Part shown: positions 1 to 41,518 of the stretch, in pieces
How the letters are laid out: the number at the start of each line of letters is the position of its first letter
Numbering within the stretch: position 1 is the stretch's first letter
Translations under genes and position numbers: made by a program
From: a virus
Lineage: Duplodnaviria > Heunggongvirae > Uroviricota > Caudoviricetes
Reading direction: 5' to 3' (one strand)
Length of the DNA stretch: 41,518 nt
IMG/VR virus record: IMGVR_UViG_2802429248_000002
Notes under the pieces: model-generated
The model's input: only the letters and a program-made list of their open reading frames with translations
Databases searched by the model: none
What the model was told of the DNA's origin: nothing

Positions 1-516
1 ATGAAATTTAAAAAATGTTTTCTGCCTGTGGCAATTTTAGCGTCATTCACCCTGGCAGGATGCCAGTCAAATGCTGACGACCATGCCGCCGATGTCTATC
101 AAACCGCTCAACTGAATACAAAGCAAGAAACTAAAACCGTTAATATTATCTCCATTCTTCCCGCAAAAGTTGCCGTAGATAACTCACAAAATAAACGGAA
201 TGCGCAAGCCTTTGGCGCACTTATTGGCGCTGTCGCAGGCGGCGTTATCGGCCATAACGTTGGATCTGGTAGTAACTCCGGAACAACGGCTGGTGCAGTT
301 GGTGGCGGAGCTGTAGGCGCGGCAGCGGGTACTATGGTGAATGATAAAACCTTAGTGGAAGGTGTCTCTTTAACTTATAAGGAAGGCACCAAAGTGTACA
401 CCTCCACCCAGGTGGGTAAAGAATGCCAGTTCACAACGGGTTTAGCCGTTGTTATTACCACCACTTATAACGAAACGCGTATTCAGCCAAATACAAAATG
501 TCCTGAAAAGAGCTAA
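1..516 (+). CDS. Glycine-zipper lipoprotein (YcfJ/SlyB-like)
   Basis: ATG at position 1; signal peptide ending in lipobox LAGC; Gly/Ala-rich GxxxG zipper segment (AFGALIGAVAGGVIGHNVGSG...). Probably host-encoded or a terminal moron. Confidence 0.6.
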   Translation: MKFKKCFLPVAILASFTLAGCQSNADDHAADVYQTAQLNTKQETKTVNIISILPAKVAVDNSQNKRNAQAFGALIGAVAGGVIGHNVGSGSNSGTTAGAVGGGAVGAAAGTMVNDKTLVEGVSLTYKEGTKVYTSTQVGKECQFTTGLAVVITTTYNETRIQPNTKCPEKS

Positions 517-531
517 CTATCAGGAGGACTC

Positions 532-1074
532 ATGAAGAAAGTTTTTCTTTGCGCCGCCATATTAGCTGCTGTTAGTAGCCCGGCTTTCGCCTCTTCATTA
601 CAGGATCAACTCTCTGCGGTCGCAGAAGCTGAACAGCAAGGCAAAAATGAAGAACAAAGGCAGCATGACGAATGGGTTGCGGAGCGCAACAGGGAAATCC
701 AGCAAGAGAAGCAACGGCGCGCAAACGCTCAGGCCGCAGCGAATAAAAGAGCGGCAGCAGCAGCAGCGGATAAAAAAGCTCGCCAGGATAAACGGGACGC
801 CGAATTCACTGCGGATAAAAAGCGCGATCAAAGTTATGAAGATGAGCTGCGCAACTTAGAGATTCAGAAGCAAAAACTGGCGCTGGCAAAAGAAGAAGCG
901 CGCGTTAAGCGTGAGAACGAATTTATCGATCAGGAACTGAAACACAAAGCAGCGCAAACCGATGTTGTACAATCTGAAGCTGACGCTAACAGGAATATGA
1001 CTGAAGGTGGTCGTGATTTGATGAAAAGCGTGGGTAAAGCAGAAGAGAATAAATCAGACAGTTGGTTTAATTAA
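532..1074 (+). CDS. Secreted Lys/Glu/Ala-rich coiled-coil protein of unknown function
   Basis: SD-like caggagg just upstream of ATG 532; N-terminal signal peptide (..SSPAFA/SS); highly charged low-complexity body. Confidence 0.5.
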   Translation: MKKVFLCAAILAAVSSPAFASSLQDQLSAVAEAEQQGKNEEQRQHDEWVAERNREIQQEKQRRANAQAAANKRAAAAAADKKARQDKRDAEFTADKKRDQSYEDELRNLEIQKQKLALAKEEARVKRENEFIDQELKHKAAQTDVVQSEADANRNMTEGGRDLMKSVGKAEENKSDSWFN

Positions 1075-1131
1075 TCGTCTTTCCACTACCAGGCCTGTAA
1101 TTCGTGAGGATTATGGGCTTTTTAATTGCAT

Positions 1132-1165
1132 AAAAAACCCTCCAGTGGATGAACAGAGGGTTTTG
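1132..1165. terminator. Bidirectional intrinsic terminator-like hairpin
   Basis: A-run, stem AACCCTC (1136-1142), 13-nt loop, stem GAGGGTT (1156-1162), T-run; lies between the plus-strand secreted-protein genes and the minus-strand lysis cassette. Confidence 0.5.
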
Positions 1166-1349
1166 TTACCAAAATATGCTGAAGCCTCGTACGAATAGAA
1201 AACCTCAGCATTTAGTGTTCGGGTTTATTCCCACTCAATTATTTACGGATACCATAACCAATTGAGTGATAACATTTTTCCAAAGATGAATTTTTCTCGT
1301 ACCGTTTTATATACCGTCACCGGAAATCAGTACCATGAAAAATGCCATG

Positions 1350-1832
1350 CTATCTGGTCAGGGTGTCGTACTGTTTTTCGCAGACTCTTCCGGCTTCGGC
1401 TGCCCGGTCAGCATACTCTGCCAGTTGTCTATTTCTCTCGAGAGATTTGCTGAACACGTCGGCAAGCAAAACTCCGGTGTCTGCGGCTGACGACCCAGCG
1501 CCGACAATGGCGTTATAGTGCCTGAGCTGCTCACGGATGGCAACGAGCTGTTGCTGCAACCGGCCAGCGCGAGCGGCAGCATCAAGAGCATCATTGCGCG
1601 CCTGGTCGATCCTCTGCTGCGCTTCACGTTCATTGATCGATTTCTCCTGTTCGTAGTGCTGACGAATTCTCTCATCTTCGGTTTTGCGGTCTTCTTTCGC
1701 CTGTGCATACCCAGCGTCGTACTGACGACTGCCGTGCACATTCCAGGCAACAACTCCTGATATGACCAGAACAGCAAGCACCGCCATGATAATCAACTGT
1801 TTACGGTATGCTTTTACGAATGACCAGATCAT
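1350..1832 (-). CDS. Rz-like i-spanin
   Basis: 160 aa, N-terminal TM helix then charged coiled-coil; immediately downstream of the endolysin; contains an embedded out-of-frame lipoprotein ORF. Confidence 0.6.
1358..1594 (-). CDS. Rz1-like o-spanin lipoprotein, embedded in the Rz reading frame region
   Basis: Alternative frame inside the Rz gene encodes [17 protein letters not shown]... (lipobox LAGC) followed by a Pro-rich short periplasmic segment. Start chosen at the first Met before the signal peptide. Confidence 0.5.
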   Translation of the reverse strand: MMLLMLPLALAGCSNSSLPSVSSSGTITPLSALGRQPQTPEFCLPTCSANLSREIDNWQSMLTGQPKPEESAKNSTTP

Positions 1833-2458
1833 ACAGCCAGCACCTTACTGGCAGTGACGTACCGCGCGCGCCGGTCGTCGATGCCATTCCTGCCACCATT
1901 GATAATCAGAGTTACACGTGCAATATCGCCGGTATACTTCATGCAACCTTTGCTGGAGAAGAACCACGCCGCGCTACGAGCCGCGTATTCGTCCTGCGCC
2001 AACAGTTCAGGATTCTCCAGCAGGTCCACTTTCAGGCCGTTTCCGCAATCACGATAGTTATTCAAACCGGTAATCTGGATAAGTCCGCGGCCACGGTAAT
2101 TCCAGCCATCGCCGGGGGCATTGTTCCCCATGCGTTTGCTGTACACCAGATTGGCAATCGCTCGCTGGCGCTCGAGTGGCAATGGTGGTTCACCAGCATG
2201 GCGACCCAGCGCATTAGCCTGCCCCTGAGTGAGACGCCCAGCCCGAACGAAGTTAGCCAGTCCGCTGACACTGTAGTTGAAATTCTCCTGCAACCTGGTG
2301 AAGCCCCCAGACTCATGCCCGACTTGAGCAATAAACATTGCCTGATCTTCTGCTTTGCTGATACCAAACTCTTTCATCGCAGAAGTTATATGCGAGAACC
2401 AGCGTGCGGCCAGCGCCTCGCTAATACCAGCAGCTCGCTGGAATTGTTTAATCTCCAT
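1829..2458 (-). CDS. Endolysin, glycoside hydrolase family 19 (chitinase-like lysozyme)
   Basis: Start taken at MEIKQF (ATG 2458-2456), not the longer track ORF. Motifs [12 protein letters not shown] and [18 protein letters not shown] match GH19 catalytic-region signatures from memory. Confidence 0.75.
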
Positions 2459-2756
2459 GTTTAGACCTCGATATTTTGAAAATCTGAACAACGTTACCGC
2501 GTGTTTTAATAACCGCGGCAAGCATGACAGCGTTGATAATGACCTCAGATAAATCCACAGCCATTGGCGTGCGTAACCAGATTGCATAGACGACACGAAC
2601 AGGAATACTGGCCGCAGCAACAATAAGGAAATAAGCAAGCCACCCTCCCCATCTTCGATGTTGAGAGCCGTTACGCCGGAATGTGACAACGCGAATTGCT
2701 ATGCCAGTACAAATAACTGCATTGGTGATAAGCAAAAAAAACTCATGCGTTACCAT
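2448..2756 (-). CDS. Holin-like small membrane protein
   Basis: 102 aa with 2-3 hydrophobic helices; its stop overlaps the endolysin start; position typical for a holin. Confidence 0.5.
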
Positions 2757-3147
2757 CGTCTTTTCTCCCCGGAATTAAATCGCGTGGATTGTCTGAACGG
2801 TGGTAGAGCCATATACCAATACGCACAGCGACAATTGCTGACACGAATGCGCCAGCAGAGAAAACAATCCCTTTTTCAAAAGAGTCCTGCGTGATGGTAG
2901 GGATCAGGCTGGCTATGCCGATAAGAATTGATGCTGCTGGTTTGTAGAAAAGAAGTCCACAGAGAAAGCTAAGCATCGATAAGAGTACGCGACGATGAAT
3001 TGGGTACTCTACCGCAGAGGTAACAAAAATTACCGCACCAGCAAGAGCACCGAGCGCCACCTCTGGCGGAACGCCTACGATAACTGCAGCAAGAGAGCTC
3101 ACACTAAGCCATTGATTTAAAGAATCAGTAGTTAGATGGGCTGACAT
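2743..3147 (-). CDS. Multi-pass membrane protein, putative holin/antiholin or lysis accessory
   Basis: Start taken at internal ATG (MSAHL...); the longer track ORF begins with GTG. 3-4 predicted TM segments; overlaps the start of the downstream holin-like gene. Confidence 0.4.
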   Translation of the reverse strand: MSAHLTTDSLNQWLSVSSLAAVIVGVPPEVALGALAGAVIFVTSAVEYPIHRRVLLSMLSFLCGLLFYKPAASILIGIASLIPTITQDSFEKGIVFSAGAFVSAIVAVRIGIWLYHRSDNPRDLIPGRKDDGNA

Positions 3148-3376
3148 AATGAACACCGTTTATTACGCATAACAATCTCCTTACTATTGAAGATTCACAC
3201 ATAATAAACCATTTAAGGATAATAGTTACCTCAAAACGCTGTATTTCTACCTTCTACGGCAATGAAAATTTCGTTCAGAAAATGGTCTAGTGTACCTCTC
3301 AGTCACAATTAAAGAAGAAAGAAGCCGAACTTACTTCGTAATAAGCAAGCCGGCTACTAAGATTAATCCTCAATAT

Positions 3377-6133
3377 TTAGCTACTTTCAAGCATTGCAAG
3401 ACGTGATTCTATTTTTTCGATTCTTCTACGCAAATAAGCTGACTCAAGCCATAAACACTGGTCAGTACGGATACCCCACCTATTTCCAGCCTTGCAAACC
3501 AGAGTTCGCTCTTCTGTTTCGTATTCTTCTTCCATCTCAATTTCGACGCCATCCACAACTTTAGTGATCATCCTTACCGCCATCACTGGCGCGTATTTAT
3601 CATCCCATTCATCGTAACAGAGAAGGCCAAATCTGGTTCCATCAATCCCATGCGCGAGGAAAGTGTCTCTCACTTGTTGTGCTATAACACCAAAATGCCA
3701 GCGGGCACCATCTCCCTTTTCCCTGACGGCATCAAGCCAGCGAAAAGCTACAATCCTGATATCTCCCCATGCATCCAGAATTGCATCACCTTCATAACCA
3801 CGAGACATATACAAGCTGAGCTCACTTGTACTAATCGGTTCACTTTTTTCTCTACCATCTGATGTGTTTATCGAACCGTTCGCAGAATAAACCTGTGCCC
3901 ATCTAAATGATGGTGCACCAAGAGATTTGCTGTTATCAATAATTGGTGAAAAATTACCTTTAATAGCAATATTTCCAGAGTCGCCGAATATATTAATAAC
4001 TGCAGAGTCATCACCATGGTTTTTTACGCTTAAGTTTCTTGATGAAATATTTATATCTTTGTTATATCCACTAACATTAATCCATCTTTTACCATCAATG
4101 TGATACCCGTAAATATTTCCGTTTGATTGTTCGTCAGGTGACTCTCTAAGAACAATAGCATCTACTCCAGACGACCATTGTATTTTTGTATCTGTAGGCC
4201 TCCAGTTCTTTATAATGAACGAACCATCAGTAAACTCCGTTTTTATTTGTCTATTGTCTACAAATGCGTCTCTTGGTTTAAACTCACTTGTGTTAACGCT
4301 GCTCTGAAGATCAGAAGCAAAAAATCTAAGATTTCCTGTATAACCCTTAGTCTCGGTCAGGTTATACGCAATCATAATTCCATTTTCAAACTCAGATGAT
4401 GTTATTTTAACATCACGGCAATCACCAAAAATGCAATTTCCTTTATCAAATGTTGTTTGAGCTTTGAATTTATCAAACCTTAAATTACGAACAGGGAAAC
4501 CATCAACCTCTAATGCAAAGGATGCAGGAAGGCCAAAGTATTCTGATGGCTTACCTGATGTATGATCAAGAGTAGTGGCTACTGTATTCTCAAAAACAGT
4601 CCCGCTAAAATTATTACCAATTGACGGAAACCTGATTACACTTATTGTACCTTGTATTTCAGGAGAAATACCAGATAGTGTGATGTTAGCTCCATCAAAT
4701 GATGCATCTGAATACGTATATACTGATTCACTGCCAGCAATTTTAAACTGTTTAACTGAAGTTATTCTCATCGACTTTTTATGTTTAAATGTCACTGAGC
4801 TTTCAGTATTACTTACAAGATCAATCTGAGGGCTATTCCTTATCGCGATCCCTGACTGGACATAAACGTTATTAAAGTGCGTTTTTTCAGGATTTCCCTT
4901 CATTGAAAGGCTCCCGTCATTTTCTGTCAGTAGTAGTCCTTTTACCCTCCAATAGCCGACAATCTGTACGTTATCAATAACTGAATCACAGCTATCGTAT
5001 ACATGCAACCCTATATCCCAGTCATCACCCAATGAATAAGAATCAGGGTTATTGTATCCTTCAATACCATTTTTACTTACCATTATTCTCAGGTTGCGTA
5101 ACTGTGATGCCCTGTTGATACTAACAGCTACGCTCATGGCTTTTGGTGTAGCAGGAGTAACACCTACAGAATCTTCATTTGTAAACTCAGTGAACTTACA
5201 AGATATCCCTTCAACAATTTTAACTGGTCTTTCATTAGAGATGTTAAAAAAATATTTGTTTTTTTCTCCATCACCAGTAAATACAAGATGGGTTCCTTTA
5301 CTCCAACTTTTTAATAATCTTTCAGGCGCTGGTCTATATGTATCCCAATAATCAATGCCATCACCAATTAAAGACACTCCAGGAGGCACATCTATGTTCT
5401 TAGAAATCATCCATTTACCTGCAGGTATTCTAACGACACTTGCACCAGAATTTATCGCATTAATTAACCATTCAGACGCATCAACTTCAAAATTTAATGC
5501 AGCATATCTTTGCTCAAACGGAACAAAATCAAGAGCGTTAACGTTATCCCGCATCTTATCCTGGAACGTTCGGTATACTGCTCCAGAACCATACTGAATA
5601 AACCAACCAAAACCACCAACAACTCCGGCGATTGCAGCATCAACATAATTGCGCATTGATCGATTATTTACAGCATCCTGCTCAAGTGATGGATCTGCAA
5701 GGTTAGAAATTTTGTTTTGCTTTGCATCGTAATATTTTGCAAGCAAAGATGGTTTCATCAATGCACGTCTGAACCATCCAAAACATTGCTGGATCAGCAT
5801 CGTCAGATAGTCAAAGGCATCTTCATGCACCTCGGGGAAAAATTTTCCCTGATTACGAAGATCAGTCTCCTGCACCACATCAAGCACACGATCTATCGTA
5901 ATTCGCCATCCAGCAGCAAGCGGCGACGGAAGAACAACAGAACCGCCACTATAAGTGCCCGCCCCTGTTACCGTATAACCGGTATCCAGAACCAATTCTG
6001 TTACGTTCCCGTTCAGGTCAGACACCTGAACAACCAGGTCGGATTTTTTGAAAATACGGAAGGTATACGGAAATGATGTCGTAGCTCCGTTACCTGTGTA
6101 TTCGTTGTGGTCAACTTCGGTTGAGACCGTCAT
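3377..6133 (-). CDS. Tailspike protein with C-terminal intramolecular-chaperone-like domain
   Basis: 918 aa. N-terminus MTVSTEVDHNEYTGNG..TSFPYTFRIFKKSDLVV resembles the conserved particle-binding head of epsilon15/phiV10-type tailspikes (memory). Central region is Asn/Ser/Gly-rich as in beta-helix depolymerases. C-terminal ~150 aa (..TSDGREK..) resembles the self-cleaving chaperone domain (peptidase S74-like) of endosialidase-type tailspikes. Confidence 0.8.
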   Translation of the reverse strand: MTVSTEVDHNEYTGNGATTSFPYTFRIFKKSDLVVQVSDLNGNVTELVLDTGYTVTGAGTYSGGSVVLPSPLAAGWRITIDRVLDVVQETDLRNQGKFFPEVHEDAFDYLTMLIQQCFGWFRRALMKPSLLAKYYDAKQNKISNLADPSLEQDAVNNRSMRNYVDAAIAGVVGGFGWFIQYGSGAVYRTFQDKMRDNVNALDFVPFEQRYAALNFEVDASEWLINAINSGASVVRIPAGKWMISKNIDVPPGVSLIGDGIDYWDTYRPAPERLLKSWSKGTHLVFTGDGEKNKYFFNISNERPVKIVEGISCKFTEFTNEDSVGVTPATPKAMSVAVSINRASQLRNLRIMVSKNGIEGYNNPDSYSLGDDWDIGLHVYDSCDSVIDNVQIVGYWRVKGLLLTENDGSLSMKGNPEKTHFNNVYVQSGIAIRNSPQIDLVSNTESSVTFKHKKSMRITSVKQFKIAGSESVYTYSDASFDGANITLSGISPEIQGTISVIRFPSIGNNFSGTVFENTVATTLDHTSGKPSEYFGLPASFALEVDGFPVRNLRFDKFKAQTTFDKGNCIFGDCRDVKITSSEFENGIMIAYNLTETKGYTGNLRFFASDLQSSVNTSEFKPRDAFVDNRQIKTEFTDGSFIIKNWRPTDTKIQWSSGVDAIVLRESPDEQSNGNIYGYHIDGKRWINVSGYNKDINISSRNLSVKNHGDDSAVINIFGDSGNIAIKGNFSPIIDNSKSLGAPSFRWAQVYSANGSINTSDGREKSEPISTSELSLYMSRGYEGDAILDAWGDIRIVAFRWLDAVREKGDGARWHFGVIAQQVRDTFLAHGIDGTRFGLLCYDEWDDKYAPVMAVRMITKVVDGVEIEMEEEYETEERTLVCKAGNRWGIRTDQCLWLESAYLRRRIEKIESRLAMLESS

Positions 6134-6238
6134 GTTAAATCTCCAGATAGTCGCAGCACCCGTTGCGCCGCATATCTGGTTATTCTATTACCTGAAAAAC
6201 CACATATGGATAGAAAGACTGTAAATACGAACAGATAT

Positions 6239-6253
6239 TACCTTTCAGGTGAT
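6239..6253. promoter_or_regulatory. Operator-like palindrome TTACCTTTCAGGTGA (imperfect member of the TTACC-N5-GGTAA family)
   Basis: Lies in the divergent region between the tailspike start (6133) and the LexA-box gene (6329). Confidence 0.45.
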
Positions 6254-6291
6254 TCGCAAAACGTGCTGGATAGCAAACAAATTATTTGATA

Positions 6292-6307
6292 CTGTATAAA
6301 TATACAG
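6292..6307. promoter_or_regulatory. LexA box (SOS box) CTGTATAAATATACAG
   Basis: Perfect CTGT-N8-ACAG with AT-rich spacer, flanked TA..TT (TACTGTATAAATATACAGTT, 6290-6309). Sits 22 bp upstream of ATG 6329 and overlaps a TTGATA -35-like hexamer (6286-6291). Confidence 0.75.
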
Positions 6308-6328
6308 TTATTGCATGGAGAAGATAAG

Positions 6329-6586
6329 ATGCAGCAGTATCACTATCCACTGGAAGACGGATTTACCGAAAGGATTCACACGCCGGGAGGCGTCAGGTCA
6401 CTGGTGGAGGGATCGCACTTGATGAAATTACTCCGGGATCTCGATAAGGATGGATTTAATGTCGATGGCCCACTTGCCGAACTGACTGCACTGATTAACT
6501 ACGTCACCAGCTCACAGATGTCTATGCGGGATCTGCAAACACATCTCGACTATTGTGCCGAACAATTACGAAAACAAACCCGGTAA
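6329..6586 (+). CDS. Small SOS-regulated protein, antirepressor C-terminal-domain-like (Tum/Ant-like candidate)
   Basis: ATG 6329 with GGAG 8 nt upstream; 85 aa. About half its residues match the C-terminal ~80 aa of the Bro-N protein at 7732-8418 (shared LxxDG.DV.G..AELT...........RD.QTH). Confidence 0.6.
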   Translation: MQQYHYPLEDGFTERIHTPGGVRSLVEGSHLMKLLRDLDKDGFNVDGPLAELTALINYVTSSQMSMRDLQTHLDYCAEQLRKQTR

Positions 6587-6608
6587 ATTTAAAGGCCGCA
6601 AGAGCGGC

Positions 6609-7337
6609 CTATCGTTTCGCTTTGTGCTCATCCCAGCACGTTTTGCACCATGCCATTAAGCCGTCCGCATTTTGATTATTAGGGTAAAAGCTGGTTCGTT
6701 TTCTGCGGACATTACAAATTGGGCACCACTTCATATGGCGTGTATTCTTTGGGCCATCGAGACACCTTGCACACCATTTAGTCAATCCATCTGGATTTTT
6801 TGACGATTTCCTGAATTTTTCATATGGAAGGTTTATTCTGCATCGCAAGCACTGCTTGCTACCACTTGAAACTCTGTTAGCTGATTCTTCTTTTGGCGGC
6901 GATACAGAAGGTATTCTTGCTGGCTCTGATATTGCCTGAGGTGCTTTTTTAGATGACTGAGACGATATGTCATCACCAGGGAATCTTCCATGATATGCCG
7001 GACGCGTTGACACTCCAGGTGGAATCTCAGCTGTAAACGGCTTTGGCTGAATCAGTTGCCTCTCTTTTGCTAACTCCTGCTGTTTATAATATGTCTGGAT
7101 TACCGCACTATCATAAGCAGGAGGTGCGGAAATATTAGGCGCATTACCTCCAGTTTTTTGAAACTGAGTAGAGGTGTGTTCTATCACCTGTGTACGATTA
7201 ATCGTTATCTCCCCATCTTCGGTCTTTATCGTTTTGTTATGATTAACGACCGTACGATCAGAGATCTTAGTCTTGTTCTGGTTGATAACGTAAATAATCA
7301 CCGCAACCACACCAACAACTATCCAGAAAACTTCCAT
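6609..7337 (-). CDS. Membrane-anchored protein with tandem Cys-rich (zinc-ribbon-like) C-terminal repeats, unknown function
   Basis: 242 aa. N-terminal TM helix (EVFWIVVGVVAVIIYVI), Pro/Ser-rich linker, then two repeats of CxxC..(F/Y)..DGL..WCxxC. Operator palindrome about 20 bp upstream of the start codon. Confidence 0.55.
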   Translation of the reverse strand: MEVFWIVVGVVAVIIYVINQNKTKISDRTVVNHNKTIKTEDGEITINRTQVIEHTSTQFQKTGGNAPNISAPPAYDSAVIQTYYKQQELAKERQLIQPKPFTAEIPPGVSTRPAYHGRFPGDDISSQSSKKAPQAISEPARIPSVSPPKEESANRVSSGSKQCLRCRINLPYEKFRKSSKNPDGLTKWCARCLDGPKNTRHMKWCPICNVRRKRTSFYPNNQNADGLMAWCKTCWDEHKAKR

Positions 7338-7357
7338 TGCTTTTCCTCACAATAACA

Positions 7358-7465
7358 TTACCTTAAAGGTAATATCTTGCTTTCAGGTGATCAAGCGTTA
7401 AACGCAATCAACCAAATACGGTTGATTTTAATGTTTCTTCGCGCTTATCATTACCTTTACGGTAA
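7358..7465. promoter_or_regulatory. Two operator palindromes (TTACCTTAAAGGTAA 7358-7372; TTACCTTTACGGTAA 7451-7465) in the divergent region between 6609-7337 and 7732-8418
   Basis: On the minus strand TTGATC-17 bp-TACCTT precedes the first palindrome, giving a promoter whose -10 is overlapped by the operator. A TTGATT (7422-7427)-17 bp-TTATCA (7445-7450) plus-strand promoter abuts the second palindrome. Confidence 0.5.
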
Positions 7466-7558
7466 ATTTACATAGCACTCCTCTTGTGCCATAGTAATCG
7501 GGCACTGGCAAAATCCAGTGCCGGGATTGGCGTCCCGGATTACTACAGAGGCACATAT

Positions 7559-7578
7559 GCCGCATAAGCGGTTTTTTT
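7559..7578 (+). terminator. Short intrinsic terminator/attenuator-like hairpin in the leader of the Bro-N gene
   Basis: Stem GCCGC (7559-7563), loop ATAA, GCGG, then seven T (7572-7578); preceded by an 8-bp stem hairpin GGCACTGG-CAAAAT-CCAGTGCC (7501-7522). Confidence 0.4.
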
Positions 7579-7731
7579 ATGTGTAAAGCGCACCTATTCT
7601 ATGGTGGGCTGTGTGGGGGCACCGAAAGGTGCGCCGGGTCCTTTGTAGCCGGTTACGCCAACCCTGCACAGTTCACCACCAACCGATTGGCGTCGGTAGT
7701 GGTGATTAACCTAACTACAAAGGTGATCACT

Positions 7732-8418
7732 ATGACTGCTAACGTAACCCCATCTGTTTTTCATTTTGAATCAGAAGCAACCATTCGAGCCATTGTTATT
7801 GATGGAAATCCTTGGTTTGTTGCCAAAGACGTTATTAAAGCTCTTCAACTGACAAACCCCACTATGTCAATAAAATCTCTTGATGATGATGAAAGGGCTA
7901 AATTTAACTTAGGCCGTCAAGGCGAAACCAATATTATCAACGAGTCAGGCCTCTACACACTGATCCTCCGCTGCCGCGATGCGGTGACACCAGGCACTAT
8001 CCCATACCGCTTTCGTAAATGGGTTACAGGTGAGGTTCTTCCTCAGATCCGCCGCACCGGAAGTTACATTAAAAACTCGCTCCCGCAAGAAGAACGCATA
8101 AAGATGGTTGCCGACCAGGTAGCCAACGCCACAGCATCAGCAGTGATGCAGGCAATGAAGATAGAGAACAAAACCTACAGCGCCCCACTAAAGCCCGGCT
8201 ACCGCAGTCTGATTCACTCGCCGTCTGGTGTTCTCGGCCTGACGGAGAACTCACTGCTGATGAATCTGCTGAACCAGTTACAGGACGACGGGCACGACGT
8301 ATCGGGCGCGGCGGCGGAGTTGACCACCATGTTCTGCTACATCGTCGGTGTGAACAAATGCCTGCGTGATATCCAGACGCACGCGGAGTACATCAACGAC
8401 AAAGCAGGGTTCTTCTGA
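7732..8418 (+). CDS. Bro-N domain protein with antirepressor-like C-terminal domain
   Basis: Start taken at MTANVT (ATG 7732, aaaggtga upstream); the longer track ORF begins in a structured leader. N-terminus (FHFESEATIRAIVIDGNPWFVAKDVIKALQLTNP) matches the Bro-N signature; C-terminus is paralogous to the 6329-6586 protein. Confidence 0.7.
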   Translation: MTANVTPSVFHFESEATIRAIVIDGNPWFVAKDVIKALQLTNPTMSIKSLDDDERAKFNLGRQGETNIINESGLYTLILRCRDAVTPGTIPYRFRKWVTGEVLPQIRRTGSYIKNSLPQEERIKMVADQVANATASAVMQAMKIENKTYSAPLKPGYRSLIHSPSGVLGLTENSLLMNLLNQLQDDGHDVSGAAAELTTMFCYIVGVNKCLRDIQTHAEYINDKAGFF

Positions 8419-8434
8419 CGGGCGGTGGCATTCG

Positions 8435-8460
8435 TTAAAACAAGGCCGCTTTTGCGGCCT
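8435..8460 (-). terminator. Intrinsic terminator at the 3' end of the minus-strand virion operon
   Basis: GGCCGC-TTTT-GCGGCC hairpin (8444-8459) followed on the minus strand by TTGTTTTAA; lies just after the lipoprotein gene stop (8476). Confidence 0.55.
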
Positions 8461-8475
8461 GTGACATGTCACGAC

Positions 8476-8889
8476 TTATAAAGATGACTGATATTTTACA
8501 ACTCTGTTCATGGCATCTTTTTTCACCGAGCTGATATCAGTTCTTATTTTGGCTTCGTCATTACTGTTTATCATGCTATTAACTTTTTGCACTGACATGC
8601 CGTTTCTTTCAGCCATTGCACATACAGCAGCATCGTATGAAGAACTCGCTGCGATGGATATCACCTTGTTACACTCAAACACAGCACCTTCAGCAATATC
8701 AGATGCCGATGATGCTGGCTTGGTATAAGTCTTGACGTAGTGATCAATACAACTATCCTTCGCCGTCTTGGCAAGAGAAAAATCCATTTTAACTTTGTCG
8801 CAATATGCCTTATCAACACCGTCATAAACATCATAGGATGTCGAGCAAGCGGATATCAAAAATACCGATAACAGCAATAATTCCTTCAT
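8476..8889 (-). CDS. Phage-encoded lipoprotein (moron), candidate superinfection-exclusion or surface factor
   Basis: 137 aa; signal peptide MKELLLLSVFLISAC with lipobox; six further Cys; gene looks AT-rich by eye; tacked on 9 bp after the stop of the large internal virion protein gene. Confidence 0.55.
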   Translation of the reverse strand: MKELLLLSVFLISACSTSYDVYDGVDKAYCDKVKMDFSLAKTAKDSCIDHYVKTYTKPASSASDIAEGAVFECNKVISIAASSSYDAAVCAMAERNGMSVQKVNSMINSNDEAKIRTDISSVKKDAMNRVVKYQSSL

Positions 8890-8898
8890 TGTTGTTCC

Positions 8899-11373
8899 TT
8901 ATTGCGGAGTGACATCCTGAGGTCGCCACCAGTATGTCTGGTTAAACTCTTTCTTCGAACGTTGCTCCATTTTACGCAAATAGCCTGGTGAAAAATACTC
9001 CTGCATCTGGTTAAAGATCATATGATCGAGAGCCGCCTTCAAGTACCAGAGATTCGCACCTGGCATCAGCCCCTTCCCCAGCTTAACCAGATCACCACCA
9101 GTCTGCTCACTCTTCCCTTCCACAGCATTTAGCGGTATGCCCTGAGCTATCTTCACTACGTCATCAACCAGACCAGCTACCGGGCCAAGCATCGACGCCA
9201 GCGCGCCGCTCCCGTACCTAGTGTGGTCAGAGAAAAGAAAATCACCGTACAACCCAGCCCCGCCACCTTTTAAAAATGCATTTATCCAGAATTTAACCAT
9301 GTGGTCACCGGTCATTTCCTTTGGATTTCTCCCATTAATAAGATCAGTAATCTGCATGGAAAGAGCACCAAGCATGGTTGTGCTTGCTAAAAACGTTGCT
9401 ATATATGCTGCACGCCCACCAGCAGACGGCATACCCATAGCGCGTGACCAGTGACGCATAACAACCGAGATAGGGAACGATTTAAACAGGAAAACACTTC
9501 TCGTTAATTCACCTTTCCATGTTCCACGCTGAAGACCAGACCCTACGAACATCTGCTCACGTGCGCCCGGTGTAATAACAGCCATATCAACTTCTTCAGT
9601 TACGGCACCGAGCAGTTTACGCATTGCCTCAAATTTCACGCGTTCAGGCTCACCAAGATGTTTAACTGCTGAATCAGGGATACGCATAATGCTTTCCGGT
9701 GTCAGCATCGTATTATTACCGTTCCCCCAGTCCTCCTGTTGCGCCAGCTTCCATACGCTCCAGTCTGTGTCAGTAATCCCTTTACTTTTCAGGATACGAA
9801 AATCAGAGTCATCGAGGCTACGAAGGTCTGGTGTCCGTGACACTACTTCTCCCAGGCTTCCCATCATGGTTACGCCATAGGCGCGCTTGTGCGCATCTGA
9901 CCATGCTGTAAGCCCACTGGCACGCATTACCGCCGTTGCCGCCCAACGAGACACAGACGGCCCCATATTATCCATCGCCCAGCGGTTAACGCTGCCAAGT
10001 AGAGATTCCATCGCCAGGCCAGCGCGGCGCGCCCGCGCAAGCTCAGTACGGTTCGTTGGGTCCATAGCTTCAAGCTGGTTGCGAAATAACTGGTTCATTG
10101 GAAGGTTGGTAACCTTCGCAGACAGATACATGGTTCCAAGATCAGAGAACGATGACAGCAACGCGGATCCGAGTCTGCTGGCAACCAGCCAGTTGCGGAT
10201 ATTGTCAGACCATCGCGCGATGTGCGGATTCGCTACAGGCTGTGTTTTTCCGGAAATAAAGTTGTACAAGTTCTCTGTTTTGTTCGCCAGACGCTCGACG
10301 CTACCGGTTTTACTCGGGTTAGCTGTTGCCGTTTCTGCCTTAACCTGATCAAGAAGGGAGCGGAAAACATGATCGGGGTTTGGACCATATGTTTCCACCA
10401 GAGCAATATCTTTACTGATACCTTCCAAGTGACCGACCATGATTTCCCATAGAGAGCGATCACCATAAAGTTGTTGATATTGGAGATAGGAATCTGCATC
10501 TTTGAAATGTATCTGTCGTGATGCATTACCACGGTTAGCACGTGCGCCGGAAATTCGCATTCCGGTATCAGTAAGCTTATTCAGCCCACCAGTAGCGATC
10601 GTGTTATAAGCCTCTCCAAGAAATGCAGACAACTCGGCATCGTTCATCAGTTGTCCATCGGCTCGGGTATAATATTTGCGATCCAGCTTACCTATAACAT
10701 CGCCAACCCACTTATCCTTTGATACCGCCCCAACCTTTTCCATAGAATGATGTTGAGGGATCCCCCAGTTTTCGAGATAGCCAATGTCCCCACCAGCATC
10801 ATTAAACCGGCGGCGCAGCAGCTCTGTAACTTCTCTCCACGCCTTAGCACCTTTTCTTGCTTTAGCATTGCCAGTATTTTGCCCCCGCATTTCATATACC
10901 AGGTCACGTACGCCCGCTTCATCTTCAAACAGACCAAAAAAGCGAGGATCAACTGCTTCGAATGCCTCCTGCAATTGACTCAATGCATAATCACGGGTGG
11001 CTTTTGTTCTGGATTCAACAGAGAGGAAATTAGATTTACCGTCTGCATTAAAAGCTATAGTACGGTTAAGAGCTCCAAGTTTCCCATCAGCCCCTTGATA
11101 GCTATTGATAAATTTATCCAATCTCTGACGCGCGGCTATAGTGAGAGCCACACGACGTTTCTTTAATGCCGCTTCTCGCTGTAATTCTTCAGATGCCAAT
11201 TGTGCTGCTCGATATAGCCGCTCTGATTCGGAAAGTTGTCTCCACGACATCGGGTCATCACGAGCAATGGAGCGCATATTTCGATAAATGCGGTCTTCAA
11301 TGTTCTGTATTTCTCGCGCCGTTAACGTGCGCTGCGCCGCCTGCTGGACCGCTTGTATACATTCCTGTCTCAT
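8899..11373 (-). CDS. Large internal virion (core/ejection) protein, gp16-like by position
   Basis: 824 aa, last large ORF of the internal-protein series preceding the tailspike module; assignment by size and synteny only. Confidence 0.5.
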   Translation of the reverse strand: MRQECIQAVQQAAQRTLTAREIQNIEDRIYRNMRSIARDDPMSWRQLSESERLYRAAQLASEELQREAALKKRRVALTIAARQRLDKFINSYQGADGKLGALNRTIAFNADGKSNFLSVESRTKATRDYALSQLQEAFEAVDPRFFGLFEDEAGVRDLVYEMRGQNTGNAKARKGAKAWREVTELLRRRFNDAGGDIGYLENWGIPQHHSMEKVGAVSKDKWVGDVIGKLDRKYYTRADGQLMNDAELSAFLGEAYNTIATGGLNKLTDTGMRISGARANRGNASRQIHFKDADSYLQYQQLYGDRSLWEIMVGHLEGISKDIALVETYGPNPDHVFRSLLDQVKAETATANPSKTGSVERLANKTENLYNFISGKTQPVANPHIARWSDNIRNWLVASRLGSALLSSFSDLGTMYLSAKVTNLPMNQLFRNQLEAMDPTNRTELARARRAGLAMESLLGSVNRWAMDNMGPSVSRWAATAVMRASGLTAWSDAHKRAYGVTMMGSLGEVVSRTPDLRSLDDSDFRILKSKGITDTDWSVWKLAQQEDWGNGNNTMLTPESIMRIPDSAVKHLGEPERVKFEAMRKLLGAVTEEVDMAVITPGAREQMFVGSGLQRGTWKGELTRSVFLFKSFPISVVMRHWSRAMGMPSAGGRAAYIATFLASTTMLGALSMQITDLINGRNPKEMTGDHMVKFWINAFLKGGGAGLYGDFLFSDHTRYGSGALASMLGPVAGLVDDVVKIAQGIPLNAVEGKSEQTGGDLVKLGKGLMPGANLWYLKAALDHMIFNQMQEYFSPGYLRKMEQRSKKEFNQTYWWRPQDVTPQ

Positions 11374-11378
11374 TTAAT

Positions 11379-13181
11379 TTAACCTCTCAAGAAACACGCC
11401 ACAGCGACATCAAACAGGCTGGAATCCTGTATTGCCTGCTCACTTTCCCTGTTCGCTTCATCCAGTACTTCACGCGCGCTGCGCGATTGTGGATTACCAT
11501 CATCATCCAGCACGGTGATTATCATGTCCGGATATTCAAGCAGCGAGTCTTCAGCTATACGCAGATCAATATCTCCTGCCGGATCTGCCATCATTTTTTG
11601 TTCTGTCTGTTGCAATATCTTACCGGGCTCAAAAGGAGCTACTTCGTCTGGCGTCCTGACCTCTGCTGTTTTATAGAATGAAACAGCCTGAGCATTAAGT
11701 TCACTTTCTGCCTGCTGTCTCCGAGCCAGTTCTGCTCGAGCTTCAAAAAACTGACCGCCAGGCTCATGCGGTGCCAACGCGTTACGGGAAAATTCCAGGC
11801 GTTCTTGTGCCTGCCGGATTCGTTGGTCAATATCCCGAAGTCTGGCCTGTTTATCTGATCGAGCACGAGACAAAGCTTTACCGCTACCGGTTGGCTCTTC
11901 TGCAAGAATTTGTGCGCGCTGTTCAGTGAGATTTTCAATAATTCGTTGGCTATTAGCGATTTCAGACTGGTAAACCTGTCTATCGCCACGAGGCAAAAGC
12001 TGCGCAGCCTGTTCTTCAAGCAACCGATTTTCGATAGCGCGCGCCGTTACTCCATCATCTACAGATGACAGAGCCTCATTAACTGCCTGAGACAGCAGAT
12101 TCTTGCGCCCAGGAATTTCACTGAAAGATGCAGACTCAACAATGCTGGCTACGTCTACAGGTCTCCCCTGGCTAACATCAGACATGGCTTTTCGCAGAGC
12201 CTGAATGTGCGAATTACGCGAAAGCACGTTGATCGGCACGCCGGGAGCAATATCAATTTCAGCATGATGAGCGGCATTCGCCGCCAGTGCAGCATCGACA
12301 TCAACTGGTGAAAAATTTGGTGCGCTTGTAGACTCGCCGCGAGAGTTAATAAATCTGCCGACACCACCAAACGCCACCCCAAGAACAGCATCAATAGCAA
12401 TTGCCTGTCGATCCAACACATCATACTGGTTAGCCATTTCGCTATAGCCACCATCACGAAGCGTTTTTGCAGTAAGCCCACGCTGTGCCATACCGAACGC
12501 AATATTTGTACCTGCGGCATAGGCAATATCTGGCGTTGCACGTACTGCTGTTGCTGCGGCGCGTCGCACTGAACTTTCACCCGTCCGCGCAAGCTGAGCC
12601 GCCACACCTTCCGCCAGCGCACCACCAGCACGTAACCCGAGGCTCATAGGGATCAGTGTTCCGGCACCAGCAGTAATACCCTGCACTAATCCCGCTTCCT
12701 GCGCCGCCCTGAAATCAACCCCCTGTGCTGTCAGCCGTTCAAACTCAGAAAAACCCTGTAGCGAAGTTACCGCCGCTGCACCTCCGACCGGACCACCGAG
12801 CGTTGTACCGACAACAGCCTGCCCGCCCATATCGAACAACCCATAAAGAACCTGCCCGGCGGTTCCGGTTGTCGCGGCATCAGGCGTCAGCCGCTTAACC
12901 TGCTGCTCTGCTAGTTTTCTCTGCTCGGCAATGTATGAAACTGAAGTATCATTGAGCGAGGTGTTTTCGTTAATAAACTGAGCAATCGGGGATACGATTT
13001 TATCCATCCCTGCCCATAGCAACTGATCTGGCTTTGCCACCAGCCCGGAGTACAAACCAGACAATGCCGCTCCTACAGCATTGTCGAAAAAACCAACATC
13101 GCTGTTAAAGCCCGCTGGATTTGATGCTGCTTCGTCAAGTTGCTGATTCTGGTTTACTGGATTAAGGCCAAAGTAACTCAT
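11379..13181 (-). CDS. Internal virion protein (Ala/Gly-rich), function unknown
   Basis: 600 aa; Ala/Gly-rich central region; synteny between the gp15-like and gp16-like ORFs. Confidence 0.5.
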   Translation of the reverse strand: MSYFGLNPVNQNQQLDEAASNPAGFNSDVGFFDNAVGAALSGLYSGLVAKPDQLLWAGMDKIVSPIAQFINENTSLNDTSVSYIAEQRKLAEQQVKRLTPDAATTGTAGQVLYGLFDMGGQAVVGTTLGGPVGGAAAVTSLQGFSEFERLTAQGVDFRAAQEAGLVQGITAGAGTLIPMSLGLRAGGALAEGVAAQLARTGESSVRRAAATAVRATPDIAYAAGTNIAFGMAQRGLTAKTLRDGGYSEMANQYDVLDRQAIAIDAVLGVAFGGVGRFINSRGESTSAPNFSPVDVDAALAANAAHHAEIDIAPGVPINVLSRNSHIQALRKAMSDVSQGRPVDVASIVESASFSEIPGRKNLLSQAVNEALSSVDDGVTARAIENRLLEEQAAQLLPRGDRQVYQSEIANSQRIIENLTEQRAQILAEEPTGSGKALSRARSDKQARLRDIDQRIRQAQERLEFSRNALAPHEPGGQFFEARAELARRQQAESELNAQAVSFYKTAEVRTPDEVAPFEPGKILQQTEQKMMADPAGDIDLRIAEDSLLEYPDMIITVLDDDGNPQSRSAREVLDEANRESEQAIQDSSLFDVAVACFLRG

Positions 13182-15691
13182 TGCGGAATATCTCCGGAGA
13201 ATCTCTGACGCTTCTGTGTCAGATCAAGAACAACAGGAGAACCATCATCTTTCAGCAGATAACCAGTACCAAGTTTCACCAGGTACTGACTATCGCCGTA
13301 ACTTTGCAAACCATACTGACCAGGCGGTGTTTTTATCCCGGTGCCGACAACTTGTTCATTCCAAGCCTGATTAACCTGCTTATCGAATTGCTCTGCAGAC
13401 ATTCCCCACGGCAAAAGGACATTCCCCATTCCGTTATAGTCATGCACGCCACCTGTAGCTACGTTAACAGCCTGTTTCCAGATATCATTGTCAATTTCGC
13501 CTGATACCACGCCTTTTTTCGCCATCACACCAGCGTAATAATCCTTTGCGATCTCGTATGCCATTGATGCGCCCTGAGCGTCACCAGCAAATGCATCCTT
13601 CACCATGTCAGAAAACTCAAGGCGAAGATCAGCATCTTTAGGCATCGGAATACCTTTCGCATCATCAGTACCTTTACGAGCCGCCGCGCCAGCAAGAATT
13701 GTCTGCGCAGCGGTTTCAGGAGACACGGAAACATCCGGATTAAACCAGTTTTTTTCTGCCAAAATACCACCAGGCTTATCCATCAGTATCCCGGCAACGG
13801 CAGCAGATGGAGCGTTGGCACTGATCTGCTGTAGTGCTGACATATACACCTGCCCACCACCAGTGCTCTGCCTGATGGTATCGAGATATGCTGCCTGTTG
13901 GGAAACTGGAGCATCACGAAAGAAAACACCGATCTGATTGGCCTCGTCTTTGGAAAAGAACGTCAGTGGAGTGCCATATGACTTAGCAAGGTCACTGACC
14001 TGAGCGGCACGCAAGGCAACGCTCTGTCCAAAGTTATCCTTATTGCTCATGTCGATAGGCTTTGCCTGTCCGGAGGCAAGAGAGAACTGCACAGGATCCG
14101 ACTGCCGCTGCTTTATCACCTGATTTGCAGCCGAAACAACGTTGTCATAAAGAGTTGCGCGTGCCGCATACCCCTCCCCTGTATCACCAGTATCCGGGCG
14201 TAATTGCTCAACATATGCTGTAATGCTGCTTGTCGGCATGTTGCGGAAAGAGCCTATATACTGTCCGGCGATCTGCGTATTCTTAAACTCGGTATATCGC
14301 AGGTTTCCTTCTCTGACTCCATAAGCTGCAATAAAATCATCCTCACCAGGTGGGTTAGGAAATTCAATGCCACGCATATACGCAGCCGTCGCATCGCGAA
14401 CCCGGCTGTCGAGCATCGTTTTATATTCAGCCTGCTGTTGTCTGGCTAGTGCATCAGTCTGTCGCAACACGCTGGCCTGATCTGATTCACTTAAAGCATC
14501 GAACCAGGCTACACCGGTATAACGTTTATTTTTTGTCGGTAGCTGAGAAAGCCCCAGCGCAGCACTAACACCTGCAGTTAACTGCTGATCACTGTATGGC
14601 TGGCTACCGTTTTCATGATGGATAATGGCTGCACAAAGCGCCTTCAGGGTATCAGGATTTGATGCATCGAGAGGCTCATCAGCAGAAACGCCAAGTTGTT
14701 CGCACACTGCTTTGATATACGACATAGTGTCATTTTTATCAGTAGGCGGTGCCCAGCGATTAATTATCTCGCTGACGGTATCAATACCCTGCCGCTGATA
14801 CGACATCAGGTTCCGCCCTAATGCACGAATACCGTGTTCAGGGGTTTCGAATTTGGCAAAGCGACCATCATCACCAGTCTGCCCAACCCACGGATTAGTT
14901 TTGCTGTATTCAAGATTGCCGGGGTTATTGTTGCGTATACCGCGGGTACGATCGGAAGAGCCACTATCTGCTACAGCACGGCGAGAACCAGCAGCAGTAT
15001 CGCTTAACTCGCCGTTTTGCTGTCTTACCTGAAGATAGTTTGCTCCAATAGCATTTTGAGCAGTTGCTTTTGCTGTTGCTTCTTTAAACTCGATTTTCTT
15101 GGCCTGGATTTGCTCGTCACTCCAGCCATGTGCAATGCCGTAATCCTCAATTTGCTGGAAAGTTTGCTTATTAGCCAATACGTATGCGGCGTTGTCGCCA
15201 TACAATGCTGCGGCATTTTTACCATTGTTCAGCAGCGTCGCCTGAAACTGGCCTTCTTCGTAGGCATTTATTTGCCCTATCTCGTGCCGCCCGGCCTGCG
15301 TAGTGAACTGAATACGCTGCTGCTGCGCCTGCTGCATGAAAGCATTACGAGCCTGTTCATCCGGCAGCGACATAGCCAGTTGTTCGACCTGAGCATCAAA
15401 CTGCTGCGTATACTCCTGACCTTTTCCAATAGCATTTTTCCCTTTCAGGTTAAGCAAACCTGTTTCAGGGTTATTCAGCAGATCGCTGCTTATCTGGCTT
15501 AAGCTAAGAGAAGCATCCTGAGCCATAGCAACATTCGCACGCTGTTTTGCCTGCGCAATAATACCTGCATATTGCTCTGCAACATCGCCAAGTACATCAC
15601 CGACATTTGGTGTCTGAAACGATGAGAATCCCTGCGTCGAAATCCCTCTGCTTTGAACCTGACGGCCCGATGTTGTTGGTACAACTGGCAT
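13178..15691 (-). CDS. Internal virion protein, gp15-like by position
   Basis: 837 aa; overlapping stop/start with neighbours; contains a GIRNNNPGNLEY...FAKFETPEHGIRAL segment that may be a cell-wall-acting domain (uncertain). Confidence 0.5.
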   Translation of the reverse strand: MPVVPTTSGRQVQSRGISTQGFSSFQTPNVGDVLGDVAEQYAGIIAQAKQRANVAMAQDASLSLSQISSDLLNNPETGLLNLKGKNAIGKGQEYTQQFDAQVEQLAMSLPDEQARNAFMQQAQQQRIQFTTQAGRHEIGQINAYEEGQFQATLLNNGKNAAALYGDNAAYVLANKQTFQQIEDYGIAHGWSDEQIQAKKIEFKEATAKATAQNAIGANYLQVRQQNGELSDTAAGSRRAVADSGSSDRTRGIRNNNPGNLEYSKTNPWVGQTGDDGRFAKFETPEHGIRALGRNLMSYQRQGIDTVSEIINRWAPPTDKNDTMSYIKAVCEQLGVSADEPLDASNPDTLKALCAAIIHHENGSQPYSDQQLTAGVSAALGLSQLPTKNKRYTGVAWFDALSESDQASVLRQTDALARQQQAEYKTMLDSRVRDATAAYMRGIEFPNPPGEDDFIAAYGVREGNLRYTEFKNTQIAGQYIGSFRNMPTSSITAYVEQLRPDTGDTGEGYAARATLYDNVVSAANQVIKQRQSDPVQFSLASGQAKPIDMSNKDNFGQSVALRAAQVSDLAKSYGTPLTFFSKDEANQIGVFFRDAPVSQQAAYLDTIRQSTGGGQVYMSALQQISANAPSAAVAGILMDKPGGILAEKNWFNPDVSVSPETAAQTILAGAAARKGTDDAKGIPMPKDADLRLEFSDMVKDAFAGDAQGASMAYEIAKDYYAGVMAKKGVVSGEIDNDIWKQAVNVATGGVHDYNGMGNVLLPWGMSAEQFDKQVNQAWNEQVVGTGIKTPPGQYGLQSYGDSQYLVKLGTGYLLKDDGSPVVLDLTQKRQRFSGDIPQ

Positions 15692-15703
15692 CTTATTATC
15701 CCC

Positions 15704-16243
15704 TTATCGACCGGTTGGAGTGCCAACAGCAGCAGAAATCGGCGCAGCTTTCTGAGAGAACGGGCTCCACGTTCCGCCGCCCATCTGGTATGCACCGTAT
15801 GCTTTTAGTGGTGCCGTTAACAAAGTGCTGGTCATCGATGATTTAGCAGCCGACTGAGCAGCAGCCCCCTGTGCCTGAGCATTCATTCCCTGAACCTGAT
15901 ACCCATATGCCTCACGCTGAGCATTATTCACTGTCGTTAACGCATCAAGAGTGCCGAACTGAGCATTATCCGCAAAAACGTCAAGAGCTGTTCCGCTACT
16001 TAATTCCGCACCGGTAGCCCCCATAGTGGCCGCCGCAGTGCCTGAGCGTTGACGCATTTCACGACGACGCTGATCCGCTTCAATATTCCCACGATTGATT
16101 GAATCCTGTGCCTGAGCTTCAGCAATTTCAGCATTCCGATCAGCTATGGCTGACTGGTATTTTGCCTGCTTGCTCTGGCTGTACATTGACGCGGCTGTGG
16201 ATGCCACTGTGACGGCAACCAAAGCGATGGCTGGGTTACACAT
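15704..16243 (-). CDS. Internal virion protein, gp14-like by position
   Basis: 179 aa, Ala/Gln-rich, N-terminal hydrophobic segment; synteny. Confidence 0.45.
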   Translation of the reverse strand: MCNPAIALVAVTVASTAASMYSQSKQAKYQSAIADRNAEIAEAQAQDSINRGNIEADQRRREMRQRSGTAAATMGATGAELSSGTALDVFADNAQFGTLDALTTVNNAQREAYGYQVQGMNAQAQGAAAQSAAKSSMTSTLLTAPLKAYGAYQMGGGTWSPFSQKAAPISAAVGTPTGR

Positions 16244-16707
16244 TATTTTCTCTCCATGTGAAATCTGTGGAAATTAAGACCAAGAGCACCATAAGGCGCG
16301 GCTTCTTCAAGCCTGAATCCAAGCCAGTGCAGCCATGCTTTGGCAACATGGTTTCGCTCGTCGACGTAGTTTTCCAGGCGCGGATAAACTGCCAGCATCT
16401 GCTGCAATACAGGGCGGCAGTGGCGAAGAAATGTCTTCTGATATTTTTCAATACGGCTGGTTCCTACCAGCCAGGGCGTACCATTGCCACCGATCATTGA
16501 CGCCGGAGATACGCCAAACATGGTTACCAGTTCTCCGTTCGCAAATCCTGACCAGGCCATAGTCGCAGTACGCAGACCAACACGCAGCGCATCTTCGGTA
16601 GTCATCAGCGATACCGCATACAGTTCGTCAATATCAGCCTGACGAACATCCGGCAAAATCATCTGAAGATGCTCTTCGGTAGCGGGAATAATTTGAACGT
16701 CGATCAT
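16243..16707 (-). CDS. Hypothetical virion-associated protein (gp13-like position)
   Basis: 154 aa ORF coupled by start/stop overlap between the tail tubular B-like and gp14-like genes. Confidence 0.4.
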   Translation of the reverse strand: MIDVQIIPATEEHLQMILPDVRQADIDELYAVSLMTTEDALRVGLRTATMAWSGFANGELVTMFGVSPASMIGGNGTPWLVGTSRIEKYQKTFLRHCRPVLQQMLAVYPRLENYVDERNHVAKAWLHWLGFRLEEAAPYGALGLNFHRFHMERK

Positions 16708-19178
16708 CAGAATCCCCCAACAGTAAGGCGAGGAATAACGGCAAGAACAGACAGCGGCAACGGATCAAGCTGACGGATTTTTACACGTCCGTTTTTGCCC
16801 CAGTTACTGTCCAGTTTCACTTCTACTTTTCCGGTAGCATCATCAACAGGATCATCGTAGAACTCGAATTCACGCTGTGGATATTCGTACCATTTACCGC
16901 CGGGCGTAGTCGCCCAGATGCCGCGACTGGCATTCACAACCAGAGTAACGGAGGGGATCACCTGTTTTTTGTCCAGCAGCGTTTCCTGTCCGTTAATGTT
17001 GATATCCAGTGTTTCGAATTCAGCAGTTATTGGCAGGCCGATGTGCACTACAGCCCCCGGAGATTCCAGCGTGACGGCACCTCCGGAAACCACTTTCTGT
17101 GGTTCCACGTTCGCATCAGAGAGAATGTTTACGGTCTGGCCTTCAAGATGAGACAGGCCTCCAAATGTCCGGCGCGCCATCTGCCAGTTCGTGGTGGCCA
17201 CATTCCTGAGGGATGGCGGGACGTTCCTGTTAGCACGAACCACTACAGCGGTATTGCTGGTTACAGAAATAATGTCGCAACGTAATTCTTTTGACACTTC
17301 ATCGCCAGTATCAGGATCAGTTCCGGTATAAGGGAACTGTAGTTGCGCGCCGACATCACTACTGGTGAAGTACGCACCACCAGAAACACTGATTGTATAT
17401 TCCGCACGGTAATCCCATTCACCAGAACCACCAGTGATGGTCATCGTTCTGTCAGACGTATTTCTTCCATCATAGCTAAGGCCAGAATCAACAAAGAAAG
17501 CATCTTCATCGCTGGTAAATAAACGGCTGGACAGTCGCTCTATGTATCTCACTGTTTGCCCGTTAACGGTTCGGTTAACGACGAAATACACCGCATCTTC
17601 ATTGCCTTCGCTGATACTGCATGTGCTTTCATATTTTCCGGTACTGGATTGTGGTGCCCATGCAAAAACCTGCTGATCACGCAAATAGGTCATCACCAGT
17701 AATTTACCGTCATCACGAATGCAGAAGGCGCTGGAGTAAGGGACAATCGAGAAGCACCAGTCAACAATGCTGTGCTTCTGAAAAAGATGATTGGCAAGGA
17801 TGGTCAGGTCGTTCCCCTGATAGCCGTCAACATCGAATGAGTAGGCCAGATCACGGACAACACTGCCTTTCTCCTGGACGAACAGAGCAATATTCGCCAC
17901 GGCAATTGGTGGGACATTGCTCGAGCCATTTGATCCCTGAGAGCTGAATGCAAATGATGATGGGGTAAGCACTTTGTTCTGGTCGCCAGTGATGACGTAC
18001 TCACCTCCGGAAGTCAGCGCCACCAGCGAACCAACATCAATCAGGTGACGGATCTCATTAACCTGACGCCCGGCATAGGTGTAGATAATTCTGTCGTCAT
18101 CCTGCGTAGGATTGCTTTTGCCAAAATCCTTATAATCCCCGGTACGGCTGGCCCAGATAGTCTGAGGGAACGCAGTCGATGCGGCGAAGTAAAGGCGTTG
18201 TTGATAATAAACAACAGTGCCAGGATAACCGTTAATACTGTTCCAGGCATATTTAGCCCATTTATAGCTGGCATTATCCTCGCCAACTACCTGCGAAGGG
18301 ATATAGGAAATCACCTCGGCAGTTGCAGTAGTTCCATTTGCAGCAGAGATACGGGCAATGCCAAAACCACTGTGCAGATACTCCCACTCAATGCCGGTAT
18401 CATCATCACCGGATCCGCCCCAGCCATCCCATGATGTGCCTTCTGTATGCGAAGGGCGCAAAGTGCCTGTTTTGCCTGCTGTAACGGCGCGATAGTAGTT
18501 ACTGTCTGCACGGCGAATATCGCCAATCGACGTACTCTTACTGGTTTCCCATACCGGCACAGAATCCACTGCAGGCTGTTCCAGATAGAACAATTTGCCT
18601 ACCTGCTCCGCGCCAAAAATTGAGGCGCTTGCCGTTAACGTAATTGTCCCGGTGCTGGCGCTGGCATAAACCGTCACTGACTCGTCAATATTGATATCTT
18701 CAAATGGCCCGTTCTTCGTTACCACATCAACCAGTTGCCAGTTGTCATGCGCATAGCGGCGCAACTCTTTCGGCGGGTATGCCGGATGAACCAGCGTAAG
18801 CACGTCTGCGCTTTGCGTGAATTTAATTCGGAACAGATCGGCTTCAGTATATGGCGTGGCAATTTCATAAATAACATTGCTGCTATTCAGCACCAACGCA
18901 CCATCTTTGATAACGCGCATGTACTGGTGTCCGAACTCCAGAGCATAAGTCTGAACCGTCGAGAACTGGAACGGGATCAGGCGGCATTTCCGATTTGGGT
19001 ATTTGGCGGCACCGACAAAACGCGTACCAGGTCGATTCTCAACGCCGCCATACTGCCGCACGATAAAGTTATCGCACTTGCGCAATGCCACCTGGTACTT
19101 CGCCATGTCAATACGCCCGTACAACGACGGTCCAATCTCACCACCGGCAAAGCTGGGCTGGATCCAACTGATAGCCAT
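16707..19178 (-). CDS. Tail tubular protein B-like (nozzle)
   Basis: 823 aa; size and position after a ~200-aa tubular-A-like gene as in T7 gp11/gp12; weak N-terminal similarity from memory. Confidence 0.55.
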   Translation of the reverse strand: MAISWIQPSFAGGEIGPSLYGRIDMAKYQVALRKCDNFIVRQYGGVENRPGTRFVGAAKYPNRKCRLIPFQFSTVQTYALEFGHQYMRVIKDGALVLNSSNVIYEIATPYTEADLFRIKFTQSADVLTLVHPAYPPKELRRYAHDNWQLVDVVTKNGPFEDINIDESVTVYASASTGTITLTASASIFGAEQVGKLFYLEQPAVDSVPVWETSKSTSIGDIRRADSNYYRAVTAGKTGTLRPSHTEGTSWDGWGGSGDDDTGIEWEYLHSGFGIARISAANGTTATAEVISYIPSQVVGEDNASYKWAKYAWNSINGYPGTVVYYQQRLYFAASTAFPQTIWASRTGDYKDFGKSNPTQDDDRIIYTYAGRQVNEIRHLIDVGSLVALTSGGEYVITGDQNKVLTPSSFAFSSQGSNGSSNVPPIAVANIALFVQEKGSVVRDLAYSFDVDGYQGNDLTILANHLFQKHSIVDWCFSIVPYSSAFCIRDDGKLLVMTYLRDQQVFAWAPQSSTGKYESTCSISEGNEDAVYFVVNRTVNGQTVRYIERLSSRLFTSDEDAFFVDSGLSYDGRNTSDRTMTITGGSGEWDYRAEYTISVSGGAYFTSSDVGAQLQFPYTGTDPDTGDEVSKELRCDIISVTSNTAVVVRANRNVPPSLRNVATTNWQMARRTFGGLSHLEGQTVNILSDANVEPQKVVSGGAVTLESPGAVVHIGLPITAEFETLDININGQETLLDKKQVIPSVTLVVNASRGIWATTPGGKWYEYPQREFEFYDDPVDDATGKVEVKLDSNWGKNGRVKIRQLDPLPLSVLAVIPRLTVGGF

Positions 19179-19786
19179 CAGGACAACCTCGCAATGGTAA
19201 ACTCATCAACCGGTGGCTGTGGTTCCTGTGATTCATTCTGGCTATGCGAGCCAGCACTAAGAATCACGCGATTGTACATATTGAGGGCAAACGTACCGAG
19301 GTCTGCATTCCCAGTCAGCGCCATGTTAATAGCTGCCGCAAGACGCCAGGCCAACGCCTCCATAAAAATGGCATCAAACATGTTCACATCTGAAACGCGA
19401 GAGACATACTTGAGCCATGCCTGCGGCTGGTCTGTGTAGATCAACTTTCCTGTTCCGTTGGTGTCTGCACCAACTTCGTACTGAACGCGCATTGCTGCTG
19501 TTGGATTGCGTACACCAGGAAGCATAATTTCAGTAATGCGCAGACAATCGGACGGGTACTGGTACGCATATTCCCAGTCAGGCGGTGGATTGTTCGTATC
19601 TGCAAGCGCCACGCGTTTGGTAGCAAAGTTCCAGTCAAAATCAGAAAGCACAGCATCACGGCAGGCCTCAAAGTGCAGCGAACATTCCCCTGCTTCCTTG
19701 CTGGCTTCCGTCAGGCTGTTAATGCTGCGGCTGTTGCCAATATTGGACAGCGCACGATTACAGATCTCTACTACAGAGGCCATCAC
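19178..19786 (-). CDS. Tail tubular protein A-like (adaptor)
   Basis: 202 aa; N-terminal pattern (CNRALSNIGNSRSINSLTEAS) resembles T7 gp11 (memory); synteny. Confidence 0.5.
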   Translation of the reverse strand: MMASVVEICNRALSNIGNSRSINSLTEASKEAGECSLHFEACRDAVLSDFDWNFATKRVALADTNNPPPDWEYAYQYPSDCLRITEIMLPGVRNPTAAMRVQYEVGADTNGTGKLIYTDQPQAWLKYVSRVSDVNMFDAIFMEALAWRLAAAINMALTGNADLGTFALNMYNRVILSAGSHSQNESQEPQPPVDEFTIARLS

Positions 19787-20112
19787 TCACCCCCGTTACC
19801 GTAGAGGGTTTCAGCCGCTGATTTTTCTACATCACCGGAAACAGGAGCGATTGCCATATCAGTGATCTGCAGATCGGCGCTGCGATTAACACCATCGTCA
19901 GTTTCTCTGGCAGACAGGCCTCGAATAACAGCCTTTGCAGTTATCATCACTTCTGTTCCGACGCCCTGAGGTTGCGCCTTCAGCTTATTCAATGTGTCGT
20001 TATTAAGAGTGATGCACAGCCCCCACGGGTATTCATCGCGAGTTCTGGTTTCTCCGCTCTCATCCTGGTAGCTGTCAGTGCCGGTTTTGAGGTTTACGAG
20101 TTCCATATACAC
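19783..20112 (-). CDS. Hypothetical structural protein
   Basis: 109 aa ORF within the tightly packed structural operon. Confidence 0.4.
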   Translation of the reverse strand: MYMELVNLKTGTDSYQDESGETRTRDEYPWGLCITLNNDTLNKLKAQPQGVGTEVMITAKAVIRGLSARETDDGVNRSADLQITDMAIAPVSGDVEKSAAETLYGNGGE

Positions 20113-20156
20113 TCCTGCAATAAAGGGGCCGAAGCCCCTTGTCGGATTCGCGAGGC

Positions 20157-20501
20157 TTACACGCCCAGTTCTTTACGCTTATCTGCGATCTTCTCGCGGA
20201 GCGTTTCGGCTTTAGCGTTATGGTGTGGCTTCTCGTTAAAGAGCAATTCGTACTCTTCACGGAGCTTATCCAGTTCACCATCATCTGACACATCATTGAT
20301 GATTTTGGTGCTGGTTGCTGCCATTGACACCTTTCCTGCAACTTTTGCTTTTGCCTGTCTGGCTGCATCGTTAACAGGTTCCAGTGCGCTACCAGGCTCA
20401 CCTTCGTATTCGATTTCTGCCCCCTCCGGCCACAGAGTGTTATGGATATGAGAGAGGCGCAGAACGCGGTATCTTGGTTTCTCACCTGACATCGATATCA
20501 C
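20157..20501 (-). CDS. Hypothetical structural protein
   Basis: 114 aa ORF within the structural operon. Confidence 0.4.
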   Translation of the reverse strand: MISMSGEKPRYRVLRLSHIHNTLWPEGAEIEYEGEPGSALEPVNDAARQAKAKVAGKVSMAATSTKIINDVSDDGELDKLREEYELLFNEKPHHNAKAETLREKIADKRKELGV

Positions 20502-20502
20502 C

Positions 20503-20940
20503 TTAACCAGTTACTTTTGAGCGGATCGGATACGGCGTATTGGCATCAACATCAAGGCTGATACCAGCAGAGAATTCGCCAGCCGTTAGTGGGCCAGTTG
20601 CGACGGAGTAGTTAACACGCAGATATCGCTGAACACCGGCAGGCACCTTTGCAGAAACAACTCGTTTACCTGCTGTCAGGGCGGTCTTTGCCAGTGCGCC
20701 ACTATCATAAATAGTGGTCCATGAGCTGTTATTCTCACTCGTCTGCAACTGGATGTTTACAGTTGCATCACCGCTTGCCGCGGCGGCTGTGTTAACCAGC
20801 GCCCAAAACTCAAGCGGGTAACCCACGCCGATATCACGACGTTTTCCGTCAATTGGACCGAGATCGATTACGTCAGTAGAAGCCGCGGTATCAGTTACCG
20901 CCTGTGCTTCGGAGAACATCAACAGTTTGTCGGTGATCAT
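20503..20940 (-). CDS. Putative capsid-associated (decoration/stapling-like) protein
   Basis: 145 aa, beta-rich, directly downstream of the major capsid gene. Confidence 0.4.
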   Translation of the reverse strand: MITDKLLMFSEAQAVTDTAASTDVIDLGPIDGKRRDIGVGYPLEFWALVNTAAAASGDATVNIQLQTSENNSSWTTIYDSGALAKTALTAGKRVVSAKVPAGVQRYLRVNYSVATGPLTAGEFSAGISLDVDANTPYPIRSKVTG

Positions 20941-20991
20941 CTTCTTTCTCCATTAGTGGGTCTGTTACGACCCACAGGTTAATAACAGGCG

Positions 20992-21984
20992 TTACACCAC
21001 GCGGGCTTCTGTTTCCAGAAGCGCATCAGTTTCACGGATTGGTACACCACGGAATGAAGTCCACCACTCGCCTTCTGTCTCTTTTACGCTGATAGCCAGA
21101 GATGTTTTCTCCAGAGACTGCAGATCAAGAGCCTGGCCTACAGTGCGGTTCATGTAGAACACCGGGCGGCCCATGCCACGGTTTGGAATGCGATGTAGTG
21201 CTTTAACCATCAACTTCGCAATATTTGCGGCAGAGGATGGTTCTGAAAGATTGCTGACATCGATGTTTGCAATGCGAACAACATAACGCCAGTCACGCAG
21301 AGCAAGTCCGTTATCCCATTTGTAATGGGTGCGATAGCCTTCGTACTTGCCGCCATTAGCATCTTCCAGTGTCACCTGGCCTTTATCTTCCATCTGGATG
21401 CCAGCCTTCTGCCCTTTCGGGAAGATGCCATGCACGGTGTTTTCGCCCCACACCACTAACCAGATTGAGGTGTTATCTGTACCCGTGCCACCAGCATCAA
21501 TGATGTTCTGAGCATTACCCGCAGACAGGCTGGAATAGCGGGAGGACAGTCCCATAAACTGCTGAGGGTTAACGCTGGAATCACCATAAAACAGCGTCTG
21601 CGCCATCTGCTGATTCATCGCTTCAATAAATGCGCGGTCTTCAGACAGGCGGAATTCAGCGGTATTGCCGTTCAGATCAGCCAGTGACTTATCGACTTCA
21701 GCATAGGTTTCCAGCATGCCAACGGAATCGGTTACCTGCACTGTGGTTGATTTGCTTGGCTGTACGCCATAGTTCAGCAAACGCCAGGTAGCTGAAGGTA
21801 AACCAGAACGAATGGTGGTTCGGTGTCCGGTAGGAAGGTTCCCTTCGACAAAAGGCATATCCTGAAGGATCGGGTTAGTTTGACCGAGAAGCTCGATAAT
21901 CTTATCGACTTTCCCGTTTGGATCGACGCGCTTACCCCAGTCAGCCAGCGTTAGCGCAGTTAAGCCTTTAACAGCCATTGTCAT
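20992..21984 (-). CDS. Major capsid protein
   Basis: 330 aa; follows the scaffold gene; size and composition typical of an HK97-fold capsid protein of epsilon15-type podoviruses (memory). Confidence 0.7.
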   Translation of the reverse strand: MTMAVKGLTALTLADWGKRVDPNGKVDKIIELLGQTNPILQDMPFVEGNLPTGHRTTIRSGLPSATWRLLNYGVQPSKSTTVQVTDSVGMLETYAEVDKSLADLNGNTAEFRLSEDRAFIEAMNQQMAQTLFYGDSSVNPQQFMGLSSRYSSLSAGNAQNIIDAGGTGTDNTSIWLVVWGENTVHGIFPKGQKAGIQMEDKGQVTLEDANGGKYEGYRTHYKWDNGLALRDWRYVVRIANIDVSNLSEPSSAANIAKLMVKALHRIPNRGMGRPVFYMNRTVGQALDLQSLEKTSLAISVKETEGEWWTSFRGVPIRETDALLETEARVV

Positions 21985-21992
21985 TTCCTCTC

Positions 21993-22694
21993 TTATTTGC
22001 CATAGAGCACTTCGGCCGCACTACGCTGGCCTTCATTACCACCGGTGACCATGCCATCTTCAGACATCGCCTTTCCGATTTTCACGAACGTTTTGACCAG
22101 ATCAGGGTGATTACCCAGCCCGGTGGTGTTCAGATATTCTTTGAGTTCAGGTGTCCCGAACTGGTCAAGCGCACGCTGTGCGGCGCTAAGGTTAGAAATC
22201 AACTTGTCGCCACCGATTTCTTTGTCAGCTTTTACATCCGCAGCCCACTGCTCGGTTGTTTTCTGCCAGGCTTCTGCCTGGCGCTGCTGAACACCTGCCA
22301 GAATCTTCGGATAAGCATCAACCAGCTTTTGCGCTTGCTCGTTGGTCAGGTTTAGTTCTCGCGCCACCGGCTCGAATTCCTTCAACGCTTCTGTATCCAG
22401 CTCTACGCCTTCGGCAGCCTGAAACTCGTACTTCTCAGGCGCACCCTCAGGTTTATCGCCGTCCTTTTTTTCATCCTGCTTATCGTTTTCAGGCTTTTTG
22501 TCATCAGCAGGTTTATCGCCATCAGCAACAGGTTGTGGCTTATCACCTTCCTGTTGTGATGGATCACCAACTGGAGCAGGGTTATCACCTGCAGGCGCTG
22601 ACGGTTCTGACGCAGCCGGAGCTGCTCCACCATCGACTGGTTGCTCATTGCAAAGACGGCGATACAGCAAACGCTCAAATAAATTCATGATCAC
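21993..22694 (-). CDS. Scaffolding protein
   Basis: 233 aa; acidic Pro/Asp/Lys-rich low-complexity N-terminal half, helical C-terminal half; between portal and capsid genes. Confidence 0.6.
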   Translation of the reverse strand: MIMNLFERLLYRRLCNEQPVDGGAAPAASEPSAPAGDNPAPVGDPSQQEGDKPQPVADGDKPADDKKPENDKQDEKKDGDKPEGAPEKYEFQAAEGVELDTEALKEFEPVARELNLTNEQAQKLVDAYPKILAGVQQRQAEAWQKTTEQWAADVKADKEIGGDKLISNLSAAQRALDQFGTPELKEYLNTTGLGNHPDLVKTFVKIGKAMSEDGMVTGGNEGQRSAAEVLYGK

Positions 22695-22987
22695 TCCTGT
22701 TCACTGGCCTCTTTGGCCATCTTCAAATACTGTTCAGGGCAATGCGCCATAACGCGCTGAAACAGTTCCAGCGCCAGATTGCGTTGCCCCTCATTAAATG
22801 CCATTGCCATAGCGTCCATCGGTGAGATAGCGGAAAACACACGGCCTTTCTCCAGCACCGACCAGACAACGCGACGCCCCTGTTCACTGCTCATGACAAA
22901 GCGAATGTCATCAATTTCACGCTGCGCCATGTCACGTTGCTTACGGGCGTTTTCTTCTTTCAGTTGATCGTCTTCGTAATCTGTCAT
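22691..22987 (-). CDS. Hypothetical protein between portal and scaffold
   Basis: 98 aa, charged and helical; overlaps the portal stop. Confidence 0.45.
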   Translation of the reverse strand: MTDYEDDQLKEENARKQRDMAQREIDDIRFVMSSEQGRRVVWSVLEKGRVFSAISPMDAMAMAFNEGQRNLALELFQRVMAHCPEQYLKMAKEASEQE

Positions 22988-24663
22988 TGTGATTGCCCAC
23001 CCTGACCACTAACTGCATTCGCCATAGCTGACAAAACACTCGGATCCGAAGTTTTAGCTTCGCTTAGCGTCTTGGCACCCTGTGCCGCCGCCATCCCCAT
23101 CGCCATCATTTGTTGCTGCTGTTGCTGCTGTGCCCGTTGCTGGCGAGCCTGCTCAACCTGTTCCTGCGGAACAATGACGGTTGGAGACACTCCGGACATA
23201 TCAGCGAATGCATCGATCGCCTGATCAACGTTGAGTTTGTCGAGAGCTTCTGGTTTCGCTTGCGCAAGTTGACCAATGAAGTTAACCGTGGACGCCAGAC
23301 TGGACAGGCCGATAGACTTCTGCGCCTGAGCCATGACGGAAATGTATTCGACCTTCAGGGGCATACCTTCCATCGCGTCAGGCGGTGGCGGCAGCATGTT
23401 TTTACGCACCATCATCGAGAAAGCGCGGTCAATGAGAGGGTTAAGACATTCGTCGTTCAGACGCTCCAGAACCGGCCCCAACATCAGAAGCTTTTCTTCT
23501 TTCATTTCGATCACTGCTTCAACAGGCATCGAGCGGGTATTGATGTTCTGCAACATCATGAACAGATCGACAAAGTAGGCGCTGTTAATGATTTGACGGG
23601 TGTCCTGAATGTCTGCTACCAAATCTGCTGTACTGGGGTTAACCAGATAAGCAGGCCTGAAGCCATCCTGACCAGTAATCTGATCGATATACGTGATGTC
23701 GCCAGGAAGAAGGGAGGCGCGCTGATTCTTGAGGGAAGTCGGAGCAACCATCGGCGGATTGGTGGCTTTATCAATCAACTGCGACTTGCGCTTCTGGAGA
23801 AGCTGCAATGCCTTAACAGGTCCAAGCGCCAGCATACCAGGGCATGATGATCCATAAACATCTTCGCCGTTAACTTCCCAGCGCGGAGCCATAATTGGAA
23901 ACTCATCGAATCCGGACTCACGCAACAACTTGTCGTTATCGCCACCAACCTCGTAATAAACCGATTTGAATGGCTTGTTCTTGCTATCCAGCTTCGATGT
24001 ATCGCGGTCAATGTTCGGGTAAACCGAATGCATCACTTCAATCCACTTCTCGTAGGTGCCGCTTTCCCACATGCTTTTTACGGATTCGCTGACGTTATTT
24101 AGCCCGAACTCCTGAACAAGCTGACGAACAGTCATAGAGAACTTGCGAAAACAGGTGTCCACACTGCCACGAGGTGAGTTAGCCAGGTAGTAACTGCCTA
24201 TCGGGAATGGCATTGTGCGAATGATGTCCTCGTCATCCTCCAGCACCGCCATTGCACCAGTGCTGTATGTGCCGAGGCTTCCGTATAACTGCGGAAGAGA
24301 CTGGTAGAGATTCGACTTATTGAACATATCGTTCATGCGGTTCTGCACCGCCTCAAGCCACAACTTAACAGGGCCATAATCCATCATTTCAGGATCTGGC
24401 GTAGCCAGGCGAAACCACGGACGCGCGGGGCTTGTGATGCCTGACATCATGCCGCTGGCGAGAGTGCGCGCCGCCATAGTCCCGGTCGAATCAATAATGC
24501 GTGTATTGCGTCGATCGTTACGGTTGACCTCAGAAGTCAGAAAGCGGGAACCACGCGGGTTGATGTAATCACTCAACTCGCGCCAGTGCGGCTCGAACGA
24601 CTGACGCTCGCTTTCAAGTTGTGCGAACTGTTTGTTCAATCGCTCTTTAGTTGTTTCCGCCAT
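22984..24663 (-). CDS. Portal protein
   Basis: 559 aa; first large gene downstream of terminase in the operon; C-terminal poly-Gln/Ala tail. Confidence 0.75.
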   Translation of the reverse strand: MAETTKERLNKQFAQLESERQSFEPHWRELSDYINPRGSRFLTSEVNRNDRRNTRIIDSTGTMAARTLASGMMSGITSPARPWFRLATPDPEMMDYGPVKLWLEAVQNRMNDMFNKSNLYQSLPQLYGSLGTYSTGAMAVLEDDEDIIRTMPFPIGSYYLANSPRGSVDTCFRKFSMTVRQLVQEFGLNNVSESVKSMWESGTYEKWIEVMHSVYPNIDRDTSKLDSKNKPFKSVYYEVGGDNDKLLRESGFDEFPIMAPRWEVNGEDVYGSSCPGMLALGPVKALQLLQKRKSQLIDKATNPPMVAPTSLKNQRASLLPGDITYIDQITGQDGFRPAYLVNPSTADLVADIQDTRQIINSAYFVDLFMMLQNINTRSMPVEAVIEMKEEKLLMLGPVLERLNDECLNPLIDRAFSMMVRKNMLPPPPDAMEGMPLKVEYISVMAQAQKSIGLSSLASTVNFIGQLAQAKPEALDKLNVDQAIDAFADMSGVSPTVIVPQEQVEQARQQRAQQQQQQQMMAMGMAAAQGAKTLSEAKTSDPSVLSAMANAVSGQGGQSQ

Positions 24664-24677
24664 TTCAATGACTCCGG

Positions 24678-24884
24678 TTACTGACCAAGCAGCGTTTTAC
24701 CGCTGGTATTAGCGGTTGATGTGTCGCCCTGAGAACCGGTGAGCAGCGTAGAACTACGACCAGCAGCAGCGCGACGGCGACGAGTTTCTTCGTCGCGGGC
24801 ATCAACAACGGCGGCATCCTGCTCCTGTGGTGCTGCCTGAACTTCTGGTGTTGCAGGCACTGATGGTGAGCTACCCATGCACAT
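24678..24884 (-). CDS. Small disordered protein upstream of portal (hypothetical)
   Basis: 68 aa; GGAG 9 nt upstream of ATG; Ala/Thr/Ser-rich. The competing 24665-24904 frame starts at TTG and is disfavoured. Confidence 0.35.
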   Translation of the reverse strand: MCMGSSPSVPATPEVQAAPQEQDAAVVDARDEETRRRRAAAGRSSTLLTGSQGDTSTANTSGKTLLGQ

Positions 24885-24952
24885 ATCAATGACTCCGTAC
24901 GCAATTAAACTATTACCAATTTAACCACATATGATTTATTTATCGTAGATAG

Positions 24953-24989
24953 TTGACATTTAACGCACAAATTATTACCTTTCAGGTAA
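24953..24989 (+). promoter_or_regulatory. Sigma70-like promoter (TTGACA-17-TACCTT) overlapped by operator palindrome TTACCTTTCAGGTAA
   Basis: -35 TTGACA 24953-24958, 17-bp spacer, -10 TACCTT 24976-24981; palindrome 24975-24989 covers the -10 and start site. Points rightward into the leader and tRNA-Arg. Confidence 0.5.
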
Positions 24990-25311
24990 CCAAAGAGTTC
25001 ATTCCGGTTACTAACCTGACTGGCTTGTCGTTAAATTGAACAGGTGGAGTGAGCTTTTATTTTGAGCAGTACGGCGTATGGCACATGCGCCGGTAGCGGT
25101 CTGGATACGTTTAAGGGGCTCCCTCCCTTGCTCGGGCAAACGAACCAGGTAGCCGGAATGTGCAAGTCGAGCGGTTTTATTCCGCGCACGGGGATTCACC
25201 ATCCCGGCGATTCGGTGTGACGCCTCGGAAGAGACGAGGGTACAACGATGAGAGCATTTATGGAGCCGCGACAAAGTGTGGCGCCTTAACAGGCTAAGTG
25301 CTCTCAGCGTT

Positions 25312-25388
25312 GTGGCATTAGCTCAGTTGGACAGAGCAACCGCCTTCTAAGCGGTTGGTCGCAGGTTCGAATCCTGCATGCCACGCCA
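25312..25388 (+). tRNA. tRNA-Arg (anticodon UCU), phage-encoded
   Basis: Cloverleaf readable by eye: acceptor GTGGCAT/ATGCCAC, D-arm GCTC-AGTTGGACA-GAGC, anticodon stem ACCGC/GCGGT with loop CTTCTAA, variable TGGTC, T-arm GCAGG-TTCGAAT-CCTGC, discriminator G, encoded CCA. Confidence 0.9.
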
Positions 25389-25431
25389 GAATCACGCCTA
25401 AGGACCGTGATGCCAGAAGTTCCAGGGGCTT

Positions 25432-25473
25432 GGCGGTGATGGTTTCCCTTGAAGGGCTATCACCGCCCTTTTT
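25432..25473 (+). terminator. Intrinsic terminator downstream of tRNA-Arg
   Basis: Stem GGCGGTGAT (25432-25440) / ATCACCGCC (25459-25467) followed by CTTTTT. Confidence 0.6.
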
Positions 25474-25550
25474 ACAGCAGGACGCCATTGCGATGACTTC
25501 ATGCTGTAAACCAGTACAGCCACGGAAGGCATAACTCATTGCTTCCAGTT

Positions 25551-25576
25551 CGCCCGGTTCGCCGGGCATTTTTTTG
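25551..25576 (+). terminator. Second intrinsic terminator (TTCG tetraloop hairpin plus T7 run)
   Basis: GCCCGG-TTCG-CCGGGC hairpin (25552-25567) followed by seven T. Confidence 0.6.
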
Positions 25577-25591
25577 CTTGATGACCGCAAA

Positions 25592-25606
25592 TTACCTTAA
25601 AGGTAT
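25592..25606. promoter_or_regulatory. Operator palindrome TTACCTTAAAGGTAT overlapping the RBS/-10 region of the cargo gene
   Basis: Ends 4 nt before ATG 25611; a consensus TATAAT hexamer (25604-25609) overlaps its right arm. Confidence 0.45.
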
Positions 25607-25610
25607 AATC

Positions 25611-26429
25611 ATGAAAAACTTCAAGGTAATTAGCATGTTTGAATCGTTTAAAGAGCTGTTTTTATCTACTGCCAATACTGCCGTGAATCGAGCCAAAAAC
25701 CCTGTGCTTGGTGCTTTTGTTATGTCCTGGTGCGCCTTCAACTGGAAATCAATTCTTTATCTATTTTTTAGCAAATCAAACATAATAGATAAAATTTCAT
25801 ATATCTCAGATAACAGCACATGGAAAACTGTTATGTTTTATCCATGCTTATCTGTAATTGCTATCTGCTGCCTATTACCATGGGTAAACAATATCATTAA
25901 CGTATGGCAAGCAAAGCCTCTTGATAATAATGACTCAATCGAAAATCACCTGAAGGCAAGAAAAATCCAGCGTGAAACCAGACTGCAGAGGTTATTGGCT
26001 AAAAAAGATGTTACATACGACAAAGTTAAGACTGGCGCGGAAAAAGACATCCAAGAGATGAAAGAAGAGATTATTCGATCAAAGAATAGTATGGGGGAAT
26101 TGACTGCTGAGTTGAAAGCTAAAGATGACGAATTGAGATCCGCCAGTGCTCAGTTAGCAGCTCTAAATCATTCATTAAAAGAGATATCGGAAACTCTTGG
26201 AAGAATGAATGAGGCATATAAGACCCTCCAAAATGATTTCGACGAATACAAACTCAAATACCCTGAAAAATCTCAAATAAAAAGCCTTGCACTTGGCAAC
26301 GGCCAAACAATTAGCAACTTTTTGGAGCAACACAACTTATCCGGATTAAAATCTGGTAAGCCAAACGTTTTTAATAACTTTGGTGTTCTATCTGGATTAT
26401 CAGGTTTCGAGGATAAAAATAAAGACTAA
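25611..26429 (+). CDS. Membrane protein with C-terminal coiled-coil, function unknown (candidate abortive-infection/exclusion factor)
   Basis: Start taken at MKNFKV (ATG 25611). 272 aa; two hydrophobic helices near the N-terminus, then a long charged heptad-like region (..ELTAELKAKDDELRSASAQLAALNHSLKEISETLGRMNEAYKTLQNDFDEYK..). AT-rich by eye; opposite strand to the flanking terminase and portal genes. Confidence 0.55.
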   Translation: MKNFKVISMFESFKELFLSTANTAVNRAKNPVLGAFVMSWCAFNWKSILYLFFSKSNIIDKISYISDNSTWKTVMFYPCLSVIAICCLLPWVNNIINVWQAKPLDNNDSIENHLKARKIQRETRLQRLLAKKDVTYDKVKTGAEKDIQEMKEEIIRSKNSMGELTAELKAKDDELRSASAQLAALNHSLKEISETLGRMNEAYKTLQNDFDEYKLKYPEKSQIKSLALGNGQTISNFLEQHNLSGLKSGKPNVFNNFGVLSGLSGFEDKNKD

Positions 26430-27901
26430 GCATATGGATCGTACTCGGTAAGCGCCTTGCCTTGCTGGTTCTGCTGCCCGGGAAGTCGCAGGCGCTTTGA
26501 CACCGGGAAAGCAAACGTCAGCAGTAGCGCATCGCCTTTACCAGGCGAACGCCCAAGCCGCTCCTTGATATCTTCCTTCGGTTCGATAACGATTTTACCG
26601 TCCACTCGAACTTTGTACTCTGCCGCCGACAGATCGTCCGCTGTTTCCTGGTCATCCAGCATCCCGCCCAGCCTCAGCCATGTCTTGCATGAGTTGAACA
26701 TCTCCCCACGCTTGTTGAGCATCTGCGGGTCAGTAGACGCGCCACCGAACGGAACAAGTTGCCATGTACGACCCCAGCCGTCACCGATTGACTTCAAACC
26801 GGTTCCGTAACCGAAGTCGATGAACACCGCGTCAGCCTGATACTGGTCTTCAAAGTCAGCGATACGCTTCGCCATAATCAGATCGTCGGTAGTCTTGTTG
26901 CCAGTCCACAGCACCTTACTGTGTAGCCCCTGCCGCAGGTATATCACCGCGTCATCAACGCCTGAATATGCCGGGTCAACACCGATTATCACCGGAGCAT
27001 GCGCCACCTGCGCAGCGGTTACCACCCGTTTCATTGCCTCATCAGTAAGACCGGTAGGGATAAACTGCAATTCAGATGCATCAGGGAATATGCCGCGCAC
27101 ACGGATTTTAACGAAGTCGCTGTCTTCCCCGTAGTCATCAACCCATTTCTGCAACTGCTGTTTGTTAGTGCCTTCCACCGTTCGGCTGTCAATCTGCGCA
27201 GTTTTCCAGCGGTGTTTATATTTGCGGAAACATTCGCGGAAACGTCCGGTGTTACGTGTAGGGTTTCCGAACGCCACCCAGATAATCTCAGTGTCTTCGT
27301 CCGTTAGCGCACCCTCGGCAACTTCCCACACCAGATCCGCAATGTTCGACGCTTCATCAAATACCACGATGATGCGTTTACGCTCGTTGTGTAGTCCGGC
27401 GAATGCCTCAGTGTTGTGCTCAGACCAAGGGATTGCGTCAGCTCGCCACCGCTTGTCGTGCCCAGGATCATTGCTGTACATCGCGGTAGCGGTACAGGTA
27501 AACCAGTCTTTCGTGATAGCAAGGTTCGACCACTTGATAATTTCCGGCCAGGTCTTAGTTCGTAGCTGGTTGTCGGTGTTGGCGGTCACCACGACCTTAC
27601 AATCCTCGCAAGTGGACATGCCCCAGTTGATCAGCATTGAGATGAATGCGGATTTACCAATACCGTGACCAGAAGCGCGTGCCAGCATAAGCGGCTGATA
27701 GCGCGTCTCTGGATTCTGCAGGTGATCACGTATCTCTCGGAACGCATCAGCCTGCCACTGACGTGGGCCGGTGGCATGTGCCAGTTCAGTCCCCTCTTCC
27801 CCCCACGGGAACGCATAGAGGGCATAGCCAAGCGGATCGTGAGTGAACCCTGCAATATCCTCGATCAACTGCTCTTCAGGAGATAACGCTGTATCTGTCA
27901 C
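26426..27901 (-). CDS. Terminase large subunit
   Basis: 491 aa; N-terminal P-loop-like ATPase region (GHGIGKS), acidic nuclease-like C-terminal half; overlaps the small-subunit stop; precedes portal. Confidence 0.8.
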   Translation of the reverse strand: MTDTALSPEEQLIEDIAGFTHDPLGYALYAFPWGEEGTELAHATGPRQWQADAFREIRDHLQNPETRYQPLMLARASGHGIGKSAFISMLINWGMSTCEDCKVVVTANTDNQLRTKTWPEIIKWSNLAITKDWFTCTATAMYSNDPGHDKRWRADAIPWSEHNTEAFAGLHNERKRIIVVFDEASNIADLVWEVAEGALTDEDTEIIWVAFGNPTRNTGRFRECFRKYKHRWKTAQIDSRTVEGTNKQQLQKWVDDYGEDSDFVKIRVRGIFPDASELQFIPTGLTDEAMKRVVTAAQVAHAPVIIGVDPAYSGVDDAVIYLRQGLHSKVLWTGNKTTDDLIMAKRIADFEDQYQADAVFIDFGYGTGLKSIGDGWGRTWQLVPFGGASTDPQMLNKRGEMFNSCKTWLRLGGMLDDQETADDLSAAEYKVRVDGKIVIEPKEDIKERLGRSPGKGDALLLTFAFPVSKRLRLPGQQNQQGKALTEYDPYA

Positions 27902-28530
27902 TGATTACCATCCTGACGTTCTTTGAGTCGCTTCCTGGCTGCTGCTATGCGATCAGCAATTGTCACATTCACATTAACATCCAGACGTTCTTTGAACGCG
28001 TTAACGTCGACGTGCTTACCGATGAGCTCGAGGTTTTTCACCTTGTCGGGCCATTTCACCTTCTTCAGGATATGCTCGACATCCTCAACAGAGAGATCCG
28101 CCTCGCCATTCTCTTTTTGCAGGGAAGCCTGGGTTGTCTTGATGGTAGCGATATCCATAGCACTGAGAGAGGTACGCCAGACCTTCGGCCATTCAGCGAT
28201 CGGCTTCATCCCGCCGTCATCGTTCAGTATATCCAGCACGTCCATCTGGTCGATCTCCACCAGGCGCATGAGAACGTAATCAGCACTGACGCGCATTCGT
28301 TTGTTGCGCTCCTCCATCAACTCGGCAATCCGTTTTTTAATGCGTTCATCGCGCATCATGACACTGGCTTTAACTGCCGCTGTATTTGGGGAGAATCCTG
28401 CGTTAATCGCTGCCTGAGTCTGGTTTTCAGGCGTTTTGATGTATGACTGGCAATAAGCCTCCTGCATTGCTGTTAGTGGCTTAAATTGCGTTGATTTGCG
28501 TTTATAGGTTTTAGGTTCAGCAGGCATCAT
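27898..28530 (-). CDS. Terminase small subunit
   Basis: Start taken at MMPAEP (28530), because the longer track ORF would run through an upstream terminator hairpin. Basic N-terminal region, coupled to the large subunit. Confidence 0.55.
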   Translation of the reverse strand: MMPAEPKTYKRKSTQFKPLTAMQEAYCQSYIKTPENQTQAAINAGFSPNTAAVKASVMMRDERIKKRIAELMEERNKRMRVSADYVLMRLVEIDQMDVLDILNDDGGMKPIAEWPKVWRTSLSAMDIATIKTTQASLQKENGEADLSVEDVEHILKKVKWPDKVKNLELIGKHVDVNAFKERLDVNVNVTIADRIAAARKRLKERQDGNQ

Positions 28531-28572
28531 AACCACCGTGGTAATAGTTACCGTTGTGGTAATAGTACCATG

Positions 28573-28598
28573 CAAAATAAAGCCGCCATAGTTGGCGG
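28573..28598 (-). terminator. Intrinsic terminator-like hairpin upstream of the terminase small-subunit gene
   Basis: GCCGCC-ATAGTT-GGCGGC (28581-28598) with AAAATAAA on the plus strand, so TTTATTTT follows the hairpin on the minus strand. Confidence 0.45.
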
Positions 28599-28648
28599 CA
28601 GTATTCAAAACCCGTCAAATTCATCATGCATAATCTACTCGTGACATG

Positions 28649-28885
28649 TCACACTATTAATTTCGTTTCATGCCAGCCTTTAGTCACCCAGCATTGCGAG
28701 TCACCATTACACGGGCATGAATTAACTGGAACTCTCTCGCCGCACTTACCGCAACGTTTTCTGCTGATCGATTTTATACGCCCGCGCACACGTGCATCAT
28801 CCTGGCGGATCAGCAGCGCGATGTACTCGGCCATTTCATAGGGATCGCGACCAGGGCGCCGGGCGGCGCAGTTCCGCGCCAGCAT
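28649..28885 (-). CDS. Small Cys-rich (zinc-ribbon-like) protein upstream of the terminase operon, possible late-gene regulator
   Basis: Start uncertain: ATG 28885 has AGGAG 8 nt upstream, while the track ORF extends to a GTG at 28996. C-terminus RKRCGKCGERVPVNSCPCNGDSQCW. Confidence 0.35.
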   Translation of the reverse strand: MLARNCAARRPGRDPYEMAEYIALLIRQDDARVRGRIKSISRKRCGKCGERVPVNSCPCNGDSQCWVTKGWHETKLIV

Positions 28886-29101
28886 TTCCTGCTCCTGCTT
28901 ATCCAGCACCAGTTCAATTTTGCGCTCACCGGCGGCGGACTGCCGAGCGCGCTGCGCGGCTTTGCGTTCTGCGGGGGATTTAGCCACGAATCGCACTCCA
29001 CGCCAGATTGATTAATGACTCCCAGGTAATATAAACCCGGATACCAGCAGCCAGGCCGAAACCAATCACCATGGCATAAAGCAGAGCGTTGCACTTGTTC
29101 A

Positions 29102-29941
29102 TCACTTCACCTCCTGCGGCGGTTCTGGTAGCGGCATCCAGTGAGTTACTTTCGATGCCGGTTCTTCCCCATCGTCAGTAACTGCCCACCATTTGTTTCT
29201 CGACCAATCGTAATACCCTTCGAAGGTATCGCACTCAGTCCAGCCGTAAGACTTACCCCAACACCAAACATACTGTTTATCGTTCGGCATTCGCTCACTA
29301 CAGCTTATCCAACCATCCGGAGTTACCGGATAGTTGCGCATTGCGACCTTTAATGCCTCATAGAAGCAACCTTTCAGATTGTTGAACTGACGCCCATTTA
29401 GCGGGCCGTGTTCAGTCAGCATGTTGTGTAATTTCCATGCCGCGTCGTTTACTTCGTTGGATGACAGGGGAGGCAACTTGTAAGTTTGGCTTACAGGTTC
29501 GGCACCATGAAGCATGGCGTCGCTCCGCTCTATGCCATCCAGCGCGATTCGCAGTGCCTGAATTGTGGTAATGCTATCGTTTGGGGCTATTCCATATCGC
29601 TCGAATACAGCGATATGACCGCGCATAATCTCAGGCGTAAGCTCTTTGTAAGCATAAGCAAGCGACCCTGATGCATCATCCGGCACAACCGACGCAGGCG
29701 CGGCAGCATAAACAGGAATAACGTCCGCTTGCTCTTTATTGCTTTCATCCGTTAAAGCCCAGAATAATTTCCCGGCCGGATGTTTGAAAATATAAGCAAC
29801 TGGTTCTGCTTCCAGCGATGCCAGAGCAATTCGTGCCAGTTCTTCCGCTTCTTCTGCTGGCAGTACAACGTTGCTACCAGGTCCGTATGTTTCGCGCCAC
29901 TGTTTGATTGTCAGCAGTCGCTCTTTGGTAATAGTGGTCAT
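29102..29941 (-). CDS. Hypothetical phage protein with C-terminal DUF551-like W-rich domain
   Basis: 279 aa; C-terminus WxxCSERMPND...WCWG...W...HWMPLPEPP, typical of a recurrent prophage domain (memory). Confidence 0.5.
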   Translation of the reverse strand: MTTITKERLLTIKQWRETYGPGSNVVLPAEEAEELARIALASLEAEPVAYIFKHPAGKLFWALTDESNKEQADVIPVYAAAPASVVPDDASGSLAYAYKELTPEIMRGHIAVFERYGIAPNDSITTIQALRIALDGIERSDAMLHGAEPVSQTYKLPPLSSNEVNDAAWKLHNMLTEHGPLNGRQFNNLKGCFYEALKVAMRNYPVTPDGWISCSERMPNDKQYVWCWGKSYGWTECDTFEGYYDWSRNKWWAVTDDGEEPASKVTHWMPLPEPPQEVK

Positions 29942-29944
29942 GTG

Positions 29945-30094
29945 TTAGTCCTCTGTAGCAGGTGATACGCCGTAGTTGCATTCTTCATAGAATATGTCTC
30001 TGCCTATTTCTTCGGCATCCTCTGGCGTGTCTGCTTCAAACTCAACAACCTTGCAATCATTAAATCCTTCGATAGTCACGATGTACTTAGCCAT
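29945..30094 (-). CDS. Small acidic protein (hypothetical)
   Basis: Start taken at MAKYIV (ATG 30094) with AAGGAGAG upstream and ATGA overlap with the preceding gene stop; 49 aa. Confidence 0.4.
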   Translation of the reverse strand: MAKYIVTIEGFNDCKVVEFEADTPEDAEEIGRDIFYEECNYGVSPATED

Positions 30095-30095
30095 A

Positions 30096-30605
30096 TCACT
30101 CTCCTTTGATGCGAATGCCAGCTGCGCTTGCTGATTCTTCATATGCGCGTTTAGCAGCGTTAAGGATTGCTGCCAGTGGCGTATAGCCGCCATCCATTCG
30201 GATTGTGTTGTGGATGCCAGCCATTGTGTCGCGCAATTTGCTGTGGCTAGCAGACAGTTCTGCTATGCACTTCTCTGCGGCATCGGCTCGATCTTTTTCA
30301 CGCTGGAACATTTTGTGAGTGCGGTCTATAGCTTCGATTCGTGCCGCTGATGTCTTCTGCACGGCTTCAAGCTCAACACGCAGCTTCCCAACCGTAAGAG
30401 CAATATCCTCGTTCTCCTGGTCGCGGCGTTTGATGTATTGCTGGTTTCTTTCCCGTTCTTCCAGAAGCGCCAGCACAATATGTGGCGTTATCAAGGACTT
30501 AAATTCGGCAACAGCTTGCTCGCCTCGCTTGTAATTCTTAATCCCACCTAAATCTTTCGCGTTCTGTGCCGCCTCACGCAGTGCCTGATAGTCAATTTTG
30601 CTCAC
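30096..30605 (-). CDS. Ead/Ea22-like coiled-coil protein
   Basis: 169 aa, charged coiled-coil, early-left region of a lambdoid phage; family assignment from memory. Confidence 0.45.
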   Translation of the reverse strand: MSKIDYQALREAAQNAKDLGGIKNYKRGEQAVAEFKSLITPHIVLALLEERERNQQYIKRRDQENEDIALTVGKLRVELEAVQKTSAARIEAIDRTHKMFQREKDRADAAEKCIAELSASHSKLRDTMAGIHNTIRMDGGYTPLAAILNAAKRAYEESASAAGIRIKGE

Positions 30606-30858
30606 TGGTTGCCTCCGCTTCCCACGTTTTCAGACTTTCACCACAGAACGGGCAAAATGAAACTCGAATTGGTGATTTAGAAAATTCACCAGACCGCAGC
30701 ATGATCAGGTCTTGTGAATGAATTAATTCATGGTTATAGATTTTGTATATCAGCAGACCTTTTCGCGTCGTGTATTCAGCAGCCCGCTCCAGTGATTGTG
30801 CCAACGCCGCGCACGGTTCTATCTTGTTGCCATTAATTTTGCATTTTGACTCACTCAC
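30592..30858 (-). CDS. Small protein with C-terminal CxxC zinc-ribbon
   Basis: 88 aa; ..CPFCGESL.. near the C-terminus plus upstream Cys; translationally coupled. Confidence 0.4.
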   Translation of the reverse strand: MSESKCKINGNKIEPCAALAQSLERAAEYTTRKGLLIYKIYNHELIHSQDLIMLRSGEFSKSPIRVSFCPFCGESLKTWEAEATSEQN

Positions 30859-30904
30859 TGGTTGCCTCCTGTTAAATTTTCTGTGATATCAGCGTTTACG
30901 ACGA

Positions 30905-31912
30905 TCATTCACATACACCGGCATAAACACTGCTGCACACCGTCTTATCGTTCGTGCTCGCCAGTAGGTCAAATTGAGCGCCACCTCGGGTTGTCATTGC
31001 CCAGTCGCGATAGGTTTCGATTCCGTAGCTGTCTACGGTAACTACATCTATGCGACGTTCTGCCCGGCGTGGGTCATGAGTTGACGGAAAAAACGTTGAG
31101 TTGCCGTGGCGAGAGCAGGCTGCAACTAATCGTTCCCACTCTGCCACTCTGGCGATTTCCTCTGGCCAGCGCTGAAAAATTTCCGCCAGTTCAGATTTTC
31201 TGGCATGAATGCATGGCATACACCCAACGCGGCCGCATCCTTGTTGGTAGAGTGGGTTGGGTTTAATCCCGTGACGCCTGGCAATAGCGAAAACATCCTC
31301 ATGTAGCCAGTTGAGAATCGGACGATAGACATGCAATCCGGGGGTATTGTCCGCATCCTCCTCCCACACTTGCAGGCGTGCCCTCGATGGCGATTCCTGA
31401 GCACGCACACCCTGCCAGGAGATAACTTCGTCATATTCATCAAGCGCAGGTTGCACCACCTGAGTGCGCACTGGTTCGTGTTTCAGTTCGAATGTACAGA
31501 ACCGCGCTTTAGTACTCGGGAAACGACCTTTCCACATGCACAGGTCAAGAAATGGATTTCCGGTTGGGTGTAGGATTTCCAGCGCACGAGCAACACGTTC
31601 CGCTGCTTCATCAGGCGTCATTCCGCACTCTGCAACAAGAGATACTGGCCATTTTTCAGCAATGAATTTGCGCTTACCTTCTATCTGGCGAGTGAAGTCG
31701 GCTTTTACGCGACGAATTGGGCCCAGCTTTTGTTCCAGGTAGTCAAGGTACTCCATCGTTTGTGGGTGTTCGTGTCCCGTATCAGCAAACACTCGCTCAT
31801 GCTGTATATCGTTTTCTATGGCATACAAACATTGCGCCAGTGAGTCTTTCCCGCCAGACATGGAAACCAAATTAAAAGTGTTTTCTGCTCGGCAGCGCTG
31901 AACGATGCTCAC
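30905..31912 (-). CDS. PAPS reductase-like / PP-loop ATP pyrophosphatase family protein
   Basis: 335 aa; N-terminal PP-loop motif VSMSGGKDS; Cys-rich C-terminal half (CGRVGCMPC). Confidence 0.7.
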   Translation of the reverse strand: MSIVQRCRAENTFNLVSMSGGKDSLAQCLYAIENDIQHERVFADTGHEHPQTMEYLDYLEQKLGPIRRVKADFTRQIEGKRKFIAEKWPVSLVAECGMTPDEAAERVARALEILHPTGNPFLDLCMWKGRFPSTKARFCTFELKHEPVRTQVVQPALDEYDEVISWQGVRAQESPSRARLQVWEEDADNTPGLHVYRPILNWLHEDVFAIARRHGIKPNPLYQQGCGRVGCMPCIHARKSELAEIFQRWPEEIARVAEWERLVAACSRHGNSTFFPSTHDPRRAERRIDVVTVDSYGIETYRDWAMTTRGGAQFDLLASTNDKTVCSSVYAGVCE

Positions 31913-32529
31913 TGGCCGCCTCCTTTGCGAAGATCTGCGGCCAACTCGTCACATATGTGCGTCAAAGAGCAAAGTTTGATTGATGGATGTTCGCGCATCA
32001 TCTCCACCCCCTGCGCCCGCACTTCAGCCAGGCATTTGCGAAACTCGGAAACGTACTGTTCGACGCTCATTCCCCAGCTAAGTGGACATTCATTGAATGT
32101 TTCGCCTTCGTGCTCTTCATCAGGTAGCTCTTTGGTAAAGAACTCACGCTCAATGGCGTGGAGTGTGTCAGCAAAACGACGTAAGTTACTCAAACCTACC
32201 GTAATGGAGAATTCAGGAGCATCACATCCGACGCCCATCTGCTGATAAACGGCGGTTTTGAAGGCCTTAAGCCCCGCATTCTCCGCTGCCAGCGCCGAAA
32301 ACTTCTCGTGTGCCAACTTAACAGCTGCATCAGCCTGCTTAATTGACTCAATCGCTTTCTGCTGGTCTTCGGCCAGCGCATTAGCACGCACCAGTTGCAC
32401 TTCCAGTTGCGTTGCCAAATCGCTGATCAGCTTTGCCACACTGCGCATATCAACGGCACCACATTCTGCTTTCAGTTCCGAAGCCATCTCATGCCCGGCG
32501 GCAACTAACCCTTTGATATTACTTTCCAT
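31909..32529 (-). CDS. Hypothetical early protein
   Basis: 206 aa helical ORF, overlaps the downstream gene start by 4 nt. Confidence 0.45.
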   Translation of the reverse strand: MESNIKGLVAAGHEMASELKAECGAVDMRSVAKLISDLATQLEVQLVRANALAEDQQKAIESIKQADAAVKLAHEKFSALAAENAGLKAFKTAVYQQMGVGCDAPEFSITVGLSNLRRFADTLHAIEREFFTKELPDEEHEGETFNECPLSWGMSVEQYVSEFRKCLAEVRAQGVEMMREHPSIKLCSLTHICDELAADLRKGGGQ

Positions 32530-32590
32530 CTTTACCCTCGCTTATCCACATAACTTATTGATTACATTGATAACTAAAAAGATCGTCGAT

Positions 32591-32938
32591 TCAGAACTCT
32601 TCGATGTTCCAGCCACCACCTGCTTTCTTTGGCTTAACCGTTACCCCGATGATTCGGAACGGATACTGATCTGCGGCGACTTTGGTTTTCACTCTGGCGT
32701 CATCGGTCCAGAATCCCCCTTTCACTTCGTGCAGTTCCATCTCGCCGGTGGCGAGCATCACAGCAAAATCTGGCGTATAGAACGTGTTGTCAGCTAACCG
32801 CAGCTTGATACCCTCAAATCGATACCAGACGATTTCTCCTGCACGTTTACGCAGCTCAAGGTGCTGGCAATACGCAGATTCTGTTTTGTTCATCTGGCCT
32901 GTTTTGAGTCGACCAAGAGCCTGCATCTGTTTTCTCAT
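32591..32938 (-). CDS. VRR-NUC-like (PD-(D/E)xK) nuclease domain protein
   Basis: 115 aa; motif ..YTPDFAVMLATGEMELHEVKGG.. fits the D...E.K catalytic arrangement of VRR-NUC domains (memory). Operator palindrome 4 nt upstream of the ATG. Confidence 0.55.
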   Translation of the reverse strand: MRKQMQALGRLKTGQMNKTESAYCQHLELRKRAGEIVWYRFEGIKLRLADNTFYTPDFAVMLATGEMELHEVKGGFWTDDARVKTKVAADQYPFRIIGVTVKPKKAGGGWNIEEF

Positions 32939-32941
32939 GAT

Positions 32942-33018
32942 TTACCCCTTAGGTAATTAAAAACCACATAAGACACGAAATCAATAGATTTTAGAATATT
33001 TTATTACCTCTAAGGTAA
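32942..33018. promoter_or_regulatory. Pair of operator palindromes (TTACCCCTTAGGTAA 32942-32956; TTACCTCTAAGGTAA 33004-33018) flanking a putative minus-strand promoter
   Basis: Minus-strand TTGATT-17 bp-TTTAAT lies between the two palindromes; the proximal palindrome overlaps the RBS of the VRR-NUC gene. Confidence 0.5.
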
Positions 33019-33055
33019 TTATCGAGACGTAAAAAAATGCGCTATCGCGCTGGTA

Positions 33056-33856
33056 TTACTTGATAAATCCTGACGCCTTTCCCCGCCTGTATTCCTCCAT
33101 CAGCCACTGCGCCGGTGTTATTCCCCCAAGGGTGGCGGCGTTAGGCATGCACCCGAAACTTCGCCCTGGTGGATGGTAAACGTCTCTCCCTGTGTCCGGA
33201 GGCGTACTCATGGGTTCTGGCTTTGCCTGTATGCTGATCACCGGATCGGGTATCTGCTGTCCGGAAGCCACCTTTTTCGCCCAATCATCGAGCAGCCTGC
33301 GCGCGTGTTTCTCAACCTCAATCTCGCTAAGCTGGCGCTGATACATTGCACGGCGGGTATCACATACGACCCAGTACATAACCTGATGTCGCCACGGGAA
33401 TCTTTCGGGACCACCAGGATATAAACTTTTTTCCTTGCTGTACCGGTGAAACTCCGCCATCACATCGTCAATGGTGACGCCAAGAACCATCTTGCTGTCT
33501 TTACACCACTTGATGAATTGCCCTGGCGACGGCCAGAACGGAGAATCACTGGCGCGGGCGTGGCGCATACCAGCAGAAACCTGTTCACGGGTTCGGATCC
33601 CCCCTTCGGCAAACGCAGCAATCCACTGCTGTTTTGCAGCAACTTCCTGCTCTGGCGTCTTCAGGTTGGTTACCACTGCCGCCGGAAACAGTTGTTTCAG
33701 CTGTTTGAAAAGGGCATCAACAAGCCTCTCTGCTGACATGTTCACTACGTTGTCATTGTTGGTGTACTGATGCTCATAACCTGACATGCGAGAAAGGGCT
33801 TCTCCGTCACGGTTTTGTATTGCGGTAAAAACGTTGTTCACAAGAAATCCTCCCAC
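33056..33856 (-). CDS. Replication protein P-like (DnaB helicase loader)
   Basis: 266 aa; segment WIAAFAEGGIRTREQVSAGMRHARASDSPFWPSPGQFIKWCKD aligns with the lambda P core (..WVLAFRENGITTMEQVNAGMRVARRQNRPFLPSPGQFVAWCRE..) from memory. Confidence 0.7.
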   Translation of the reverse strand: MGGFLVNNVFTAIQNRDGEALSRMSGYEHQYTNNDNVVNMSAERLVDALFKQLKQLFPAAVVTNLKTPEQEVAAKQQWIAAFAEGGIRTREQVSAGMRHARASDSPFWPSPGQFIKWCKDSKMVLGVTIDDVMAEFHRYSKEKSLYPGGPERFPWRHQVMYWVVCDTRRAMYQRQLSEIEVEKHARRLLDDWAKKVASGQQIPDPVISIQAKPEPMSTPPDTGRDVYHPPGRSFGCMPNAATLGGITPAQWLMEEYRRGKASGFIK

Positions 33857-34653
33857 GCTTCAGGGCTGTTCCAGTGCGGAACGTTGTTATCAGGTAATGT
33901 TGATTGCTTCTGTCTGCTAATCTGCAGCCGCCTTGCCAGCTTCTGCTCCCACTGTGCCTGATGGTATGCCTTACCCTCAGCCATCCAGTAAATTCTGAAC
34001 TCTGCAAGTTCCTGTGCCGTTGGCAGACTGTCCAGGTAGATCCCCTGCAATGAGCTTTTCCGAAGAAAGTCATCTGATGGCTGCCATTGTTCATGCATGA
34101 CAAATTTGCCTAATTGCCCTGGCCCACCAGGAGGAACAAAGTTATTCATCACGGCGTTGTTTGCGCCGGGGTCATGATGCACAGAATCCCCGTTTTTTGT
34201 CCTGCTCTCCCTCTCTTGGTTAAATGACTGGTTATATGACTGGTTCTGGATCCCGTTTTTGGGATCATTCAACATCCCGTTTTTGGAATCATTCAACATA
34301 CCGTTTTTGGGTATATTCCCGTTTTCGGTAACATTACCGTTTTCGGGTTCATTGCCCCCCTCTCGGTTGCCTTTAATGTTCCCGTTTTTGGTTATATTAA
34401 GAGAGAAAACCCGCACTCTTTTTGTCGCTCCCTTTCTCTCCCCGGTATCTGAAATAAGCCCCATTTTCATGAGCGATATAAGTCCGGCCTGCACGGTTTT
34501 TTTATTCAGGCAAGTGTCTTTAACGAGGCGTTCTATGCTGGGGTAGCAGAGGTTATATTCATCGGCTCTGTCAGCCATCGAGAGCAGTATGAGCTTTAAT
34601 GACGAGCTACCTGGATCTGTCTCCCAGGCCCAATCTGTTGCATGTCTGCTCAT
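33838..34653 (-). CDS. Replication initiator with N-terminal HTH and DnaT-like C-terminal domain (O-equivalent)
   Basis: 271 aa; C-terminus LGKFVMHEQWQPSDDFL...ELAEFRIYWMAEGKAYHQAQWEQKLARRLQISRQ resembles E. coli DnaT (memory). Central Asn/Gly-rich repeats are encoded by iteron-like DNA repeats. Confidence 0.65.
   Translation of the reverse strand: MSRHATDWAWETDPGSSSLKLILLSMADRADEYNLCYPSIERLVKDTCLNKKTVQAGLISLMKMGLISDTGERKGATKRVRVFSLNITKNGNIKGNREGGNEPENGNVTENGNIPKNGMLNDSKNGMLNDPKNGIQNQSYNQSFNQERESRTKNGDSVHHDPGANNAVMNNFVPPGGPGQLGKFVMHEQWQPSDDFLRKSSLQGIYLDSLPTAQELAEFRIYWMAEGKAYHQAQWEQKLARRLQISRQKQSTLPDNNVPHWNSPEAWEDFL
34251..34392. repeat. Iteron-like array: six copies of (C/A)CCGTTTT(T/C)GG inside the replication initiator gene (putative ori)
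   Basis: Copies begin near 34251, 34276, 34300, 34317, 34336 and 34381, spacing 17-45 bp; also a direct repeat ATGACTGGTT x2 at about 34223-34246. Confidence 0.5.
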
Positions 34654-34668
34654 GATTAATCTCCGCTA

Positions 34669-34869
34669 TCAGCTTGAATGTTGTGGGGAGGAATTAATCA
34701 TGATCTGCTTAATCTCTGCCCTGATACGACGGTTTGATTCCATGGTGCACTCAACACAGTGTCCGTTGTAAACCCAGCGTTCACTGTCATGTCCGTGCTT
34801 ACATATTTTTCCGGTGTAGTAGCGTTTAAGTCCGCGCTTTGCGGCATCAATACGTGTAATGATTTCCAT
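34669..34869 (-). CDS. Small zinc-finger-like protein (hypothetical early regulator)
   Basis: Start taken at MEIITR (ATG 34869); 66 aa; CKHGH...CVEC motif. Confidence 0.35.
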   Translation of the reverse strand: MEIITRIDAAKRGLKRYYTGKICKHGHDSERWVYNGHCVECTMESNRRIRAEIKQIMINSSPQHSS

Positions 34870-34949
34870 GGTAAGCCATGTTATTAGTATTGGGATTACG
34901 GTTATTTTGTGCTGACACAAAAAAAAGATCAACCACATTTGGTTTTTTA

Positions 34950-34964
34950 TTACCTTTGAGGTAC
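34950..34964. promoter_or_regulatory. Operator palindrome TTACCTTTGAGGTAC upstream of the early-left genes
   Basis: Located between the Cro-like gene stop (35020) and the small zinc-finger gene start (34869). Confidence 0.4.
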
Positions 34965-35019
34965 GAATAGATATGAAAAGACCGCCGGATGGCGGTCTAC
35001 AGAGGGTTGTGGCTGGATA

Positions 35020-35250
35020 TCATGAGTAGAAGAAGTATGCCAGTTCTGCTTTTGAGCGCAGCCATTGTCTTGATTTACAGGCTTTAAAAAGCCCATCCAT
35101 CAATACCTTACCTGGCATTTTGCGCTTACCTGTTAAGTGAGTCTGGATATAGTGACTCGTCGTTCCGGCTTCCTGTGCGAAGGCTTCACGCTCATCCGGA
35201 GTAAGTGCAAGCCAGTGCTTTTTGAAATCGAAATGTCCGTTATCGCTCAT
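35020..35250 (-). CDS. Cro-like HTH DNA-binding protein (first gene of the leftward early operon)
   Basis: 76 aa; HTH-like segment FAQEAGTTSHYIQTHLTGKR; divergent from the repressor-like gene across an operator-rich 150-bp region. Confidence 0.45.
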   Translation of the reverse strand: MSDNGHFDFKKHWLALTPDEREAFAQEAGTTSHYIQTHLTGKRKMPGKVLMDGLFKACKSRQWLRSKAELAYFFYS

Positions 35251-35286
35251 AGCTATTGCCTGATATTTATTTCAGATAATAAATAT

Positions 35287-35349
35287 TCACCTATAAGGTA
35301 ACAAAAATCAAGGATAGTTACCCATGAGGTGCATTTACCTGTTGGGTAA
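35287..35349. promoter_or_regulatory. Immunity-region operator cluster: three sites (TCACCTATAAGGTAA 35287-35301; TTACCCATGAGGTGC 35318-35332; TTACCTGTTGGGTAA 35335-35349)
   Basis: Clustered palindromes in the divergent Cro-like/repressor intergenic region, analogous in layout to lambdoid tripartite operators. Confidence 0.55.
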
Positions 35350-35404
35350 TATTGCTTTAAATTGAATCATCTTCTGATTCAGATATGAGGCGATTTTCCA
35401 GAAA

Positions 35405-35989
35405 ATGAAAAGTATCCAGGACGTCCGCAGGCAAAATCTCAACGACTTGATCGACCGTGAATTCAATGGTGTTCAGACGCGGATGGCTGAAAAACTTGGA
35501 ACTCAGGCAAATCTGGTAAACCGCTGGGCTCTTGGCAAGAAGGTTATCGGCGACCAGGTTGCGCGAAAAATTGAAGCTGCCGCCAATAAACCCCGTAACT
35601 GGCTTGATATCGATCGCTCGCTTTCTCAGGAAGGTTTTCAGCCTGTCGGCCCGAGTGATATAGGTCAGCTGGCTGCTCACAACCTGGAACGCTGGATGAG
35701 CGAAAGCCGCGACCTTTCAACGCAGGGAAAACTACACCGCGCATCCGGCGTCGCCCAGGTGACAATCAGCCGCCTGTTAAACAATGAGGTCAGCGTTTCC
35801 ATTTCCACCCTGGAGAATGTTGCATCCGCATTCGGGCGTCATGGCTATGAATTACTGATTCACCCGCACGACCCTGCGACTATCAACTATGACCGCTCGC
35901 GCTACGCATTGTTACCCGAAACCGAGAAAGCAAAGATCGAAAGTTACATTGAATTTGTCATCAACCAGAACGAAAAAAACAAACAATAA
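35405..35989 (+). CDS. XRE-family repressor-like protein with two HTH motifs and no S24 autocleavage domain (putative immunity repressor)
   Basis: 194 aa; HTH 1 GVQTRMAEKLGTQANLVNRW, HTH 2 ASGVAQVTISRLLNNEVSVS; no GDSM/Ser-Lys peptidase signature; flanked by operator clusters on both sides; terminator immediately downstream. Confidence 0.55.
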   Translation: MKSIQDVRRQNLNDLIDREFNGVQTRMAEKLGTQANLVNRWALGKKVIGDQVARKIEAAANKPRNWLDIDRSLSQEGFQPVGPSDIGQLAAHNLERWMSESRDLSTQGKLHRASGVAQVTISRLLNNEVSVSISTLENVASAFGRHGYELLIHPHDPATINYDRSRYALLPETEKAKIESYIEFVINQNEKNKQ

Positions 35990-36010
35990 AATCATATTTT
36001 TCAGTAAGTA

Positions 36011-36034
36011 AGCCGCCTTCTGGCGGCTTTTTTA
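36011..36034 (+). terminator. Intrinsic terminator after the repressor-like gene
   Basis: AGCCGCC-TTCT-GGCGGCT hairpin followed by TTTTTTATT. Confidence 0.65.
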
Positions 36035-36046
36035 TTGCCTACTCGA

Positions 36047-41518: not shown

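Follow-up and report, generated by a model that had tools for sequence, protein, structure and literature searches.

The left end of a phiV10-type prophage very probably lies at the 3' end of guaA in a host that is most probably Escherichia marmotae

The stretch of DNA analysed here, 41,518 nucleotides in all and referred to below as the window, begins with two plus-strand genes, yfgH and yfgI, which encode small secreted proteins or lipoproteins. These are followed, on the minus strand, by the lysis cassette of a phage, and at the opposite end the window closes with an integrase gene. The features are collected in Table 1. The gene calls agree with an earlier, sequence-only reading of this DNA, which had the plus-strand genes ending at 1074 and the lysis cassette ending at 1350; the first of these ends is a TAA stop and the second the stop codon of an Rz-like spanin gene on the minus strand. 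The gap between those two stops is 275 bp long, with a GC content of 38.5% against 48.8% for the whole window, and it was correctly described as AT-rich and as containing a bidirectional terminator, namely the stem-loop at 1134-1164 with its A6 and T4 flanks. ARAGORN found no tRNA in the interval 1075-1350, as the same reading had it, and none in 1-2000. The only tRNA gene in the window, a tRNA-Arg (anticodon TCT) at 25312-25388 on the plus strand, is inside the prophage, far from both of its ends, and is not the attachment site.

Table 1. Features at the two ends of the window and in the attP of phage Phi05_1387 B (L004)
Feature	Position	Strand	Basis or remark
yfgH, lipoprotein gene (glycine-zipper 2TM), host	1-516	+	Pfam Rick_17kDa_Anti; annotated yfgH in E. 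coli
yfgI (DUF5384), host	532-1074	+	Pfam DUF5384, 4.8e-60; TAA stop
Stem-loop 1, 13-bp stem then T run, terminator-like, after yfgI, host	1091-1120	+	terminator scan and fold
Stem-loop 2, A6/T4-flanked (bidirectional terminator of the sequence-only reading), host	1134-1164	.	fold
Stem-loop 3 (ATGCTGA...TCAGCAT), host, E. marmotae-type spacer only	1176-1211	.	fold; identical in all E. marmotae loci
guaA 3' remnant at attL	1225-1239	-	15-bp stub; reverse complement ATTGAGTGGGAATAA = IEWE and TAA stop, GuaA C-terminus
att core (O) of attL	1227-1239	.	ATTCCCACTCAAT, 13 bp common to E. marmotae attB and phage attP
Putative 7-bp overlap (crossover) region, CCCACTC	1230-1236	.	read from the attP sequence
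P' arm (phage DNA), core to Rz stop codon	1240-1349	.	identical to Phi05_1387 B attP, near-identical to phiV10
ATACCGTCAC, candidate arm-type integrase site, P' arm	1311-1320	+	same position in phiV10, Phi05_1387 B and epsilon15
Rz-like spanin, last lysis-cassette gene, first phage gene at left	1350-1832	-	Pfam DUF2514, 1.4e-40; homologous to phiV10p30 and epsilon15_p06
P4-like tyrosine integrase, last phage gene at right	40262-41518	-	Pfam Arm-DNA-bind_3, Phage_int_M, Phage_integrase
ATACCGTCAC copy in int	40997-41006	-	exact match
ATACCGTCAC copy in int	41250-41259	+	exact match
ATACCGTCAC copy in int	41340-41349	+	exact match
P-arm terminator hairpin	L004 7558-7590		24/27 identical to the E. 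coli yfgI/guaA terminator

The first 1500 bases of the window have a match, at 90-95% identity, in 5419 of 5426 complete E. coli genomes, and the genes matched are yfgH and yfgI. In K-12, which has no phage at this position, the order is pdeF, yfgG, yfgH, yfgI and then the convergent guaA. When the YfgI protein of the window was looked up by exact sequence, ten loci (L014-L023) were retrieved. Six of these (L014-L018 and L021) are empty, with yfgI and, about 150 bp further on, the 3' end of a guaA of 525 aa; three (L019, L020 and L022) are lysogens with a lysis cassette as in the window and different tailspikes; and one (L023, E. marmotae CP099344) has a different island at the site. Window positions 1-1239 align with all ten loci over their full length at 99.7-99.9% identity, compared with 90.4% for K-12. 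Four of the ten (CP072689, CP099351, CP099344 and CP173213) are called Escherichia marmotae in papers and, going by identity to genomes so named, the host is most probably that species. Among species-representative genomes, an exact 37-mer of the host spacer (window 1190-1226 region) had no match; the YfgI protein had no 100% match there and no E. marmotae record was returned, the best matches being Escherichia sp. E1V33 (96%) and E. whittamii (95%). Escherichia yfgI/guaA DNA was also encountered as two tiny, low-coverage contigs, of 336 bp in Brevibacterium sp. UMB10442 (L040) and 274 bp in Fredinandcohnia humi (L041); in these unrelated Gram-positive assemblies it is most likely contamination.

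By their sequence matches, yfgH and yfgI are core Escherichia genes and belong to the host. The sequence-only reading had allowed that they could equally be terminal morons of the phage, which would put the true host junction to the left of the window. Both products are indeed small secreted proteins or lipoproteins, both genes sit beside the lysis cassette, and the records of phage TL-2011b list the two as phage genes. Against this, they adjoin guaA in the six prophage-free E. marmotae loci and in K-12 and are present in nearly all the E. coli genomes counted above, while no phage record other than TL-2011b, which also holds the host genes pdeF and yfgG, has a match to the left of 1227. The empty-site alleles refute the moron assignment, and we regard its likelihood as practically nil; yfgH and yfgI are treated as host genes in what follows.

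Comparison with an empty-site allele had been proposed as the way to settle the junction, and this was done by aligning the window with three E. marmotae empty sites, K-12, the attP of Phi05_1387 B, and three attR regions from lysogens whose integrase is identical to the one in the window. From 1060 to 1239 the window is the same, base for base, as the E. marmotae empty-site alleles L014-L016, and the two diverge after 1239. They agree through ...GGGTTTATTCCCACTCAAT, which ends at 1239; the empty sites then continue as AGTAGCTGG..., which is guaA, and the window as TATTTACGGATACC.... The latter continuation is identical to attP, which to the left of its core reads ...GTTAATCATTCCCACTCAAT, and from 1227 onwards the window is identical to the attP of Phi05_1387 B (L004). 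Position 1226 is a host-specific T (C in the phage) and position 1240 a phage-specific T (A in the host), so strand exchange would have occurred inside the 13 bases between them, 1227-1239. Read on the minus strand, those 13 bases spell the four C-terminal guaA codons (IEWE) plus one base, the first, of the stop codon, and the 15-bp guaA stub of which they are part extends into the full 525-aa gene in the empty sites.

With high confidence, we place the left end of the prophage at an attL at the 3' end of guaA, with host DNA up to 1226, the shared core at 1227-1239 and phage DNA from 1240; on this alignment of empty site and attP, the end would be the published site of Uetakevirus phages of the phiV10/epsilon15 type. 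The earlier expectation of a junction somewhere between 1075 and 1350 was sound, and the empty-site comparison narrows it to these 13 bases. The attB is at the guaA 3' end, beside yfgI, and comprises the last four codons and the stop, in L014-L018, L021 and K-12. Three other E. marmotae lysogens (L019, L020 and L022), whose tailspikes differ, have the same junction at attL; a single junction in four E. marmotae lysogens with different tailspikes implies, at the level of sequence, repeated integration. In complete E. coli genomes, a yfgI-Rz arrangement like that in the window was found in 369 of the 5426.

For phage vB_EcoP_ZX5, attP and attB have been described as the same 17-bp sequence, attgagtgggaatgatt, at the guaA 3' end, and attB, attL and attR were determined by PCR and Sanger sequencing in E. 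coli (PMC9782041). The attP of phiV10 and of epsilon15 is given there as the same attgagtgggaatgatt sequence, with citation of Perry 2009 and Kropinski 2007, and the TL-2011b prophage has been located in guaA (PMC3293862). The reverse complement of attgagtgggaatgatt, AATCATTCCCACTCAAT, aligns to window positions 1223-1239 with 14 of 17 bases identical, of which 13 are contiguous at 1227-1239, and the statement that no att core is recognisable in the interval has to be withdrawn. The window reads GTTTATTCCCACTCAAT at 1223-1239, as does E. marmotae attB. All three mismatches to AATCATTCCCACTCAAT are on the host side and all are native E. marmotae attB bases, so that the Uetakevirus core AATCATTCCCACTCAAT is common to attP and attB here at 14 of 17 positions.

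Judged by these sequences, the site is an already known one, seen here in a less-studied host and with a 13-bp identity block. It resembles the phiV10, epsilon15 and vB_EcoP_ZX5 site in the position and sequence of the core, the integrase, the int-attP-Rz layout, the conserved blocks of the P and P' arms, the ATACCGTCAC sites and the regeneration of guaA. It differs in having E. marmotae as host, in an identity between attB and attP of 13 bp (15 with one mismatch) rather than 17, and in the guaA stop codon of the host, a TAA that would turn into a phage-supplied TGA at attR. Compared with K-12, the host spacer between yfgI and guaA is 150 bp here and 92 bp there. The core is in a protein-coding gene; with a tRNA-targeting P4-like integrase it would overlap a tRNA or tmRNA gene at the 3' end.

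Matches in the phage collection all begin at 1227, with the sole exception of TL-2011b. The best is Phi05_1387 B at 99.8%, and the others include phiV10, epsilon15 and SPN1S. In these four phages int and Rz are neighbours, about 317 bp apart, with attP between them, whereas the window has them at its two ends, the outcome that integration through a site between them would give. The integrase is P4-like and close to those of phiV10 (99% identity) and epsilon15 (87%). Its ORF was correctly reported as lying at the far right edge, its start codon side coinciding with the last base of the window (41518). The 13-mer core ATTCCCACTCAAT occurs once in the 41,518 nucleotides, so attR is outside, which is where the other junction had been supposed to be.

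Eight lysogens with an identical integrase (L006-L013) have the order int, P arm, core, guaA, and in these guaA is still 525 aa long and its end is 192 bp from the start of int. They are not E. marmotae, their guaA 3' sequence being E. coli-like or of another non-marmotae type. By analogy with them, attR in the present genome would be about 190 bp past the window, and the core would be duplicated. The predicted right junction consists of about 190 bp of P arm, with the terminator AAAAACCC[C/T]CTGTAAAAACAGAGGGTT and ATACCGTCAC, then ...TTAATCATTCCCACTCAAT, then AGTAGCTGGCGGCTTACC, which is E. marmotae guaA.

The fact that only 14 of the 17 published core bases are present, together with the position of attR outside the window, could also be read as the sign of a decayed, immobile prophage remnant with an eroded left end, in which the core match is merely a relic of guaA. 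The three mismatches, however, all fall on the host side, where a normal E. marmotae attB has the same bases. The P' arm does not differ from that of Phi05_1387 B, whose record has int, attP and Rz contiguous as in an excised phage. In addition the integrase ORF is full length and almost the same as phiV10 Int, and the junction is common to four E. marmotae lysogens with different tailspikes. A decayed remnant is on this evidence quite improbable, and integration at the guaA core is the reading retained.

In attP, the heptamer CCCACTC is found between the imperfect inverted repeats TTAATCATT and AATTATTTA, which are complementary at 7 of 9 positions. Core-type sites around a 7-bp overlap are the usual layout, and from the attP sequence we infer that strand exchange takes place within CCCACTC. 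The P' arm to its right has blocks that are conserved in epsilon15 and SPN1S. Part of the core, CACTCAAT (1232-1239), recurs in the P' arm, inverted and 21 bp further right, as ATTGAGTG (1261-1268), and this inverted pair is conserved in phiV10 and partly so in SPN1S and epsilon15.

The 10-mer ATACCGTCAC is present in four exact copies in the window, where 0.04 would be expected; three of these fall within the 5' part of int and the fourth in the P' arm. The P arm of Phi05_1387 B, phiV10 and epsilon15 has another two, one of them with a mismatch. The epsilon15 record (NC_004775) annotates four copies of ATACCGTCAC as 'protein_bind: integrase' and also lists IHF sites and a rho-independent terminator. 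The copies at 41250 and 41340 and the P' copy at 1311-1320 correspond to the annotated epsilon15 integrase sites. We take the repeats to be putative arm-type Int sites. The 41250 and 41340 copies also encode a repeated peptide, RDGI, which makes their role as DNA sites uncertain; the copies within int may be Int sites, as predicted, possibly with a part in autoregulation, or they may reflect a repeat in the protein. No clear match to the IHF consensus was seen when the P' arm was checked by hand.

Set beside a lambda-type attP, the phage site has in common an integrase with an arm-binding domain, a 10-mer repeated in both arms, imperfect inverted repeats around a 7-bp centre and, going by the annotation of the epsilon15 record, IHF sites. 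It is unlike the lambda type in that the integrase belongs to the P4-like subfamily and the target is the 3' end of a protein gene rather than an intergenic sequence; the binding sites here are all predicted ones.

The resistance island GIsul2 and its relatives are reported to insert at GAGTGGGA, at the guaA 3' end (PMC9376610). The reverse complement of that target, TCCCACTC, is window 1229-1236, so the same eight bases are used, likewise by a tyrosine integrase and with guaA left intact. The two elements are otherwise unlike: GIsul2 has a backbone of alpA, rep, trb and resG with CR2-sul2, whereas the window holds a complete Uetakevirus-type prophage, and the target site alone is shared. E. 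marmotae CP099344 (L023) has a non-phage island at exactly this core, and its sequence departs from that of the host right after CCCACTC. Both this point of divergence and the GIsul2 target GAGTGGGA fit CCCACTC as the crossover region. The island, which is of a non-Uetakevirus kind, occupies L023 6696-12543 with the junction ATTCCCACTC followed by TATTATC. Its first genes encode a 1365-aa HTH_3 protein, a PIN_12 protein and an rve transposase, and its arm opens with AATCGAGTGATA, which is similar to AATTGAGTGATA of the phage P' arm.

The three hairpins between yfgI and the core are host features. The first, at 1091-1120, is present in the E. marmotae empty sites and partly absent from K-12, and it was the only one reported by the terminator scan; the second, with an E. 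marmotae loop too long for the scan rules, was seen by folding. This second hairpin has a homologue in K-12 and other Escherichia. It is between the convergent yfgI and guaA in the empty site and downstream of the phage lysis genes in the lysogen. Compared with the 92-bp spacer of K-12 (L001 6867-6958), the E. marmotae spacer at 1075-1226 has an additional hairpin at 1091-1120, three inserted bases by which the stem of the shared terminator is weakened, and a 60-bp stretch with the third hairpin, 1176-1211.

A terminator is annotated in the P arm in the phiV10 and epsilon15 records. Its hairpin is identical at 24 of 27 positions to the E. coli yfgI/guaA intergenic terminator (L001 ~6905-6935), a score reached by 0 of 500 shuffles, which suggests an origin of the phage arm in host DNA that was captured from downstream of guaA. 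The hairpin is a second block of similarity between host and phage, and recombination might accordingly have been sought at 1134-1164 instead of the guaA end. The host DNA nevertheless runs on to the core, as 1165-1226 matches the E. marmotae empty site at every base and does not resemble the P arm, and the junction verified by PCR in the published case is the guaA core (PMC9782041). Recombination at the hairpin is for these reasons extremely unlikely. Because 1165-1226 is of the host type, the likeness of the two hairpins does not shift the junction from the guaA core. A MAFFT alignment had paired parts of the spacer 1166-1226 with the P arm (GAATAG...GC.T.AGT), as though the spacer were leftover P arm; this was rejected, as local alignment past the hairpin did not score above shuffles and the spacer is present in all the empty sites.

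In the mechanism that we propose, the P4-like tyrosine integrase would recombine the attP core with the identical bases of the last four guaA codons, and integration would make Rz the leftmost gene of the prophage and int the rightmost. The attP supplies TCA to the left of the core, ie a TGA stop codon. With IEWE encoded in the core and the stop coming from the phage, guaA would be rebuilt at full length at attR; its length is 525 aa whether or not a prophage is present. The minus strand carries all three of guaA, int and Rz. In the free phage, the P-arm terminator would be expected to end the lysis transcript. In the lysogen the same terminator, between guaA and int, would block read-through from guaBA into int, and the host hairpins at 1134-1211, now downstream of Rz, would terminate the lysis cassette in its place. 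The host-specific base at 1226 and the phage-specific base at 1240 are both kept at attL in four independent lysogens, which amounts to a natural mapping of the exchange region. A broader proposal, that a single 7-8 bp crossover site at the guaA end is common to the phage and island integrase family and that the P-arm terminator is a captured host copy shielding int, is put forward tentatively, and we would give it somewhat less than an even chance.

The TL-2011b record (NC_019445 / JQ011317; L005 1-3425) lists a host pdeF fragment, yfgG, yfgH and yfgI as phage genes, and its yfgH is named DNA methyltransferase in RefSeq. On the present sequence comparison, the record describes a prophage plus host flank, with the guaA core at L005 3522 as the true end. 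Within the prophage of the window, at 2743-6133, no O-antigen modification gene separates the holin-region gene from the gene for the 918-aa tailspike; elsewhere this region has an O-acetyltransferase, in phiV10 and TL-2011b, or O-antigen conversion genes, in epsilon15. The 918-aa tailspike gene has 99.8% DNA identity to that of Phi05_1387 B and is unlike the tailspikes of the other E. marmotae lysogens.

For annotation, the left boundary of the prophage would be set at 1227-1239 and the right one at about 190-210 bp past the window, with yfgH and yfgI assigned to the host, and the public TL-2011b record can be flagged as one in which a host flank is annotated as phage genes. The current understanding of site-specific recombination is unchanged by these results. 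What they indicate for this family is that phiV10-type phages would use the guaA site in E. marmotae too, despite the shorter identity block.

What the first reader, a model, noticed from the sequence alone, without database searches (positions are those of the whole stretch)
6286..6586. Perfect LexA box in the promoter of a small antirepressor-like gene, with a repressor lacking an autocleavage domain
CTGTATAAATATACAG (6292-6307) matches the enterobacterial SOS box and overlaps a -35-like TTGATA directly upstream of an 85-aa ORF with a good RBS. The repressor-like protein (35405-35989) has two HTH motifs and no recognisable S24 Ser-Lys peptidase domain, so RecA-stimulated self-cleavage is unlikely. 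Together these predict SOS induction through a LexA-derepressed antirepressor, as in coliphage 186 Tum and the Gifsy prophages.
Basis: partly seen in the sequence, partly recalled or inferred. Interest (0 to 1): 0.7.

Follow-up and report, generated by a model that had tools for sequence, protein, structure and literature searches.

The report
Known SOS-controlled phage antirepressor switch
This is the E. coli copy of a prophage wake-up switch already worked out in Salmonella phage SPC32H: DNA damage removes the host LexA protein from the promoter of a small protein (Ant), which then pulls the phage repressor off its DNA. The feature is real and correctly read, but not new.

Summary
CTGTATAAATATACAG (6292-6307) is by far the best LexA site in the window: 27.8 bits against a maximum of 20.5 in 200 shuffles. 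It sits at the same position in 11 related phages. It lies 22 bp upstream of an intact 85-aa gene (6329-6586).

The window is an epsilon15/phiV10-type (Uetakevirus) E. coli prophage. The 85-aa protein is about 87% identical to the Ant antirepressor of Salmonella phage SPC32H (PDB 5D50 chain E, E=1e-46). The 194-aa protein (35405-35989) is a full-length homologue of SPC32H Rep (5D50 chain A, E=4e-42). It has two HTH regions and no S24 peptidase domain.

SPC32H has a LexA box at the same spot, and its clear-plaque sibling SPC32N differs there by one base in the CAG half-site. Phage 186 Tum and the Gifsy antirepressors are analogues; Tum was tested here and is not homologous.

Side findings:
- The repressor's operator palindrome (TTACC-N5-GGTAA) occurs at 15 places against 0.8 expected, including one 54 bp upstream of the LexA box.
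- A second, accessory antirepressor carries an Ant-like C-terminal domain fused to BRO-N. It sits behind isrK and C4 small RNAs.

Novelty: already known. Interest: low.

The parts
6290..6309 (.). LexA binding site (SOS box), 20-mer TACTGTATAAATATACAGTT; the 16-mer core is 6292-6307
   Evidence: 27.8 bits, HI about 1.0, best site in the window, above all 200 shuffle maxima; conserved in 11 phages. SPC32N differs from SPC32H by C to A in the right CAG.
6267..6295 (+). Candidate ant promoter (inferred): -35 TGGATA 6267-6272, 17-bp spacer, -10 TACTGT 6290-6295
   Evidence: TGCTGGATAG and TACTGT are conserved blocks in alignment A1. The geometry matches annotated p95 of phage 186, whose -10 is TACTGT inside its LexA site. 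Not detected by the consensus scan. The transcription start is not mapped here.
6317..6323 (+). Shine-Dalgarno sequence GGAGAAG of ant
   Evidence: Sequence. GGAG is invariant in A1.
6329..6586 (+). ant: 85-aa antirepressor, orthologue of SPC32H Ant
   Evidence: PDB 5D50_E 'Anti-repressor protein', E=1.4e-46 over residues 2-84. 86.7% identical to the annotated ant of SPC32H. PHROG 450, E=7e-48.
6593..6610 (.). GC-rich hairpin between the convergent ant (+) and 242-aa gene (-); likely terminator for both
   Evidence: epsilon15 annotates a terminator at the equivalent place.
6238..6252 (.). Rep-operator-type palindrome TTACCTTTCAGGTGA in the tailspike-ant intergenic region, centre 54.5 bp upstream of the LexA-box centre. 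Most likely the operator of the divergent tailspike promoter (inferred).
   Evidence: 15 sites against 0.82 expected. Conserved in A1. The homologous epsilon15 site is annotated 'repressor / lysogeny'. Present in SPC32H.
35405..35989 (+). rep: 194-aa prophage repressor, homologue of SPC32H Rep; no S24 autocleavage domain
   Evidence: PDB 5D50_A 'Repressor', E=4e-42 over residues 1-190. Pfam shows HTH_3 only and no S24. 100% identical to the phiV10 'putative transcriptional repressor' and 41.8% to SPC32H rep.
35287..35349 (.). O_R-like operator cluster between the cro-like gene and rep: sites at 35287, 35318 and 35335
   Evidence: Spacing of 31 and 17 bp matches the three SPC32H sites upstream of rep, spaced 30 and 17 bp.
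36047..36122 (.). O_L-like operator pair just downstream of rep (36047, 36108)
   Evidence: SPC32H and epsilon15 have sites at the equivalent place.
35020..35250 (-). cro-like 76-aa regulator, divergent from rep
   Evidence: PHROG 35 'transcriptional repressor', E=9e-13. Position.
7449..7683 (+). Accessory module, control region: Rep operator 7451-7465 abutting promoter TTTACA(7467-7472)/17/CATAGT(7490-7495); isrK-like sRNA 7502-7578; C4-like antisense RNA 7597-7683
   Evidence: Rfam isrK 76.8 bits (gathering 50) and C4 79.5 bits (gathering 45). Promoter. Operators.
7732..8418 (+). Accessory module, gene: 228-aa BRO-N protein whose C-terminus (about residues 147-224) is an Ant-like domain. Probable second antirepressor, not LexA-controlled (inferred).
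   Evidence: Pfam Bro-N, E=5e-20. C-terminus matches 5D50_E at E=1.9e-13 and is 41% identical to the small Ant, E=3e-16. C4 loop CCUUUGUAG (7640-7648) is complementary to 7715-7723 across the gene's Shine-Dalgarno sequence.

Best explanation
The window is an epsilon15/phiV10-type temperate podophage (Uetakevirus) of E. coli carrying the SPC32H-type lysis-lysogeny switch.

Lysogenic state: Rep (35405-35989) binds TTACC-N5-GGTAA operators around its own gene and in front of several lytic operons, and keeps them off. This step is inferred from site enrichment and placement. Host LexA sits on a near-consensus SOS box (6290-6309) covering the core promoter of the small gene ant (6329-6586). ant lies far from the immunity region, between the tailspike gene and the preceding structural genes, in the opposite orientation.

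Induction: DNA damage activates RecA, LexA cleaves itself, and ant is transcribed. Ant binds Rep by protein-protein contact and releases it from DNA, so the prophage is induced without Rep being cut. In SPC32H an Ant tetramer binds two Rep dimers through Rep's C-terminal tetramerisation domain.

Shown here: the sequence features, their conservation, and the homology of both proteins to the SPC32H pair.

Inferred by orthology: LexA binding, Ant-Rep binding and non-cleavage of Rep in this particular phage.

The very low heterology of the box suggests tight LexA binding, and therefore induction only under strong or sustained SOS signalling. That last point rests on general knowledge of SOS-box hierarchy.
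For: Ant: PDB 5D50_E 'Anti-repressor protein', E=1.4e-46, nearly full length. It is 86.7% identical to the GenBank-annotated ant of SPC32H/SPC32N.

Rep: PDB 5D50_A 'Repressor', E=4e-42 over residues 1-190. There is no S24 domain. The gene is annotated rep in SPC32H.

Synteny: the order tailspike(-), then LexA box and ant(+), then hairpin is the same as in SPC32H.

LexA box: 27.8 bits against a shuffle maximum of 20.5, and the only strong site in the window. It is conserved in 11 phages. SPC32N differs from SPC32H by one base in the CAG half-site. That matches what I recall from the Kim & Ryu 2013 abstract, namely that a single LexA-site mutation makes Ant constitutive.

Held papers:
- Several Salmonella prophages make a LexA-controlled antirepressor that inhibits the repressor by protein-protein contact, citing Kim and Ryu 2013.
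- Rep's C-terminal tetramerisation domain also mediates the Ant interaction.
- The Ant mechanism is cited as a conformational-trapping antirepressor.

Other support:
- The Rep C-terminal segment 156-190 keeps 13 of 35 positions invariant across two Rep clades that are only about 43% identical overall.
- In the phage collection searched, the 35 records with an Ant homologue and the 36 with a full-length Rep homologue list the same phages.
- Uetakevirus phiV10-species prophages in E. coli isolates were induced 21- to 47-fold by a DNA-damaging microcin.
Against: - Nothing was tested experimentally in this phage.
- Rep is only 41.8% identical to SPC32H Rep (37.7% in the C-terminal half).
- No sigma-70 promoter passes the consensus scan at ant, so the promoter hexamers are inferred.
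- A Rep-type operator 54 bp upstream and a second Ant-fold protein (7732-8418) show that the circuit has inputs the simple model does not describe.
Confidence: 0.9

Rival explanations
1. Classical lambda-type induction: Rep is inactivated by RecA-stimulated self-cleavage, and the LexA-controlled small gene is incidental.
For: None found. This is only the general prevalence of the mechanism among temperate phages (introduction of Lemire et al.).
Against: Rep has no Peptidase_S24 match. It is a full-length homologue of SPC32H Rep. A held review places the SPC32H system among those in which the repressor is inhibited by antirepressor contact rather than cleaved.
Confidence: 0.02
2. The small protein is LexA-controlled but its main target is not the resident Rep. 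For example, it could be a trans-acting anti-immunity factor aimed at other prophages, or an SOS modulator. Resident induction would then depend on something else.
For: Ant is far more conserved (about 85% between E. coli and Salmonella phages) than Rep (about 42%). Gifsy antirepressors act in trans on heterologous repressors.
Against: Ant and Rep co-occur in every Uetakevirus record found. The orthologous pair forms a crystallised complex (5D50). Trans action would add to cis action rather than replace it.
Confidence: 0.05
3. Induction is driven mainly by the second, larger antirepressor (BRO-N::Ant-like, 7732-8418) under isrK/C4 RNA control. The LexA-controlled small Ant would be a minor or redundant input.
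For: The large protein carries an Ant-like domain and an elaborate control region.
Against: No LexA site lies near it. Rep operators flank its promoter, so it should be silent until Rep is already inactivated. SPC32H and epsilon15 lack the cassette entirely, and SPC32H still carries the Rep/Ant/LexA elements.
Confidence: 0.04

Closest known systems
Rep/Ant/LexA switch of Salmonella phage SPC32H (Kim & Ryu, J Virol 2013; Kim et al., PNAS 2016; PDB 5D50, 5D4Z)
   Same: Same phage genus. Ant is about 87% identical and full length, and Rep is homologous over its full length with the same two-domain layout and no S24 domain. ant sits in the same place, divergent from the tailspike gene. The LexA box is at the same distance from the start codon. 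The same ATTACC-N5-GGTAAT palindromes flank rep and lie upstream of ant.
   Different: The host is E. coli. Rep belongs to a different clade (42% identity), identical to phiV10's. The LexA box is closer to consensus (HI about 1.0 against about 2.4-3.7). This phage also carries the isrK-C4-BRO-N::Ant-like cassette and a 242-aa gene, both absent from SPC32H.
Coliphage 186 Tum / p95 / CI
   Same: The logic is the same: a LexA box over the -10 of a promoter outside the immunity region drives an antirepressor that blocks a non-cleavable CI. The p95 box CTGTATGTTTATACAG is identical to SPC32H's, and its -10 is TACTGT, as proposed here.
   Different: The proteins are unrelated. Tum is 146 aa with a DinI domain (Pfam E=1.8e-17). 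Ant has no DinI match and BLASTP gives E=0.056. 186 CI has Phage_CI_repr and Phage_CI_C domains, which Rep lacks.
Gifsy-1/-2/-3 antirepressors GfoA/GftA/GfhA (Lemire et al. 2011, PMC3121763)
   Same: Small LexA-controlled antirepressors encoded outside the immunity region. The repressors are not cleaved. Antirepressors can recognise divergent repressors.
   Different: The Gifsy LexA box precedes a dinI homologue. No such gene adjoins ant here: it is alone between its LexA box and a hairpin, and neither neighbouring gene matched DinI. The host phage type also differs (siphophage against podophage). Sequence relatedness to Ant was not tested here. From memory, the SPC32H authors described Ant as structurally distinct from these.
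P1/P7 immI (C4 antisense RNA controlling ant) and the Gifsy-1 isrK-orf45-anrP locus. These are for the accessory module at 7449-8418 only.
   Same: Rfam isrK and C4 both match above their gathering scores, directly upstream of an antirepressor-type gene. The C4 loop is complementary to that gene's ribosome-binding site, which is how C4 is described as working on ant mRNA in P1. isrK followed by an antirepressor-like gene is the Gifsy-1 arrangement.
   Different: Here the antirepressor is a BRO-N protein with a C-terminal SPC32H-Ant-like domain, and Rep-type operators flank the promoter. No icd/orf45-type upstream ORF was examined.

Membership tests
SPC32H-type Rep/Ant/LexA antirepression switch | Small (~86 aa) protein homologous to SPC32H Ant over its whole length | tested here: met
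   5D50_E, E=1.4e-46, query residues 2-84 against chain residues 3-85. 86.7% identity to annotated ant.
SPC32H-type Rep/Ant/LexA antirepression switch | Repressor homologous to SPC32H Rep (N-terminal DNA-binding domain plus C-terminal domain with tetramerisation and Ant-binding segment), lacking an S24 autocleavage domain | tested here: met
   5D50_A, E=4e-42 over residues 1-190, and 5D4Z_A (C-terminal domain), E=4e-20. No S24 in Pfam. 66 invariant positions across 6 Rep variants, including 13 of 35 in residues 156-190.
SPC32H-type Rep/Ant/LexA antirepression switch | LexA box overlapping the ant promoter | tested here: met
   27.8-bit site at 6290-6309, 22 bp before the ATG. Same column as the SPC32H box and the SPC32N mutation in alignment A1. 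The exact promoter hexamers are inferred.
SPC32H-type Rep/Ant/LexA antirepression switch | ant located outside the immunity region, divergent from the tailspike gene | tested here: met
   Window layout compared with SPC32H, epsilon15 and phiV10 annotations.
SPC32H-type Rep/Ant/LexA antirepression switch | LexA binds the box; Ant binds Rep and releases it from DNA; Rep is not cleaved on SOS induction | not testable with these tools
   Needs EMSA or footprinting, pull-down, and a western blot after mitomycin C.
Phage 186 Tum family | Antirepressor with a C-terminal DinI-like domain, homologous to Tum | tested here: not met
   Tum matches Pfam DinI at 1.8e-17. Ant has no DinI match. BLASTP of Ant against Tum gives E=0.056.
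Phage 186 Tum family | LexA box covering the -10 of the antirepressor promoter | tested here: met
   186 p95 -10 (29044-29049) is TACTGT within LexA site 29044-29063. The window has TACTGT at 6290-6295 within its site.
Gifsy GfoA/GftA antirepressors | Sequence homology to GfoA/GftA/FsoA | not tested
   Those protein sequences were not retrieved.
Gifsy GfoA/GftA antirepressors | LexA-controlled unit that begins with a dinI homologue | tested here: not met
   ant is alone between the LexA box and the hairpin at 6593-6610. Neither flanking gene is DinI-like: the upstream neighbour is the 918-aa tailspike gene, and the 242-aa downstream gene gave no DinI match in Pfam or PHROGs.
Lambda CI / LexA-type self-cleaving repressors | C-terminal Peptidase_S24 (Ser-Lys) domain | tested here: not met
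   Pfam scan of Rep at E<=0.01 returns only HTH-type families.
P1 immI-type C4-controlled antirepressor (accessory module) | C4 antisense RNA upstream of ant, with loop complementarity to the ant ribosome-binding site | tested here: met
   RF01695 at 79.5 bits against a gathering score of 45. A 9-nt perfect complement overlaps the Shine-Dalgarno sequence; 25 of 2000 shuffles reach 9 nt anywhere.

The most novel reading that the evidence does not exclude
The phage runs a two-stage induction circuit built from two copies of one Rep-binding fold. Stage one is the stand-alone Ant, gated by LexA, which starts induction. Stage two is a BRO-N::Ant-like fusion (7732-8418) whose promoter is flanked by Rep operators and whose translation is gated by isrK/C4 RNAs. 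It would be released only once Rep begins to fall off DNA, giving positive feedback that makes induction irreversible, or trans-induction of related prophages.

A related point: Ant is about 85% conserved across two Rep clades that are only about 43% identical. Ant may therefore cross-induce heteroimmune Uetakevirus prophages, as the Gifsy antirepressors do.
Probability: 0.3. Interest if true: 0.45.

Novelty: already known. Interest (0 to 1): 0.15.

Why it matters
The mechanism is textbook for this phage genus, so the value is practical rather than conceptual.

- **Annotation gap.** The gene is labelled 'hypothetical protein' in RefSeq E. coli genomes and in most phage records. It has no Pfam or NCBIfam model, and its PHROG is marked 'unknown function'. 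This is despite a solved complex structure of the orthologue.
- **Prevalence.** The locus occurs in 532 of 5,426 complete E. coli genomes. About one E. coli genome in ten therefore carries a prophage predicted to be induced by SOS-triggering agents through this route. That fits the reported induction of phiV10-species prophages by a DNA-damaging microcin.
- **Possible follow-up.** The accessory Ant-fold fusion behind isrK/C4 is the only part that might repay further work.

Tried and rejected
- **Primary SPC32H papers.** I tried to read them by DOI and by PMC id and they are not held. The epsilon15 genome paper is not held either. What I say about their abstracts is from memory. It is corroborated only through held citing papers, GenBank annotation and PDB molecule names.
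- **Sigma-70 consensus scan of 6100-7760.** It found no promoter at ant.
- **Second LexA-like site at 6219-6234.** Rejected as functional evidence: 12.5 bits equals the median best hit of shuffled windows, and the left half-site is absent in phiV10 and TL-2011b.
- **Homology to 186 Tum.** Tested and rejected.
- **LexA control of the BRO-N gene.** No site was found.
- **Is the palindrome upstream of ant an ant regulator?** Considered. In this window and in epsilon15 the same palindrome precedes several lytic operons on the opposite strand to ant. The simpler reading is that it serves the divergent tailspike promoter. This remains unresolved.
- **Large protein-database and metagenome searches.** Not run, because the verdict did not depend on them.

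Full report
**Observation.** The sequence reads ...TTTGATACTGTATAAATATACAGTTATTGCATGGAGAAGATAAGATG... The 16-mer CTGTATAAATATACAG is at 6292-6307, a Shine-Dalgarno sequence GGAGAAG at 6317-6323, and an ATG at 6329 opens an 85-codon frame ending at 6586.

I built a LexA weight matrix from 27 E. coli SOS boxes recalled from the published compilations, so it is approximate. On that matrix the 20-mer 6290-6309 scores 27.8 bits. That is higher than any training site and higher than the best hit in any of 200 shuffled windows (median 12.0, maximum 20.5). The heterology-index-like value is about 1.0. No other site in the 41.5 kb exceeds 12.5 bits.

A second CTGT-N8-ACAG at 6219-6234 is at chance level and is not conserved.

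The claimed repressor (35405-35989, 194 aa) has a Pfam HTH_3 match at residues 106-147, a weaker HTH-type match at residues 21-61, and no Peptidase_S24 match.

**What the window is.** The 600 bp around the site are 96-99% identical to Escherichia phages TL-2011b, phiV10, phiv142-3 and others, and about 77% identical to Salmonella epsilon15-like phages. The same locus is present in 532 of 5,426 complete E. coli genomes, nearly always chromosomal. All named relatives belong to the genus Uetakevirus, the epsilon15-like temperate podophages.

**What the two proteins are.** The 85-aa protein matches PDB 5D50 chain E, 'Anti-repressor protein', at E=1.4e-46 over essentially its whole length. It is 86.7% identical to the gene annotated ant in Salmonella phages SPC32H and SPC32N. 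The 194-aa protein matches 5D50 chain A, 'Repressor', at E=4e-42 over residues 1-190, and 5D4Z (the C-terminal domain alone) at E=4e-20. The corresponding SPC32H gene is annotated rep.

In SPC32H, ant lies in the same place: divergent from the tailspike gene and followed by a hairpin. It has CTGTATGTTTATACAG at the same distance from its start codon.

In an alignment of this intergenic region from 11 phages of E. coli, Salmonella, Enterobacter and Klebsiella, the box is conserved while much of the flanking DNA is not. SPC32N differs from SPC32H by a single C-to-A change in the right CAG half-site.

**What is known about SPC32H.** I could not open the two primary papers. From memory of their abstracts:
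- Kim & Ryu 2013 showed that Rep is not cleaved on SOS induction but is inactivated by Ant. They showed that LexA represses ant, and that a single-base change in the LexA site makes SPC32N constitutively lytic.
- Kim et al. 2016 solved the Rep C-terminal domain and the Rep-Ant hetero-octamer.

Held papers corroborate the essentials:
- A review lists Kim and Ryu 2013 among systems in which SOS-induced antirepressors inhibit the repressor by protein-protein contact.
- Another paper states that Rep binds DNA as a tetramer, and that tetrameric Ant binds two Rep dimers and breaks the tetramer.
- A third states that Rep's C-terminal tetramerisation domain also mediates the Ant interaction.
- A fourth cites Ant as a conformational-trapping antirepressor.

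**Mechanism in this window.** By orthology, LexA occupies 6290-6309 and blocks the ant promoter. SOS-induced LexA self-cleavage lets Ant be made. Ant binds Rep and releases it from its operators, and the prophage is induced without Rep cleavage.

The features and homologies are shown here. LexA binding, Ant-Rep binding and non-cleavage of Rep in this phage are inferred. In support, phiV10-species Uetakevirus prophages in E. coli isolates were reported to be induced 21- to 47-fold by a DNA-damaging microcin.

**Promoter.** It would start transcription inside the Shine-Dalgarno sequence, and it is not conserved in relatives. The conserved block TGCTGGATAG offers TGGATA (6267-6272), 17 bp upstream of TACTGT (6290-6295). 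In phage 186 the annotated p95 -10 is exactly the TACTGT that begins its LexA site. I therefore favour that arrangement. The consensus scan reports no promoter here and the transcription start is unmapped.

**Operators.** TTACC-N5-GGTAA, allowing one mismatch, occurs 15 times against 0.82 expected. The sites are:
- three between the cro-like gene and rep (35287, 35318, 35335), with the same 31/17-bp spacing as the three sites upstream of SPC32H rep;
- two just after rep;
- others in front of operons on the minus strand;
- one at 6238-6252 in the tailspike-ant intergenic region.

The epsilon15 GenBank record already annotates the homologous sites, including the one next to its ant homologue gp19, as predicted repressor-binding sites. 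The site near ant is most simply the operator of the divergent tailspike promoter. Whether it also affects ant is open.

- *Phage 186.* It works the same way and has a LexA box identical to SPC32H's. However, Tum is a DinI-domain protein with no significant similarity to Ant, and 186 CI has domains that Rep lacks.
- *Gifsy.* The Gifsy antirepressors share the logic and the ability to hit divergent repressors, but their LexA box precedes a dinI homologue. The window's ant is instead alone between its LexA box and a hairpin, next to a tailspike gene and a 242-aa gene of unknown function. Sequence relatedness was not tested.

These are analogues. The family this locus belongs to is SPC32H Rep/Ant.

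**Divergence pattern.** Rep here is identical to phiV10's. It is 78% and 76% identical to the two Enterobacter phage repressors, but only 42-44% identical to those of the Klebsiella and Salmonella phages. Ant is 84%, 76%, 64% and 81-85% identical in those same phages. Ant and Rep divergence are therefore uncoupled, which suggests that Ant recognises conserved Rep surfaces. The C-terminal segment 156-190 retains 13 of 35 invariant positions, and the N-terminal domain retains 33 of 75.

**Accessory module.** About 750 bp downstream of ant lies a cassette absent from SPC32H and epsilon15 but present in phiV10, TL-2011b, Tyrion and two Klebsiella phages. It comprises:
- two Rep-type operators (7358, 7451);
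- a promoter whose predicted start coincides with the first base of an Rfam isrK match (7502-7578, 76.8 bits);
- an Rfam C4 antisense RNA match (7597-7683, 79.5 bits);
- a 228-aa BRO-N protein (ATG 7732).

The last ~78 residues of that protein match the whole SPC32H Ant chain (E=1.9e-13) and are 41% identical to the small Ant. The C4 loop CCUUUGUAG is complementary to CUACAAAGG across that gene's Shine-Dalgarno sequence. This is how C4 is described as controlling ant in P1/P7. An isrK followed by an antirepressor-like gene is the Gifsy-1 arrangement. No LexA site lies near it. This looks like a second, Rep- and RNA-gated antirepressor. Its role, whether feedback or trans-induction, is speculative.

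**Verdict.** It is nevertheless an orthologue of a switch that has already been characterised genetically and structurally. Novelty: already known. Interest: 0.15. The practical point is that the gene remains 'hypothetical' in E. coli annotations and has no Pfam, NCBIfam or annotated PHROG family.

Noticed in passing
window 7449-8418: Second antirepressor cassette. A Rep-type operator abuts a promoter, followed by an Rfam isrK match (7502-7578), an Rfam C4 antisense RNA match (7597-7683), and a 228-aa BRO-N protein whose C-terminus is an SPC32H-Ant-like domain. The C4 loop is complementary to the gene's ribosome-binding site. Present in phiV10, TL-2011b, Tyrion and two Klebsiella phages; absent from SPC32H and epsilon15.
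   Followed up: partly
window 6238, 7358, 7451, 24975, 25592, 28530, 28548, 32942, 33004, 34950, 35287, 35335, 36047, 36108: Palindrome TTACC-N5-GGTAA occurs 15 times against 0.8 expected, almost all intergenic and in front of operons, and flanking rep. It is the probable Rep operator. That implies direct repression of many lytic and structural operons by one repressor, as already predicted in the epsilon15 GenBank record. The same half-site is used in SPC32H although the Rep N-terminal domains are only 52% identical.
   Followed up: partly
window 6219-6234: A second CTGT-N8-ACAG (CTGTAAATACGAACAG) lies 73 bp upstream of the real box. It scores at chance level and its left half is absent in phiV10 and TL-2011b. 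It falls where epsilon15 annotates an IHF site.
   Followed up: yes
window 6609-7337 (- strand): 242-aa protein with an N-terminal hydrophobic segment and C-terminal Cys-rich repeats. It gives weak matches to the zinc-ribbon regions of endonuclease VII and Lar-like families, and belongs to PHROG 6762 (unknown function). It sits between ant and the BRO-N cassette. It is present in TL-2011b and some E. coli prophages but absent from the SPC32H, epsilon15 and phiV10 loci.
   Followed up: no
window 25312-25388 (+ strand): tRNA-Arg (anticodon TCT) inside the phage, on the opposite strand to the neighbouring structural genes and next to Rep-type operators at 24975 and 25592.
   Followed up: no
L018 (phage 186) 29044-29063 compared with L001 (SPC32H) about 2456-2475: The LexA 20-mers of 186 p95 (TACTGTATGTTTATACAGTA) and of SPC32H ant (TACTGTATGTTTATACAGTG) are 19/20 identical, although the antirepressor proteins they control are unrelated.
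   Followed up: no
window 6329-6586 and 35405-35989 compared with relatives (alignments A2, A3): Ant and Rep divergence are uncoupled across the genus: Ant is 85% but Rep 42% identical to SPC32H, while Ant is 84% and Rep 78% identical to Tyrion. This suggests independent exchange of the immunity region and a broadly cross-reactive Ant.
   Followed up: partly
window 6329-6586: Annotation gap. The Ant family has a solved structure but no Pfam or NCBIfam model. PHROG 450 is labelled 'unknown function', and RefSeq calls the E. coli protein (WP_001188254.1) hypothetical.
   Followed up: yes

Follow-up and report, generated by a model that had tools for sequence, protein, structure and literature searches.

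The window, a 41,518-nt stretch of DNA from an E. coli prophage of the epsilon15/phiV10-like group (Uetakevirus), likely encodes two antirepressors that share one SPC32H Ant-type domain, are aimed at the same repressor, Rep, and are released by different signals. Both genes occupy its anti-immunity region. One encodes a free-standing Ant of 85 residues (6329–6586, plus strand) and the other a 228-residue protein in which a paralogous domain is fused behind a Bro-N domain (7732–8418, plus strand). The prophage group includes the E. coli O157 and O103 phages phiV10 and TL-2011b, and about one fifth of complete E. coli genomes match part of the region, which bears on the induction and superinfection behaviour of the phiV10/TL-2011b group.

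The layout agrees with that given in a sequence-only reading of the window, which described two same-strand genes 1.1 kb apart with an oppositely oriented membrane protein gene between them. The measured distance from the end of the first gene to the start of the second is 1.15 kb. The intervening gene (6609–7337, minus strand) encodes 242 residues with a hydrophobic N-terminal membrane helix and two CxxC zinc-ribbon-like motifs; the product matches phrog_6762 and gives weak Stc1/endoVII-like matches. The gene is missing from phiV10, ZX5, and Tyrion, its slot is filled by other genes elsewhere, and it is a variable insert outside the antirepressor system. GC-rich hairpins detected by a terminator scan lie between this gene and the convergent small ant gene (6593–6610) and, again between convergent genes, 3' of the fusion gene (8443–8460).

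The Ant domain in the two proteins

Residues 2–79 of the small protein align without gaps to residues 147–224 of the Bro-N protein in BLASTP (32 of 78 positions identical, 41%; 56% positives; E=3e-16). The sequence-only reading had placed the match at residues ~5–80 and the last ~80 residues, close to what is found, but its estimate of roughly half identity was too high for the identity and fits the similarity better. The pairwise check that it proposed gave a significant result, with a Smith–Waterman score of 163 against 26.5 ± 4.4 (maximum 62) for 2000 shuffles (z=31). By tblastn, the two copies map to 6332–6565 and 8170–8403 and the window holds no third one; a lone weak match at 39536–39631 (E=0.016) is probably due to chance. 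The DNA identity between the two segments is only 48%, indicating that the duplication is old. At 41% protein identity, the fused domain and the small Ant could have different specificities.

Both copies match the Ant protein of Salmonella phage SPC32H (PDB 5D50, chain E), in keeping with the antirepressor-like nature first proposed for them; E is 1.4e-46 over residues 2–84 of the small protein and 1.9e-13 over residues 147–223 of the Bro-N protein. The small protein, which also matches phrog_450, is 86.7% identical to SPC32H Ant in tblastn and is its ortholog. According to the literature, SPC32H Ant is a homotetramer and has been crystallised with its repressor Rep in PDB 5D50 (via PMC7380047, PMC9638917, PMC9986798). 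Across 33 small and fused Ant sequences, 17 residues are invariant. The family comprises 68 representative clusters among 1.84 billion proteins. Neither Pfam nor NCBIfam has a model for the domain and its PHROG is labelled 'unknown function', which explains why most annotations, those of phiV10 and ZX5 among them, list the small gene as hypothetical.

In the fusion protein, the Bro-N domain covers residues 18–104 (nt 7783–8043; Pfam PF02498, 72.3 bits against a cut-off of 25.6) and is connected to the Ant domain (nt 8170–8403) by a low-confidence helical linker. Structure prediction, also proposed in the sequence-only reading, was informative for one half of the protein. In an AF2 model built with a 33-sequence alignment, the Bro-N domain is confident (pLDDT ~85), the linker falls below 50, and the C-terminal helical domain is moderate (56–73); prediction from the single sequence gave a pLDDT of 35. 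A Foldseek search of the PDB with the fusion model gave no match below E=1e-3 and missed 5D50; its best matches were DdrC and SKI/Dachshund for the Bro-N part. The structure search adds nothing beyond the sequence evidence. DNA binding is commonly assumed for Bro-N domains. Thousands of prophages carry annotations of large 'Ant/Bro-N antirepressor' proteins, for which it is seldom known which part binds the repressor. In the fusion protein, the ~80 residues at the C-terminus are a paralog of the one small antirepressor crystallised with its repressor, which provides a concrete assignment of the repressor-binding module. This assignment to the C-terminus accounts for the free swapping of N-terminal domains between phages.

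A LexA box and an IsrK/c4 leader

The small ant gene is preceded by a LexA (SOS) box, TACTGTATAAATATACAGTT (6290–6309, plus strand), which matches the consensus at 18 of 20 positions. It is the sole such site in the window, in which none is expected by chance, and is kept in SPC32H, phiV10, Tyrion, and a Klebsiella phage, as expected if this copy is LexA-gated, as the sequence-only reading held. A motif search with TTACCNNNNNGGTAA located a TTACC-N5-GGTGA palindrome (6238–6252) ahead of the promoter of the small ant gene; its position is conserved in the same four phages, and it is a candidate Rep operator. SPC32H Ant is described as being made after LexA cleavage (PMC7380047).

The fused gene has no LexA box and carries an IsrK/c4 leader instead. 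The structured leader from which this copy had been said to be expressed matches two Rfam families above their gathering scores, both on the plus strand: the IsrK sRNA and c4 target region (7502–7578; RF01394 isrK, 76.8 bits, gathering score 50) and the c4 antisense RNA (7597–7683; RF01695 C4, 79.5 bits, gathering score 45, full length 1–87). By sequence, the leader is best read as an IsrK/c4 antisense-RNA cassette of the P1 ImmI type or Gifsy-1 isrK type. A promoter-like TTTACA-17-CATAGT with a TG extension (7467–7495, plus strand), recognised by consensus match, would drive IsrK, c4, and ant. The IsrK region contains the elements a1 (7527–7533) and b1 (7543–7551) and a Rho-independent terminator (7559–7572) with a T run; the score for RF03163 c4-a1b1 (45.1 bits) is slightly under the gathering score of 46.7. 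The c4 RNA has a predicted fold of −45.2 kcal/mol, in which b' (CCUUUGUAG, 7640–7648) occupies the loop of hairpin 2; a' (ACGCCAA) is at 7655–7661. The a' and b' elements are complementary to a1 and b1 upstream and to a2 (UUGGCGU, 7687–7693) and b2 (CUACAAAGG, 7715–7723) downstream. These downstream c4 targets (7687–7723, plus strand) are assigned by complementarity and covariation, and b2 overlaps AAGGUGA, the Shine–Dalgarno sequence of ATG 7732. Among seven cassettes with three a-types and two b-types, a1/a'/a2 and b1/b'/b2 covary three ways. Every fusion scanned has its own isrK and C4. Two models have been published for such leaders, namely repression by c4 in P1 and activation by IsrK in Gifsy-1 (PMC4825925).

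The Bro-N gene likely starts at ATG 7732, giving 228 residues as in RefSeq. An upstream start at ATG 7579 (279 residues) is probably wrong, because its open reading frame reads in frame through the c4 RNA gene. A separate small ORF resembling icd or orf45 is absent from the window; the sole upstream frame, that from ATG 7579, has no stop before ATG 7732 and runs in frame into the Bro-N ORF. At the corresponding place, ZX5 has a separate ORF of 37 residues.

The motif search also found two perfect TTACC-N5-GGTAA palindromes near the cassette. One (7358–7372) lies 144 bp upstream of isrK. The other (7451–7465; −51 to −37 relative to isrK position 1) is a candidate Rep operator on the cassette promoter. 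It is present at −51 (−48 in phiV10) in the window, in a near-identical E. coli P4 copy (L003), and in four other cassette phages (phiV10, TL-2011b, Tyrion, and a Klebsiella phage), with conserved half-sites and a variable spacer.

Rep as the presumed common target

The presumed target of both Ants is a 194-residue homolog of SPC32H Rep encoded at 35405–35989 (plus strand; PDB 5D50_A, E=4e-42, residues 1–190). The Rep encoded by phiV10 and by ZX5 matches it at 100% identity, that of SPC32H at ~42%. The rep gene of the window is flanked by TTACC-N5-GGTAA palindromes at 35287, 35335, 36047, and 36108; with at most one mismatch, the TTACCNNNNNGGTAA motif has 15 matches against 0.82 expected, clustered around rep. 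According to one paper, SPC32H Rep contains a DNA-binding, a dimerisation, and a C-terminal tetramerisation domain, the last of which also binds Ant (PMC9986798). In an alignment of Rep from the window, SPC32H, Klebsiella, and Tyrion, 14 positions within the last ~35 residues are invariant across the four phages.

The idea that two differently regulated inputs act on the same target is supported, with the LexA box set against the IsrK/c4 leader. For the shared target the support is indirect, since Rep is encoded in the window and in all phage records carrying the fused domain, and since the 17 invariant residues, purifying selection, a natural chimera, and the overexpression of ZX5 ORF4 all agree with it. 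Relative to the window, the identities of Rep and the fused domain are 100/93–99%, 78/77%, and 45/54%. Full-length fusions with at least 68% identity occur in Escherichia, Salmonella, Shigella, Citrobacter, Enterobacter, Klebsiella, and Raoultella, and dN/dS of the fused domain is 0.12–0.31, values that point to purifying selection. The chimera joins a small-Ant N-terminal half to a fused-type C-terminal half, has a LexA-like box, and has lost the cassette by deletion. When ORF4 of ZX5, a Bro-N::Ant protein, was overexpressed, lysogens dropped from 1e9 to 1e6 (~1000-fold) and the rep transcript went down by 75%; the effect is that of the tagged, full-length protein as a whole (PMC9782041). Binding of Rep by the fused domain is inferred, as are the conditions for expression of the large Ant and the contribution of its Bro-N domain.

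In each lineage, the small and fused paralog classes share ~40% identity, and they fall into separate clades that are old. Recent gene conversion was considered for the stretch DGHDVSGAAAE, identical in the small and fused Klebsiella copies, and was rejected on the synonymous DNA differences there and the ~40% identity of the paralogs in every lineage. In TL-2011b, two different large Ants agree at all of 77 C-terminal residues, although their genes differ there by 9 synonymous changes. Stacks of two or three large Ants occur in some prophages; their c4 'a' specificities differ and their Ant domains are near-identical. The domain was found behind five N-terminal domains, Bro-N, AntA, Rha, ORF6N, and P22_AR_N, and all Bro-N::Ant, AntA::Ant, and Rha::Ant loci examined adjoin the small Ant beside a tail-fibre gene. 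Many annotated antirepressors have an AntA domain at the N-terminus, and the AntA part of the AntA::Ant variant is 83% identical to that of Stx-phage antirepressors. The cassette is absent from the close relatives SPC32H, epsilon15, PAS61, BUCT711, and BUCT554. A 16-bp deletion frameshifts the fused Ant domain in phiV10 and in O157 typing phages 9 and 10; all three are nevertheless on deposit as complete genomes, which suggests that phages can do without the large Ant.

In the proposed mechanism, LexA bound to the box at 6290–6309 would hold the small ant gene off until DNA damage removes it and Ant is made. By analogy with SPC32H, the Ant tetramer would bind the C-terminal tetramerisation domain of Rep, split the Rep tetramer, and take Rep off its operators, leading to prophage induction. 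The second input would start from the single promoter at ~7467–7495, beside the Rep-operator-like palindrome. Transcripts stopping at the terminator would yield IsrK, and read-through would yield c4 RNA and the ant mRNA. In the lysogen, pairing of c4 a'/b' with a2/b2 would cover the ribosome-binding site and block translation of the large Ant, which would be made when c4 is absent or outnumbered, as in a fresh infection of a cell without matching c4. Alternatively, the IsrK/a1b1 RNA may act as a decoy that titrates c4, or may open the leader. Once made, the fusion would inactivate Rep through its C-terminal Ant domain, be it the phage's own Rep or that of a resident relative. In this way, a single phage would tie one repressor to two different inputs, DNA damage via LexA and an RNA-based second immunity.

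A broader generalisation is possible but doubtful at present. The Ant domain may be a portable, repressor-specific 'warhead' that is used free under LexA or joined to one of five or more interchangeable N-terminal domains, in which case two or more additional circuits (c4/IsrK and Arc-sar) control it; the stacked cassettes would then reflect an anti-immunity arms race against homoimmune relatives. If this were general, the C-terminal domains of Bro-N, AntA, and Rha antirepressors would define the repressor that is hit, so that targets would be predictable from sequence; small SOS antirepressors would be liberated warheads, and the N-terminal domains would serve a function of their own.

The same data bear on other readings of the fused copy. 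That it is aimed mainly at the repressors of related prophages as a superinfection weapon, leaving self-induction to the small Ant, is rather unlikely. The ~40% identity and old separation of the paralog classes leave room for different specificities, the stacked large Ants with differing c4 'a' elements and near-identical warheads resemble an arms race, and the Rep C-terminus is conserved enough across genera (the 14 invariant positions) to make cross-reaction plausible. Cross-talk of antirepressors is also documented (PMC3121763); P22 Ant and the Gifsy/Fels antirepressors hit non-cognate repressors. However, ZX5 ORF4 acted on ZX5 itself, and the fused domain diverges in step with its cognate Rep, as the paired identities above indicate. 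The weapon reading overlaps with the two-signal explanation favoured here, the sole difference being which Rep matters in nature. It is improbable that the C-terminal domain is instead an oligomerisation (tetramerisation) module for multivalent DNA binding by Bro-N and makes no contact with Rep. The homotetrameric state of SPC32H Ant and the DNA binding assumed for Bro-N would suit such a module, and all five N-terminal domain types occur in phage regulators; but the domain is found in phage records only alongside the Rep family, a generic module would be expected more widely than in 68 clusters, and ZX5 ORF4 behaves as an antirepressor. Moreover, the occurrence of five unrelated N-terminal domains in the same slot by the small Ant suggests that the C-terminus has a slot-specific function.

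We consider it very improbable that the large protein works through the small one by forming mixed Ant tetramers, the cassette then tuning SOS induction by blocking or boosting it. The same tetramer-forming fold is predicted for both proteins, with the 17 residues invariant in both classes; the chimera indicates that halves of both classes are compatible in one polypeptide, and the two genes are always neighbours at the loci examined. Against mixed tetramers, the effect of ZX5 ORF4 was seen during infection without an SOS stimulus. Hardly credible is a decaying recombination relic with no present function, for which the 16-bp frameshifting deletion in phiV10 and the two typing phages and the several relatives without a fused copy could be cited. 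Conservation and selection data already largely refute it, as full-length fusions persist at 68% identity or more across seven genera with low dN/dS, and the RNA control elements covary and ZX5 provides an experimental phenotype.

Comparison with known antirepressor systems

Among the closest known systems is the Rep/Ant switch of Salmonella phage SPC32H, reportedly described by Kim & Ryu in 2013 and Kim et al. in 2016 (PDB 5D50, 5D4Z). Its Ant is 87% identical to the small Ant and likewise encoded beside the tailspike gene, with the same LexA box and upstream palindrome, and the window Rep is homologous over its full length. SPC32H differs from the window in having neither a second Ant-domain gene nor an isrK/c4 cassette, whereas some Salmonella prophages pair an Ant 100% identical to that of SPC32H with an adjacent Bro-N::Ant. 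ORF4 of ZX5 (231 residues) has the same Bro-N::Ant architecture as the window fusion. The two Ant domains share 97.6% identity and the Rep proteins are identical, whereas the N-terminal ~70 residues of the fusions differ. The paper on vB_EcoP_ZX5 covers the Bro-N domain only and mentions neither the small Ant, SPC32H, nor the IsrK/c4 leader (PMC9782041).

The leader resembles ImmI of P1 and P7 (c4–icd–ant1/2) in that c4 fits the Rfam model from end to end, with a1/b1 on its upstream and a2/b2 on its downstream side, b2 falls on a ribosome-binding site, the specificity elements covary between phages as between P1 and P7, and a repressor-operator-like site is present at the promoter. In Gifsy-1 and P1, an upstream small ORF couples translation to the antirepressor gene. 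The window, in contrast, has no separate icd-like gene and its b2 covers the Shine–Dalgarno sequence of the ant gene itself. Its N-terminal domain is Bro-N rather than AntA, although AntA::Ant occupies the same slot in another prophage, and its presumed target, Rep, is not of the same family as P1 C1. In P1, too, a single repressor is opposed by two antirepressors, of which Coi is small and Ant large (PMC8198154). The isrK–orf45–anrP region of Gifsy-1 is similar in having IsrK with its terminator and read-through into a c4-like RNA and the antirepressor gene, which IsrK activates (Hershko-Shalev et al. 2016, PMC4825925); a small antirepressor under LexA control is encoded separately in Gifsy-1 (PMC3121763). 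However, the N-terminal domain of AnrP is ORF6N and not Bro-N, and orf45 is not separate in the window. No similarity was found between the small LexA-operon antirepressor STM2621.1n of Gifsy-1 and AnrP, STM2616 (E=8.2), so no generality is claimed for the shared-domain pattern.

ImmI of P22 (arc–mnt–sar–ant) is likewise a second immunity region in which an antisense RNA controls a large antirepressor. A scan of window positions 5900–9000 found neither sar nor a P22_AR_N protein; TL-2011b combines sar RNA with a P22_AR_N::Ant that carries the C-terminal Ant domain of the window. The arrangement is a variant of known systems, with one domain placed under two control circuits.

Two copies of one antirepressor domain

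The window carries two copies of the Ant domain only, one free-standing and one fused, and the duplication is real. The small Ant (85 residues, 6329–6586) aligns with the C-terminus of the 228-residue Bro-N::Ant protein (7732–8418) over 78 ungapped residues, with 41% identity and 56% positives (E=3e-16), and its score exceeds that of shuffled controls by 31 standard deviations. The homology proposed in the sequence-only reading therefore stands, but its estimate of roughly half identity was too high; the remainder of that description is accurate. The duplication is old, because the DNA of the two copies is just 48% identical. Seventeen residues never vary among the 33 small and fused sequences compared (in fusion numbering Y149, P152, I161, H162, P164, G166, L170, S174, M177, L180, G187, V190, G192, A195, E196, Y203 and H217), and the small and fused classes are ∼40% identical in every lineage.

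The small Ant is 86.7% identical to the Ant protein of Salmonella phage SPC32H and matches chain E of the crystallised Rep/Ant pair (PDB 5D50; E=1.4e-46), a sequence match that places it in a known antirepressor type. The order of tailspike, ant and internal protein genes is also the same in SPC32H. Production of SPC32H Ant follows LexA cleavage, and the protein inhibits its repressor through protein–protein contact (PMC7380047), the site on Rep being the C-terminal tetramerisation domain (PMC9986798). A LexA box matching the consensus at 18 of 20 positions lies upstream of the small ant gene (6290–6309); it is the sole such site in the 41.5 kb and is kept in SPC32H, phiV10, Tyrion and a Klebsiella phage. 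A full-length Rep homolog (35405–35989; E=4e-42 to 5D50 chain A) is identical to the Rep of phiV10 and ZX5 and ∼42% identical to that of SPC32H.

The fusion contains a Bro-N domain at residues 18–104 (72.3 bits), and its residues 147–223 match SPC32H Ant directly (E=1.9e-13). AlphaFold2 modeling with an alignment predicted the Bro-N domain confidently (pLDDT ∼85); the linker came out helical at low confidence, and the C-terminal domain, also helical, at moderate confidence. A Foldseek search with this model did not retrieve 5D50, so the assignment of the C-terminal domain rests on sequence. Aligned Bro-N::Ant homologs are mosaics: the Bro-N domain varies greatly over its first ∼60 residues, the linker occurs in two types, and the segment ESGLYTLILRCRDAVTPGTIPYRFRKWVTGEVLPQIR is nearly invariant across genera.

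Prophages in numerous E. coli chromosomes match the region at 96–99.5% identity, as do the phages TL-2011b, vB_EcoP_ZX5 and phiV10, which are members of the genus Uetakevirus (epsilon15-like podophages); part of the query has a match in 1000 of 5426 complete E. coli genomes. Minus-strand genes flank the region: the tailspike gene (3377–6133) on one side and those for the internal virion proteins (from 8899 onward) on the other. The gene between the two ant genes (6609–7337, minus strand) encodes 242 residues, with a membrane helix at the N-terminus and two zinc-ribbon-like CxxC motifs in the C-terminal part; the product shows weak Stc1/endonuclease VII-like matches and belongs to phrog_6762, of unknown function. 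The gene is a variable insert, its place holding a YafO toxin, DUF4760 or nothing in other prophages. Between Bro-N::ant and the gene for the 824-residue internal protein is a 137-residue ORF with a lipoprotein-like signal (LISAC; 8476–8889, minus strand); relatives hold different small genes here, such as a 46-residue membrane protein in SPC32H and phiV10.

An antisense-RNA cassette ahead of the fusion gene

The structured leader noted upstream of the Bro-N gene was borne out as isrK (7502–7578; Rfam 76.8 bits, threshold 50) followed by the C4 antisense RNA (7597–7683; 79.5 bits, threshold 45), and by its sequence the leader is an IsrK/c4 cassette. The c4 target motif a1b1 (7489–7541) scored 45.1 bits, slightly below the threshold of 46.7. 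A promoter-like site is located at 7467–7495 and the IsrK terminator at 7559–7572. In the predicted c4 fold, the pairing element b' (CCUUUGUAG, 7640–7648) forms a loop and a' (ACGCCAA, 7655–7661) is single-stranded. Complementary to b' are b1 within IsrK (CUACAGAGG, 7543–7551) and b2 (CUACAAAGG, 7715–7723), the latter overlapping the Shine-Dalgarno sequence AAGGUGA of the ATG at 7732; a1 (7527–7533) and a2 (7687–7693), both UUGGCGU, are complementary to a'.

Seven cassettes from Escherichia, Salmonella, Klebsiella and Enterobacter showed three-way compensatory change in both elements. The a1/a'/a2 sets are UUGGCGU/ACGCCAA/UUGGCGU, UUGGUCU/AGACCAA/UUGGUCU and UUUGCAC/GUGCAAA/UUUGCAC, and the b1/b'/b2 sets are CUACAGAGG/CCUUUGUAG/CUACAAAGG and CUAAGUGG/CCACUUAG/CUAAGUGG. 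This covariation gives strong comparative support to the predicted antisense mechanism.

Two models of control are published for such a leader. ImmI of P1/P7 has the same layout, and there c4 RNA keeps the secondary antirepressor Ant from being made (PMC8198154). The isrK-orf45-anrP locus of Gifsy-1 is a homolog, in which IsrK acting in trans opens the leader and turns on translation of the downstream antirepressor (PMC4825925). Either c4 repression or IsrK activation may prevail in the window. The shared-domain pattern does not hold for Gifsy-1, whose AnrP has no similarity to its small antirepressor.

ATG 7732 is the most likely start of the Bro-N gene, giving 228 residues as in RefSeq. Because the stretch 7579–7731, which spans the c4 RNA gene, has no stop codon and continues into the Bro-N ORF without a change of frame, a 279-residue protein from 7579 is what many gene callers give; this longer ORF is disfavoured, as it passes through the RNA gene. 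The counterpart of the stretch is a separate 37-residue ORF in ZX5 ('ash family protein') and orf45 in Gifsy-1.

Distribution and shuffling of the Ant domain

The Ant-domain family is small, with 68 representative clusters (E<=1e-3) among 1.84 billion proteins. The domain occurs free-standing at 82–98 residues and C-terminal to Bro-N, AntA, Phage_pRha, ORF6N and, in TL-2011b beside a sar RNA, P22_AR_N. Eleven loci, which represent five fusion variants in Escherichia, Salmonella and other hosts, share the order tail-fibre gene, small Ant, fusion. A LexA-like box precedes the small Ant in all nine loci scanned for LexA sites, and each fusion scanned has its own isrK and C4. The small Ant alone is found in SPC32H, epsilon15, PAS61, BUCT711 and BUCT554; PAS61-type relatives share the Rep and have no c4. 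The N-terminal domains travel between phage groups; one variant has an AntA domain with 83% identity to its counterpart in Stx-phage antirepressors.

In three E. coli chromosomes (L013–L015) the small Ant of a prophage is accompanied by two complete isrK-c4-Bro-N::Ant cassettes; the paired c4 RNAs differ in the 'a' element (GGCG vs GGUC) and have 'b' in common, and the Ant domains of the paired fusions are 96–98% identical to that of the window. Three Salmonella enterica chromosomes (L010–L012) combine such a cassette with a small Ant 100% identical to SPC32H Ant, which would make these prophages handy for tests with existing SPC32H reagents. TL-2011b has a third Ant-domain gene, a 314-residue P22_AR_N::Ant (locus L002, 6506–7450, minus strand) with the sar RNA upstream (7452–7519), an arrangement that would be a P22 ImmI-like cassette. 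A 62-residue ORF upstream of this gene looks Arc-like by eye, and Pfam gave no family.

A probable common Rep target

The proposal that two differently regulated inputs converge on one target is supported, and we infer that the fused domain binds Rep as well. Rep homologs are present in every phage record with a fused domain. The dN/dS of this domain is 0.12–0.31, indicating purifying selection, and the 77 C-terminal residues of the Bro-N and P22_AR_N fusions of TL-2011b are identical despite 9 synonymous differences. On sequence comparison, divergence of the fused domain tracks that of Rep, the respective identities of Rep and fused domain to the window being 100 and 93–99% (E. coli), 78 and 77% (Enterobacter) and 45 and 54% (Klebsiella). 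In a natural 84-residue chimera (P0117; locus L007, 5001–5255), the N-terminal half is that of a small Ant and the C-terminal half is of the fused type, indicating that the halves are interchangeable; a LexA-like box stands upstream, and the locus has lost the cassette. In another protein (P0120), a small Ant runs on after 'DYCA' into translated IsrK/c4 sequence. Both sequences are signs of recombination, or of deletion, between the paralogs. ZX5 ORF4 is a Bro-N::Ant whose Ant domain is 97.6% identical to that of the window, with an identical Rep; its overexpression lowered lysogens from 1e9 to 1e6 and the rep transcript by 75%, and the paper refers to no domain but Bro-N (PMC9782041).

The two classes are only ∼40% identical, so their specificities may differ, and the large Ant may act mainly on the Rep of related resident prophages. 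In phiV10, a 16-bp deletion (window-equivalent 8264–8279) frameshifts the fused Ant domain, hence the annotated split into p23 (194 residues) and p22 (29 residues); it makes the phiV10 protein a natural Bro-N-only truncation. O157 typing phages 9 and 10 have the deletion as well, seen as the same two-piece match, and given these three phages the large Ant appears dispensable.

The palindrome TTACC-N5-GGTAA occurs 15 times in the window at <=1 mismatch (0.82 expected), at 3009, 6238, 7358, 7451, 24975, 25592, 28530, 28548, 32942, 33004, 34950, 35287, 35335, 36047 and 36108. Copies are often paired and cluster around rep, other early regions and upstream of both ant genes. One ends at 6252, 38 bp upstream of the LexA box start at 6290; two precede the cassette, one of them at −51 to −37 from IsrK position 1. 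The −51 palindrome is also found in the near-identical E. coli P4 copy, TL-2011b, Tyrion and the Klebsiella phage, and at −48 in phiV10. Four Reps share the putative recognition helix NLVNRW without change. The palindrome is probably a Rep (or Rep/Cro) operator; with Rep bound at these sites, both ant promoters would answer to Rep occupancy, much as the P1 ImmI operon is under C1 control.

A Rep-binding domain shared by large RNA-controlled and small SOS antirepressors appears to be undescribed in the searchable literature, as does its shuffling behind five N-terminal domains. All the components are of known kinds: the SPC32H Rep/Ant pair, P1-type c4 control and Bro-N antirepressors.

Follow-up and report, generated by a model that had tools for sequence, protein, structure and literature searches.

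Results and discussion

The gene at 6609..7337 (minus strand) of a temperate E. coli phage is predicted to encode a 242-residue, membrane-tethered tandem zinc-finger protein, and both its anatomy and its genomic context suggest an accessory, immunity-linked binding protein tethered to the membrane. The fingers are Stc1-like (PF12898) modules, and across Gammaproteobacteria the gene accompanies immunity genes, either directly downstream of cI or within an antirepressor island. By analogy with genes that occupy the same genomic slots, we favour a candidate role in exclusion or defence at the cytoplasmic face of the inner membrane, where the fingers would bind incoming nucleic acid or ejected protein, and give this reading a probability of roughly 0.4. 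The sequence analysed, here termed the window, is the whole 41,518-nucleotide stretch of IMG/VR record IMGVR_UViG_2802429248_000002.

Host phage and accessory cassette

The gene order of the window matches that of phiV10, and positions 6300-7700 match Uetakeviruses at the nucleotide level; it is therefore a temperate epsilon15-like podovirus of E. coli, a Uetakevirus (epsilon15/phiV10-like) prophage. In phiV10 the order is tail fibre gp25, eps15p19-like gp24, Bro-N 'anti-immunity' gp23, small ORFs and the 824-aa gp20, and the window backbone likewise contains a tailspike gene (3377-6133, minus strand), an eps15p19-like (gp19-like) ORF (6311-6586, plus strand), a Bro-N antirepressor gene (7729-8418, plus strand) and a gene for an 824-aa counterpart of gp20 (8899-11373, minus strand). 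The zinc-finger gene is flanked by the gp19-like ORF and the antirepressor gene and, as had been stated in the original prediction, is encoded opposite to both.

Nucleotide comparison of window positions 6300-7700 gives a full-length match of 96% identity to Escherichia phage TL-2011b, and matches in the flanks only to phiV10, ZX5, PAS61 and other Uetakeviruses. Homology to phiV10 stops at 6586 and resumes at 7443, delimiting a cassette of 856 bp (6587..7442) that is shared by the window and TL-2011b, is represented by about 24 bp in phiV10, and is missing from phages that are otherwise about 95% identical, phiV10 among them. Within the cassette are a terminator-like hairpin, the ORF with its Shine-Dalgarno sequence, a palindrome and a second, conserved hairpin (7406-7427), and the description of the gene as a self-contained, independently transcribed accessory cassette is strongly supported. 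The TL-2011b record gives only a misc_feature at this place, although the ORF there is intact and 242 aa long, and pseudogene status was rejected for that copy.

The cassette occurs in 133 of 5426 complete E. coli genomes (2.5%), all 133 copies being chromosomal, and the gp19-like neighbour, taken as a marker, occurs in 531 of the same 5426, which places the cassette in ~25% of such prophages. These observations bear out the earlier placement of the gene in an accessory island between the tailspike and the internal-protein operon. The island was found to contain isrK and C4 RNAs, with the isrK/C4/antirepressor promoter at ~7451, so that 'immI-like antirepressor region' is the more fitting name for it.

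Protein architecture and conservation

The ORF starts with ATG, preceded by a conserved Shine-Dalgarno sequence, GAGGA (7344..7348, minus strand; sequence reading), 6 nt upstream. The protein matches the PHROGs family phrog_6762, of unknown function, over its full length (E 5.7e-150, residues 1-242 on profile positions 1-242), and its PGAP product name is 'hypothetical protein'. An AlphaFold2 (AF2) model, built with a 30-sequence alignment, predicts a single TM helix at residues 3-21 (7275..7331, minus strand; pLDDT about 90, range 88-94), in line with the N-terminal helix that had been proposed, then a juxtamembrane β-hairpin at residues 29-52 (7182..7253, minus strand; strands 29-39 and 42-52, pLDDT about 74). 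The Pro/Ser-rich linker of the original prediction corresponds to residues about 53-158 (6864..7181, minus strand), a variable, mostly disordered Pro/Ser/Gln-rich tether recognised both by sequence reading and by its low pLDDT (44-67, about 50), with one short helix at 77-91 and poor conservation in close and distant homologues. The tether measures ~105 residues here, and the distance from helix to first finger ranges from 51 to 144 aa across the family.

The C-terminal domain (residues 160-242) is modelled confidently (pLDDT >90; the C-terminal 88 residues modelled alone give 89) and consists of two zinc-finger units. Unit 1 (residues 161-195; 6753..6857, minus strand; pLDDT >90) has the motif C163-x2-C166...F175...D183-G184...W188-C189-x2-C192, and unit 2 (residues 203-242; 6612..6731, minus strand; AF2) the motif C205-x2-C208...F217...D225-G226...W230-C231-x2-C234 together with a basic C-terminal helix. 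The two CxxC..F..DGL..WCxxC repeats that had been read from the sequence are indeed mutually homologous, with 35% identity (E 1e-7) and an identical register.

The eight Cys and both Trp-Cys pairs show no variation, either among 30 close Enterobacterales homologues or among 33 distant homologues of 24-43% identity; the unit span of 30 residues and the inter-unit gap of 12 are fixed among 77 members. Each of the 30 close and 33 distant homologues has the same layout of M-E, helix, polar stretch, T-x-x-G-E hairpin, variable tether and two units, so that the N-terminal arrangement is retained in distant members as well. Among the close homologues M1, N21, T39 and G42 are invariant, and the hairpin follows the consensus T-x-K-T-E-D-G-E-I-x-I-x-R-T-Q with E43 and T49 nearly invariant. 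The conserved two-unit architecture is confirmed as real and lies far beyond chance. The finger domain is strongly basic, with a net charge of about +14 and pI about 10 here, and a pI of 9.1-10.3 and net charge of +7 to +19 over about 82 residues across the family, which agrees with putative nucleic-acid binding.

At least 77 diverged members have the full architecture, in Escherichia, Serratia, Providencia, Edwardsiella, Yersinia, Aeromonas, Acinetobacter, Haemophilus, Pseudoalteromonas, Neptunomonas, Marinobacterium and Oceanobacter. In the phage collection the sole carriers are temperate phages, prophage contexts are also seen, and the membrane location is predicted.

Membrane topology

The helix of the window protein is preceded by the residues M-E and followed by N-Q-N-K-T-K, a stretch that is Asn/Lys/Ser/Thr-rich in homologues. 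Among family members the median charge before the helix is -1 and that of the 15 residues after it +2, the C-terminal flank being the more positive in 67 of 77. Because the positive-inside rule, applied to these flank charges, places the bulk of the protein in the cytoplasm, a bitopic inner-membrane protein with a two-residue periplasmic N-terminus and the remainder cytoplasmic (N-out/C-in) is predicted, and this prediction is strongly supported. The cytoplasm is also the proper place for Cys4-Zn sites and for the homologous nuclease-linked fingers. A cleavable signal peptide leading to a periplasmic protein was considered and rejected, the charge distribution being wrong and the finger domain occurring also in cytoplasmic enzymes.

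The repeat is a predicted Stc1-like treble-clef finger

The repeat was not originally recognised as belonging to a named family, but its Pfam relatives and structural matches identify the units as Stc1-like (PF12898) treble-clef/β-β-α zinc fingers, a named module. Against Pfam Stc1 the query itself scores 21.1 bits (E 4.7e-4), short of the 24.8-bit gathering cut-off, and it shows the tandem CxxC...CxxC arrangement of the Stc1 domain with its eight Cys conserved. An exhaustive profile search of 1.84 billion representatives returned 1757 proteins at E<=1e-3, about 60-80 of which have the full architecture and the rest the unit only, often in 3-10 copies per protein. Pfam annotation of 65 such finger-only relatives gave Stc1 in 34 (down to 3.4e-18), DUF6510 in 18, HNH in 9, HNH_5 in 9 and Endonuclease_7 in 8, and some of the 65 bear helicase or wHTH domains.

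Comparison with PHROGs gives a similar picture, the units aligning with N-terminal segments of families such as 'endonuclease VII' and 'HNH endonuclease': unit 1 matches the N-terminal region of phrog_1035 'endonuclease VII' (E 2e-11) and unit 2 matches phrog_2633 (E 1e-9). The match to the Lar-like restriction alleviation family phrog_5558 (E 2.7e-9) covers residues 201-241 and profile positions 7-47 of 130, that is, the finger only. Foldseek against viral models (BFVD) found 39 matches at E<=1e-3, many of them unnamed; the named ones are mainly HNH endonucleases, members of the 'beta-beta-alpha-Me family' and proteins with an 'Stc1 domain', from phages and giant viruses.

The protein had been described as a zinc ribbon, a term that the predicted structure does not support. 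In both AF2 models the WCxxC pair of each unit starts a helix (H190-194 and H232-241), and because the second Cys pair of each unit opens a helix, the modelled fold is a treble clef, without the two Cys pairs on β-hairpin knuckles of the classical zinc ribbon.

Neither unit has a conserved His at the catalytic-His position among the 30 homologues, which carry the invariant D183-G184 and D225-G226 pairs instead, and neither Pfam HNH nor Endonuclease_7 matches the query. Because the catalytic His is absent and the nuclease profiles are unmatched, the fingers are predicted to be binding modules or degenerate fingers, not enzymes, a conclusion that is strongly supported; an active HNH nuclease was rejected on the same two observations. 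Other assignments were discarded too. The ZAS anti-sigma class is defined by an HxxxCxxC motif, which is absent here, and its topology is the reverse of that predicted for our protein. A lysis or spanin role is contradicted by the position of the gene outside the lysis cluster and by its lack of similarity to such proteins; more generally, no homology to structural or lysis proteins was found, and Cys spacing proved strictly conserved in homologues. The finger domain gave a spurious RING match at E 0.97 as the sole result of a PDB sequence search, the protein matched 0 families of PADLOC-DB 2.0 at E<=1 and had no meaningful match in NCBIfam, and our literature search found no paper on the family.

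Transcriptional control

A GC-rich, intrinsic-terminator-like hairpin (6593..6610, minus strand) lies directly 3' of the stop codon. On the other side of the gene, the operator-type palindrome TTACCTTAAAGGTAA (7358..7372) is centred 28 nt upstream of the ATG and overlaps the -10 element and start point of a putative weak sigma-70 promoter, TTGATC-17-TACCTT (7366..7394, minus strand). Further upstream, the hairpin AATCAACC-N6-GGTTGATT (7406..7427) separates this promoter from that of isrK/C4/ant and is probably an insulating terminator. Among 30 distinct upstream variants the stretch running from TTGATC through the palindrome shows no more than single changes, and the arms of the 7406-7427 hairpin are conserved with a variable loop.

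The window contains 15 copies of the palindrome TTACC-N5-GGTAA where 0.82 would be expected, a count reached in 0 of 100 shuffles. The palindrome is also present ahead of the gp19-like gene (6238) and at the isrK/C4/antirepressor promoter (7451), and at 7451 the 30 variants have fixed arms and a varying spacer. The gene for a 194-aa two-HTH repressor, the counterpart of phiV10 gp40, is bracketed by two pairs of sites; one site is at the start point of a strong rightward promoter, TTGACA-17-AATTAT (36080-36108), and another is in the spacer of a leftward promoter (35304-35276). Work on the sister phage ZX5 demonstrated repression of lytic genes by a repressor of the phiV10 gp40 type and confirmed the roles of repressor and antirepressor; the operator was not defined there (PMC9782041). 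Because the sites flank the repressor gene and cover the early promoters on either side of it, we infer that the palindrome is the putative operator of the immunity repressor.

The original prediction gave the gene its own operator-gated promoter, and there is good support for the operator half of this claim; the promoter is weak, agreeing with consensus at 7 of 12 positions by sequence reading, and was missed by a consensus promoter scan at 9/12, which reported none for the gene. The position of the operator over the -10 element and start of the putative promoter suggests repression, and since the operator is the same as on the early promoters beside the repressor gene, in stable lysogens the E. 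coli copy may stay repressed, being expressed early or upon induction instead.

Related control elements are found with other members. In Serratia prophages the TTACC-N5-GGTAA motif lies 25-40 nt before the homologous gene, and a Providencia prophage has another palindrome, TTAACC-N5-GGTTAA, at the corresponding place.

Genomic neighbourhoods of the family

A survey of gene neighbourhoods, one of the checks proposed with the original prediction, was run on 35 loci. These were gathered by exact-protein look-ups, phage records and pattern scans, with proteins dereplicated at 80% identity and neighbours identified by Pfam and seeded phmmer searches; the first scan for related loci gave almost only near-identical E. 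coli copies, and a second alignment of distant members was added.

The most frequent context, at 15 of the 35 loci, is beside a cI-type repressor (HTH + Peptidase_S24). Ten of these 15 genes are co-directional with the repressor and begin 12-63 bp downstream of it, in a rexAB-like slot, two are adjacent with a small membrane ORF in between, and three are tail-to-tail with it. The epsilon15-type island between tailspike and internal proteins accounts for 12 loci, with an antirepressor within 1 kb at 8 of the 12 and, in Acinetobacter, an Arc-like gene before the island gene at one. Two further loci, in other prophages, are beside Bro-N/P22AR or Rha antirepressors. The remaining 6 have other contexts, among them insertions in reverse orientation within siphovirus tail operons and one degraded island. 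Compared with the other epsilon15-like loci, the cassette of the window type runs in the opposite direction, which fits an autonomous unit. The association of the gene with immunity genes across Gammaproteobacteria is strongly supported by these loci.

Proposed function

Genes right after cI or beside antirepressors have repeatedly proved to be exclusion or defence systems. In lambda rexAB lies downstream of cI, in P22 sieA lies beside immI, and the lactococcal Sie2009, itself N-terminally anchored, is encoded between repressor and integrase genes; in HK97, superinfecting phage is excluded by gp15, a moron of the tail operon. Our gene resembles these four in its genomic slots, as a small membrane accessory of temperate phages and in its variable presence among close relatives. 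It differs from them in lacking any sequence or fold similarity and, in the window copy, in carrying a repressor-type operator, and we know of no zinc fingers in any of the four. We favour exclusion or defence because genes in the cI operon and at the side of immI classically have exclusion or abortive-infection functions. In the proposed mechanism the fingers, leashed under the membrane, would capture incoming phage nucleic acid or ejected protein at the cytoplasmic face, capture would stop entry or establishment of the incoming phage, and in the E. coli phage the operator of the prophage repressor would gate expression.

Several observations run counter to this. DNA binding is argued from domain company and charge alone, a basic protein that binds DNA non-specifically at the membrane would contact host DNA as well, and the family has no PADLOC, NCBIfam or PDB (sequence) match. 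The operator, moreover, may fit an early or induction function better than a classical exclusion function expressed in the lysogen. The claim that the gene sits in a slot for host-interaction or defence morons gains strength from the position of the family beside cI or antirepressor genes in other phages, whereas repression in lysogens would be atypical of a lysogenic-conversion moron. In phiV10, a site with one mismatch to the motif lies 40 nt before the O-acetyltransferase (oac) gene, annotated as acting in superinfection immunity, which weakens the operator caveat on exclusion without removing it.

A more specific and rather speculative form of the exclusion mechanism is that the family acts as a 'DNA trap', in which catalytically dead nuclease-derived fingers on the ~105-residue leash would seize the leading genome end or pilot proteins at the exit of the entry channel, with the helix and hairpin organising assembly. 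If true, a nuclease targeting module would have been repurposed as a membrane-bound immunity effector in the cI operon of many gammaproteobacterial temperate phages.

Abortive infection (Abi) would share the same slot and seems to us distinctly less probable than exclusion. In lambda RexAB and S. aureus PdpSau, membrane depolarisation kills the cell before the invader matures, and the present protein could act likewise if its fingers sensed phage nucleic acid or protein and the hairpin and TM helix oligomerised to depolarise the membrane. The cI-adjacent position is that of rexAB, and the helix and hairpin show much stronger conservation than anchoring alone would require; in addition, a membrane-anchored prophage Abi protein is the subject of PMC10127798. 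A helix of ~19 residues without a polar face would nevertheless be a weak pore former, there is again no PADLOC match, and by sequence alone such a killer would look the same as entry-blocking exclusion.

A role in the life cycle of the phage itself, in which the protein would, soon after infection or induction, hold phage DNA or an intermediate of replication or packaging at the membrane, or aid genome entry or establishment, is about as unlikely as abortive infection. It would account for a basic domain of nucleic-acid-binding type on a membrane tether and for the operator shared with early promoters, which hints that the gene is expressed together with early genes and the antirepressor operon. 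There is also a precedent in phi29 p16.7, a membrane-anchored DNA-binding protein from an early, replication-organising gene of a virulent phage, which likewise combines an N-terminal TM anchor with a cytoplasmic basic binding domain. The fold of p16.7 is different, however, and our gene is an accessory cassette tied to immunity genes. It is dispensable, being absent from phiV10 and about 75% of E. coli Uetakevirus prophages, it moves among unrelated phage types and positions, and in 10 lineages it occupies the cI operon, which is expressed while the phage genome is quiescent.

Less probable still is a modulator of the lysis-lysogeny switch that would sequester repressor, antirepressor or a host factor at the membrane, or, like lambda CIII, compete for FtsH, a membrane protease. 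Here the fingers would bind protein, as Stc1-type fingers can, the founding Stc1 domain being a protein-interaction module, and the adjacency to cI, Arc-like or antirepressor genes is steady. The copies in a siphovirus tail operon and in a degraded island nonetheless have no switch gene nearby, no partner gene co-varies with the family, and its strongest domain relatives are linked to nucleases rather than to regulators. Very improbable, finally, is a secreted or periplasm-facing Cys-rich protein whose target would be the envelope or, in the periplasm, incoming phage: a hydrophobic N-terminus serving as signal or type II anchor and eight Cys in disulfides could fit in principle, but the n-region is not positive (M-E before the helix), the C-terminal flank is the more positive one in 67/77 members, a signal-peptidase motif was not seen, and the finger is also a domain of cytoplasmic nucleases.

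The exclusion reading has practical consequences. The family is widespread, annotated as 'hypothetical protein' only and absent from defence databases, and a single small gene that combines anchor, tether and binding module is cheap to test. If the protein proves to exclude phages, the known mechanisms would gain one that works at the cytoplasmic face of the membrane, a nuclease-associated zinc finger would be seen to have been reused as an independent effector, and the result would bear on phage-therapy host range in E. coli lineages with Uetakevirus prophages.

Relation to nuclease-linked fingers

The finger module is already known, as are membrane-bound accessory proteins in immunity slots; as far as we found, their combination and the scale of the association with cI are undescribed. 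The closest relatives of the fingers are the Stc1-like arrays (PF12898; also matched as DUF6510) at the N-termini of HNH, HNH_5 and Endonuclease VII proteins of phages and giant viruses, which have in common with our protein the tandem unit CxxC-x(8-9)-F-x(7)-DG-x(3)-WCxxC and the predicted fold. In contrast to these arrays, the window protein has no nuclease or helicase domain, contains exactly two fingers and has them linked to an N-terminal membrane anchor and tether. The Zn-stabilised β-β-α-Me cores of two restriction enzymes, Hpy99I (3fc3) and PacI (3m7k), have a Cys4 knuckle-plus-helix geometry in common with the window units; the window units have a D-G pair and no catalytic His, and what they share with these two enzymes is the Zn-scaffold fold alone.

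Architecture of the two-finger proteins and their loci

The C-terminal two-finger domain of the protein encoded by ORF 6609-7337(-) is not confined to membrane-anchored proteins. In two proteins recovered by the profile search (P0103 and P0158) it is joined to other N-termini instead of the membrane anchor, as might be expected if the two fingers served as a portable targeting module. Inspected by eye, one of these N-termini looks like a J-domain (...YKYLSHKYHPDKNP...), while the other is Cys-rich and appears WhiB-like. Anchor and fingers also appear to be divided between two genes in Acinetobacter-type variant loci (L103, positions 1046-1934, and L131, positions 2620-3351), in which the gene after cI is a distinct membrane ORF of ~100 aa and the next one encodes a two-finger protein with the N-terminus MKKLIKFIGSIF... 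and no hydrophobic anchor of its own.

In an Edwardsiella piscicida prophage (L102), two small ORFs (4743-5308) lie directly 3' of the homologue and adjoin the integrase gene. Visual inspection, limited to their N-terminal sequences, suggests that the two are HigB/HigA-like; if so, they would represent a further accessory module in the homologue's slot.

Other genes of the island

A second accessory gene of the island is a 137-aa ORF on the minus strand (8476-8889), which carries a lipoprotein-type signal (MKELLLLSVFLISAC) and lies with the antirepressor gene on one side and the gene for the 824-aa internal protein on the other. Phage phiV10 differs at this slot, where it has other small ORFs. 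Searches of Pfam and PADLOC with the product returned no matches, and we regard the ORF as another exclusion candidate.

Beside the tailspike gene, the plus strand encodes a 91-aa eps15p19-like protein (6311-6586) that is homologous, with E 4e-16 and 41% identity across 78 residues, to the C-terminal domain of the adjoining Bro-N antirepressor. The small protein may represent an antirepressor C-domain in free-standing form, modulating or mimicking the Bro-N antirepressor.

Regulatory elements

Directly 5' of the Bro-N antirepressor gene, whose real start is at ~7729, Rfam places two RNAs in tandem on the plus strand of the window: the Hfq-binding RNA isrK, scoring 76.8 bits at 7502-7578, followed by a C4 antisense RNA, scoring 79.5 bits at 7597-7683. 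This arrangement is the immI layout of the P1/P7 type, here in a podovirus. Many Stx phages share the isrK/C4 stretch of ~190 bp at 78% conservation, and in the Stx-phage records listed it is mostly unannotated or annotated only with hypothetical proteins. Between the divergent promoters lies a hairpin (AATCAACC-N6-GGTTGATT, 7406-7427) that is terminator-like on the plus strand, its arms kept and its loop variable across 30 sequence variants; it may insulate the isrK/C4/ant promoter against antisense read-through.

The palindrome TTACC-N5-GGTAA occurs 15 times in the window against 0.82 expected, at intergenic sites spread genome-wide (3009, 6238, 7358, 7451, 24975, 25592, 28530, 28548, 32942, 33004, 34950, 35287, 35335, 36047 and 36108), and is carried by the early promoters on either side of the gene for the two-HTH repressor (35405-35989). 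We found no definition of this operator in the literature; the set resembles a dispersed operator regulon of the P1 C1 kind. The site at 25592 is ~200 bp from a tRNA gene within the prophage (25312-25385, plus strand; Rfam, 73.3 bits).

Follow-up and report, generated by a model that had tools for sequence, protein, structure and literature searches.

The window (the whole 41,518-nt stretch of viral DNA analyzed here) is an epsilon15-like (Uetakevirus) E. coli prophage, in which a Bro-N antirepressor gene is preceded by a leader dense in inverted repeats. This raises the question of which RNAs the leader encodes and how they may control the gene. The gene product is 81% identical to ORF4 of phage vB_EcoP_ZX5, the over-expression of which was shown to lower lysogeny ~1000-fold. 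A preliminary description had read the leader as either a discrete sRNA of ~120 nt or an attenuator, with P22-type phages as precedent. We settled the question from Rfam families and annotated phage records, using a comparison set of 18 phage loci (formal pair counts were made on 17 sequences). Judged by its family matches, the leader 5′ of the Bro-N gene is a known two-RNA cassette, an IsrK-type terminated sRNA followed by a P1-type C4 antisense RNA; by analogy, we consider it likely (probability of roughly 0.85) that the region controls the antirepressor as an immI-type cassette, acting in the manner of the P1 c4-icd-ant leader. The cassette is functional-looking yet ordinary and is also present in P1, P4, N15, Gifsy-1, and Stx phages, while the APSE copies are already annotated; the picture of c4-type immunity is unchanged by this result, which confirms it neatly and mends the annotation.

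RNA families in the leader

Full-length matches to two Rfam covariance models (E-values of ~1e-14 to 1e-16) were identified upstream of the Bro-N gene (Table 1). The elements named in the preliminary description were all recovered within 1–2 nt, including a palindrome given as 7451–7465 (7450–7466), a perfect 8-bp hairpin at 7501–7522 (arms 7501–7508 and 7515–7522), an imperfect inverted repeat at 7493–7543 (7492–7505 and 7532–7545; 14 nt, 86% complementary), a short hairpin with a T7 run at 7559–7578, which was picked up by our terminator scan, and the ATG at 7732, which opens the 228-aa Bro-N ORF. GC hairpins that had been placed at about 7590–7640 are likewise present (~7588–7680), but they are the C4 antisense RNA itself; C4 would be the main regulator and is not an extra structure of the leader. 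What stood of the proposed ~120-nt sRNA is a discrete, terminator-ended sRNA; the Rfam matches divide the stretch between two RNA genes, IsrK and C4. The structure of the leader is beyond chance: the whole leader (7502–7750) presented a fold z-score of -5.4, and 0/200 shuffles folded equally well; z-scores were -2.5 for 7502–7578, -3.6 for 7597–7683, and -4.0 for a local hairpin spanning 7684–7745.

Table 1. Coordinates of the features of the antirepressor cassette and of its presumed repressor gene.
Feature	Position	Strand	Description
Operator-like palindrome	7357–7373		ATTACCTTAAAGGTAAT; perfect 17-bp; 20 nt upstream of the start codon of a divergent minus-strand gene (6609–7337)
Candidate upstream promoter	7422–7451	+	TTGATT-18-TATCAT; consensus match only
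Operator-like palindrome	7450–7466		ATTACCTTTACGGTAAA; half-sites TTACC/GGTAA; abuts -35 of candidate IsrK promoter
Candidate IsrK promoter	7467–7495	+	-35 TTTACA (7467–7472), 17-nt spacer, TG-extended -10 CATAGT (7490–7495)
IsrK-type sRNA	7502–7578	+	Rfam RF01394; 76.8 bits (gathering score 50); model 1–77 of 77
Box a1	7527–7533	+	UUGGCGU; loop and 3′ arm of IsrK hairpin 2; complementary to a′
Box b1	7543–7551	+	CUACAGAGG; IsrK linker; pairs with C4 b′ loop (8 Watson-Crick pairs and 1 G-U)
Terminator-enclosing helix (predicted)	7551–7584	+	GCACAUA/UAUGUGU; formable solely in read-through transcripts
IsrK intrinsic terminator	7559–7578	+	5-bp GC stem, 4-nt loop (7559–7572), then TTTTTTT (U7); terminator scan
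C4-type antisense RNA	7597–7683	+	Rfam RF01695; 79.5 bits (gathering score 45); model 1–87 of 87; E 4e-14
b′	7640–7648	+	CCUUUGUAG; loop of C4 hairpin 2
a′	7655–7661	+	ACGCCAA; single-stranded junction of C4
Box a2	7687–7693	+	UUGGCGU; complementary to a′
GUGGUGA element	7699–7705	+	Pairs with C4 outer-stem 3′ strand (7673–7679) or with sequence just past the Shine-Dalgarno
Box b2	7715–7723	+	CUACAAAGG; perfect complement of b′; overlaps Shine-Dalgarno AAGGUGAUCA (~7719–7729) of the Bro-N gene
Bro-N antirepressor gene	7732–8418	+	228 aa; Pfam Bro-N 5e-20; PHROG "anti-repressor Ant" 6e-56
GC-rich hairpin	8443–8460		AGGCCGCAAAAGCGGCCT; closes antirepressor transcription unit; annotated terminator in phiV10
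Prophage repressor gene	35405–35989	+	194 aa; HTH_3 domain; presumed trans-acting factor for the palindromes

The IsrK-type RNA (77 nt by homology) consists of hairpin 1 (7502–7521; compensatory changes in 6 of 7 pairs), hairpin 2 (7522–7537), a linker, and the intrinsic terminator. This terminator looks weak, implying partial read-through; read-through of its homolog in Gifsy-1 has been measured (PMC4825925). An intrinsic terminator separates b1 from C4 in 18/18 loci, and a helix enclosing it was predicted in 17 of these, with differing sequences (e.g., GCGCAU/AUGCGU, GCGACAA/UUGUCGU, and GGCGAUA/UAUCGUC). A third family, c4-a1b1 (RF03163), fell short of membership at 7489–7541 (45.1 bits, i.e., 1.6 under the gathering score of 46.7; E 3e-10); the window has the a1 box as well as both hairpins despite this score, and the copies in Stx phages, Gifsy-1, and P1 clear the threshold. 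On the minus strand, a lysM-TM7 match at 7331–7467 scored 19.7 bits (gathering score 61.5; E 0.4), and we regard it as noise.

In its MFE fold, C4 has an outer stem of 17 bp that encloses two hairpins, with a junction left single-stranded; its helices were 97–100% paired across 17 sequences, with compensatory changes in 5/17, 5/5, and 1/5 pairs, and the 3′ flank after the stem reads ACCA. Alignment to the annotated 77-nt c4 RNA of P1 predicts a mature C4 of 78 nt (7603–7680). Excision of C4 from its operon transcript by RNase P, yielding a stable ~77-nt RNA, was reportedly described by Hartmann and colleagues in 1995. A search of the window for other C4 targets found the b2 9-mer only at this locus and a2 near-matches at chance level; a second C4 match in the polymerase gene has been reported for APSE phages (Rouil et al. 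2020, PMC7313666).

Operator-like sites and candidate promoters upstream of the leader

Several observations bear on control of this transcription unit by the prophage repressor. The motif ATTACC-N5-GGTAAT occurs at 13–14 sites in the window (≤2 mismatches), as compared to 1.33 expected, a ~10-fold enrichment that 0/100 shuffles reached, and operator-like sites are located around the repressor gene (35334, 36046, and 36107). The repressor is 100% identical to ORF21 of ZX5, which has been tested experimentally by over-expression, and to the phiV10 repressor. In phiV10, Tyrion, and a Klebsiella phage, the half-sites of the palindrome next to the IsrK promoter are conserved and its 5-nt spacer is variable. 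Recurrence and the flanking of the repressor gene support reading the 17-bp palindrome as a putative operator, and the earlier proposal, a regulatory leader placed between an operator-gated promoter and an antirepressor-like gene, holds up at the level of sequence.

The candidate IsrK promoter has a predicted start at ~G7502, which is position 1 of the isrK model, and TGCCATAGT at this promoter is conserved across four epsilon15-type loci; its hexamers present just 9/12 consensus matches, which counts against the explanation that we favor. The candidate upstream promoter, if used, would give a terminated RNA of ~120 nt.

Target boxes and a proposed mechanism

Each of the two C4 target sites occurs twice in the leader, once in IsrK and once between C4 and the Bro-N gene, with pairing in the window of 7/7 for a′/a1, 7/7 for a′/a2, and 9/9 for b′/b2. 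The 18-locus comparison represents a clean natural experiment, with 8 distinct a′ 7-mers and ~12 variants of the b′ loop. An exact reverse-complementary copy of a′ was found at the same IsrK position in 17/18 loci and 0–6 nt past C4 in 17/18, and box b2 lies on the Shine-Dalgarno in all 18. In the formal counts (17 sequences), a1–a′ was 99.2% paired with 5/7 pairs compensatory, and 5/5 variable a′–a2 pairs were compensatory; the observed values were not matched in any shuffle, and pairing in slid controls was only 35–47%. The b-box pairs were left out of these counts because their lengths differ and they are mis-registered in the MAFFT alignment; complementary b′/b2 runs, compared instead, averaged 10.6 nt for cognate and 6.8 nt for non-cognate combinations. 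RNAduplex energies for ~36 nt of C4 against 38–58 nt of target pointed the same way (means of -31.5 cognate vs. -22.7 kcal/mol non-cognate for the downstream set, and -34.5 vs. -26.0 kcal/mol for the IsrK set); ranks from such long segments are noisy because shared CCGG stems pair together, and box-level tests were used instead. This three-way covariation of boxes and loops supports direct pairing of C4 with two partners, the ribosome-binding site and the IsrK RNA.

Between a2 and b2, the GUGGUGA element was 99.2% paired, with 3 pairs compensatory; modeled pairing with either of two partners suggests an alternative-structure switch.

Under the P1-like reading, the prophage repressor on the palindrome at 7450–7466 would gate the sigma-70 promoter at 7467–7495. 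Transcription would start at ~7502, and much of it would halt at the weak terminator, releasing a 77-nt IsrK-type RNA that carries a1 and b1; the sequence and family membership of this RNA are observed and its ends are predicted. Read-through transcripts would cross C4, which, going by P1 and Gifsy-1, would be cut out, with RNase P generating the 5′ end, to leave a stable ~78-nt RNA. As complementarity and covariation indicate, a′ and b′ would then pair with a2 and b2 on the same or sister transcripts, and C4 bound to b2 would cover the Bro-N Shine-Dalgarno and block translation, with transcription probably becoming polar as in P1. The boxes a1 and b1 can pair with the same C4 sites, and IsrK may thus be a decoy, or anti-antisense RNA, which would account for activation of the Gifsy-1 antirepressor upon IsrK over-expression; alternatively, a1/b1 may be the site of C4 feedback on termination, as in P4 and N15. 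The net effect would be to restrict antirepressor synthesis to conditions under which the repressor is gone and C4 has been outrun or titrated. Such a scheme would explain the silencing of an experimentally validated Bro-N antirepressor in the window prophage as well as in phiV10, TL-2011b, ZX5, and Tyrion.

A more far-reaching version, in which IsrK is a dedicated C4 decoy and a single promoter drives a self-contained three-RNA switch (i.e., decoy, antisense, and target) that acts as a portable, reprogrammable gate, is a tentative proposal that we would sooner doubt than accept. Both RNAs would come from one promoter, so that the leakiness of one weak terminator would set the decoy-to-repressor ratio. 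If true, the decoy reading would unify the separately described P1 c4, P4 CI, N15 CA, and Gifsy-1 IsrK RNAs, and the cassette would gate unrelated antirepressor families (Bro-N, ORF6N, pRha, and Icd) with at least 8 a and ~12 b specificities seen here. It would also allow for possible cross-talk between co-resident prophages with common boxes; for instance, the window prophage has exactly the same a box as Stx phages, SfV, and Gifsy-1.

Known systems and competing readings

In the immI region of phages P1/P7, icd-ant is reportedly controlled by the c4 antisense RNA, as Citron and Schuster are said to have described in 1990. With NC_005856 as the P1 reference annotation, the order of parts in the window (operator, promoter, a1, b1, terminator-like hairpin, C4, a2, b2, and start codon) equals the curated P1 order, and in P1/P7, as in the window, a′ lies in the C4 junction, b′ in the hairpin 2 loop, a2 just past C4, and b2 on the ribosome-binding site. 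The spacing is almost identical as well: in the window, a2 starts 4 nt past the Rfam C4 match, and in P1 it starts 4 nt past the annotated mature c4, and b2 ends 8 nt (window) or 10 nt (P1) before the ATG. P1 c4 is also an RF01695 member (68.8 bits vs. 79.5 bits in the window), and the two systems share an antirepressor output and repressor control in dispersed-operator style. On the other hand, the upstream a1b1 element reaches the full IsrK score in the window but matches only c4-a1b1 in P1, a′ is ACGCCAA in the window and CUGUCAA in P1, the antirepressor is Bro-N as opposed to Ant1/2, and the host phage is an integrated podovirus as opposed to a plasmid myovirus. P1 has icd, whereas no icd-like ORF was found between C4 and the antirepressor gene in the window, where b2 would mask the antirepressor's own Shine-Dalgarno; therefore, the P1 scheme, in which icd is translationally repressed and Rho polarity on ant follows, is not literally transferable.

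The same succession of isrK sRNA, C4 sRNA with a′/b′, and a Bro-N gene immediately 3′ is annotated for the APSE phages of Hamiltonella (LR794151; Rouil et al. 2020, PMC7313666), in which the leader DNA is ~69% similar to that of the window. The APSE boxes differ (a′ GUCUCAA, b′ CCUUGUUAG), as do host and phage genus, and the a′/b′ labels of the APSE authors are swapped relative to P1.

Gifsy-1 provides both a relative of the cassette and a different account of it. Its isrK-orf45(STnc1160)-anrP region presents IsrK, then a C4-family RNA, then an antirepressor-like gene, with a read-through terminator and a predicted long-range IsrK:C4 helix ("structure A"; Hershko-Shalev et al. 2016, PMC4825925); its a boxes are those of the window (UUGGCGU/ACGCCAA), while its b boxes differ (UCGGUGAU vs. 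CCUUUGUAG), AnrP carries an ORF6N domain rather than Bro-N, and the promoter lacks the TTACC-N5-GGTAA operator. The Gifsy-1 authors concluded that IsrK acts by refolding the long mRNA together with orf45 coupling and not by titrating a processed C4-like RNA; STnc1160 co-expression failed to relieve IsrK toxicity, and Hfq binding and trans-activation of antirepressor translation (>100-fold in their genetics) are experimental properties of IsrK there (PMC4825925). Transferred to the window, this would mean positive control only, with a long mRNA kept silent by cis IsrK:C4/"orf45" pairing until free IsrK refolds it, translation coupled through a small ORF, and C4 not a trans repressor. Homology of the locus, with both Rfam families in the same order, speaks for such a reading, as does our whole-leader MFE, which resembles structure A in that it paired IsrK 7523–7551 with C4 7640–7665 and sequestered the Shine-Dalgarno, and which we count in favor of the P1-like reading too; by this fold and by covariation, the middle of IsrK is complementary to the orf45/STnc1160-equivalent region (helix b-I). 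We nevertheless judge it unlikely. The orf45 ORF overlaps the anrP start codon, but its equivalent here, which starts at ATG 7601 in the C4 5′ stem, has 15 codons and a stop at 7646–7648, 84 nt before ATG 7732, making coupling implausible; across the 18 loci, equivalents range from 14 codons to fully open in differing frames, so that orf45-type translational coupling does not carry over to the window and the comparison shows that orf45 of Gifsy-1 is not conserved as an ORF. The strictly covarying a2/b2 at the ribosome-binding site would also be left unexplained.

A reading modeled on P4 immunity (seqA-CI RNA-seqC) and N15 immA (CA RNA) seems a real possibility, albeit at less than even odds: processed C4 would pair with a1/b1 (and a2/b2) on nascent RNA and raise termination at the IsrK terminator or, through Rho, downstream, so that control would mainly be attenuation in trans. 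In both phages, isrK-like and C4 matches follow one another, and the processed RNA pairs with repeats up- and downstream of itself; P4 CI has been described as a cause of premature termination via seqA and seqC (PMC4825925). The terminator conserved between b1 and C4 fits this model, and the a1/b1–C4 covariation requires a function away from the ribosome-binding site. However, no alternative antiterminator that C4 could remove was found in the IsrK fold, the terminator scan found no terminator-like site from a2 to the ATG, and the placement of b2 on the Shine-Dalgarno at every locus points to translational control; the described output of P4 and N15 is premature termination of replication (P4) or antirepressor (N15) genes, as opposed to the ribosome-binding-site masking proposed here by analogy with P1. 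Termination control and such masking are not mutually exclusive. The single ~120-nt sRNA or classical cis attenuator of the preliminary description, akin to P22 sar/ant, appears improbable, even though the upstream promoter could yield an RNA of that length ending at 7578 and the cassette is located amid late genes, as is P22 immI, where an sRNA limits antirepressor synthesis. All structure is accounted for by two separate RNA families, the terminator ends a stand-alone RNA with decoy copies of the C4 target boxes, and what lies past it is a conserved RNA gene, presumably trans-acting. Moreover, P22 sar is an opposite-strand cis-antisense RNA across the ant ribosome-binding site, whereas both RNAs of the window lie 5′ of the gene on the sense strand; the Rfam search gave no sar match with either cutoff (gathering score or E ≤ 1), and the promoter scan gave no minus-strand promoter-like site within 7500–7800, including over the ribosome-binding site. 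P1/P7 c4, P4 CI, N15 CA, and Gifsy-1 IsrK are the precedents that fit.

We also considered a coding leader, in which translation would begin at ATG 7579, in frame with the Bro-N ORF, giving a 279-aa protein with an N-terminal extension. The frame is indeed open from 7579 to 8418, but this ATG directly follows the U-run and has no Shine-Dalgarno, the region evolves through RNA-style compensatory changes, and its counterpart in phiV10, Tyrion, APSE, and most other loci ends after 2–37 codons or is in a different frame. The frame comparison across the 18 loci led us to reject this candidate as hardly credible. The analysis adds two unannotated RNA genes where records show only "hypothetical protein" or "terminator"; among deposited CDSs, SfVp37, PhiR47 Rha, P27p16, and ASU11 gp46c probably have starts placed too far upstream, overrunning both RNA genes.

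Two small RNA genes in the Bro-N leader

The whole window was scanned against Rfam, followed by a second, permissive scan. The leader of the Bro-N gene contained full-length matches to isrK (RF01394; 7502-7578; 76.8 bits vs. a gathering score of 50) and, further downstream, to the C4 antisense RNA (RF01695; 79.5 bits vs. a gathering score of 45). The permissive scan added a match to c4-a1b1 (RF03163, "a1, b1 targets of C4 antisense RNA") at 7489-7541, which overlaps IsrK and scored 45.1 bits, narrowly below the gathering score of 46.7; the C4 and c4-a1b1 motifs were defined by Weinberg et al. 2010. By alignment with the RNA ends annotated in P1, mature C4 is predicted to span 7603-7680. The terminator lies between b1 and C4, and b2 overlaps the Shine-Dalgarno sequence of the Bro-N gene.

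Features of the Bro-N leader and operator-like sites in the window
Feature	Position	Sequence or remark
Operator-like palindrome	7450-7466	ATTACCTTTACGGTAAA
-35	7467-7472	TTTACA
-10	7490-7495	CATAGT, TG-extended
isrK model, first position	7502	
a1	7527-7533	UUGGCGU, within IsrK hairpin 2
b1	7543-7551	CUACAGAGG, within IsrK linker
Terminator	7559-7578	
C4	7597-7683	
b'	7640-7648	CCUUUGUAG, C4 hairpin 2 loop
a'	7655-7661	ACGCCAA, C4 junction
a2	7687-7693	UUGGCGU
b2	7715-7723	CUACAAAGG, overlapping Shine-Dalgarno sequence AAGGUGAUCA
Start codon of Bro-N gene	7732	ATG
17-bp operator-like sites	6237, 7357, 7450, 24974, 25591, 28529, 28547, 32941, 33003, 34949, 35334, 36046, 36107	

The preliminary description had read this leader as either a ~120-nt sRNA or an attenuator, both by analogy with P22-type phages. 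The elements it listed are all present, namely the palindrome, an 8-bp perfect hairpin (arms 7501-7508 and 7515-7522), an imperfect inverted repeat with 14-nt arms (7492-7505 and 7532-7545), a short GC hairpin running into seven T's (the terminator), GC-rich helices downstream (~7588-7680), and the ATG that opens a 228-aa Bro-N ORF. Its view of an sRNA- or terminator-containing leader controlling an antirepressor also held. It was wrong about how many RNAs are present, what they are, and which precedent applies; the analogy to P22 sar failed its defining test.

Fold z-scores against shuffled controls were -2.5, -3.6, and -4.0 for three sub-regions and -5.4 for the whole leader (7502-7750), for which 0 of 200 shuffles were equally stable. 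In the predicted minimum free energy (MFE) structure of the whole leader, IsrK 7523-7551 is paired with C4 7640-7665 and the Shine-Dalgarno sequence is hidden. The imperfect inverted repeat links the IsrK promoter's -10/start region by pairing to the segment directly past IsrK hairpin 2, and would be relevant as RNA only if an upstream promoter-like site at 7422-7451 is used. At 7406-7427 (+), within the divergent intergenic region, an AT-rich hairpin (AATCAACC...GGTTGATT) with trailing T's resembles a terminator by consensus only.

Conservation of predicted C4 pairing with two sets of target boxes

We compared the window with 17 further loci (phiV10, Tyrion, a Klebsiella phage, APSE-7, nine Stx/lambdoid E. 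coli phages, SfV, phiP27, P1, and Gifsy-1). All 17 presented a C4 match, directly preceded by a full isrK match in every case except P1, which has c4-a1b1 there. Eight distinct a' 7-mers occurred among the 18 loci; in 17 of 18, IsrK hairpin 2 contained an exact a' reverse complement at a constant position, and a second copy lay 0-6 nt past C4, also in 17 of 18. The b' loop presented about 12 variants, and complementary b'/b2 runs averaged 10.6 nt within a locus vs. 6.8 nt for non-cognate combinations. The distance from the end of b2 to the start codon was 6-16 nt in all loci (6-10 nt in 16 of 18).

Formal counts on a 17-sequence alignment showed that a1, a', and a2 covary three ways: a1-a' was 99.2% paired, with compensatory changes at 5 of 7 pairs, and all five variable a'-a2 pairs were compensatory. 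Internal C4 and IsrK helices were 93-100% paired with many compensatory changes, and the short terminator stem 81%; no shuffle scored as high as observed, and pairing was 35-47% once the partner was slid. A helix around the IsrK terminator (7551-7557 with 7578-7584) was predicted in 17 of 18 loci, with differing sequences; it is possible only in read-through RNA. A second conserved pairing joins 7673-7679, on the 3' side of the C4 stem, to a downstream GUGGUGA (7699-7705; 99.2% paired), which in the predicted fold may alternatively form a local hairpin that helps sequester the Shine-Dalgarno sequence.

Relation to known systems and proposed mechanism

This cassette is homologous to four experimentally studied systems: P1/P7 c4, P4 CI with seqA and seqC, N15 immA, and Gifsy-1 IsrK/STnc1160. 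The CI/seqA region of P4 and immA of N15 each match C4 and isrK (8420-8507 and 8615-8692 of the P4 record, L019; 8302-8389 and 8415-8490 of the N15 record, L021), indicating that P1 c4, P4 CI, N15 CA, and Gifsy-1 IsrK are one homologous cassette; the annotated N15 gene 32 overlaps the C4 match. The curated P1 record (C1 operator Oc4, P2c4 and P1c4, a1, b1, the 77-nt c4 RNA, a2, b2, icd and ant) has the same part order as the window, with nearly identical spacings; however, the window has no icd, and b2 therefore masks the antirepressor's own ribosome-binding site. In APSE phages the identical order of isrK sRNA, C4 sRNA, and Bro-N gene has already been annotated and discussed (PMC7313666). Specific to the window are the Bro-N antirepressor product, the epsilon15-type operator, and its combination of boxes (a like Gifsy-1 and Stx phages, b like Tyrion and the Klebsiella phage), which, like the lack of icd, are modest deviations. 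N-terminal antirepressor-type domains 3' of the cassette vary by phage (Bro-N, ORF6N with or without P22_AR_C, Phage_pRha, Icd), showing that the cassette is portable.

By analogy with P1, P4, N15, and Gifsy-1, transcription from ~7502 would be repressed in the lysogen; from an active promoter, most transcripts would terminate as IsrK and some would read through. C4 would be excised from the transcript, its 5' cut being attributed to RNase P in the P1 literature, and its pairing with a2/b2 would block antirepressor translation. The MFE fold matches in outline "structure A" of Gifsy-1, which was demonstrated there and is translationally silent (PMC4825925). The window equivalent of the Gifsy-1 coupling ORF, orf45, has 15 codons and stops 84 nt 5' of the gene; we found no conservation of this ORF across the 18 loci, its length and frame varying freely. 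The coupling step of the Gifsy-1 model is not expected to operate in the window.

On IsrK, a1/b1 may act as a decoy that competes for C4, may mediate termination dependent on C4, or both. Their covariation with C4 requires some function away from the ribosome-binding site, and is compatible with a decoy, with termination feedback, and with assistance in folding or processing. A further reading, less likely than not, is that IsrK is a purpose-built C4 decoy in a three-RNA switch whose ratio is set by one leaky terminator.

Operator-like sites, annotation, and neighbouring genes

The palindrome ATTACC-N5-GGTAAT occurs 14 times in the window with ≤2 mismatches vs. 1.33 expected, with perfect copies at 7357, 33003, and 36046. 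The sites are intergenic and flank the gene (35405-35989) for a 194-aa HTH protein 100% identical to the phiV10 and ZX5 repressor. Free phage disappeared when the ZX5 repressor was over-expressed; over-expression of ZX5 ORF4, to which the window Bro-N protein is 81% identical, lowered prophage titre ~1000-fold (PMC9782041). The half-sites TTACC and GGTAA are kept across the four epsilon15-type loci and the spacer varies; in its lambdoid versions, the cassette has another promoter and no such operator. By sequence, the dispersed palindromes resemble a multi-operator regulon of the P1 C1 style, here in an epsilon15-like phage.

The window is an E. coli prophage of the epsilon15-like (Uetakevirus) kind. 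Its 1.2-kb locus shares 99.7% identity with a prophage in the chromosome of E. coli strain P4 and, over the aligned part only (~60-80% of the locus), 80-97% with TL-2011b, ZX5, phiV10, and Tyrion. These records annotate no RNA here (phiV10 carries only "terminator", RefSeq nothing); the leader RNAs are unannotated additions to described families. Four deposited CDSs span the isrK and C4 genes (SfVp37, 525-1361 of phage record L012; PhiR47 Rha, 525-1673 of L008; P27p16, 743-1402 of L016; ASU11 gp46c, 740-1402 of L015). The leader frame is open there by chance, so their true start is probably the ATG just past b2.

A 91-aa ORF at 6311-6586 (+), a homologue of epsilon15p19/phiV10p24 with its own operator-like site (6237-6253), is a free-standing paralogue of the Bro-N antirepressor C-terminal domain (41% identity, E 5e-16; phrog_450 and phrog_15539 in common), and its product could be an antirepressor partner or competitor. 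The divergent 242-aa gene at 6609-7337 (-; phrog_6762; weak endonuclease VII, HNH, and Lar-like matches) encodes a protein with a hydrophobic segment in its N-terminal part and CxxC-rich repeats towards the C terminus, and a perfect palindrome (7357-7373) lies 20 nt 5' of its start codon. A tRNA-Arg gene (anticodon TCT; 25312-25388, +) within the prophage has operator-like sites on either side (24974 and 25591). The 918-aa tail fibre/spike at 3377-6133 (-) has a Peptidase_S74 (endosialidase chaperone) domain at its C terminus, which is typical of self-cleaving tailspikes.

Follow-up and report, generated by a model that had tools for sequence, protein, structure and literature searches.

What is the function of two identical perfect 12-bp palindromes lying at the two ends of the structural-gene block of a prophage? 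The window, that is, the whole stretch of 41,518 nt analyzed here, is an epsilon15/phiV10-like prophage with the late operon on the minus strand. The palindrome GTGACATGTCAC is present at 8461–8472 (site 1), 3 nt past the stop codon of the ORF that comes last in the late operon and touching a terminator hairpin, and at 28641–28652 (site 2), over the TGA stop codon (28649–28651) of a gp49-family gene, with the terS start following after about 110 nt. Both copies, as well as the overlap of the second one with the stop of a small Cys-rich gene, had been reported in the initial annotation and are confirmed; no other exact match is present in the window, and allowing for up to two mismatches adds one further match, at 22924, probably by chance. 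The repeat common to both sites is 15 bp long and occurs in inverted orientation (TGTGACATGTCACGA at site 1, TCGTGACATGTCACA at site 2). A literature search found GTGACATGTCAC in no paper.

The repeat had been considered unlikely to arise by chance. None of 100 dinucleotide shuffles of the window yielded two matches to GTGACATGTCAC, which is the only one repeated among the 11 perfect 12-bp palindromes of the window. Still, as any repeated 12-bp palindrome is seen in 2.7% of 1500 first-order Markov simulations, the significance derived from the window alone is only moderate (p ~0.03), and it is the comparative data that bear out the claim. Epsilon15 has three exact 12-mers, at 39612, 2142 and 19517; phiV10 has exact ones at 2262 and 19493, and a third with one mismatch, split across the record ends. 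The positions 19493 in phiV10 and 19517 in epsilon15 are the equivalents of site 1, which is exact in 75 of 80 relative loci from IMG/VR, combined with four unrelated 5′ cassettes. In 80 terS loci, the 12-mer beside the gp49 stop is exact in 71 and has one mismatch in five, with divergent flanks. The 1.3 Mb around gp49 genes contain 137 motif matches, compared to about one expected by chance: 74 at the gp49 stop and three just after it (in 80 gp49 loci), and 55 after terL. Many of these IMG/VR loci are close kin, and the truly independent evidence comes from about six lineages. Absence of the 12-mer from equivalent positions in relatives, considered in the initial annotation, is thus not what we observe. 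No copy of the motif is in an obvious activator position.

The gene ending at site 2 (28649–28987, minus strand) encodes a 112-aa protein of PHROG 536, the family of epsilon15 gp49, phiV10 p55 and N15 gp46; its GTG start at 28987 was fixed by homology with relatives of 112 aa. The protein has a basic N-terminus, a predicted ribbon-helix-helix (beta-alpha-alpha) fold and a C-terminal Cys4 motif, whose four cysteines are invariant in the family; the structure model is only moderately confident (pLDDT 75), with the beta-strand unformed in the monomer model. The window protein and eight diverse members have no match in Pfam or NCBIfam and match no curated ribbon-helix-helix family, and PDB holds no sequence relative. 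The gp49 family comprises about 200 clusters at 50% identity, found in epsilon15-like, N15-like and P2-like phages, ZF40, Vibrio phages and hundreds of conjugative plasmid records, the named hosts of its carriers being Escherichia, Salmonella, Klebsiella, Yersinia, Serratia, Pectobacterium, Vibrio, Aeromonas and Shewanella.

The general motif is GTGAC-NN-GTCAC, with two central bases typical of each lineage. The myovirus ZF40, whose protein is 63–68% identical, has three copies of TGTGACATGTCACA, one of them 2 nt past the gene. In N15 and phiKO2, GTGACTGGTCAC lies on the stop codon of the gene, as it does in 48 of 49 N15-like loci (the remaining one has GTGACGGGTCAC), and most N15-like loci have an identical second copy 4–7 kb upstream, which in N15 is within repA. 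P2-like Yersinia phages have the motif on the stop codon in 48 of 56 loci, in the form GTGACGCGTCAC in 46, and in four further loci it is found 9 nt downstream, the stop having moved. Of the three copies in Vibrio K233, one precedes the terS ATG by 19 nt. The homologue on an IncN plasmid is accompanied by the form GTGAC-A-GTCAC, located 24 nt ahead of the homologue's ATG and a second time within the ORF. Positions in the ZF40, N15-like, P2-like and Vibrio lineages include the inside of repA and of a cII-like gene as well as regions upstream of other genes; in N15, Vibrio and IncN, sites adjoin the ribosome-binding site of the downstream gene. As a control for the spacer, we counted the two arms at different distances in the fetched loci, 4.26 Mb in total: there are 533 instances with spacer 2, compared to zero to three for each of the spacers 0, 1, 3, 4, 5 and 6. 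On these comparisons the 12-mer is a conserved cis-element, chance being excluded by its conservation and by the spacer control. Judged by its distribution, the gene together with its site is a portable module, with the site on the gene's own stop codon in several lineages and extra copies scattered over the same genome.

As gene and motif co-occur on IncN plasmids as well as in phages of five unrelated backbones, the Cys-rich gp49-family protein is the best candidate binder, and it very probably recognizes GTGAC-NN-GTCAC. The initial suggestion of regulator binding sites is supported by this co-occurrence and by the lineage-typical variants, from which the recognition is inferred. Two features fit binding by a gp49 dimer less well: the half-site centers are 7 bp apart, which is unusually close, and the spacer of 1 for the IncN homologue, compared to 2 in phages, is odd for a rigid dimer. 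If this assignment holds, it provides PHROG 536, a family both widespread and uncharacterized, with a DNA target and hence with a function that can be tested. The predicted fold, small size and short palindromic target resemble those of the ribbon-helix-helix repressors Arc, Mnt, CopG and MetJ and of antitoxins such as MazE and ParD, and the IncN homologue has its site in the classical auto-operator position upstream of the gene. Unlike these repressors, the gp49 family has an additional Cys4 domain and matches no Pfam ribbon-helix-helix family, and the phage sites are at the gene 3′ end, inside genes or beside terminators and not at the gene's own promoter.

In epsilon15-like phages, every copy is followed, 0–41 nt on, by a hairpin and a T-run in the direction of the gene ending there. 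At site 1 this is the minus-strand hairpin AGGCCGCAAAAGCGGCCT (8460–8443) with the T-rich tail 8442–8433 (8433–8460 overall), which ends the late operon and whose counterpart carries a terminator annotation in both phiV10 and epsilon15. The site had been placed past the terminator, which is correct only as read from the convergent plus-strand antirepressor gene; along the late operon it precedes the terminator, since it has the stop of the lipoprotein-like ORF (8476) on one side and the hairpin (8443–8460) on the other. This ORF (8476–8889, minus strand; 137 aa with a lipoprotein-type signal peptide, PHROG 8691) is a variable cassette, its 3′ end adjoining site 1, and relatives have unrelated genes in its place. 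Site 1 and its terminator form a conserved island of about 30 bp with variable DNA on either side.

At site 2, the terminator-like hairpin is located 41 nt downstream (28572–28599, minus strand, stem 28599–28582; GCCGCCAACTATGGCGGC plus TTTATTTTGC); it probably ends the early-right operon, and its counterpart is annotated as a terminator in epsilon15. Like intrinsic terminators, both window hairpins are G+C-rich and followed by a T-run. The first gene of the late operon, terS (27898–28530, minus strand), encodes the terminase small subunit (Pfam Terminase_2) and probably starts at the ATG at 28530, in frame with the program-listed TTG at 28608, as follows from direct reading of the sequence and the epsilon15 annotation. 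Between the terminator and this start codon there are two operators of the immunity-repressor type, TTACC-N5-GGTAA (28530–28562). This motif has 15 copies in the window, compared to 0.8 expected, and such sequences are annotated as repressor sites in the epsilon15 record. A role of the 12-mer as the Cro or immunity-repressor operator was considered and rejected, the repressor-type operators being this unrelated motif.

The third copy of the 12-mer is found directly after terL in 55 of 80 relative loci, where a terminator and the 12-mer are accompanied by a variable opposite-strand gene; the hairpin varies there with compensatory changes, and the 12-mer is invariant. In the corresponding region of the window (24905–26429) the 12-mer is absent, and a plus-strand ORF (25539–26429, 296 aa, PHROG 4780) is present together with tRNA-Arg(tct). 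By comparison with the relatives, the window has lost the third copy, swapped for a different cassette and the tRNA gene. Given this third copy and the different locations in other lineages, bracketing of the virion-assembly operon, proposed in the initial annotation, does not hold as the organizing principle.

The best explanation overall, which we put forward tentatively and at somewhat short of an even chance, is that the sites are conserved gp49-family binding sites, GTGAC-NN-GTCAC, acting in transcription blocking or insulation; that the bound protein itself acts as a roadblock or insulator is possible to a similar or slightly lesser degree. A gp49-family dimer would bind each palindrome and obstruct RNA polymerase passing or starting there, serving as repressor, roadblock or insulator. 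Among epsilon15-like phages, the bound sites would back up the intrinsic terminators that set apart the early-right operon, the terS–terL segment along with its cassette on the opposite strand, and the late-operon end at which the antirepressor gene converges. This agrees less well with the fact that the link to terminators is confined to epsilon15-like phages, while copies in N15 and ZF40 are inside genes or by ribosome-binding sites, and it is not obvious what a roadblock at the stop codon of the regulator gene itself would be good for.

The expectation that mosaic breakpoints could coincide with the sites proved correct. Breaks in the homology between the window and phage records are located near 8430 and 8895, and variable DNA, beginning 0–1 nt from the motif, abuts it at all three sites: the 5′ side of site 1 has four unrelated cassettes, the 3′ side of the terL site at least 11 sequence classes, and the 3′ side of site 2 two main classes and an additional variant. 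These breakpoints could mean that the 12-mer and the terminator are kept as a short homology or target for cassette exchange, with no dedicated binder. We consider this very improbable, since it leaves unexplained the identical arms beside gp49 homologues in unrelated phages and plasmids and the copies inside N15 repA and ZF40 genes, and 12 bp are too short for efficient homologous exchange. Moreover, the annotations of the window, phiV10 and epsilon15 have no recombinase gene adjoining the sites, and the motif is present at one end only of each cassette; for attC-like cassette sites, in contrast, the motif would be expected at both ends, together with a recombinase. The function as recombination sequences suggested in the initial annotation is therefore not supported. 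In its location exactly at conserved/variable junctions, the 12-mer resembles the boundary or linker sequences that temperate phages have at their mosaic joints, but its conservation extends far past a single phage group and it goes together with one particular protein gene. Selection on the site accounts for the joints better than recombination caused by it: in the blocking model, the site-plus-terminator islands would be held intact by selection during the exchange of neighboring cassettes, and therefore coincide with breakpoints. If so, this would explain three sharply conserved islands at Uetakevirus mosaic joints, unmarked in published annotations.

The gp49 gene occupies the place of lambda Q, being the last gene in the early-right operon and immediately followed by the late one, and site 2 is part of a weak sigma-70-like promoter match (28623–28652, minus strand; GTGACA-18-CATGAT), with the palindrome serving as the –35 element and a terminator shortly after, as in lambda PR′-tR′. 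Hence gp49 could bind the palindrome in this promoter and enable RNA polymerase to pass the terminator 40 nt on and continue into terS and the late genes. Manual reading shows that the promoter-like spacing is kept in epsilon15 (GTGACA-17-TAAATT), but not in other site-2 variants, N15, P2-like phages or ZF40; a promoter is lacking at sites 1 and 3, and, as distinct from QBE-PR′-tR′, further 12-mers are found at operon ends and inside genes. The repressor operators downstream of the terminator, beside terS, suggest that the late genes have a separate promoter under direct repressor control, N15 possesses a Q-like late activator of its own, gp40, and Pfam search shows no similarity of the gp49 family to Q families. 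Altogether, a Q-like role seems improbable.

The arms of the 12-mer coincide with those of matS, GTGAC[AG]N[TC]GTCAC, with a spacer of 2 instead of 3; taking one central base out of the E. coli consensus matS, GTGACATTGTCAC, gives the 12-mer. Binding by MatP or another host protein, or a chance repeat as the window-only p-value might allow, are nevertheless hardly credible: chance is excluded as above, and a host factor would leave unexplained the strict co-occurrence with a phage gene and the lineage-typical spacer and center. Besides, prophages avoid true matS (PMC3603311).

An architectural role of gp49 itself, which would bridge, condense or position phage and plasmid DNA, or engage MukBEF or MatP, with no control of transcription, deserves more weight, while still being unlikely. 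The named hosts all belong to the clade having MatP and MukBEF. As in MatP, a (predicted) ribbon-helix-helix follows a basic stretch, and several sites per replicon, kilobases apart, shun promoters and are frequently inside genes. The gp49-family profile aligns, correctly in register, with the ribbon-helix-helix segment of MatP (hmmsearch, 2.6 bits, E 0.006, single target), but homology is not significant (hhalign probability 0.1–0.2%, no Pfam MatP match). The family has the Cys4 domain in place of the MatP four-helix bundle and coiled coil, the spacer is off by one base pair, and bridging cannot be general, as P2-like phages have a single site. In contrast to MatP, the protein is phage- or plasmid-encoded, has 112 aa, and one of its sites is on or beside its own gene. 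It is more speculative, and rather improbable, that temperate phages and conjugative plasmids of MatP/MukBEF gamma-proteobacteria carry their own minimal MatP-like system, the ribbon-helix-helix plus Cys4 protein with "matS-minus-one" sites, organizing or marking their DNA and not regulating genes; the shortened spacer would then make host MatP ignore the sites, and possible tasks of the system would be the unloading or evasion of MukBEF-type SMC complexes, or the positioning of DNA in the cell. The identity of half-sites raises the question of whether mobile elements copy or sidestep the host Ter-organizing system. The true 13-bp matS (GTGAC-RNY-GTCAC) is absent from the window and the fetched phage loci, all 533 phage instances having spacer 2, while a 50-kb sample of K-12 Ter, conversely, contains two true matS sites and zero 12-mers, which is in line with the architectural role.

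The palindrome GTGACATGTCAC, of the general form GTGAC-NN-GTCAC, was found by exact-match search at exactly two places in the window, 8461–8472 (site 1) and 28641–28652 (site 2), as the initial annotation had claimed; 15 bp are common to both sites, in inverted orientation. When up to two mismatches are allowed, one further match appears, probably by chance. Two matches to the 12-mer occurred in none of 100 shuffles of the window, and out of 11 perfect 12-bp palindromes present, it is the only repeated one. As any repeated 12-bp palindrome is seen in 2.7% of sequences simulated with a first-order Markov model, the repeat in the window taken alone is suggestive, not decisive, evidence for a non-chance origin. 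The searchable literature yielded no description of the element and no paper with the 12-mer.

The window was assigned to epsilon15/phiV10-like (Uetakevirus) prophages. Site 2 overlaps the TGA stop of the 112-aa Cys-rich gene (28649–28987, minus strand), a homologue of epsilon15 gp49 and phiV10 p55 from PHROG 536, labelled "transcriptional regulator". Downstream of the site follow a terminator-like hairpin with a T-run (28599–28582, at a distance of 41 nt), two repressor-type operators, and the start codon of terS, which begins the late operon on the minus strand (ORF listed at 27898–28608, probable ATG at 28530). At the operon end, behind the minus-strand genes of an 824-aa virion protein (8899–11373) and a 137-aa lipoprotein-like cassette ORF (8476–8889), site 1 lies 3 nt past the cassette ORF stop and abuts a terminator hairpin (8460–8443, minus strand) facing the convergent Bro-N antirepressor gene (7579–8418, plus strand). 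Rfam matches to isrK (7502–7578) and C4 antisense RNA (7597–7683, plus strand) are observed at the start of the latter gene; the arrangement resembles an RNA-controlled antirepressor module of the P1/P7 type, converging with the late operon at site 1. Between this module and the tailspike gene lies a 242-aa ORF (6609–7337, minus strand; PHROG 6762), the C-terminal part of which matches endonuclease VII, Lar-like and HNH zinc-finger families.

In epsilon15, exact copies of the 12-mer are found at the gp49 stop, 22 nt ahead of an annotated terminator, just past the terL terminator, and at the gp18 stop, directly ahead of the late-operon terminator. The second (terL) and third (late-operon end) of these have exact matches in phiV10, while the gp49-stop copy has one mismatch, GTGACATGTTAC, and is split over the arbitrary record ends (1–8 and 39101–39104); the GenBank record is cut within the palindrome, right after the p55 stop, which hides the site in its linear form. 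Absence of the 12-mer from equivalent positions in relatives would, by the initial annotation, have spoken against the idea; it is present there, being exact in 71 of 80 IMG/VR terS loci, where it adjoins the gp49 stop (one mismatch in another five), and in 75 of 80 site-1 loci. At terS loci it is kept even with both flanks diverged. A set of 80 gp49-centered loci (1.3 Mb) contains 137 motif matches, with about one expected by chance: 74 at the stop codon, three just past it, and 55 after terL. The terL copy is absent from the window, where the region 24905–26429 contains instead a 296-aa plus-strand ORF (PHROG 4780, unknown function) and tRNA-Arg(tct) at 25312–25388; in relatives, the same place after terL holds a terminator, the 12-mer and a small opposite-strand gene. 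In one IMG/VR relative (L200), a deletion has removed the 3' end of gp49 together with the 12-mer and part of the leader; in another (L219), the gp49 C-terminus differs and its stop lacks the motif, three copies being present elsewhere, at –8.3, +5.2 and +5.8 kb.

A tblastn search with the family protein identified homologues in unrelated phages, with the motif alongside. Pectobacterium myovirus ZF40 (63–68% protein identity) has three copies of TGTGACATGTCACA, 2 nt past the gene, inside gp08, and inside a cII-like gene. In N15 and phiKO2 (33–39% identity), GTGACTGGTCAC is at the stop codon, as is the motif in all 49 N15-like loci (TG center in 48, GG in one), most of which have a second identical copy 4–7 kb upstream, inside repA in N15. 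The latter copy is at coordinate 33237, ~620 bp into this replication gene (gene 37); in many N15-like phages a third copy, GTGACC[AC]GTCAC, is seen ~9–10 kb upstream. In P2-like Yersinia phages, the motif is at the stop codon in 48 out of 56 loci (exact GTGACGCGTCAC in 46) and 9 nt downstream in four loci with a moved stop. Vibrio phage K233 has three copies with AC or GC centers, one of them 19 nt ahead of the terS ATG, and an IncN plasmid homologue has GTGAC-A-GTCAC twice, 24 nt ahead of its own ATG and within the ORF. Judging from these variants lineage by lineage, the central bases are lineage-typical and the arms invariant. As an internal control on all 4.26 Mb of fetched loci, which are not independent and represent about six independent lineages, inverted GTGAC/GTCAC arms were counted 533 times with spacer 2 and 0–3 times with each of spacers 0, 1, 3, 4, 5 and 6. 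The bracketing of the structural block noted in the initial annotation is incidental, the motif going with the gp49-family gene and not with the structural module.

These comparative data favor the suggested regulator binding site with the small Cys-rich protein as the candidate binder, and we consider it very probable that the gp49-family protein binds the motif as its cognate site; Cro-type proteins, also proposed, have a different operator. In eight diverse family members, a basic N-terminus is combined with a strand-helix-helix pattern and four invariant cysteines, and the same architecture is seen in more divergent Serratia, Rahnella and Shewanella members. The 112-aa protein has no Pfam or NCBIfam match and no sequence relative in PDB, profile searches against PDB sequences giving chance matches only, and literature on N15 gp46 provided nothing useful. 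An HNH endonuclease or cos/pac role was rejected: the protein lacks the HNH motif, and in N15 and P2-like phages its gene lies a long way from those of the terminase.

Mosaic breakpoints in relatives, suggested earlier as a check, do coincide with the sites. Flank clustering yields four unrelated 5' cassettes at site 1 and at least three variants past the hairpin, so the 12-mer with the hairpin forms a conserved island between variable stretches of DNA. At the terL site, one side shows a single conserved terminator class, with hairpins varying by compensatory changes, and the other at least 11 unrelated sequence classes; 3' of site 2, the sequences fall into two main classes plus one more variant. 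Homology of the window to phage records breaks at ~8430 and ~8895. A pure recombination-linker role agrees with such joints, but cannot explain the cross-lineage association of the motif with the gene.

The sites are located at gene ends, inside genes, immediately ahead of ribosome-binding sites or, in epsilon15-like phages, 0–41 nt ahead of intrinsic terminators, and no site is obviously placed for activation. The simplest unifying model, with the output deduced from site positions, is that the bound protein would obstruct RNA polymerase, acting as a repressor, roadblock or insulator where operons meet. Q-like late control fits the gene position and a GTGACA-17/18-(–10) match in the window and epsilon15, but fails in other lineages and at other copies; moreover, repressor operators adjoining terS suggest an independent late promoter. 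These operators form a distinct palindrome, TTACC-N5-GGTAA, matching the annotated repressor operators of epsilon15 and present in 15 copies in the window (0.8 expected), at 6238, 7358, 7451, 24975, 25592, 28530, 28548, 32942, 33004 and within 34950–36122. With copies immediately ahead of terS, the gp3-like gene, the antirepressor and the tailspike region, late promoters seem to be under direct control of the immunity repressor. A P2 Ogr-type or P1 Lpa-type late promoter (palindrome with a fixed –10 box) was rejected for lack of a conserved –10, the apparent TTA 3–4 nt past the motif being reverse-complement stop codons of opposite-strand genes. CRP, LexA and other host-factor consensus sequences, compared by inspection, were rejected on spacing and arms. 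An RNA hairpin is unlikely, as all five arm positions are kept though a 2-nt loop could not form, and pairing is not preserved in single-base variants; Rfam gives no family at the sites.

The gp49-family protein may instead have a MatP-like architectural role, as the 13-bp host site matS, GTGACATTGTCAC, has the same arms with spacer 3, and the family profile aligns to MatP in the right ribbon-helix-helix register, though at 2.6 bits. The hhalign probability is 0.1–0.2%, and the protein is without MatP's other domains; given these low scores and missing domains, homology is not established and we do not class it with the MatP family, treating the resemblance as a lead. In 50 kb sampled from the K-12 Ter region, matS proper occurs twice and the 12-mer not at all, and true matS is absent from the fetched phage loci (4.26 Mb), in agreement with reported matS avoidance by prophages (PMC3603311).

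The IncN homologue, a 114-aa phage-protein relative from plasmid pLR-33_1 (NZ_AP027524.1; locus L359, 3890–4258), is encoded just past stbABC in the leading region; ArdK was rejected as its identity, since ArdK belongs to the TrfB family. In this plasmid, GTGACAGTCAC inside the ORF encodes the predicted ribbon-helix-helix strand (VTVT), and a partial protein match is observed in ~650 conjugative plasmid records.

Follow-up and report, generated by a model that had tools for sequence, protein, structure and literature searches.

Phage and mobile-element envelope proteins that block entry are a known kind of gene. SieA of phage P22, the gene of which lies between genes 16 and 9, obstructs the conduit of the ejection proteins (PMC10883804). 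[quoted passage not shown] The mEpimmI coliphages encode exclusion lipoproteins (Lpp types A–D) inside the structural cluster; these are of several unrelated sequence types, and the cloned genes exclude the cognate phages (PMC11893012). Ltp of Streptococcus phage TP-J34 is a lipoprotein made by a prophage; it prevents the injection of DNA by targeting the tape-measure protein of the incoming phage (PMC3952083, cited in PMC10883804).

The gene described here lies in a stretch of 41,518 nt (the window, i.e., the whole stretch of DNA that was analysed), which is a nearly complete epsilon15/phiV10-like (Uetakevirus) prophage, and its location recalls that of P22 sieA: the slot that it occupies has the last ejection-protein gene on one side and the tailspike gene on the other, in a mosaic anti-repressor region. 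The likeness is one of position only; as with SieA, the product is an envelope protein, and the gene is carried by only a subset of related phages. Unlike the window lipoprotein, P22 SieA is a polytopic inner-membrane protein that has its own promoter (PsieA) and is expressed in lysogens; its motif FxRYPxEAxxFNK (PMC10883804) and its polytopic membrane topology are both absent from the window protein, and no relationship in sequence or fold was found in the Pfam scans or in the AlphaFold2 model. With T5 Llp and with Cor (phi80, N15, HK022), the window protein has in common that it is a phage-encoded lipoprotein, for which anchoring in the inner leaflet of the outer membrane is predicted. However, Llp consists of a beta-rich domain of ~62 aa with one disulfide, whereas the window protein is ~123 aa when mature, predicted to be all-helical and has four Cys; moreover, Llp binds FhuA, whereas the primary receptor of the window phage is the O-antigen, recognised by the tailspike. 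No match to Llp/Cor or to another exclusion-lipoprotein family was obtained in Pfam, PHROGs or NCBIfam.

The mEpimmI phages belong to a different group, which uses outer-membrane proteins (OmpA or LamB) as receptors, and homology with their Lpp proteins is disfavoured by our tblastn search of 50,697 phage records, provided that the mEp genomes are among them. TP-J34 Ltp resembles one of the options considered below in that it targets a component of the incoming phage and not a receptor; it functions in a Gram-positive host, belongs to a different fold family and had no sequence match to the window protein in the Pfam scan.

The lipoprotein gene and its neighbourhood

The layout of the prophage around the gene is as follows.

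1..1077: yfgH-yfgI, the left flank of the window
1350..3156: lysis cassette, with two holin-like genes, a GH19 endolysin gene and Rz (DUF2514) with an embedded Rz1 lipoprotein
1350..1832: Rz (DUF2514) with the embedded Rz1 candidate
3377..6133: tailspike, 918 aa, followed by a mosaic region
7579..8418, plus strand: Bro-N/Ant-like anti-repressor, convergent, bounding the slot (Bro-N E = 7.9e-20; phrog_130, Ant)
8443..8460, minus strand: Rho-independent terminator hairpin and U-run, closing the late structural operon and facing the Bro-N/Ant gene
8476..8889, minus strand: lipoprotein gene, ATG start, 137-aa precursor, mature protein ~123 aa
8845..8889, minus strand: codons of the predicted signal peptide and lipobox, MKELLLLSVFLISA then C15, with Ser at +2
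8890..8898, minus strand: intergenic spacer of 9 bp; the AAGGA ribosome-binding site overlaps the upstream stop codon
8899..11373, minus strand: internal virion (ejection) protein, 824 aa (phrog_684, virion structural protein)
11379..16243, minus strand: rest of the ejection/internal block, with proteins of 600, 837 and 179 aa
40262..41518: integrase, at the right end of the window

A long minus-strand structural operon extends rightward from the Bro-N/Ant region. The 179-aa protein belongs to the T7_gp14 family (Pfam E = 8.2e-8, above the cutoff), the 837-, 600- and 824-aa proteins are homologous to phiV10 p18–p20, and the block from the gp14-like to the 824-aa protein corresponds to gp14–gp17 of epsilon15, the ejection proteins of which are reviewed in PMC8954989. 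The 824-aa protein itself is 96% identical to phiV10 p20 and homologous to epsilon15 gp17, which is annotated as a virion structural protein. The first-pass annotation of this DNA had termed the upstream operon a virion-core operon, in agreement with the succession found here, of a T7_gp14-family protein and then the 837-, 600- and 824-aa ejection/internal proteins. It had also placed the gene 9 bp behind the large internal-protein gene and just before the operon terminator, and both statements are accurate: the spacer follows the 824-aa gene, with AAGGA lying over its stop codon, and the terminator stem (seven pairs, six of them GC, followed by UUGUUUU) has a folding energy of -17.3 kcal/mol (z = -3.5 against shuffles).

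The precursor starts with MKELLLLSVFLISA followed by CST, of which residues 1–14 are predicted from sequence to form the signal peptide and C15 the lipidation site. The lipobox, LISA-C15, fits [LVI][ASTVI][GAS]C as well as a PROSITE PS51257-type rule, applied here as a Lys within the first seven residues, an uncharged h-region and a Cys at position 15. With its lipobox, positive n-region and uncharged h-region, the protein falls into the lipoprotein class, as was claimed before, and the signal peptide is the sole hydrophobic segment among the 137 residues. In Enterobacterales, Asp at +2 is the signal for retention in the inner membrane (the Lol avoidance rule); the +2 residue is Ser, Thr or Gly across the family members, from which we infer an outer-membrane location for the mature protein. 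There are five Cys in all (15, 30, 47, 73 and 90), so that four occur beyond the lipobox and not six, as had been counted, and there is one Pro.

Export also bears on whether the protein might be a virion component or an assembly factor of the internal core, for which its position at the end of the virion-core operon is the one favourable point. A lipobox signal peptide directs transport across the inner membrane, and capsids and internal proteins assemble in the cytoplasm; an exported and lipidated protein cannot be capsid-internal. In addition, phiV10, in which the core proteins are 96–97% identical, has no lipoprotein gene, and homologues exist where there are no phage structural genes at all. 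We therefore regard a role in the virion as highly improbable.

The AT-richness that had been remarked upon was confirmed in a GC check: the lipoprotein gene has 39.1% GC, compared with 49.2% and 51.5% in the two upstream genes and 48.8% in the window, which places it at the 6th percentile among all 414-bp windows. A promoter scan found no sigma-70-like promoter upstream of its start, which gives the gene the appearance of a final cistron in the late structural operon. Its expression may be confined to late lytic growth, possibly with translational coupling to the upstream 824-aa gene, and expression from a repressed prophage is, unlike that of sieA, unsupported.

A last late-operon cistron with a 9-bp gap (2 bp in Cedecea) and without a detected promoter of its own could serve as a late lytic helper, masking an envelope component and so sparing progeny from loss to the debris or outer-membrane vesicles of lysed cells, or modulating the timing of lysis; prevention of progeny loss on cell debris has also been proposed for T5 Llp. 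We consider this quite unlikely, as the complete lysis cassette lies elsewhere (1350..3156), the gene is absent from ~93% of related E. coli prophages, and homologues are carried by elements without a lytic cycle (plasmids and islands). As to a role as o-spanin, we rejected it: the Rz1 embedded inside Rz at 1350..1832 fills that role, and the lipoprotein (~123 aa when mature, helical, with a single Pro and at 6.6 kb from the lysis genes) does not have the features of an o-spanin.

A small family with an invariant cysteine pattern

Compared with a Citrobacter/Enterobacter-type copy, the gene has a dN/dS of 0.049 (dN 0.025, dS 0.51), indicative of strong purifying selection. Together with homologues of down to 26% identity, in which length, lipobox and Cys pattern are preserved, this shows that the open reading frame is a real gene under constraint. 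The window protein matches phrog_8691, a PHROG of no assigned function, over its full length (1–137 of 137; E = 1.6e-91). The family is very small: in databases of billions of proteins it amounts to about 10 clusters. When 5.8 billion clusters were searched with a word index, 17 proteins were obtained, nearly all with an identity of 95% or more and from E. coli, Enterobacter and Citrobacter; one is 82% and one (from Cedecea) 54% identical. Four distant relatives (E = 5.7e-32 to 3.3e-4) were contributed by an exhaustive HMMER search with a profile, run on 1.84 billion representatives, and a re-search with the profile two more. The distant members P0018, P0020, P0022 and P0032 each match phrog_8691 independently (2.5e-8 to 2.4e-47).

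All members are 137–142 aa long and have a lipobox; one of them matches Pfam LPAM_1 (E = 0.004). The four Cys outside the lipobox are invariant across the family and are arranged as C-x16-C...C-x16-C, with a 17-residue spacing in each pair. Scans of the window protein and seven relatives against Pfam, NCBIfam and PADLOC gave nothing above threshold, nor did these three sources supply a homologue of known function for the family as a whole; in PADLOC-DB, the window protein had no match and the best E-value of any family member was 0.006. Likewise, tblastn with the window protein and with the distant member P0022 found no match in 50,697 phage genomes, no related locus was found with a narrow alignment among the GTDB species representatives, and a literature search for the Uetakevirus lipoprotein or its RefSeq protein id returned nothing. 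Among the sources searched, the family is known solely from prophages, metagenomes and other mobile elements.

The AlphaFold2 model, calculated from an alignment of nine sequences, has a mean pLDDT of 86.7, and the values exceed 90 for the greater part of the mature domain. Its fold is entirely helical, the long helices being at 24–55 and 74–96. C30 and C47 are on the first of these, C73 is at the start of the second and C90 within it. In the model, the two helices are antiparallel and would be linked by two disulfides, C30–C90 and C47–C73, a pairing that is suggested by the equal 17-residue spacing, which suits two disulfides across an antiparallel hairpin. A Foldseek comparison of the model with PDB and with the viral structures of BFVD gave nothing at E <= 0.001, and a profile search of the PDB sequences returned designed helical proteins only (E > 0.1).

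A small helical periplasmic domain with predicted stabilisation by disulfides would also suit an inhibitor of an incoming enzyme that acts on the cell wall or the envelope, an immunity-type role comparable to that of T4 Spackle or of lipoproteins that inhibit lysozyme, lytic transglycosylase or bacteriocins. The target might be the lytic-transglycosylase domain in an ejection protein of superinfecting epsilon15-like phages. Such an SLT domain is present in an ejection protein of related phages, and a short stretch just after the signal peptide, G-[VY]-D-K-x-[YL]-C-[DE], weakly resembles T4 Spackle (E = 0.74). On these points, an enzyme inhibitor is conceivable, and we deem it unlikely.

T4 Spackle inhibits the gp5 tail lysozyme in the periplasm. 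Like the window protein, it is small, secreted and periplasmic, and the two share this short motif after the signal peptide; it differs in being soluble and non-lipidated, with a 97-aa precursor and two Cys in the mature part. Membership of the Spackle family (PF25676) was rejected: the Pfam match scores 10.9 bits (E = 0.74), where the cutoff is 27, and covers residues 1–56 only, and hhalign assigned a probability of 24% over 28 columns, which is not significant, the resemblance being limited to the signal peptide and the motif. We also rejected DUF1311/LprI, a four-Cys helical lysozyme-inhibitor family, which is absent from the Pfam scan at E <= 10 and from the top fold-search matches.

A cassette-exchange hotspot behind the ejection-protein genes

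An E. coli P4 prophage is nearly identical to the window. In all 26 of the 26 relatives from IMG/VR, the lipoprotein gene directly follows the homologue of the 824-aa gene with an identical spacing of 9 bp. Among the NCBI/Logan contexts, it also comes directly behind the last large ejection-protein gene in four of Citrobacter/Enterobacter type and in Cedecea, where the gap is 2 bp. A metagenomic phage carries a copy of 26% identity in the same slot, but with a gene for a 191-aa secreted protein in between. About 320 of 5,426 complete E. coli genomes have a gene of this 824-aa type and 22 have the lipoprotein, i.e., ~93% of the related E. coli prophages are without it; the carriers are human and animal isolates of E. 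coli.

DNA similarity to phiV10 and other Uetakeviruses is found on both flanks and is absent across the lipoprotein gene. In other phages and prophages, the slot has other occupants.

phiV10: a 46-aa peptide with two TM segments (p21), despite a 96% identical 824-aa protein
epsilon15: gp18, 64 aa, two TM segments
Salmonella phage 65FD: a 55-aa version of the phiV10 peptide
E. coli 07_3722: a 98-aa multi-TM protein
Phage ZX5 and E. coli 463: a 126-aa lipoprotein, unrelated to the window protein
Metagenomic phage: the 191-aa secreted protein plus a member of the lipoprotein family

All observed occupants are small envelope proteins, and the five that were scanned fall into five different PHROGs of unassigned function. 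The slot behind the ejection-protein genes is a cassette-exchange hotspot. The family cassette is AT-rich relative to its surroundings everywhere: 35–41% versus 49–56% GC in the prophages, 34% versus 41.5% on the plasmid, and 30% versus 37–40% in the islands.

In most loci, the tailspikes of lipoprotein-positive prophages have only the N-terminal ~165–250 residues (the head-binding region) in common, and the full-length tailspike is the same in one of the 26 IMG/VR relatives. The tailspike types thus differ among the carriers, implying that carriage of the lipoprotein does not depend on any one O-antigen receptor. When phages of the E. coli-type and the Cedecea-type are compared, the conservation of the lipoprotein (54% identity) resembles that of the gp14-like protein (66%) and of the conserved portion of the 837-aa protein (54%), whereas the adjacent 600-aa and 824-aa proteins are 26% identical. 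Co-variation of the lipoprotein with the 600- and 824-aa proteins is unsupported by these values (54% versus 26%), which argue that the lipoprotein evolves without tight co-evolution with these putative targets.

Relatives on other mobile elements and the proposed role

The family was found on mobile elements only: epsilon15-like prophages, integrative islands of Morganellaceae, and small plasmids of Proteus and Providencia. The distant members on islands and plasmids match the family profile with E-values of 6.7e-9 to 3.3e-4 against 1.8 billion proteins. The Providencia/Morganella copies are ~26% identical to the window protein, and the islands carry an integrase, AlpA, DUF3987 and YagK/YfjJ. 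Neighbours in these islands include a Gabija-like GajB (5e-121), a DruE-like protein of Druantia type (2e-53), a defence dGTPase (2e-141), a type I REase and a type III REase (E = 0). The family gene itself resembles a conserved neighbour of the AlpA–DUF3987–YagK backbone and not a part of the variable hotspot, and the defence-island context is circumstantial, an association only (guilt by association). In Providencia, a family member is one of the two open reading frames of non-mobilizable 2.4-kb Col3M plasmids, and the same plasmid member is also found on 4-kb plasmids of Proteus; there are no phage genes on these plasmids of 2.4–4 kb. The occurrence of family members on these islands and plasmids implies a function that is independent of the virion and the lytic cycle.

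Our preferred reading, tentative as it is, is that the protein is an outer-membrane-anchored, periplasm-facing superinfection-exclusion factor, which would act in the manner of Llp, Cor or SieA (the conduit block by SieA being the model) but is unrelated to these families. The export and lipidation of the protein, the envelope proteins that share its slot, the sieA-like position and the relatives in defence islands lead us to it. That the lipoprotein blocks entry had been suggested in the first-pass annotation, with Llp and Cor-like proteins as examples; of this, the entry block stands as the best-supported reading (on export, slot, sieA position and defence islands, all circumstantial), and kinship with Llp or Cor does not. 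The suggestion had included a block of the phage's own receptor, which does not hold for the primary O-antigen receptor, since the lipoprotein is present independently of the tailspike type; that receptor would not be its target.

The proposed exclusion factor would be processed via Sec, Lgt and Lsp, after which a tether of ~8 residues would hold a compact domain of ~115 residues at the periplasmic face of the outer membrane. This domain would be all-helical, with two putative disulfides stapling the two long antiparallel helices. Its gene is an AT-rich exchangeable cassette, the counterpart of sieA in position, in the variable slot that is delimited by the last ejection-protein gene and the convergent anti-repressor. 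The target of the protein could be a conserved outer-membrane component required after O-antigen binding, or else the incoming ejection conduit at its outer-membrane end (the gp14-like pore with the docked tube); with either target, the DNA of the second phage would fail to cross the envelope.

The distribution of the family suggests an alternative, in which the lipoprotein acts in lysogenic conversion or host fitness (serum or complement resistance, stress tolerance or colonisation) and is carried because the host benefits, as is known for serum/complement resistance by lambda Bor, Iss and TraT. An AT-rich cassette in a moron slot, the finding of relatives in clinical Proteus, Providencia and Morganella, on small plasmids and in islands, and the provenance of the carriers from human and animal E. 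coli isolates are in line with this; presence on tiny plasmids fits a host benefit equally well, and the tailspike comparison detected no link to a particular type of phage receptor. On the other hand, neither Pfam nor NCBIfam shows a similarity to Bor/Iss or TraT, a last late cistron with no detected promoter of its own suits a constitutive host-benefit gene poorly, and every other occupant of the slot is, again, a small envelope protein behind ejection genes, which points to a phage-related theme. A benefit to the host, accordingly, appears possible but doubtful.

If the exclusion reading is true, the protein represents a new sequence/structure family of single-gene superinfection-exclusion lipoproteins and the first exclusion determinant assigned to epsilon15/phiV10-like podoviruses besides O-antigen modification. 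While the kind of gene is already known, this sequence/structure family is uncharacterised and unrelated to Llp, Cor, Ltp, SieA and Spackle. A further-reaching version, which is speculative and in our estimate unlikely, is that the disulfide-stapled helical lipoprotein would constitute a new class of envelope defence, placed beneath the outer membrane, that caps or mis-assembles the outer-membrane end of the podovirus ejectosome (the gp14-like pore and the docking of the periplasmic tube), as a stand-alone anti-podovirus gene shared by prophages, defence islands and small plasmids throughout Enterobacterales and an outer-membrane counterpart of SieA.

Such genes affect the host range of phiV10-type reporter or biocontrol phages against E. 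coli O157 and Salmonella. Of wider interest is the slot behind the ejection genes: it is occupied by at least five PHROG families that are unrelated and of unassigned function, all of them small membrane proteins, lipoproteins or secreted proteins, and its parallel with sieA suggests that a general rule for finding podovirus entry-blocking genes might be derived from it.

The site following the ejection-protein genes

Epsilon15-like phages always carry a small envelope protein in the stretch, here termed the slot, that is bounded on one side by the final ejection-protein gene and on the other by the convergent anti-repressor gene, as observed in the window and at the equivalent position in the comparison loci listed here.

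Window, 8419..8898: slot
L001, 6185-6325: equivalent slot
L062, 7327-7521: equivalent slot
L028, 133-513: equivalent slot
L032, 2009-2305: equivalent slot
L016, 1133-1708: equivalent slot

The occupants belong to unrelated families: peptides of 46-64 aa with two transmembrane segments, a multi-transmembrane protein of 98 aa, a lipoprotein of 126 aa and a secreted protein of 191 aa. Each of the five slot occupants scanned matched a different PHROG of unknown function. In many relatives, the convergent arm holds additional cargo that separates the slot from the Ant gene (e.g., L033 2147-2308 and L061 2357-2518). This cargo includes a GC-rich, Gly-rich secreted peptide of 53 aa, annotated as a "transmembrane anchored protein", as well as a 210-272-aa protein of unknown function.

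We compared the lipoprotein (window 8479..8889) with T4 Spackle, encoded by the sp gene (L031 2759-3052). Directly behind the signal peptide, Spackle and the lipoprotein family have a short motif in common (GYDKDLCE versus DGVDKAYCD), and the Spackle signal peptide likewise features a lipobox-like LASC. Statistically, this resemblance is not significant (hhalign probability of 24%).

Tiny, non-mobilizable Col3M plasmids of Providencia have only two annotated ORFs, one of which encodes a distant family member, P0032 (29% identical). This protein is also found on 4-kb Proteus plasmids; plasmid loci carrying it are L026 (NZ_CP135992.1; 2428 bp) and L027 (NZ_CP066834.1; 4044 bp). In metagenome contig L018, a pentapeptide-repeat (Qnr-like) gene adjoins P0032.

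The tailspike gene and the mosaic region

The following genes lie in this part of the window.

3377..6133 (-): tailspike
6311..6586 (+): 91-aa ORF, matching phrog_450 and phrog_15539
6609..7337 (-): 242-aa protein, phrog_6762
7579..8418 (+): 279-aa Bro-N/Ant protein, matching phrog_450 and phrog_15539

The tailspike gene, with 39.7% GC (31% at third codon positions, GC3), equals the lipoprotein gene in AT-richness, and its product has a C-terminal Peptidase_S74 intramolecular chaperone domain. Of the 26 IMG/VR relatives that carry the lipoprotein, only one shares this tailspike over its full length, which shows that the receptor-binding domain has been extensively swapped. Homology connects the 91-aa ORF with the C-terminal domain of the 279-aa protein, and both match the same two PHROGs; hence, the anti-repressor C-domain has a stand-alone copy adjoining the tailspike gene, as is likewise the case for epsilon15 gp19 and phiV10 p24.

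The 242-aa protein is present in only 5/26 IMG/VR relatives. It starts with a transmembrane helix in its N-terminal part, while CxxC motifs recur in a Cys-rich region at the C-terminal end; weak matches to endonuclease VII, Stc1 and Lar-like proteins were obtained for this region. A zinc-ribbon domain joined to a membrane anchor is an odd combination.

Lysis genes, tRNA and prophage ends

1350..1832 (-): Rz (DUF2514) gene, with an o-spanin (Rz1) candidate embedded in the +1 frame
25312..25388 (+): tRNA-Arg gene (anticodon TCT), within the prophage

The Rz1 candidate features a lipobox (12 residues, not shown), and its mature part is rich in Pro and contains further Cys. An AT-rich stretch (about 25427..26500) adjoins the tRNA-Arg gene. 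The host of the prophage may belong to another species or to a lineage that diverges within Escherichia. At the left flank (1..1077), where yfgI directly adjoins the prophage, identity with the yfgH-yfgI region of E. coli P4 is only 90.7%, in contrast to 98% for the prophage structural region.
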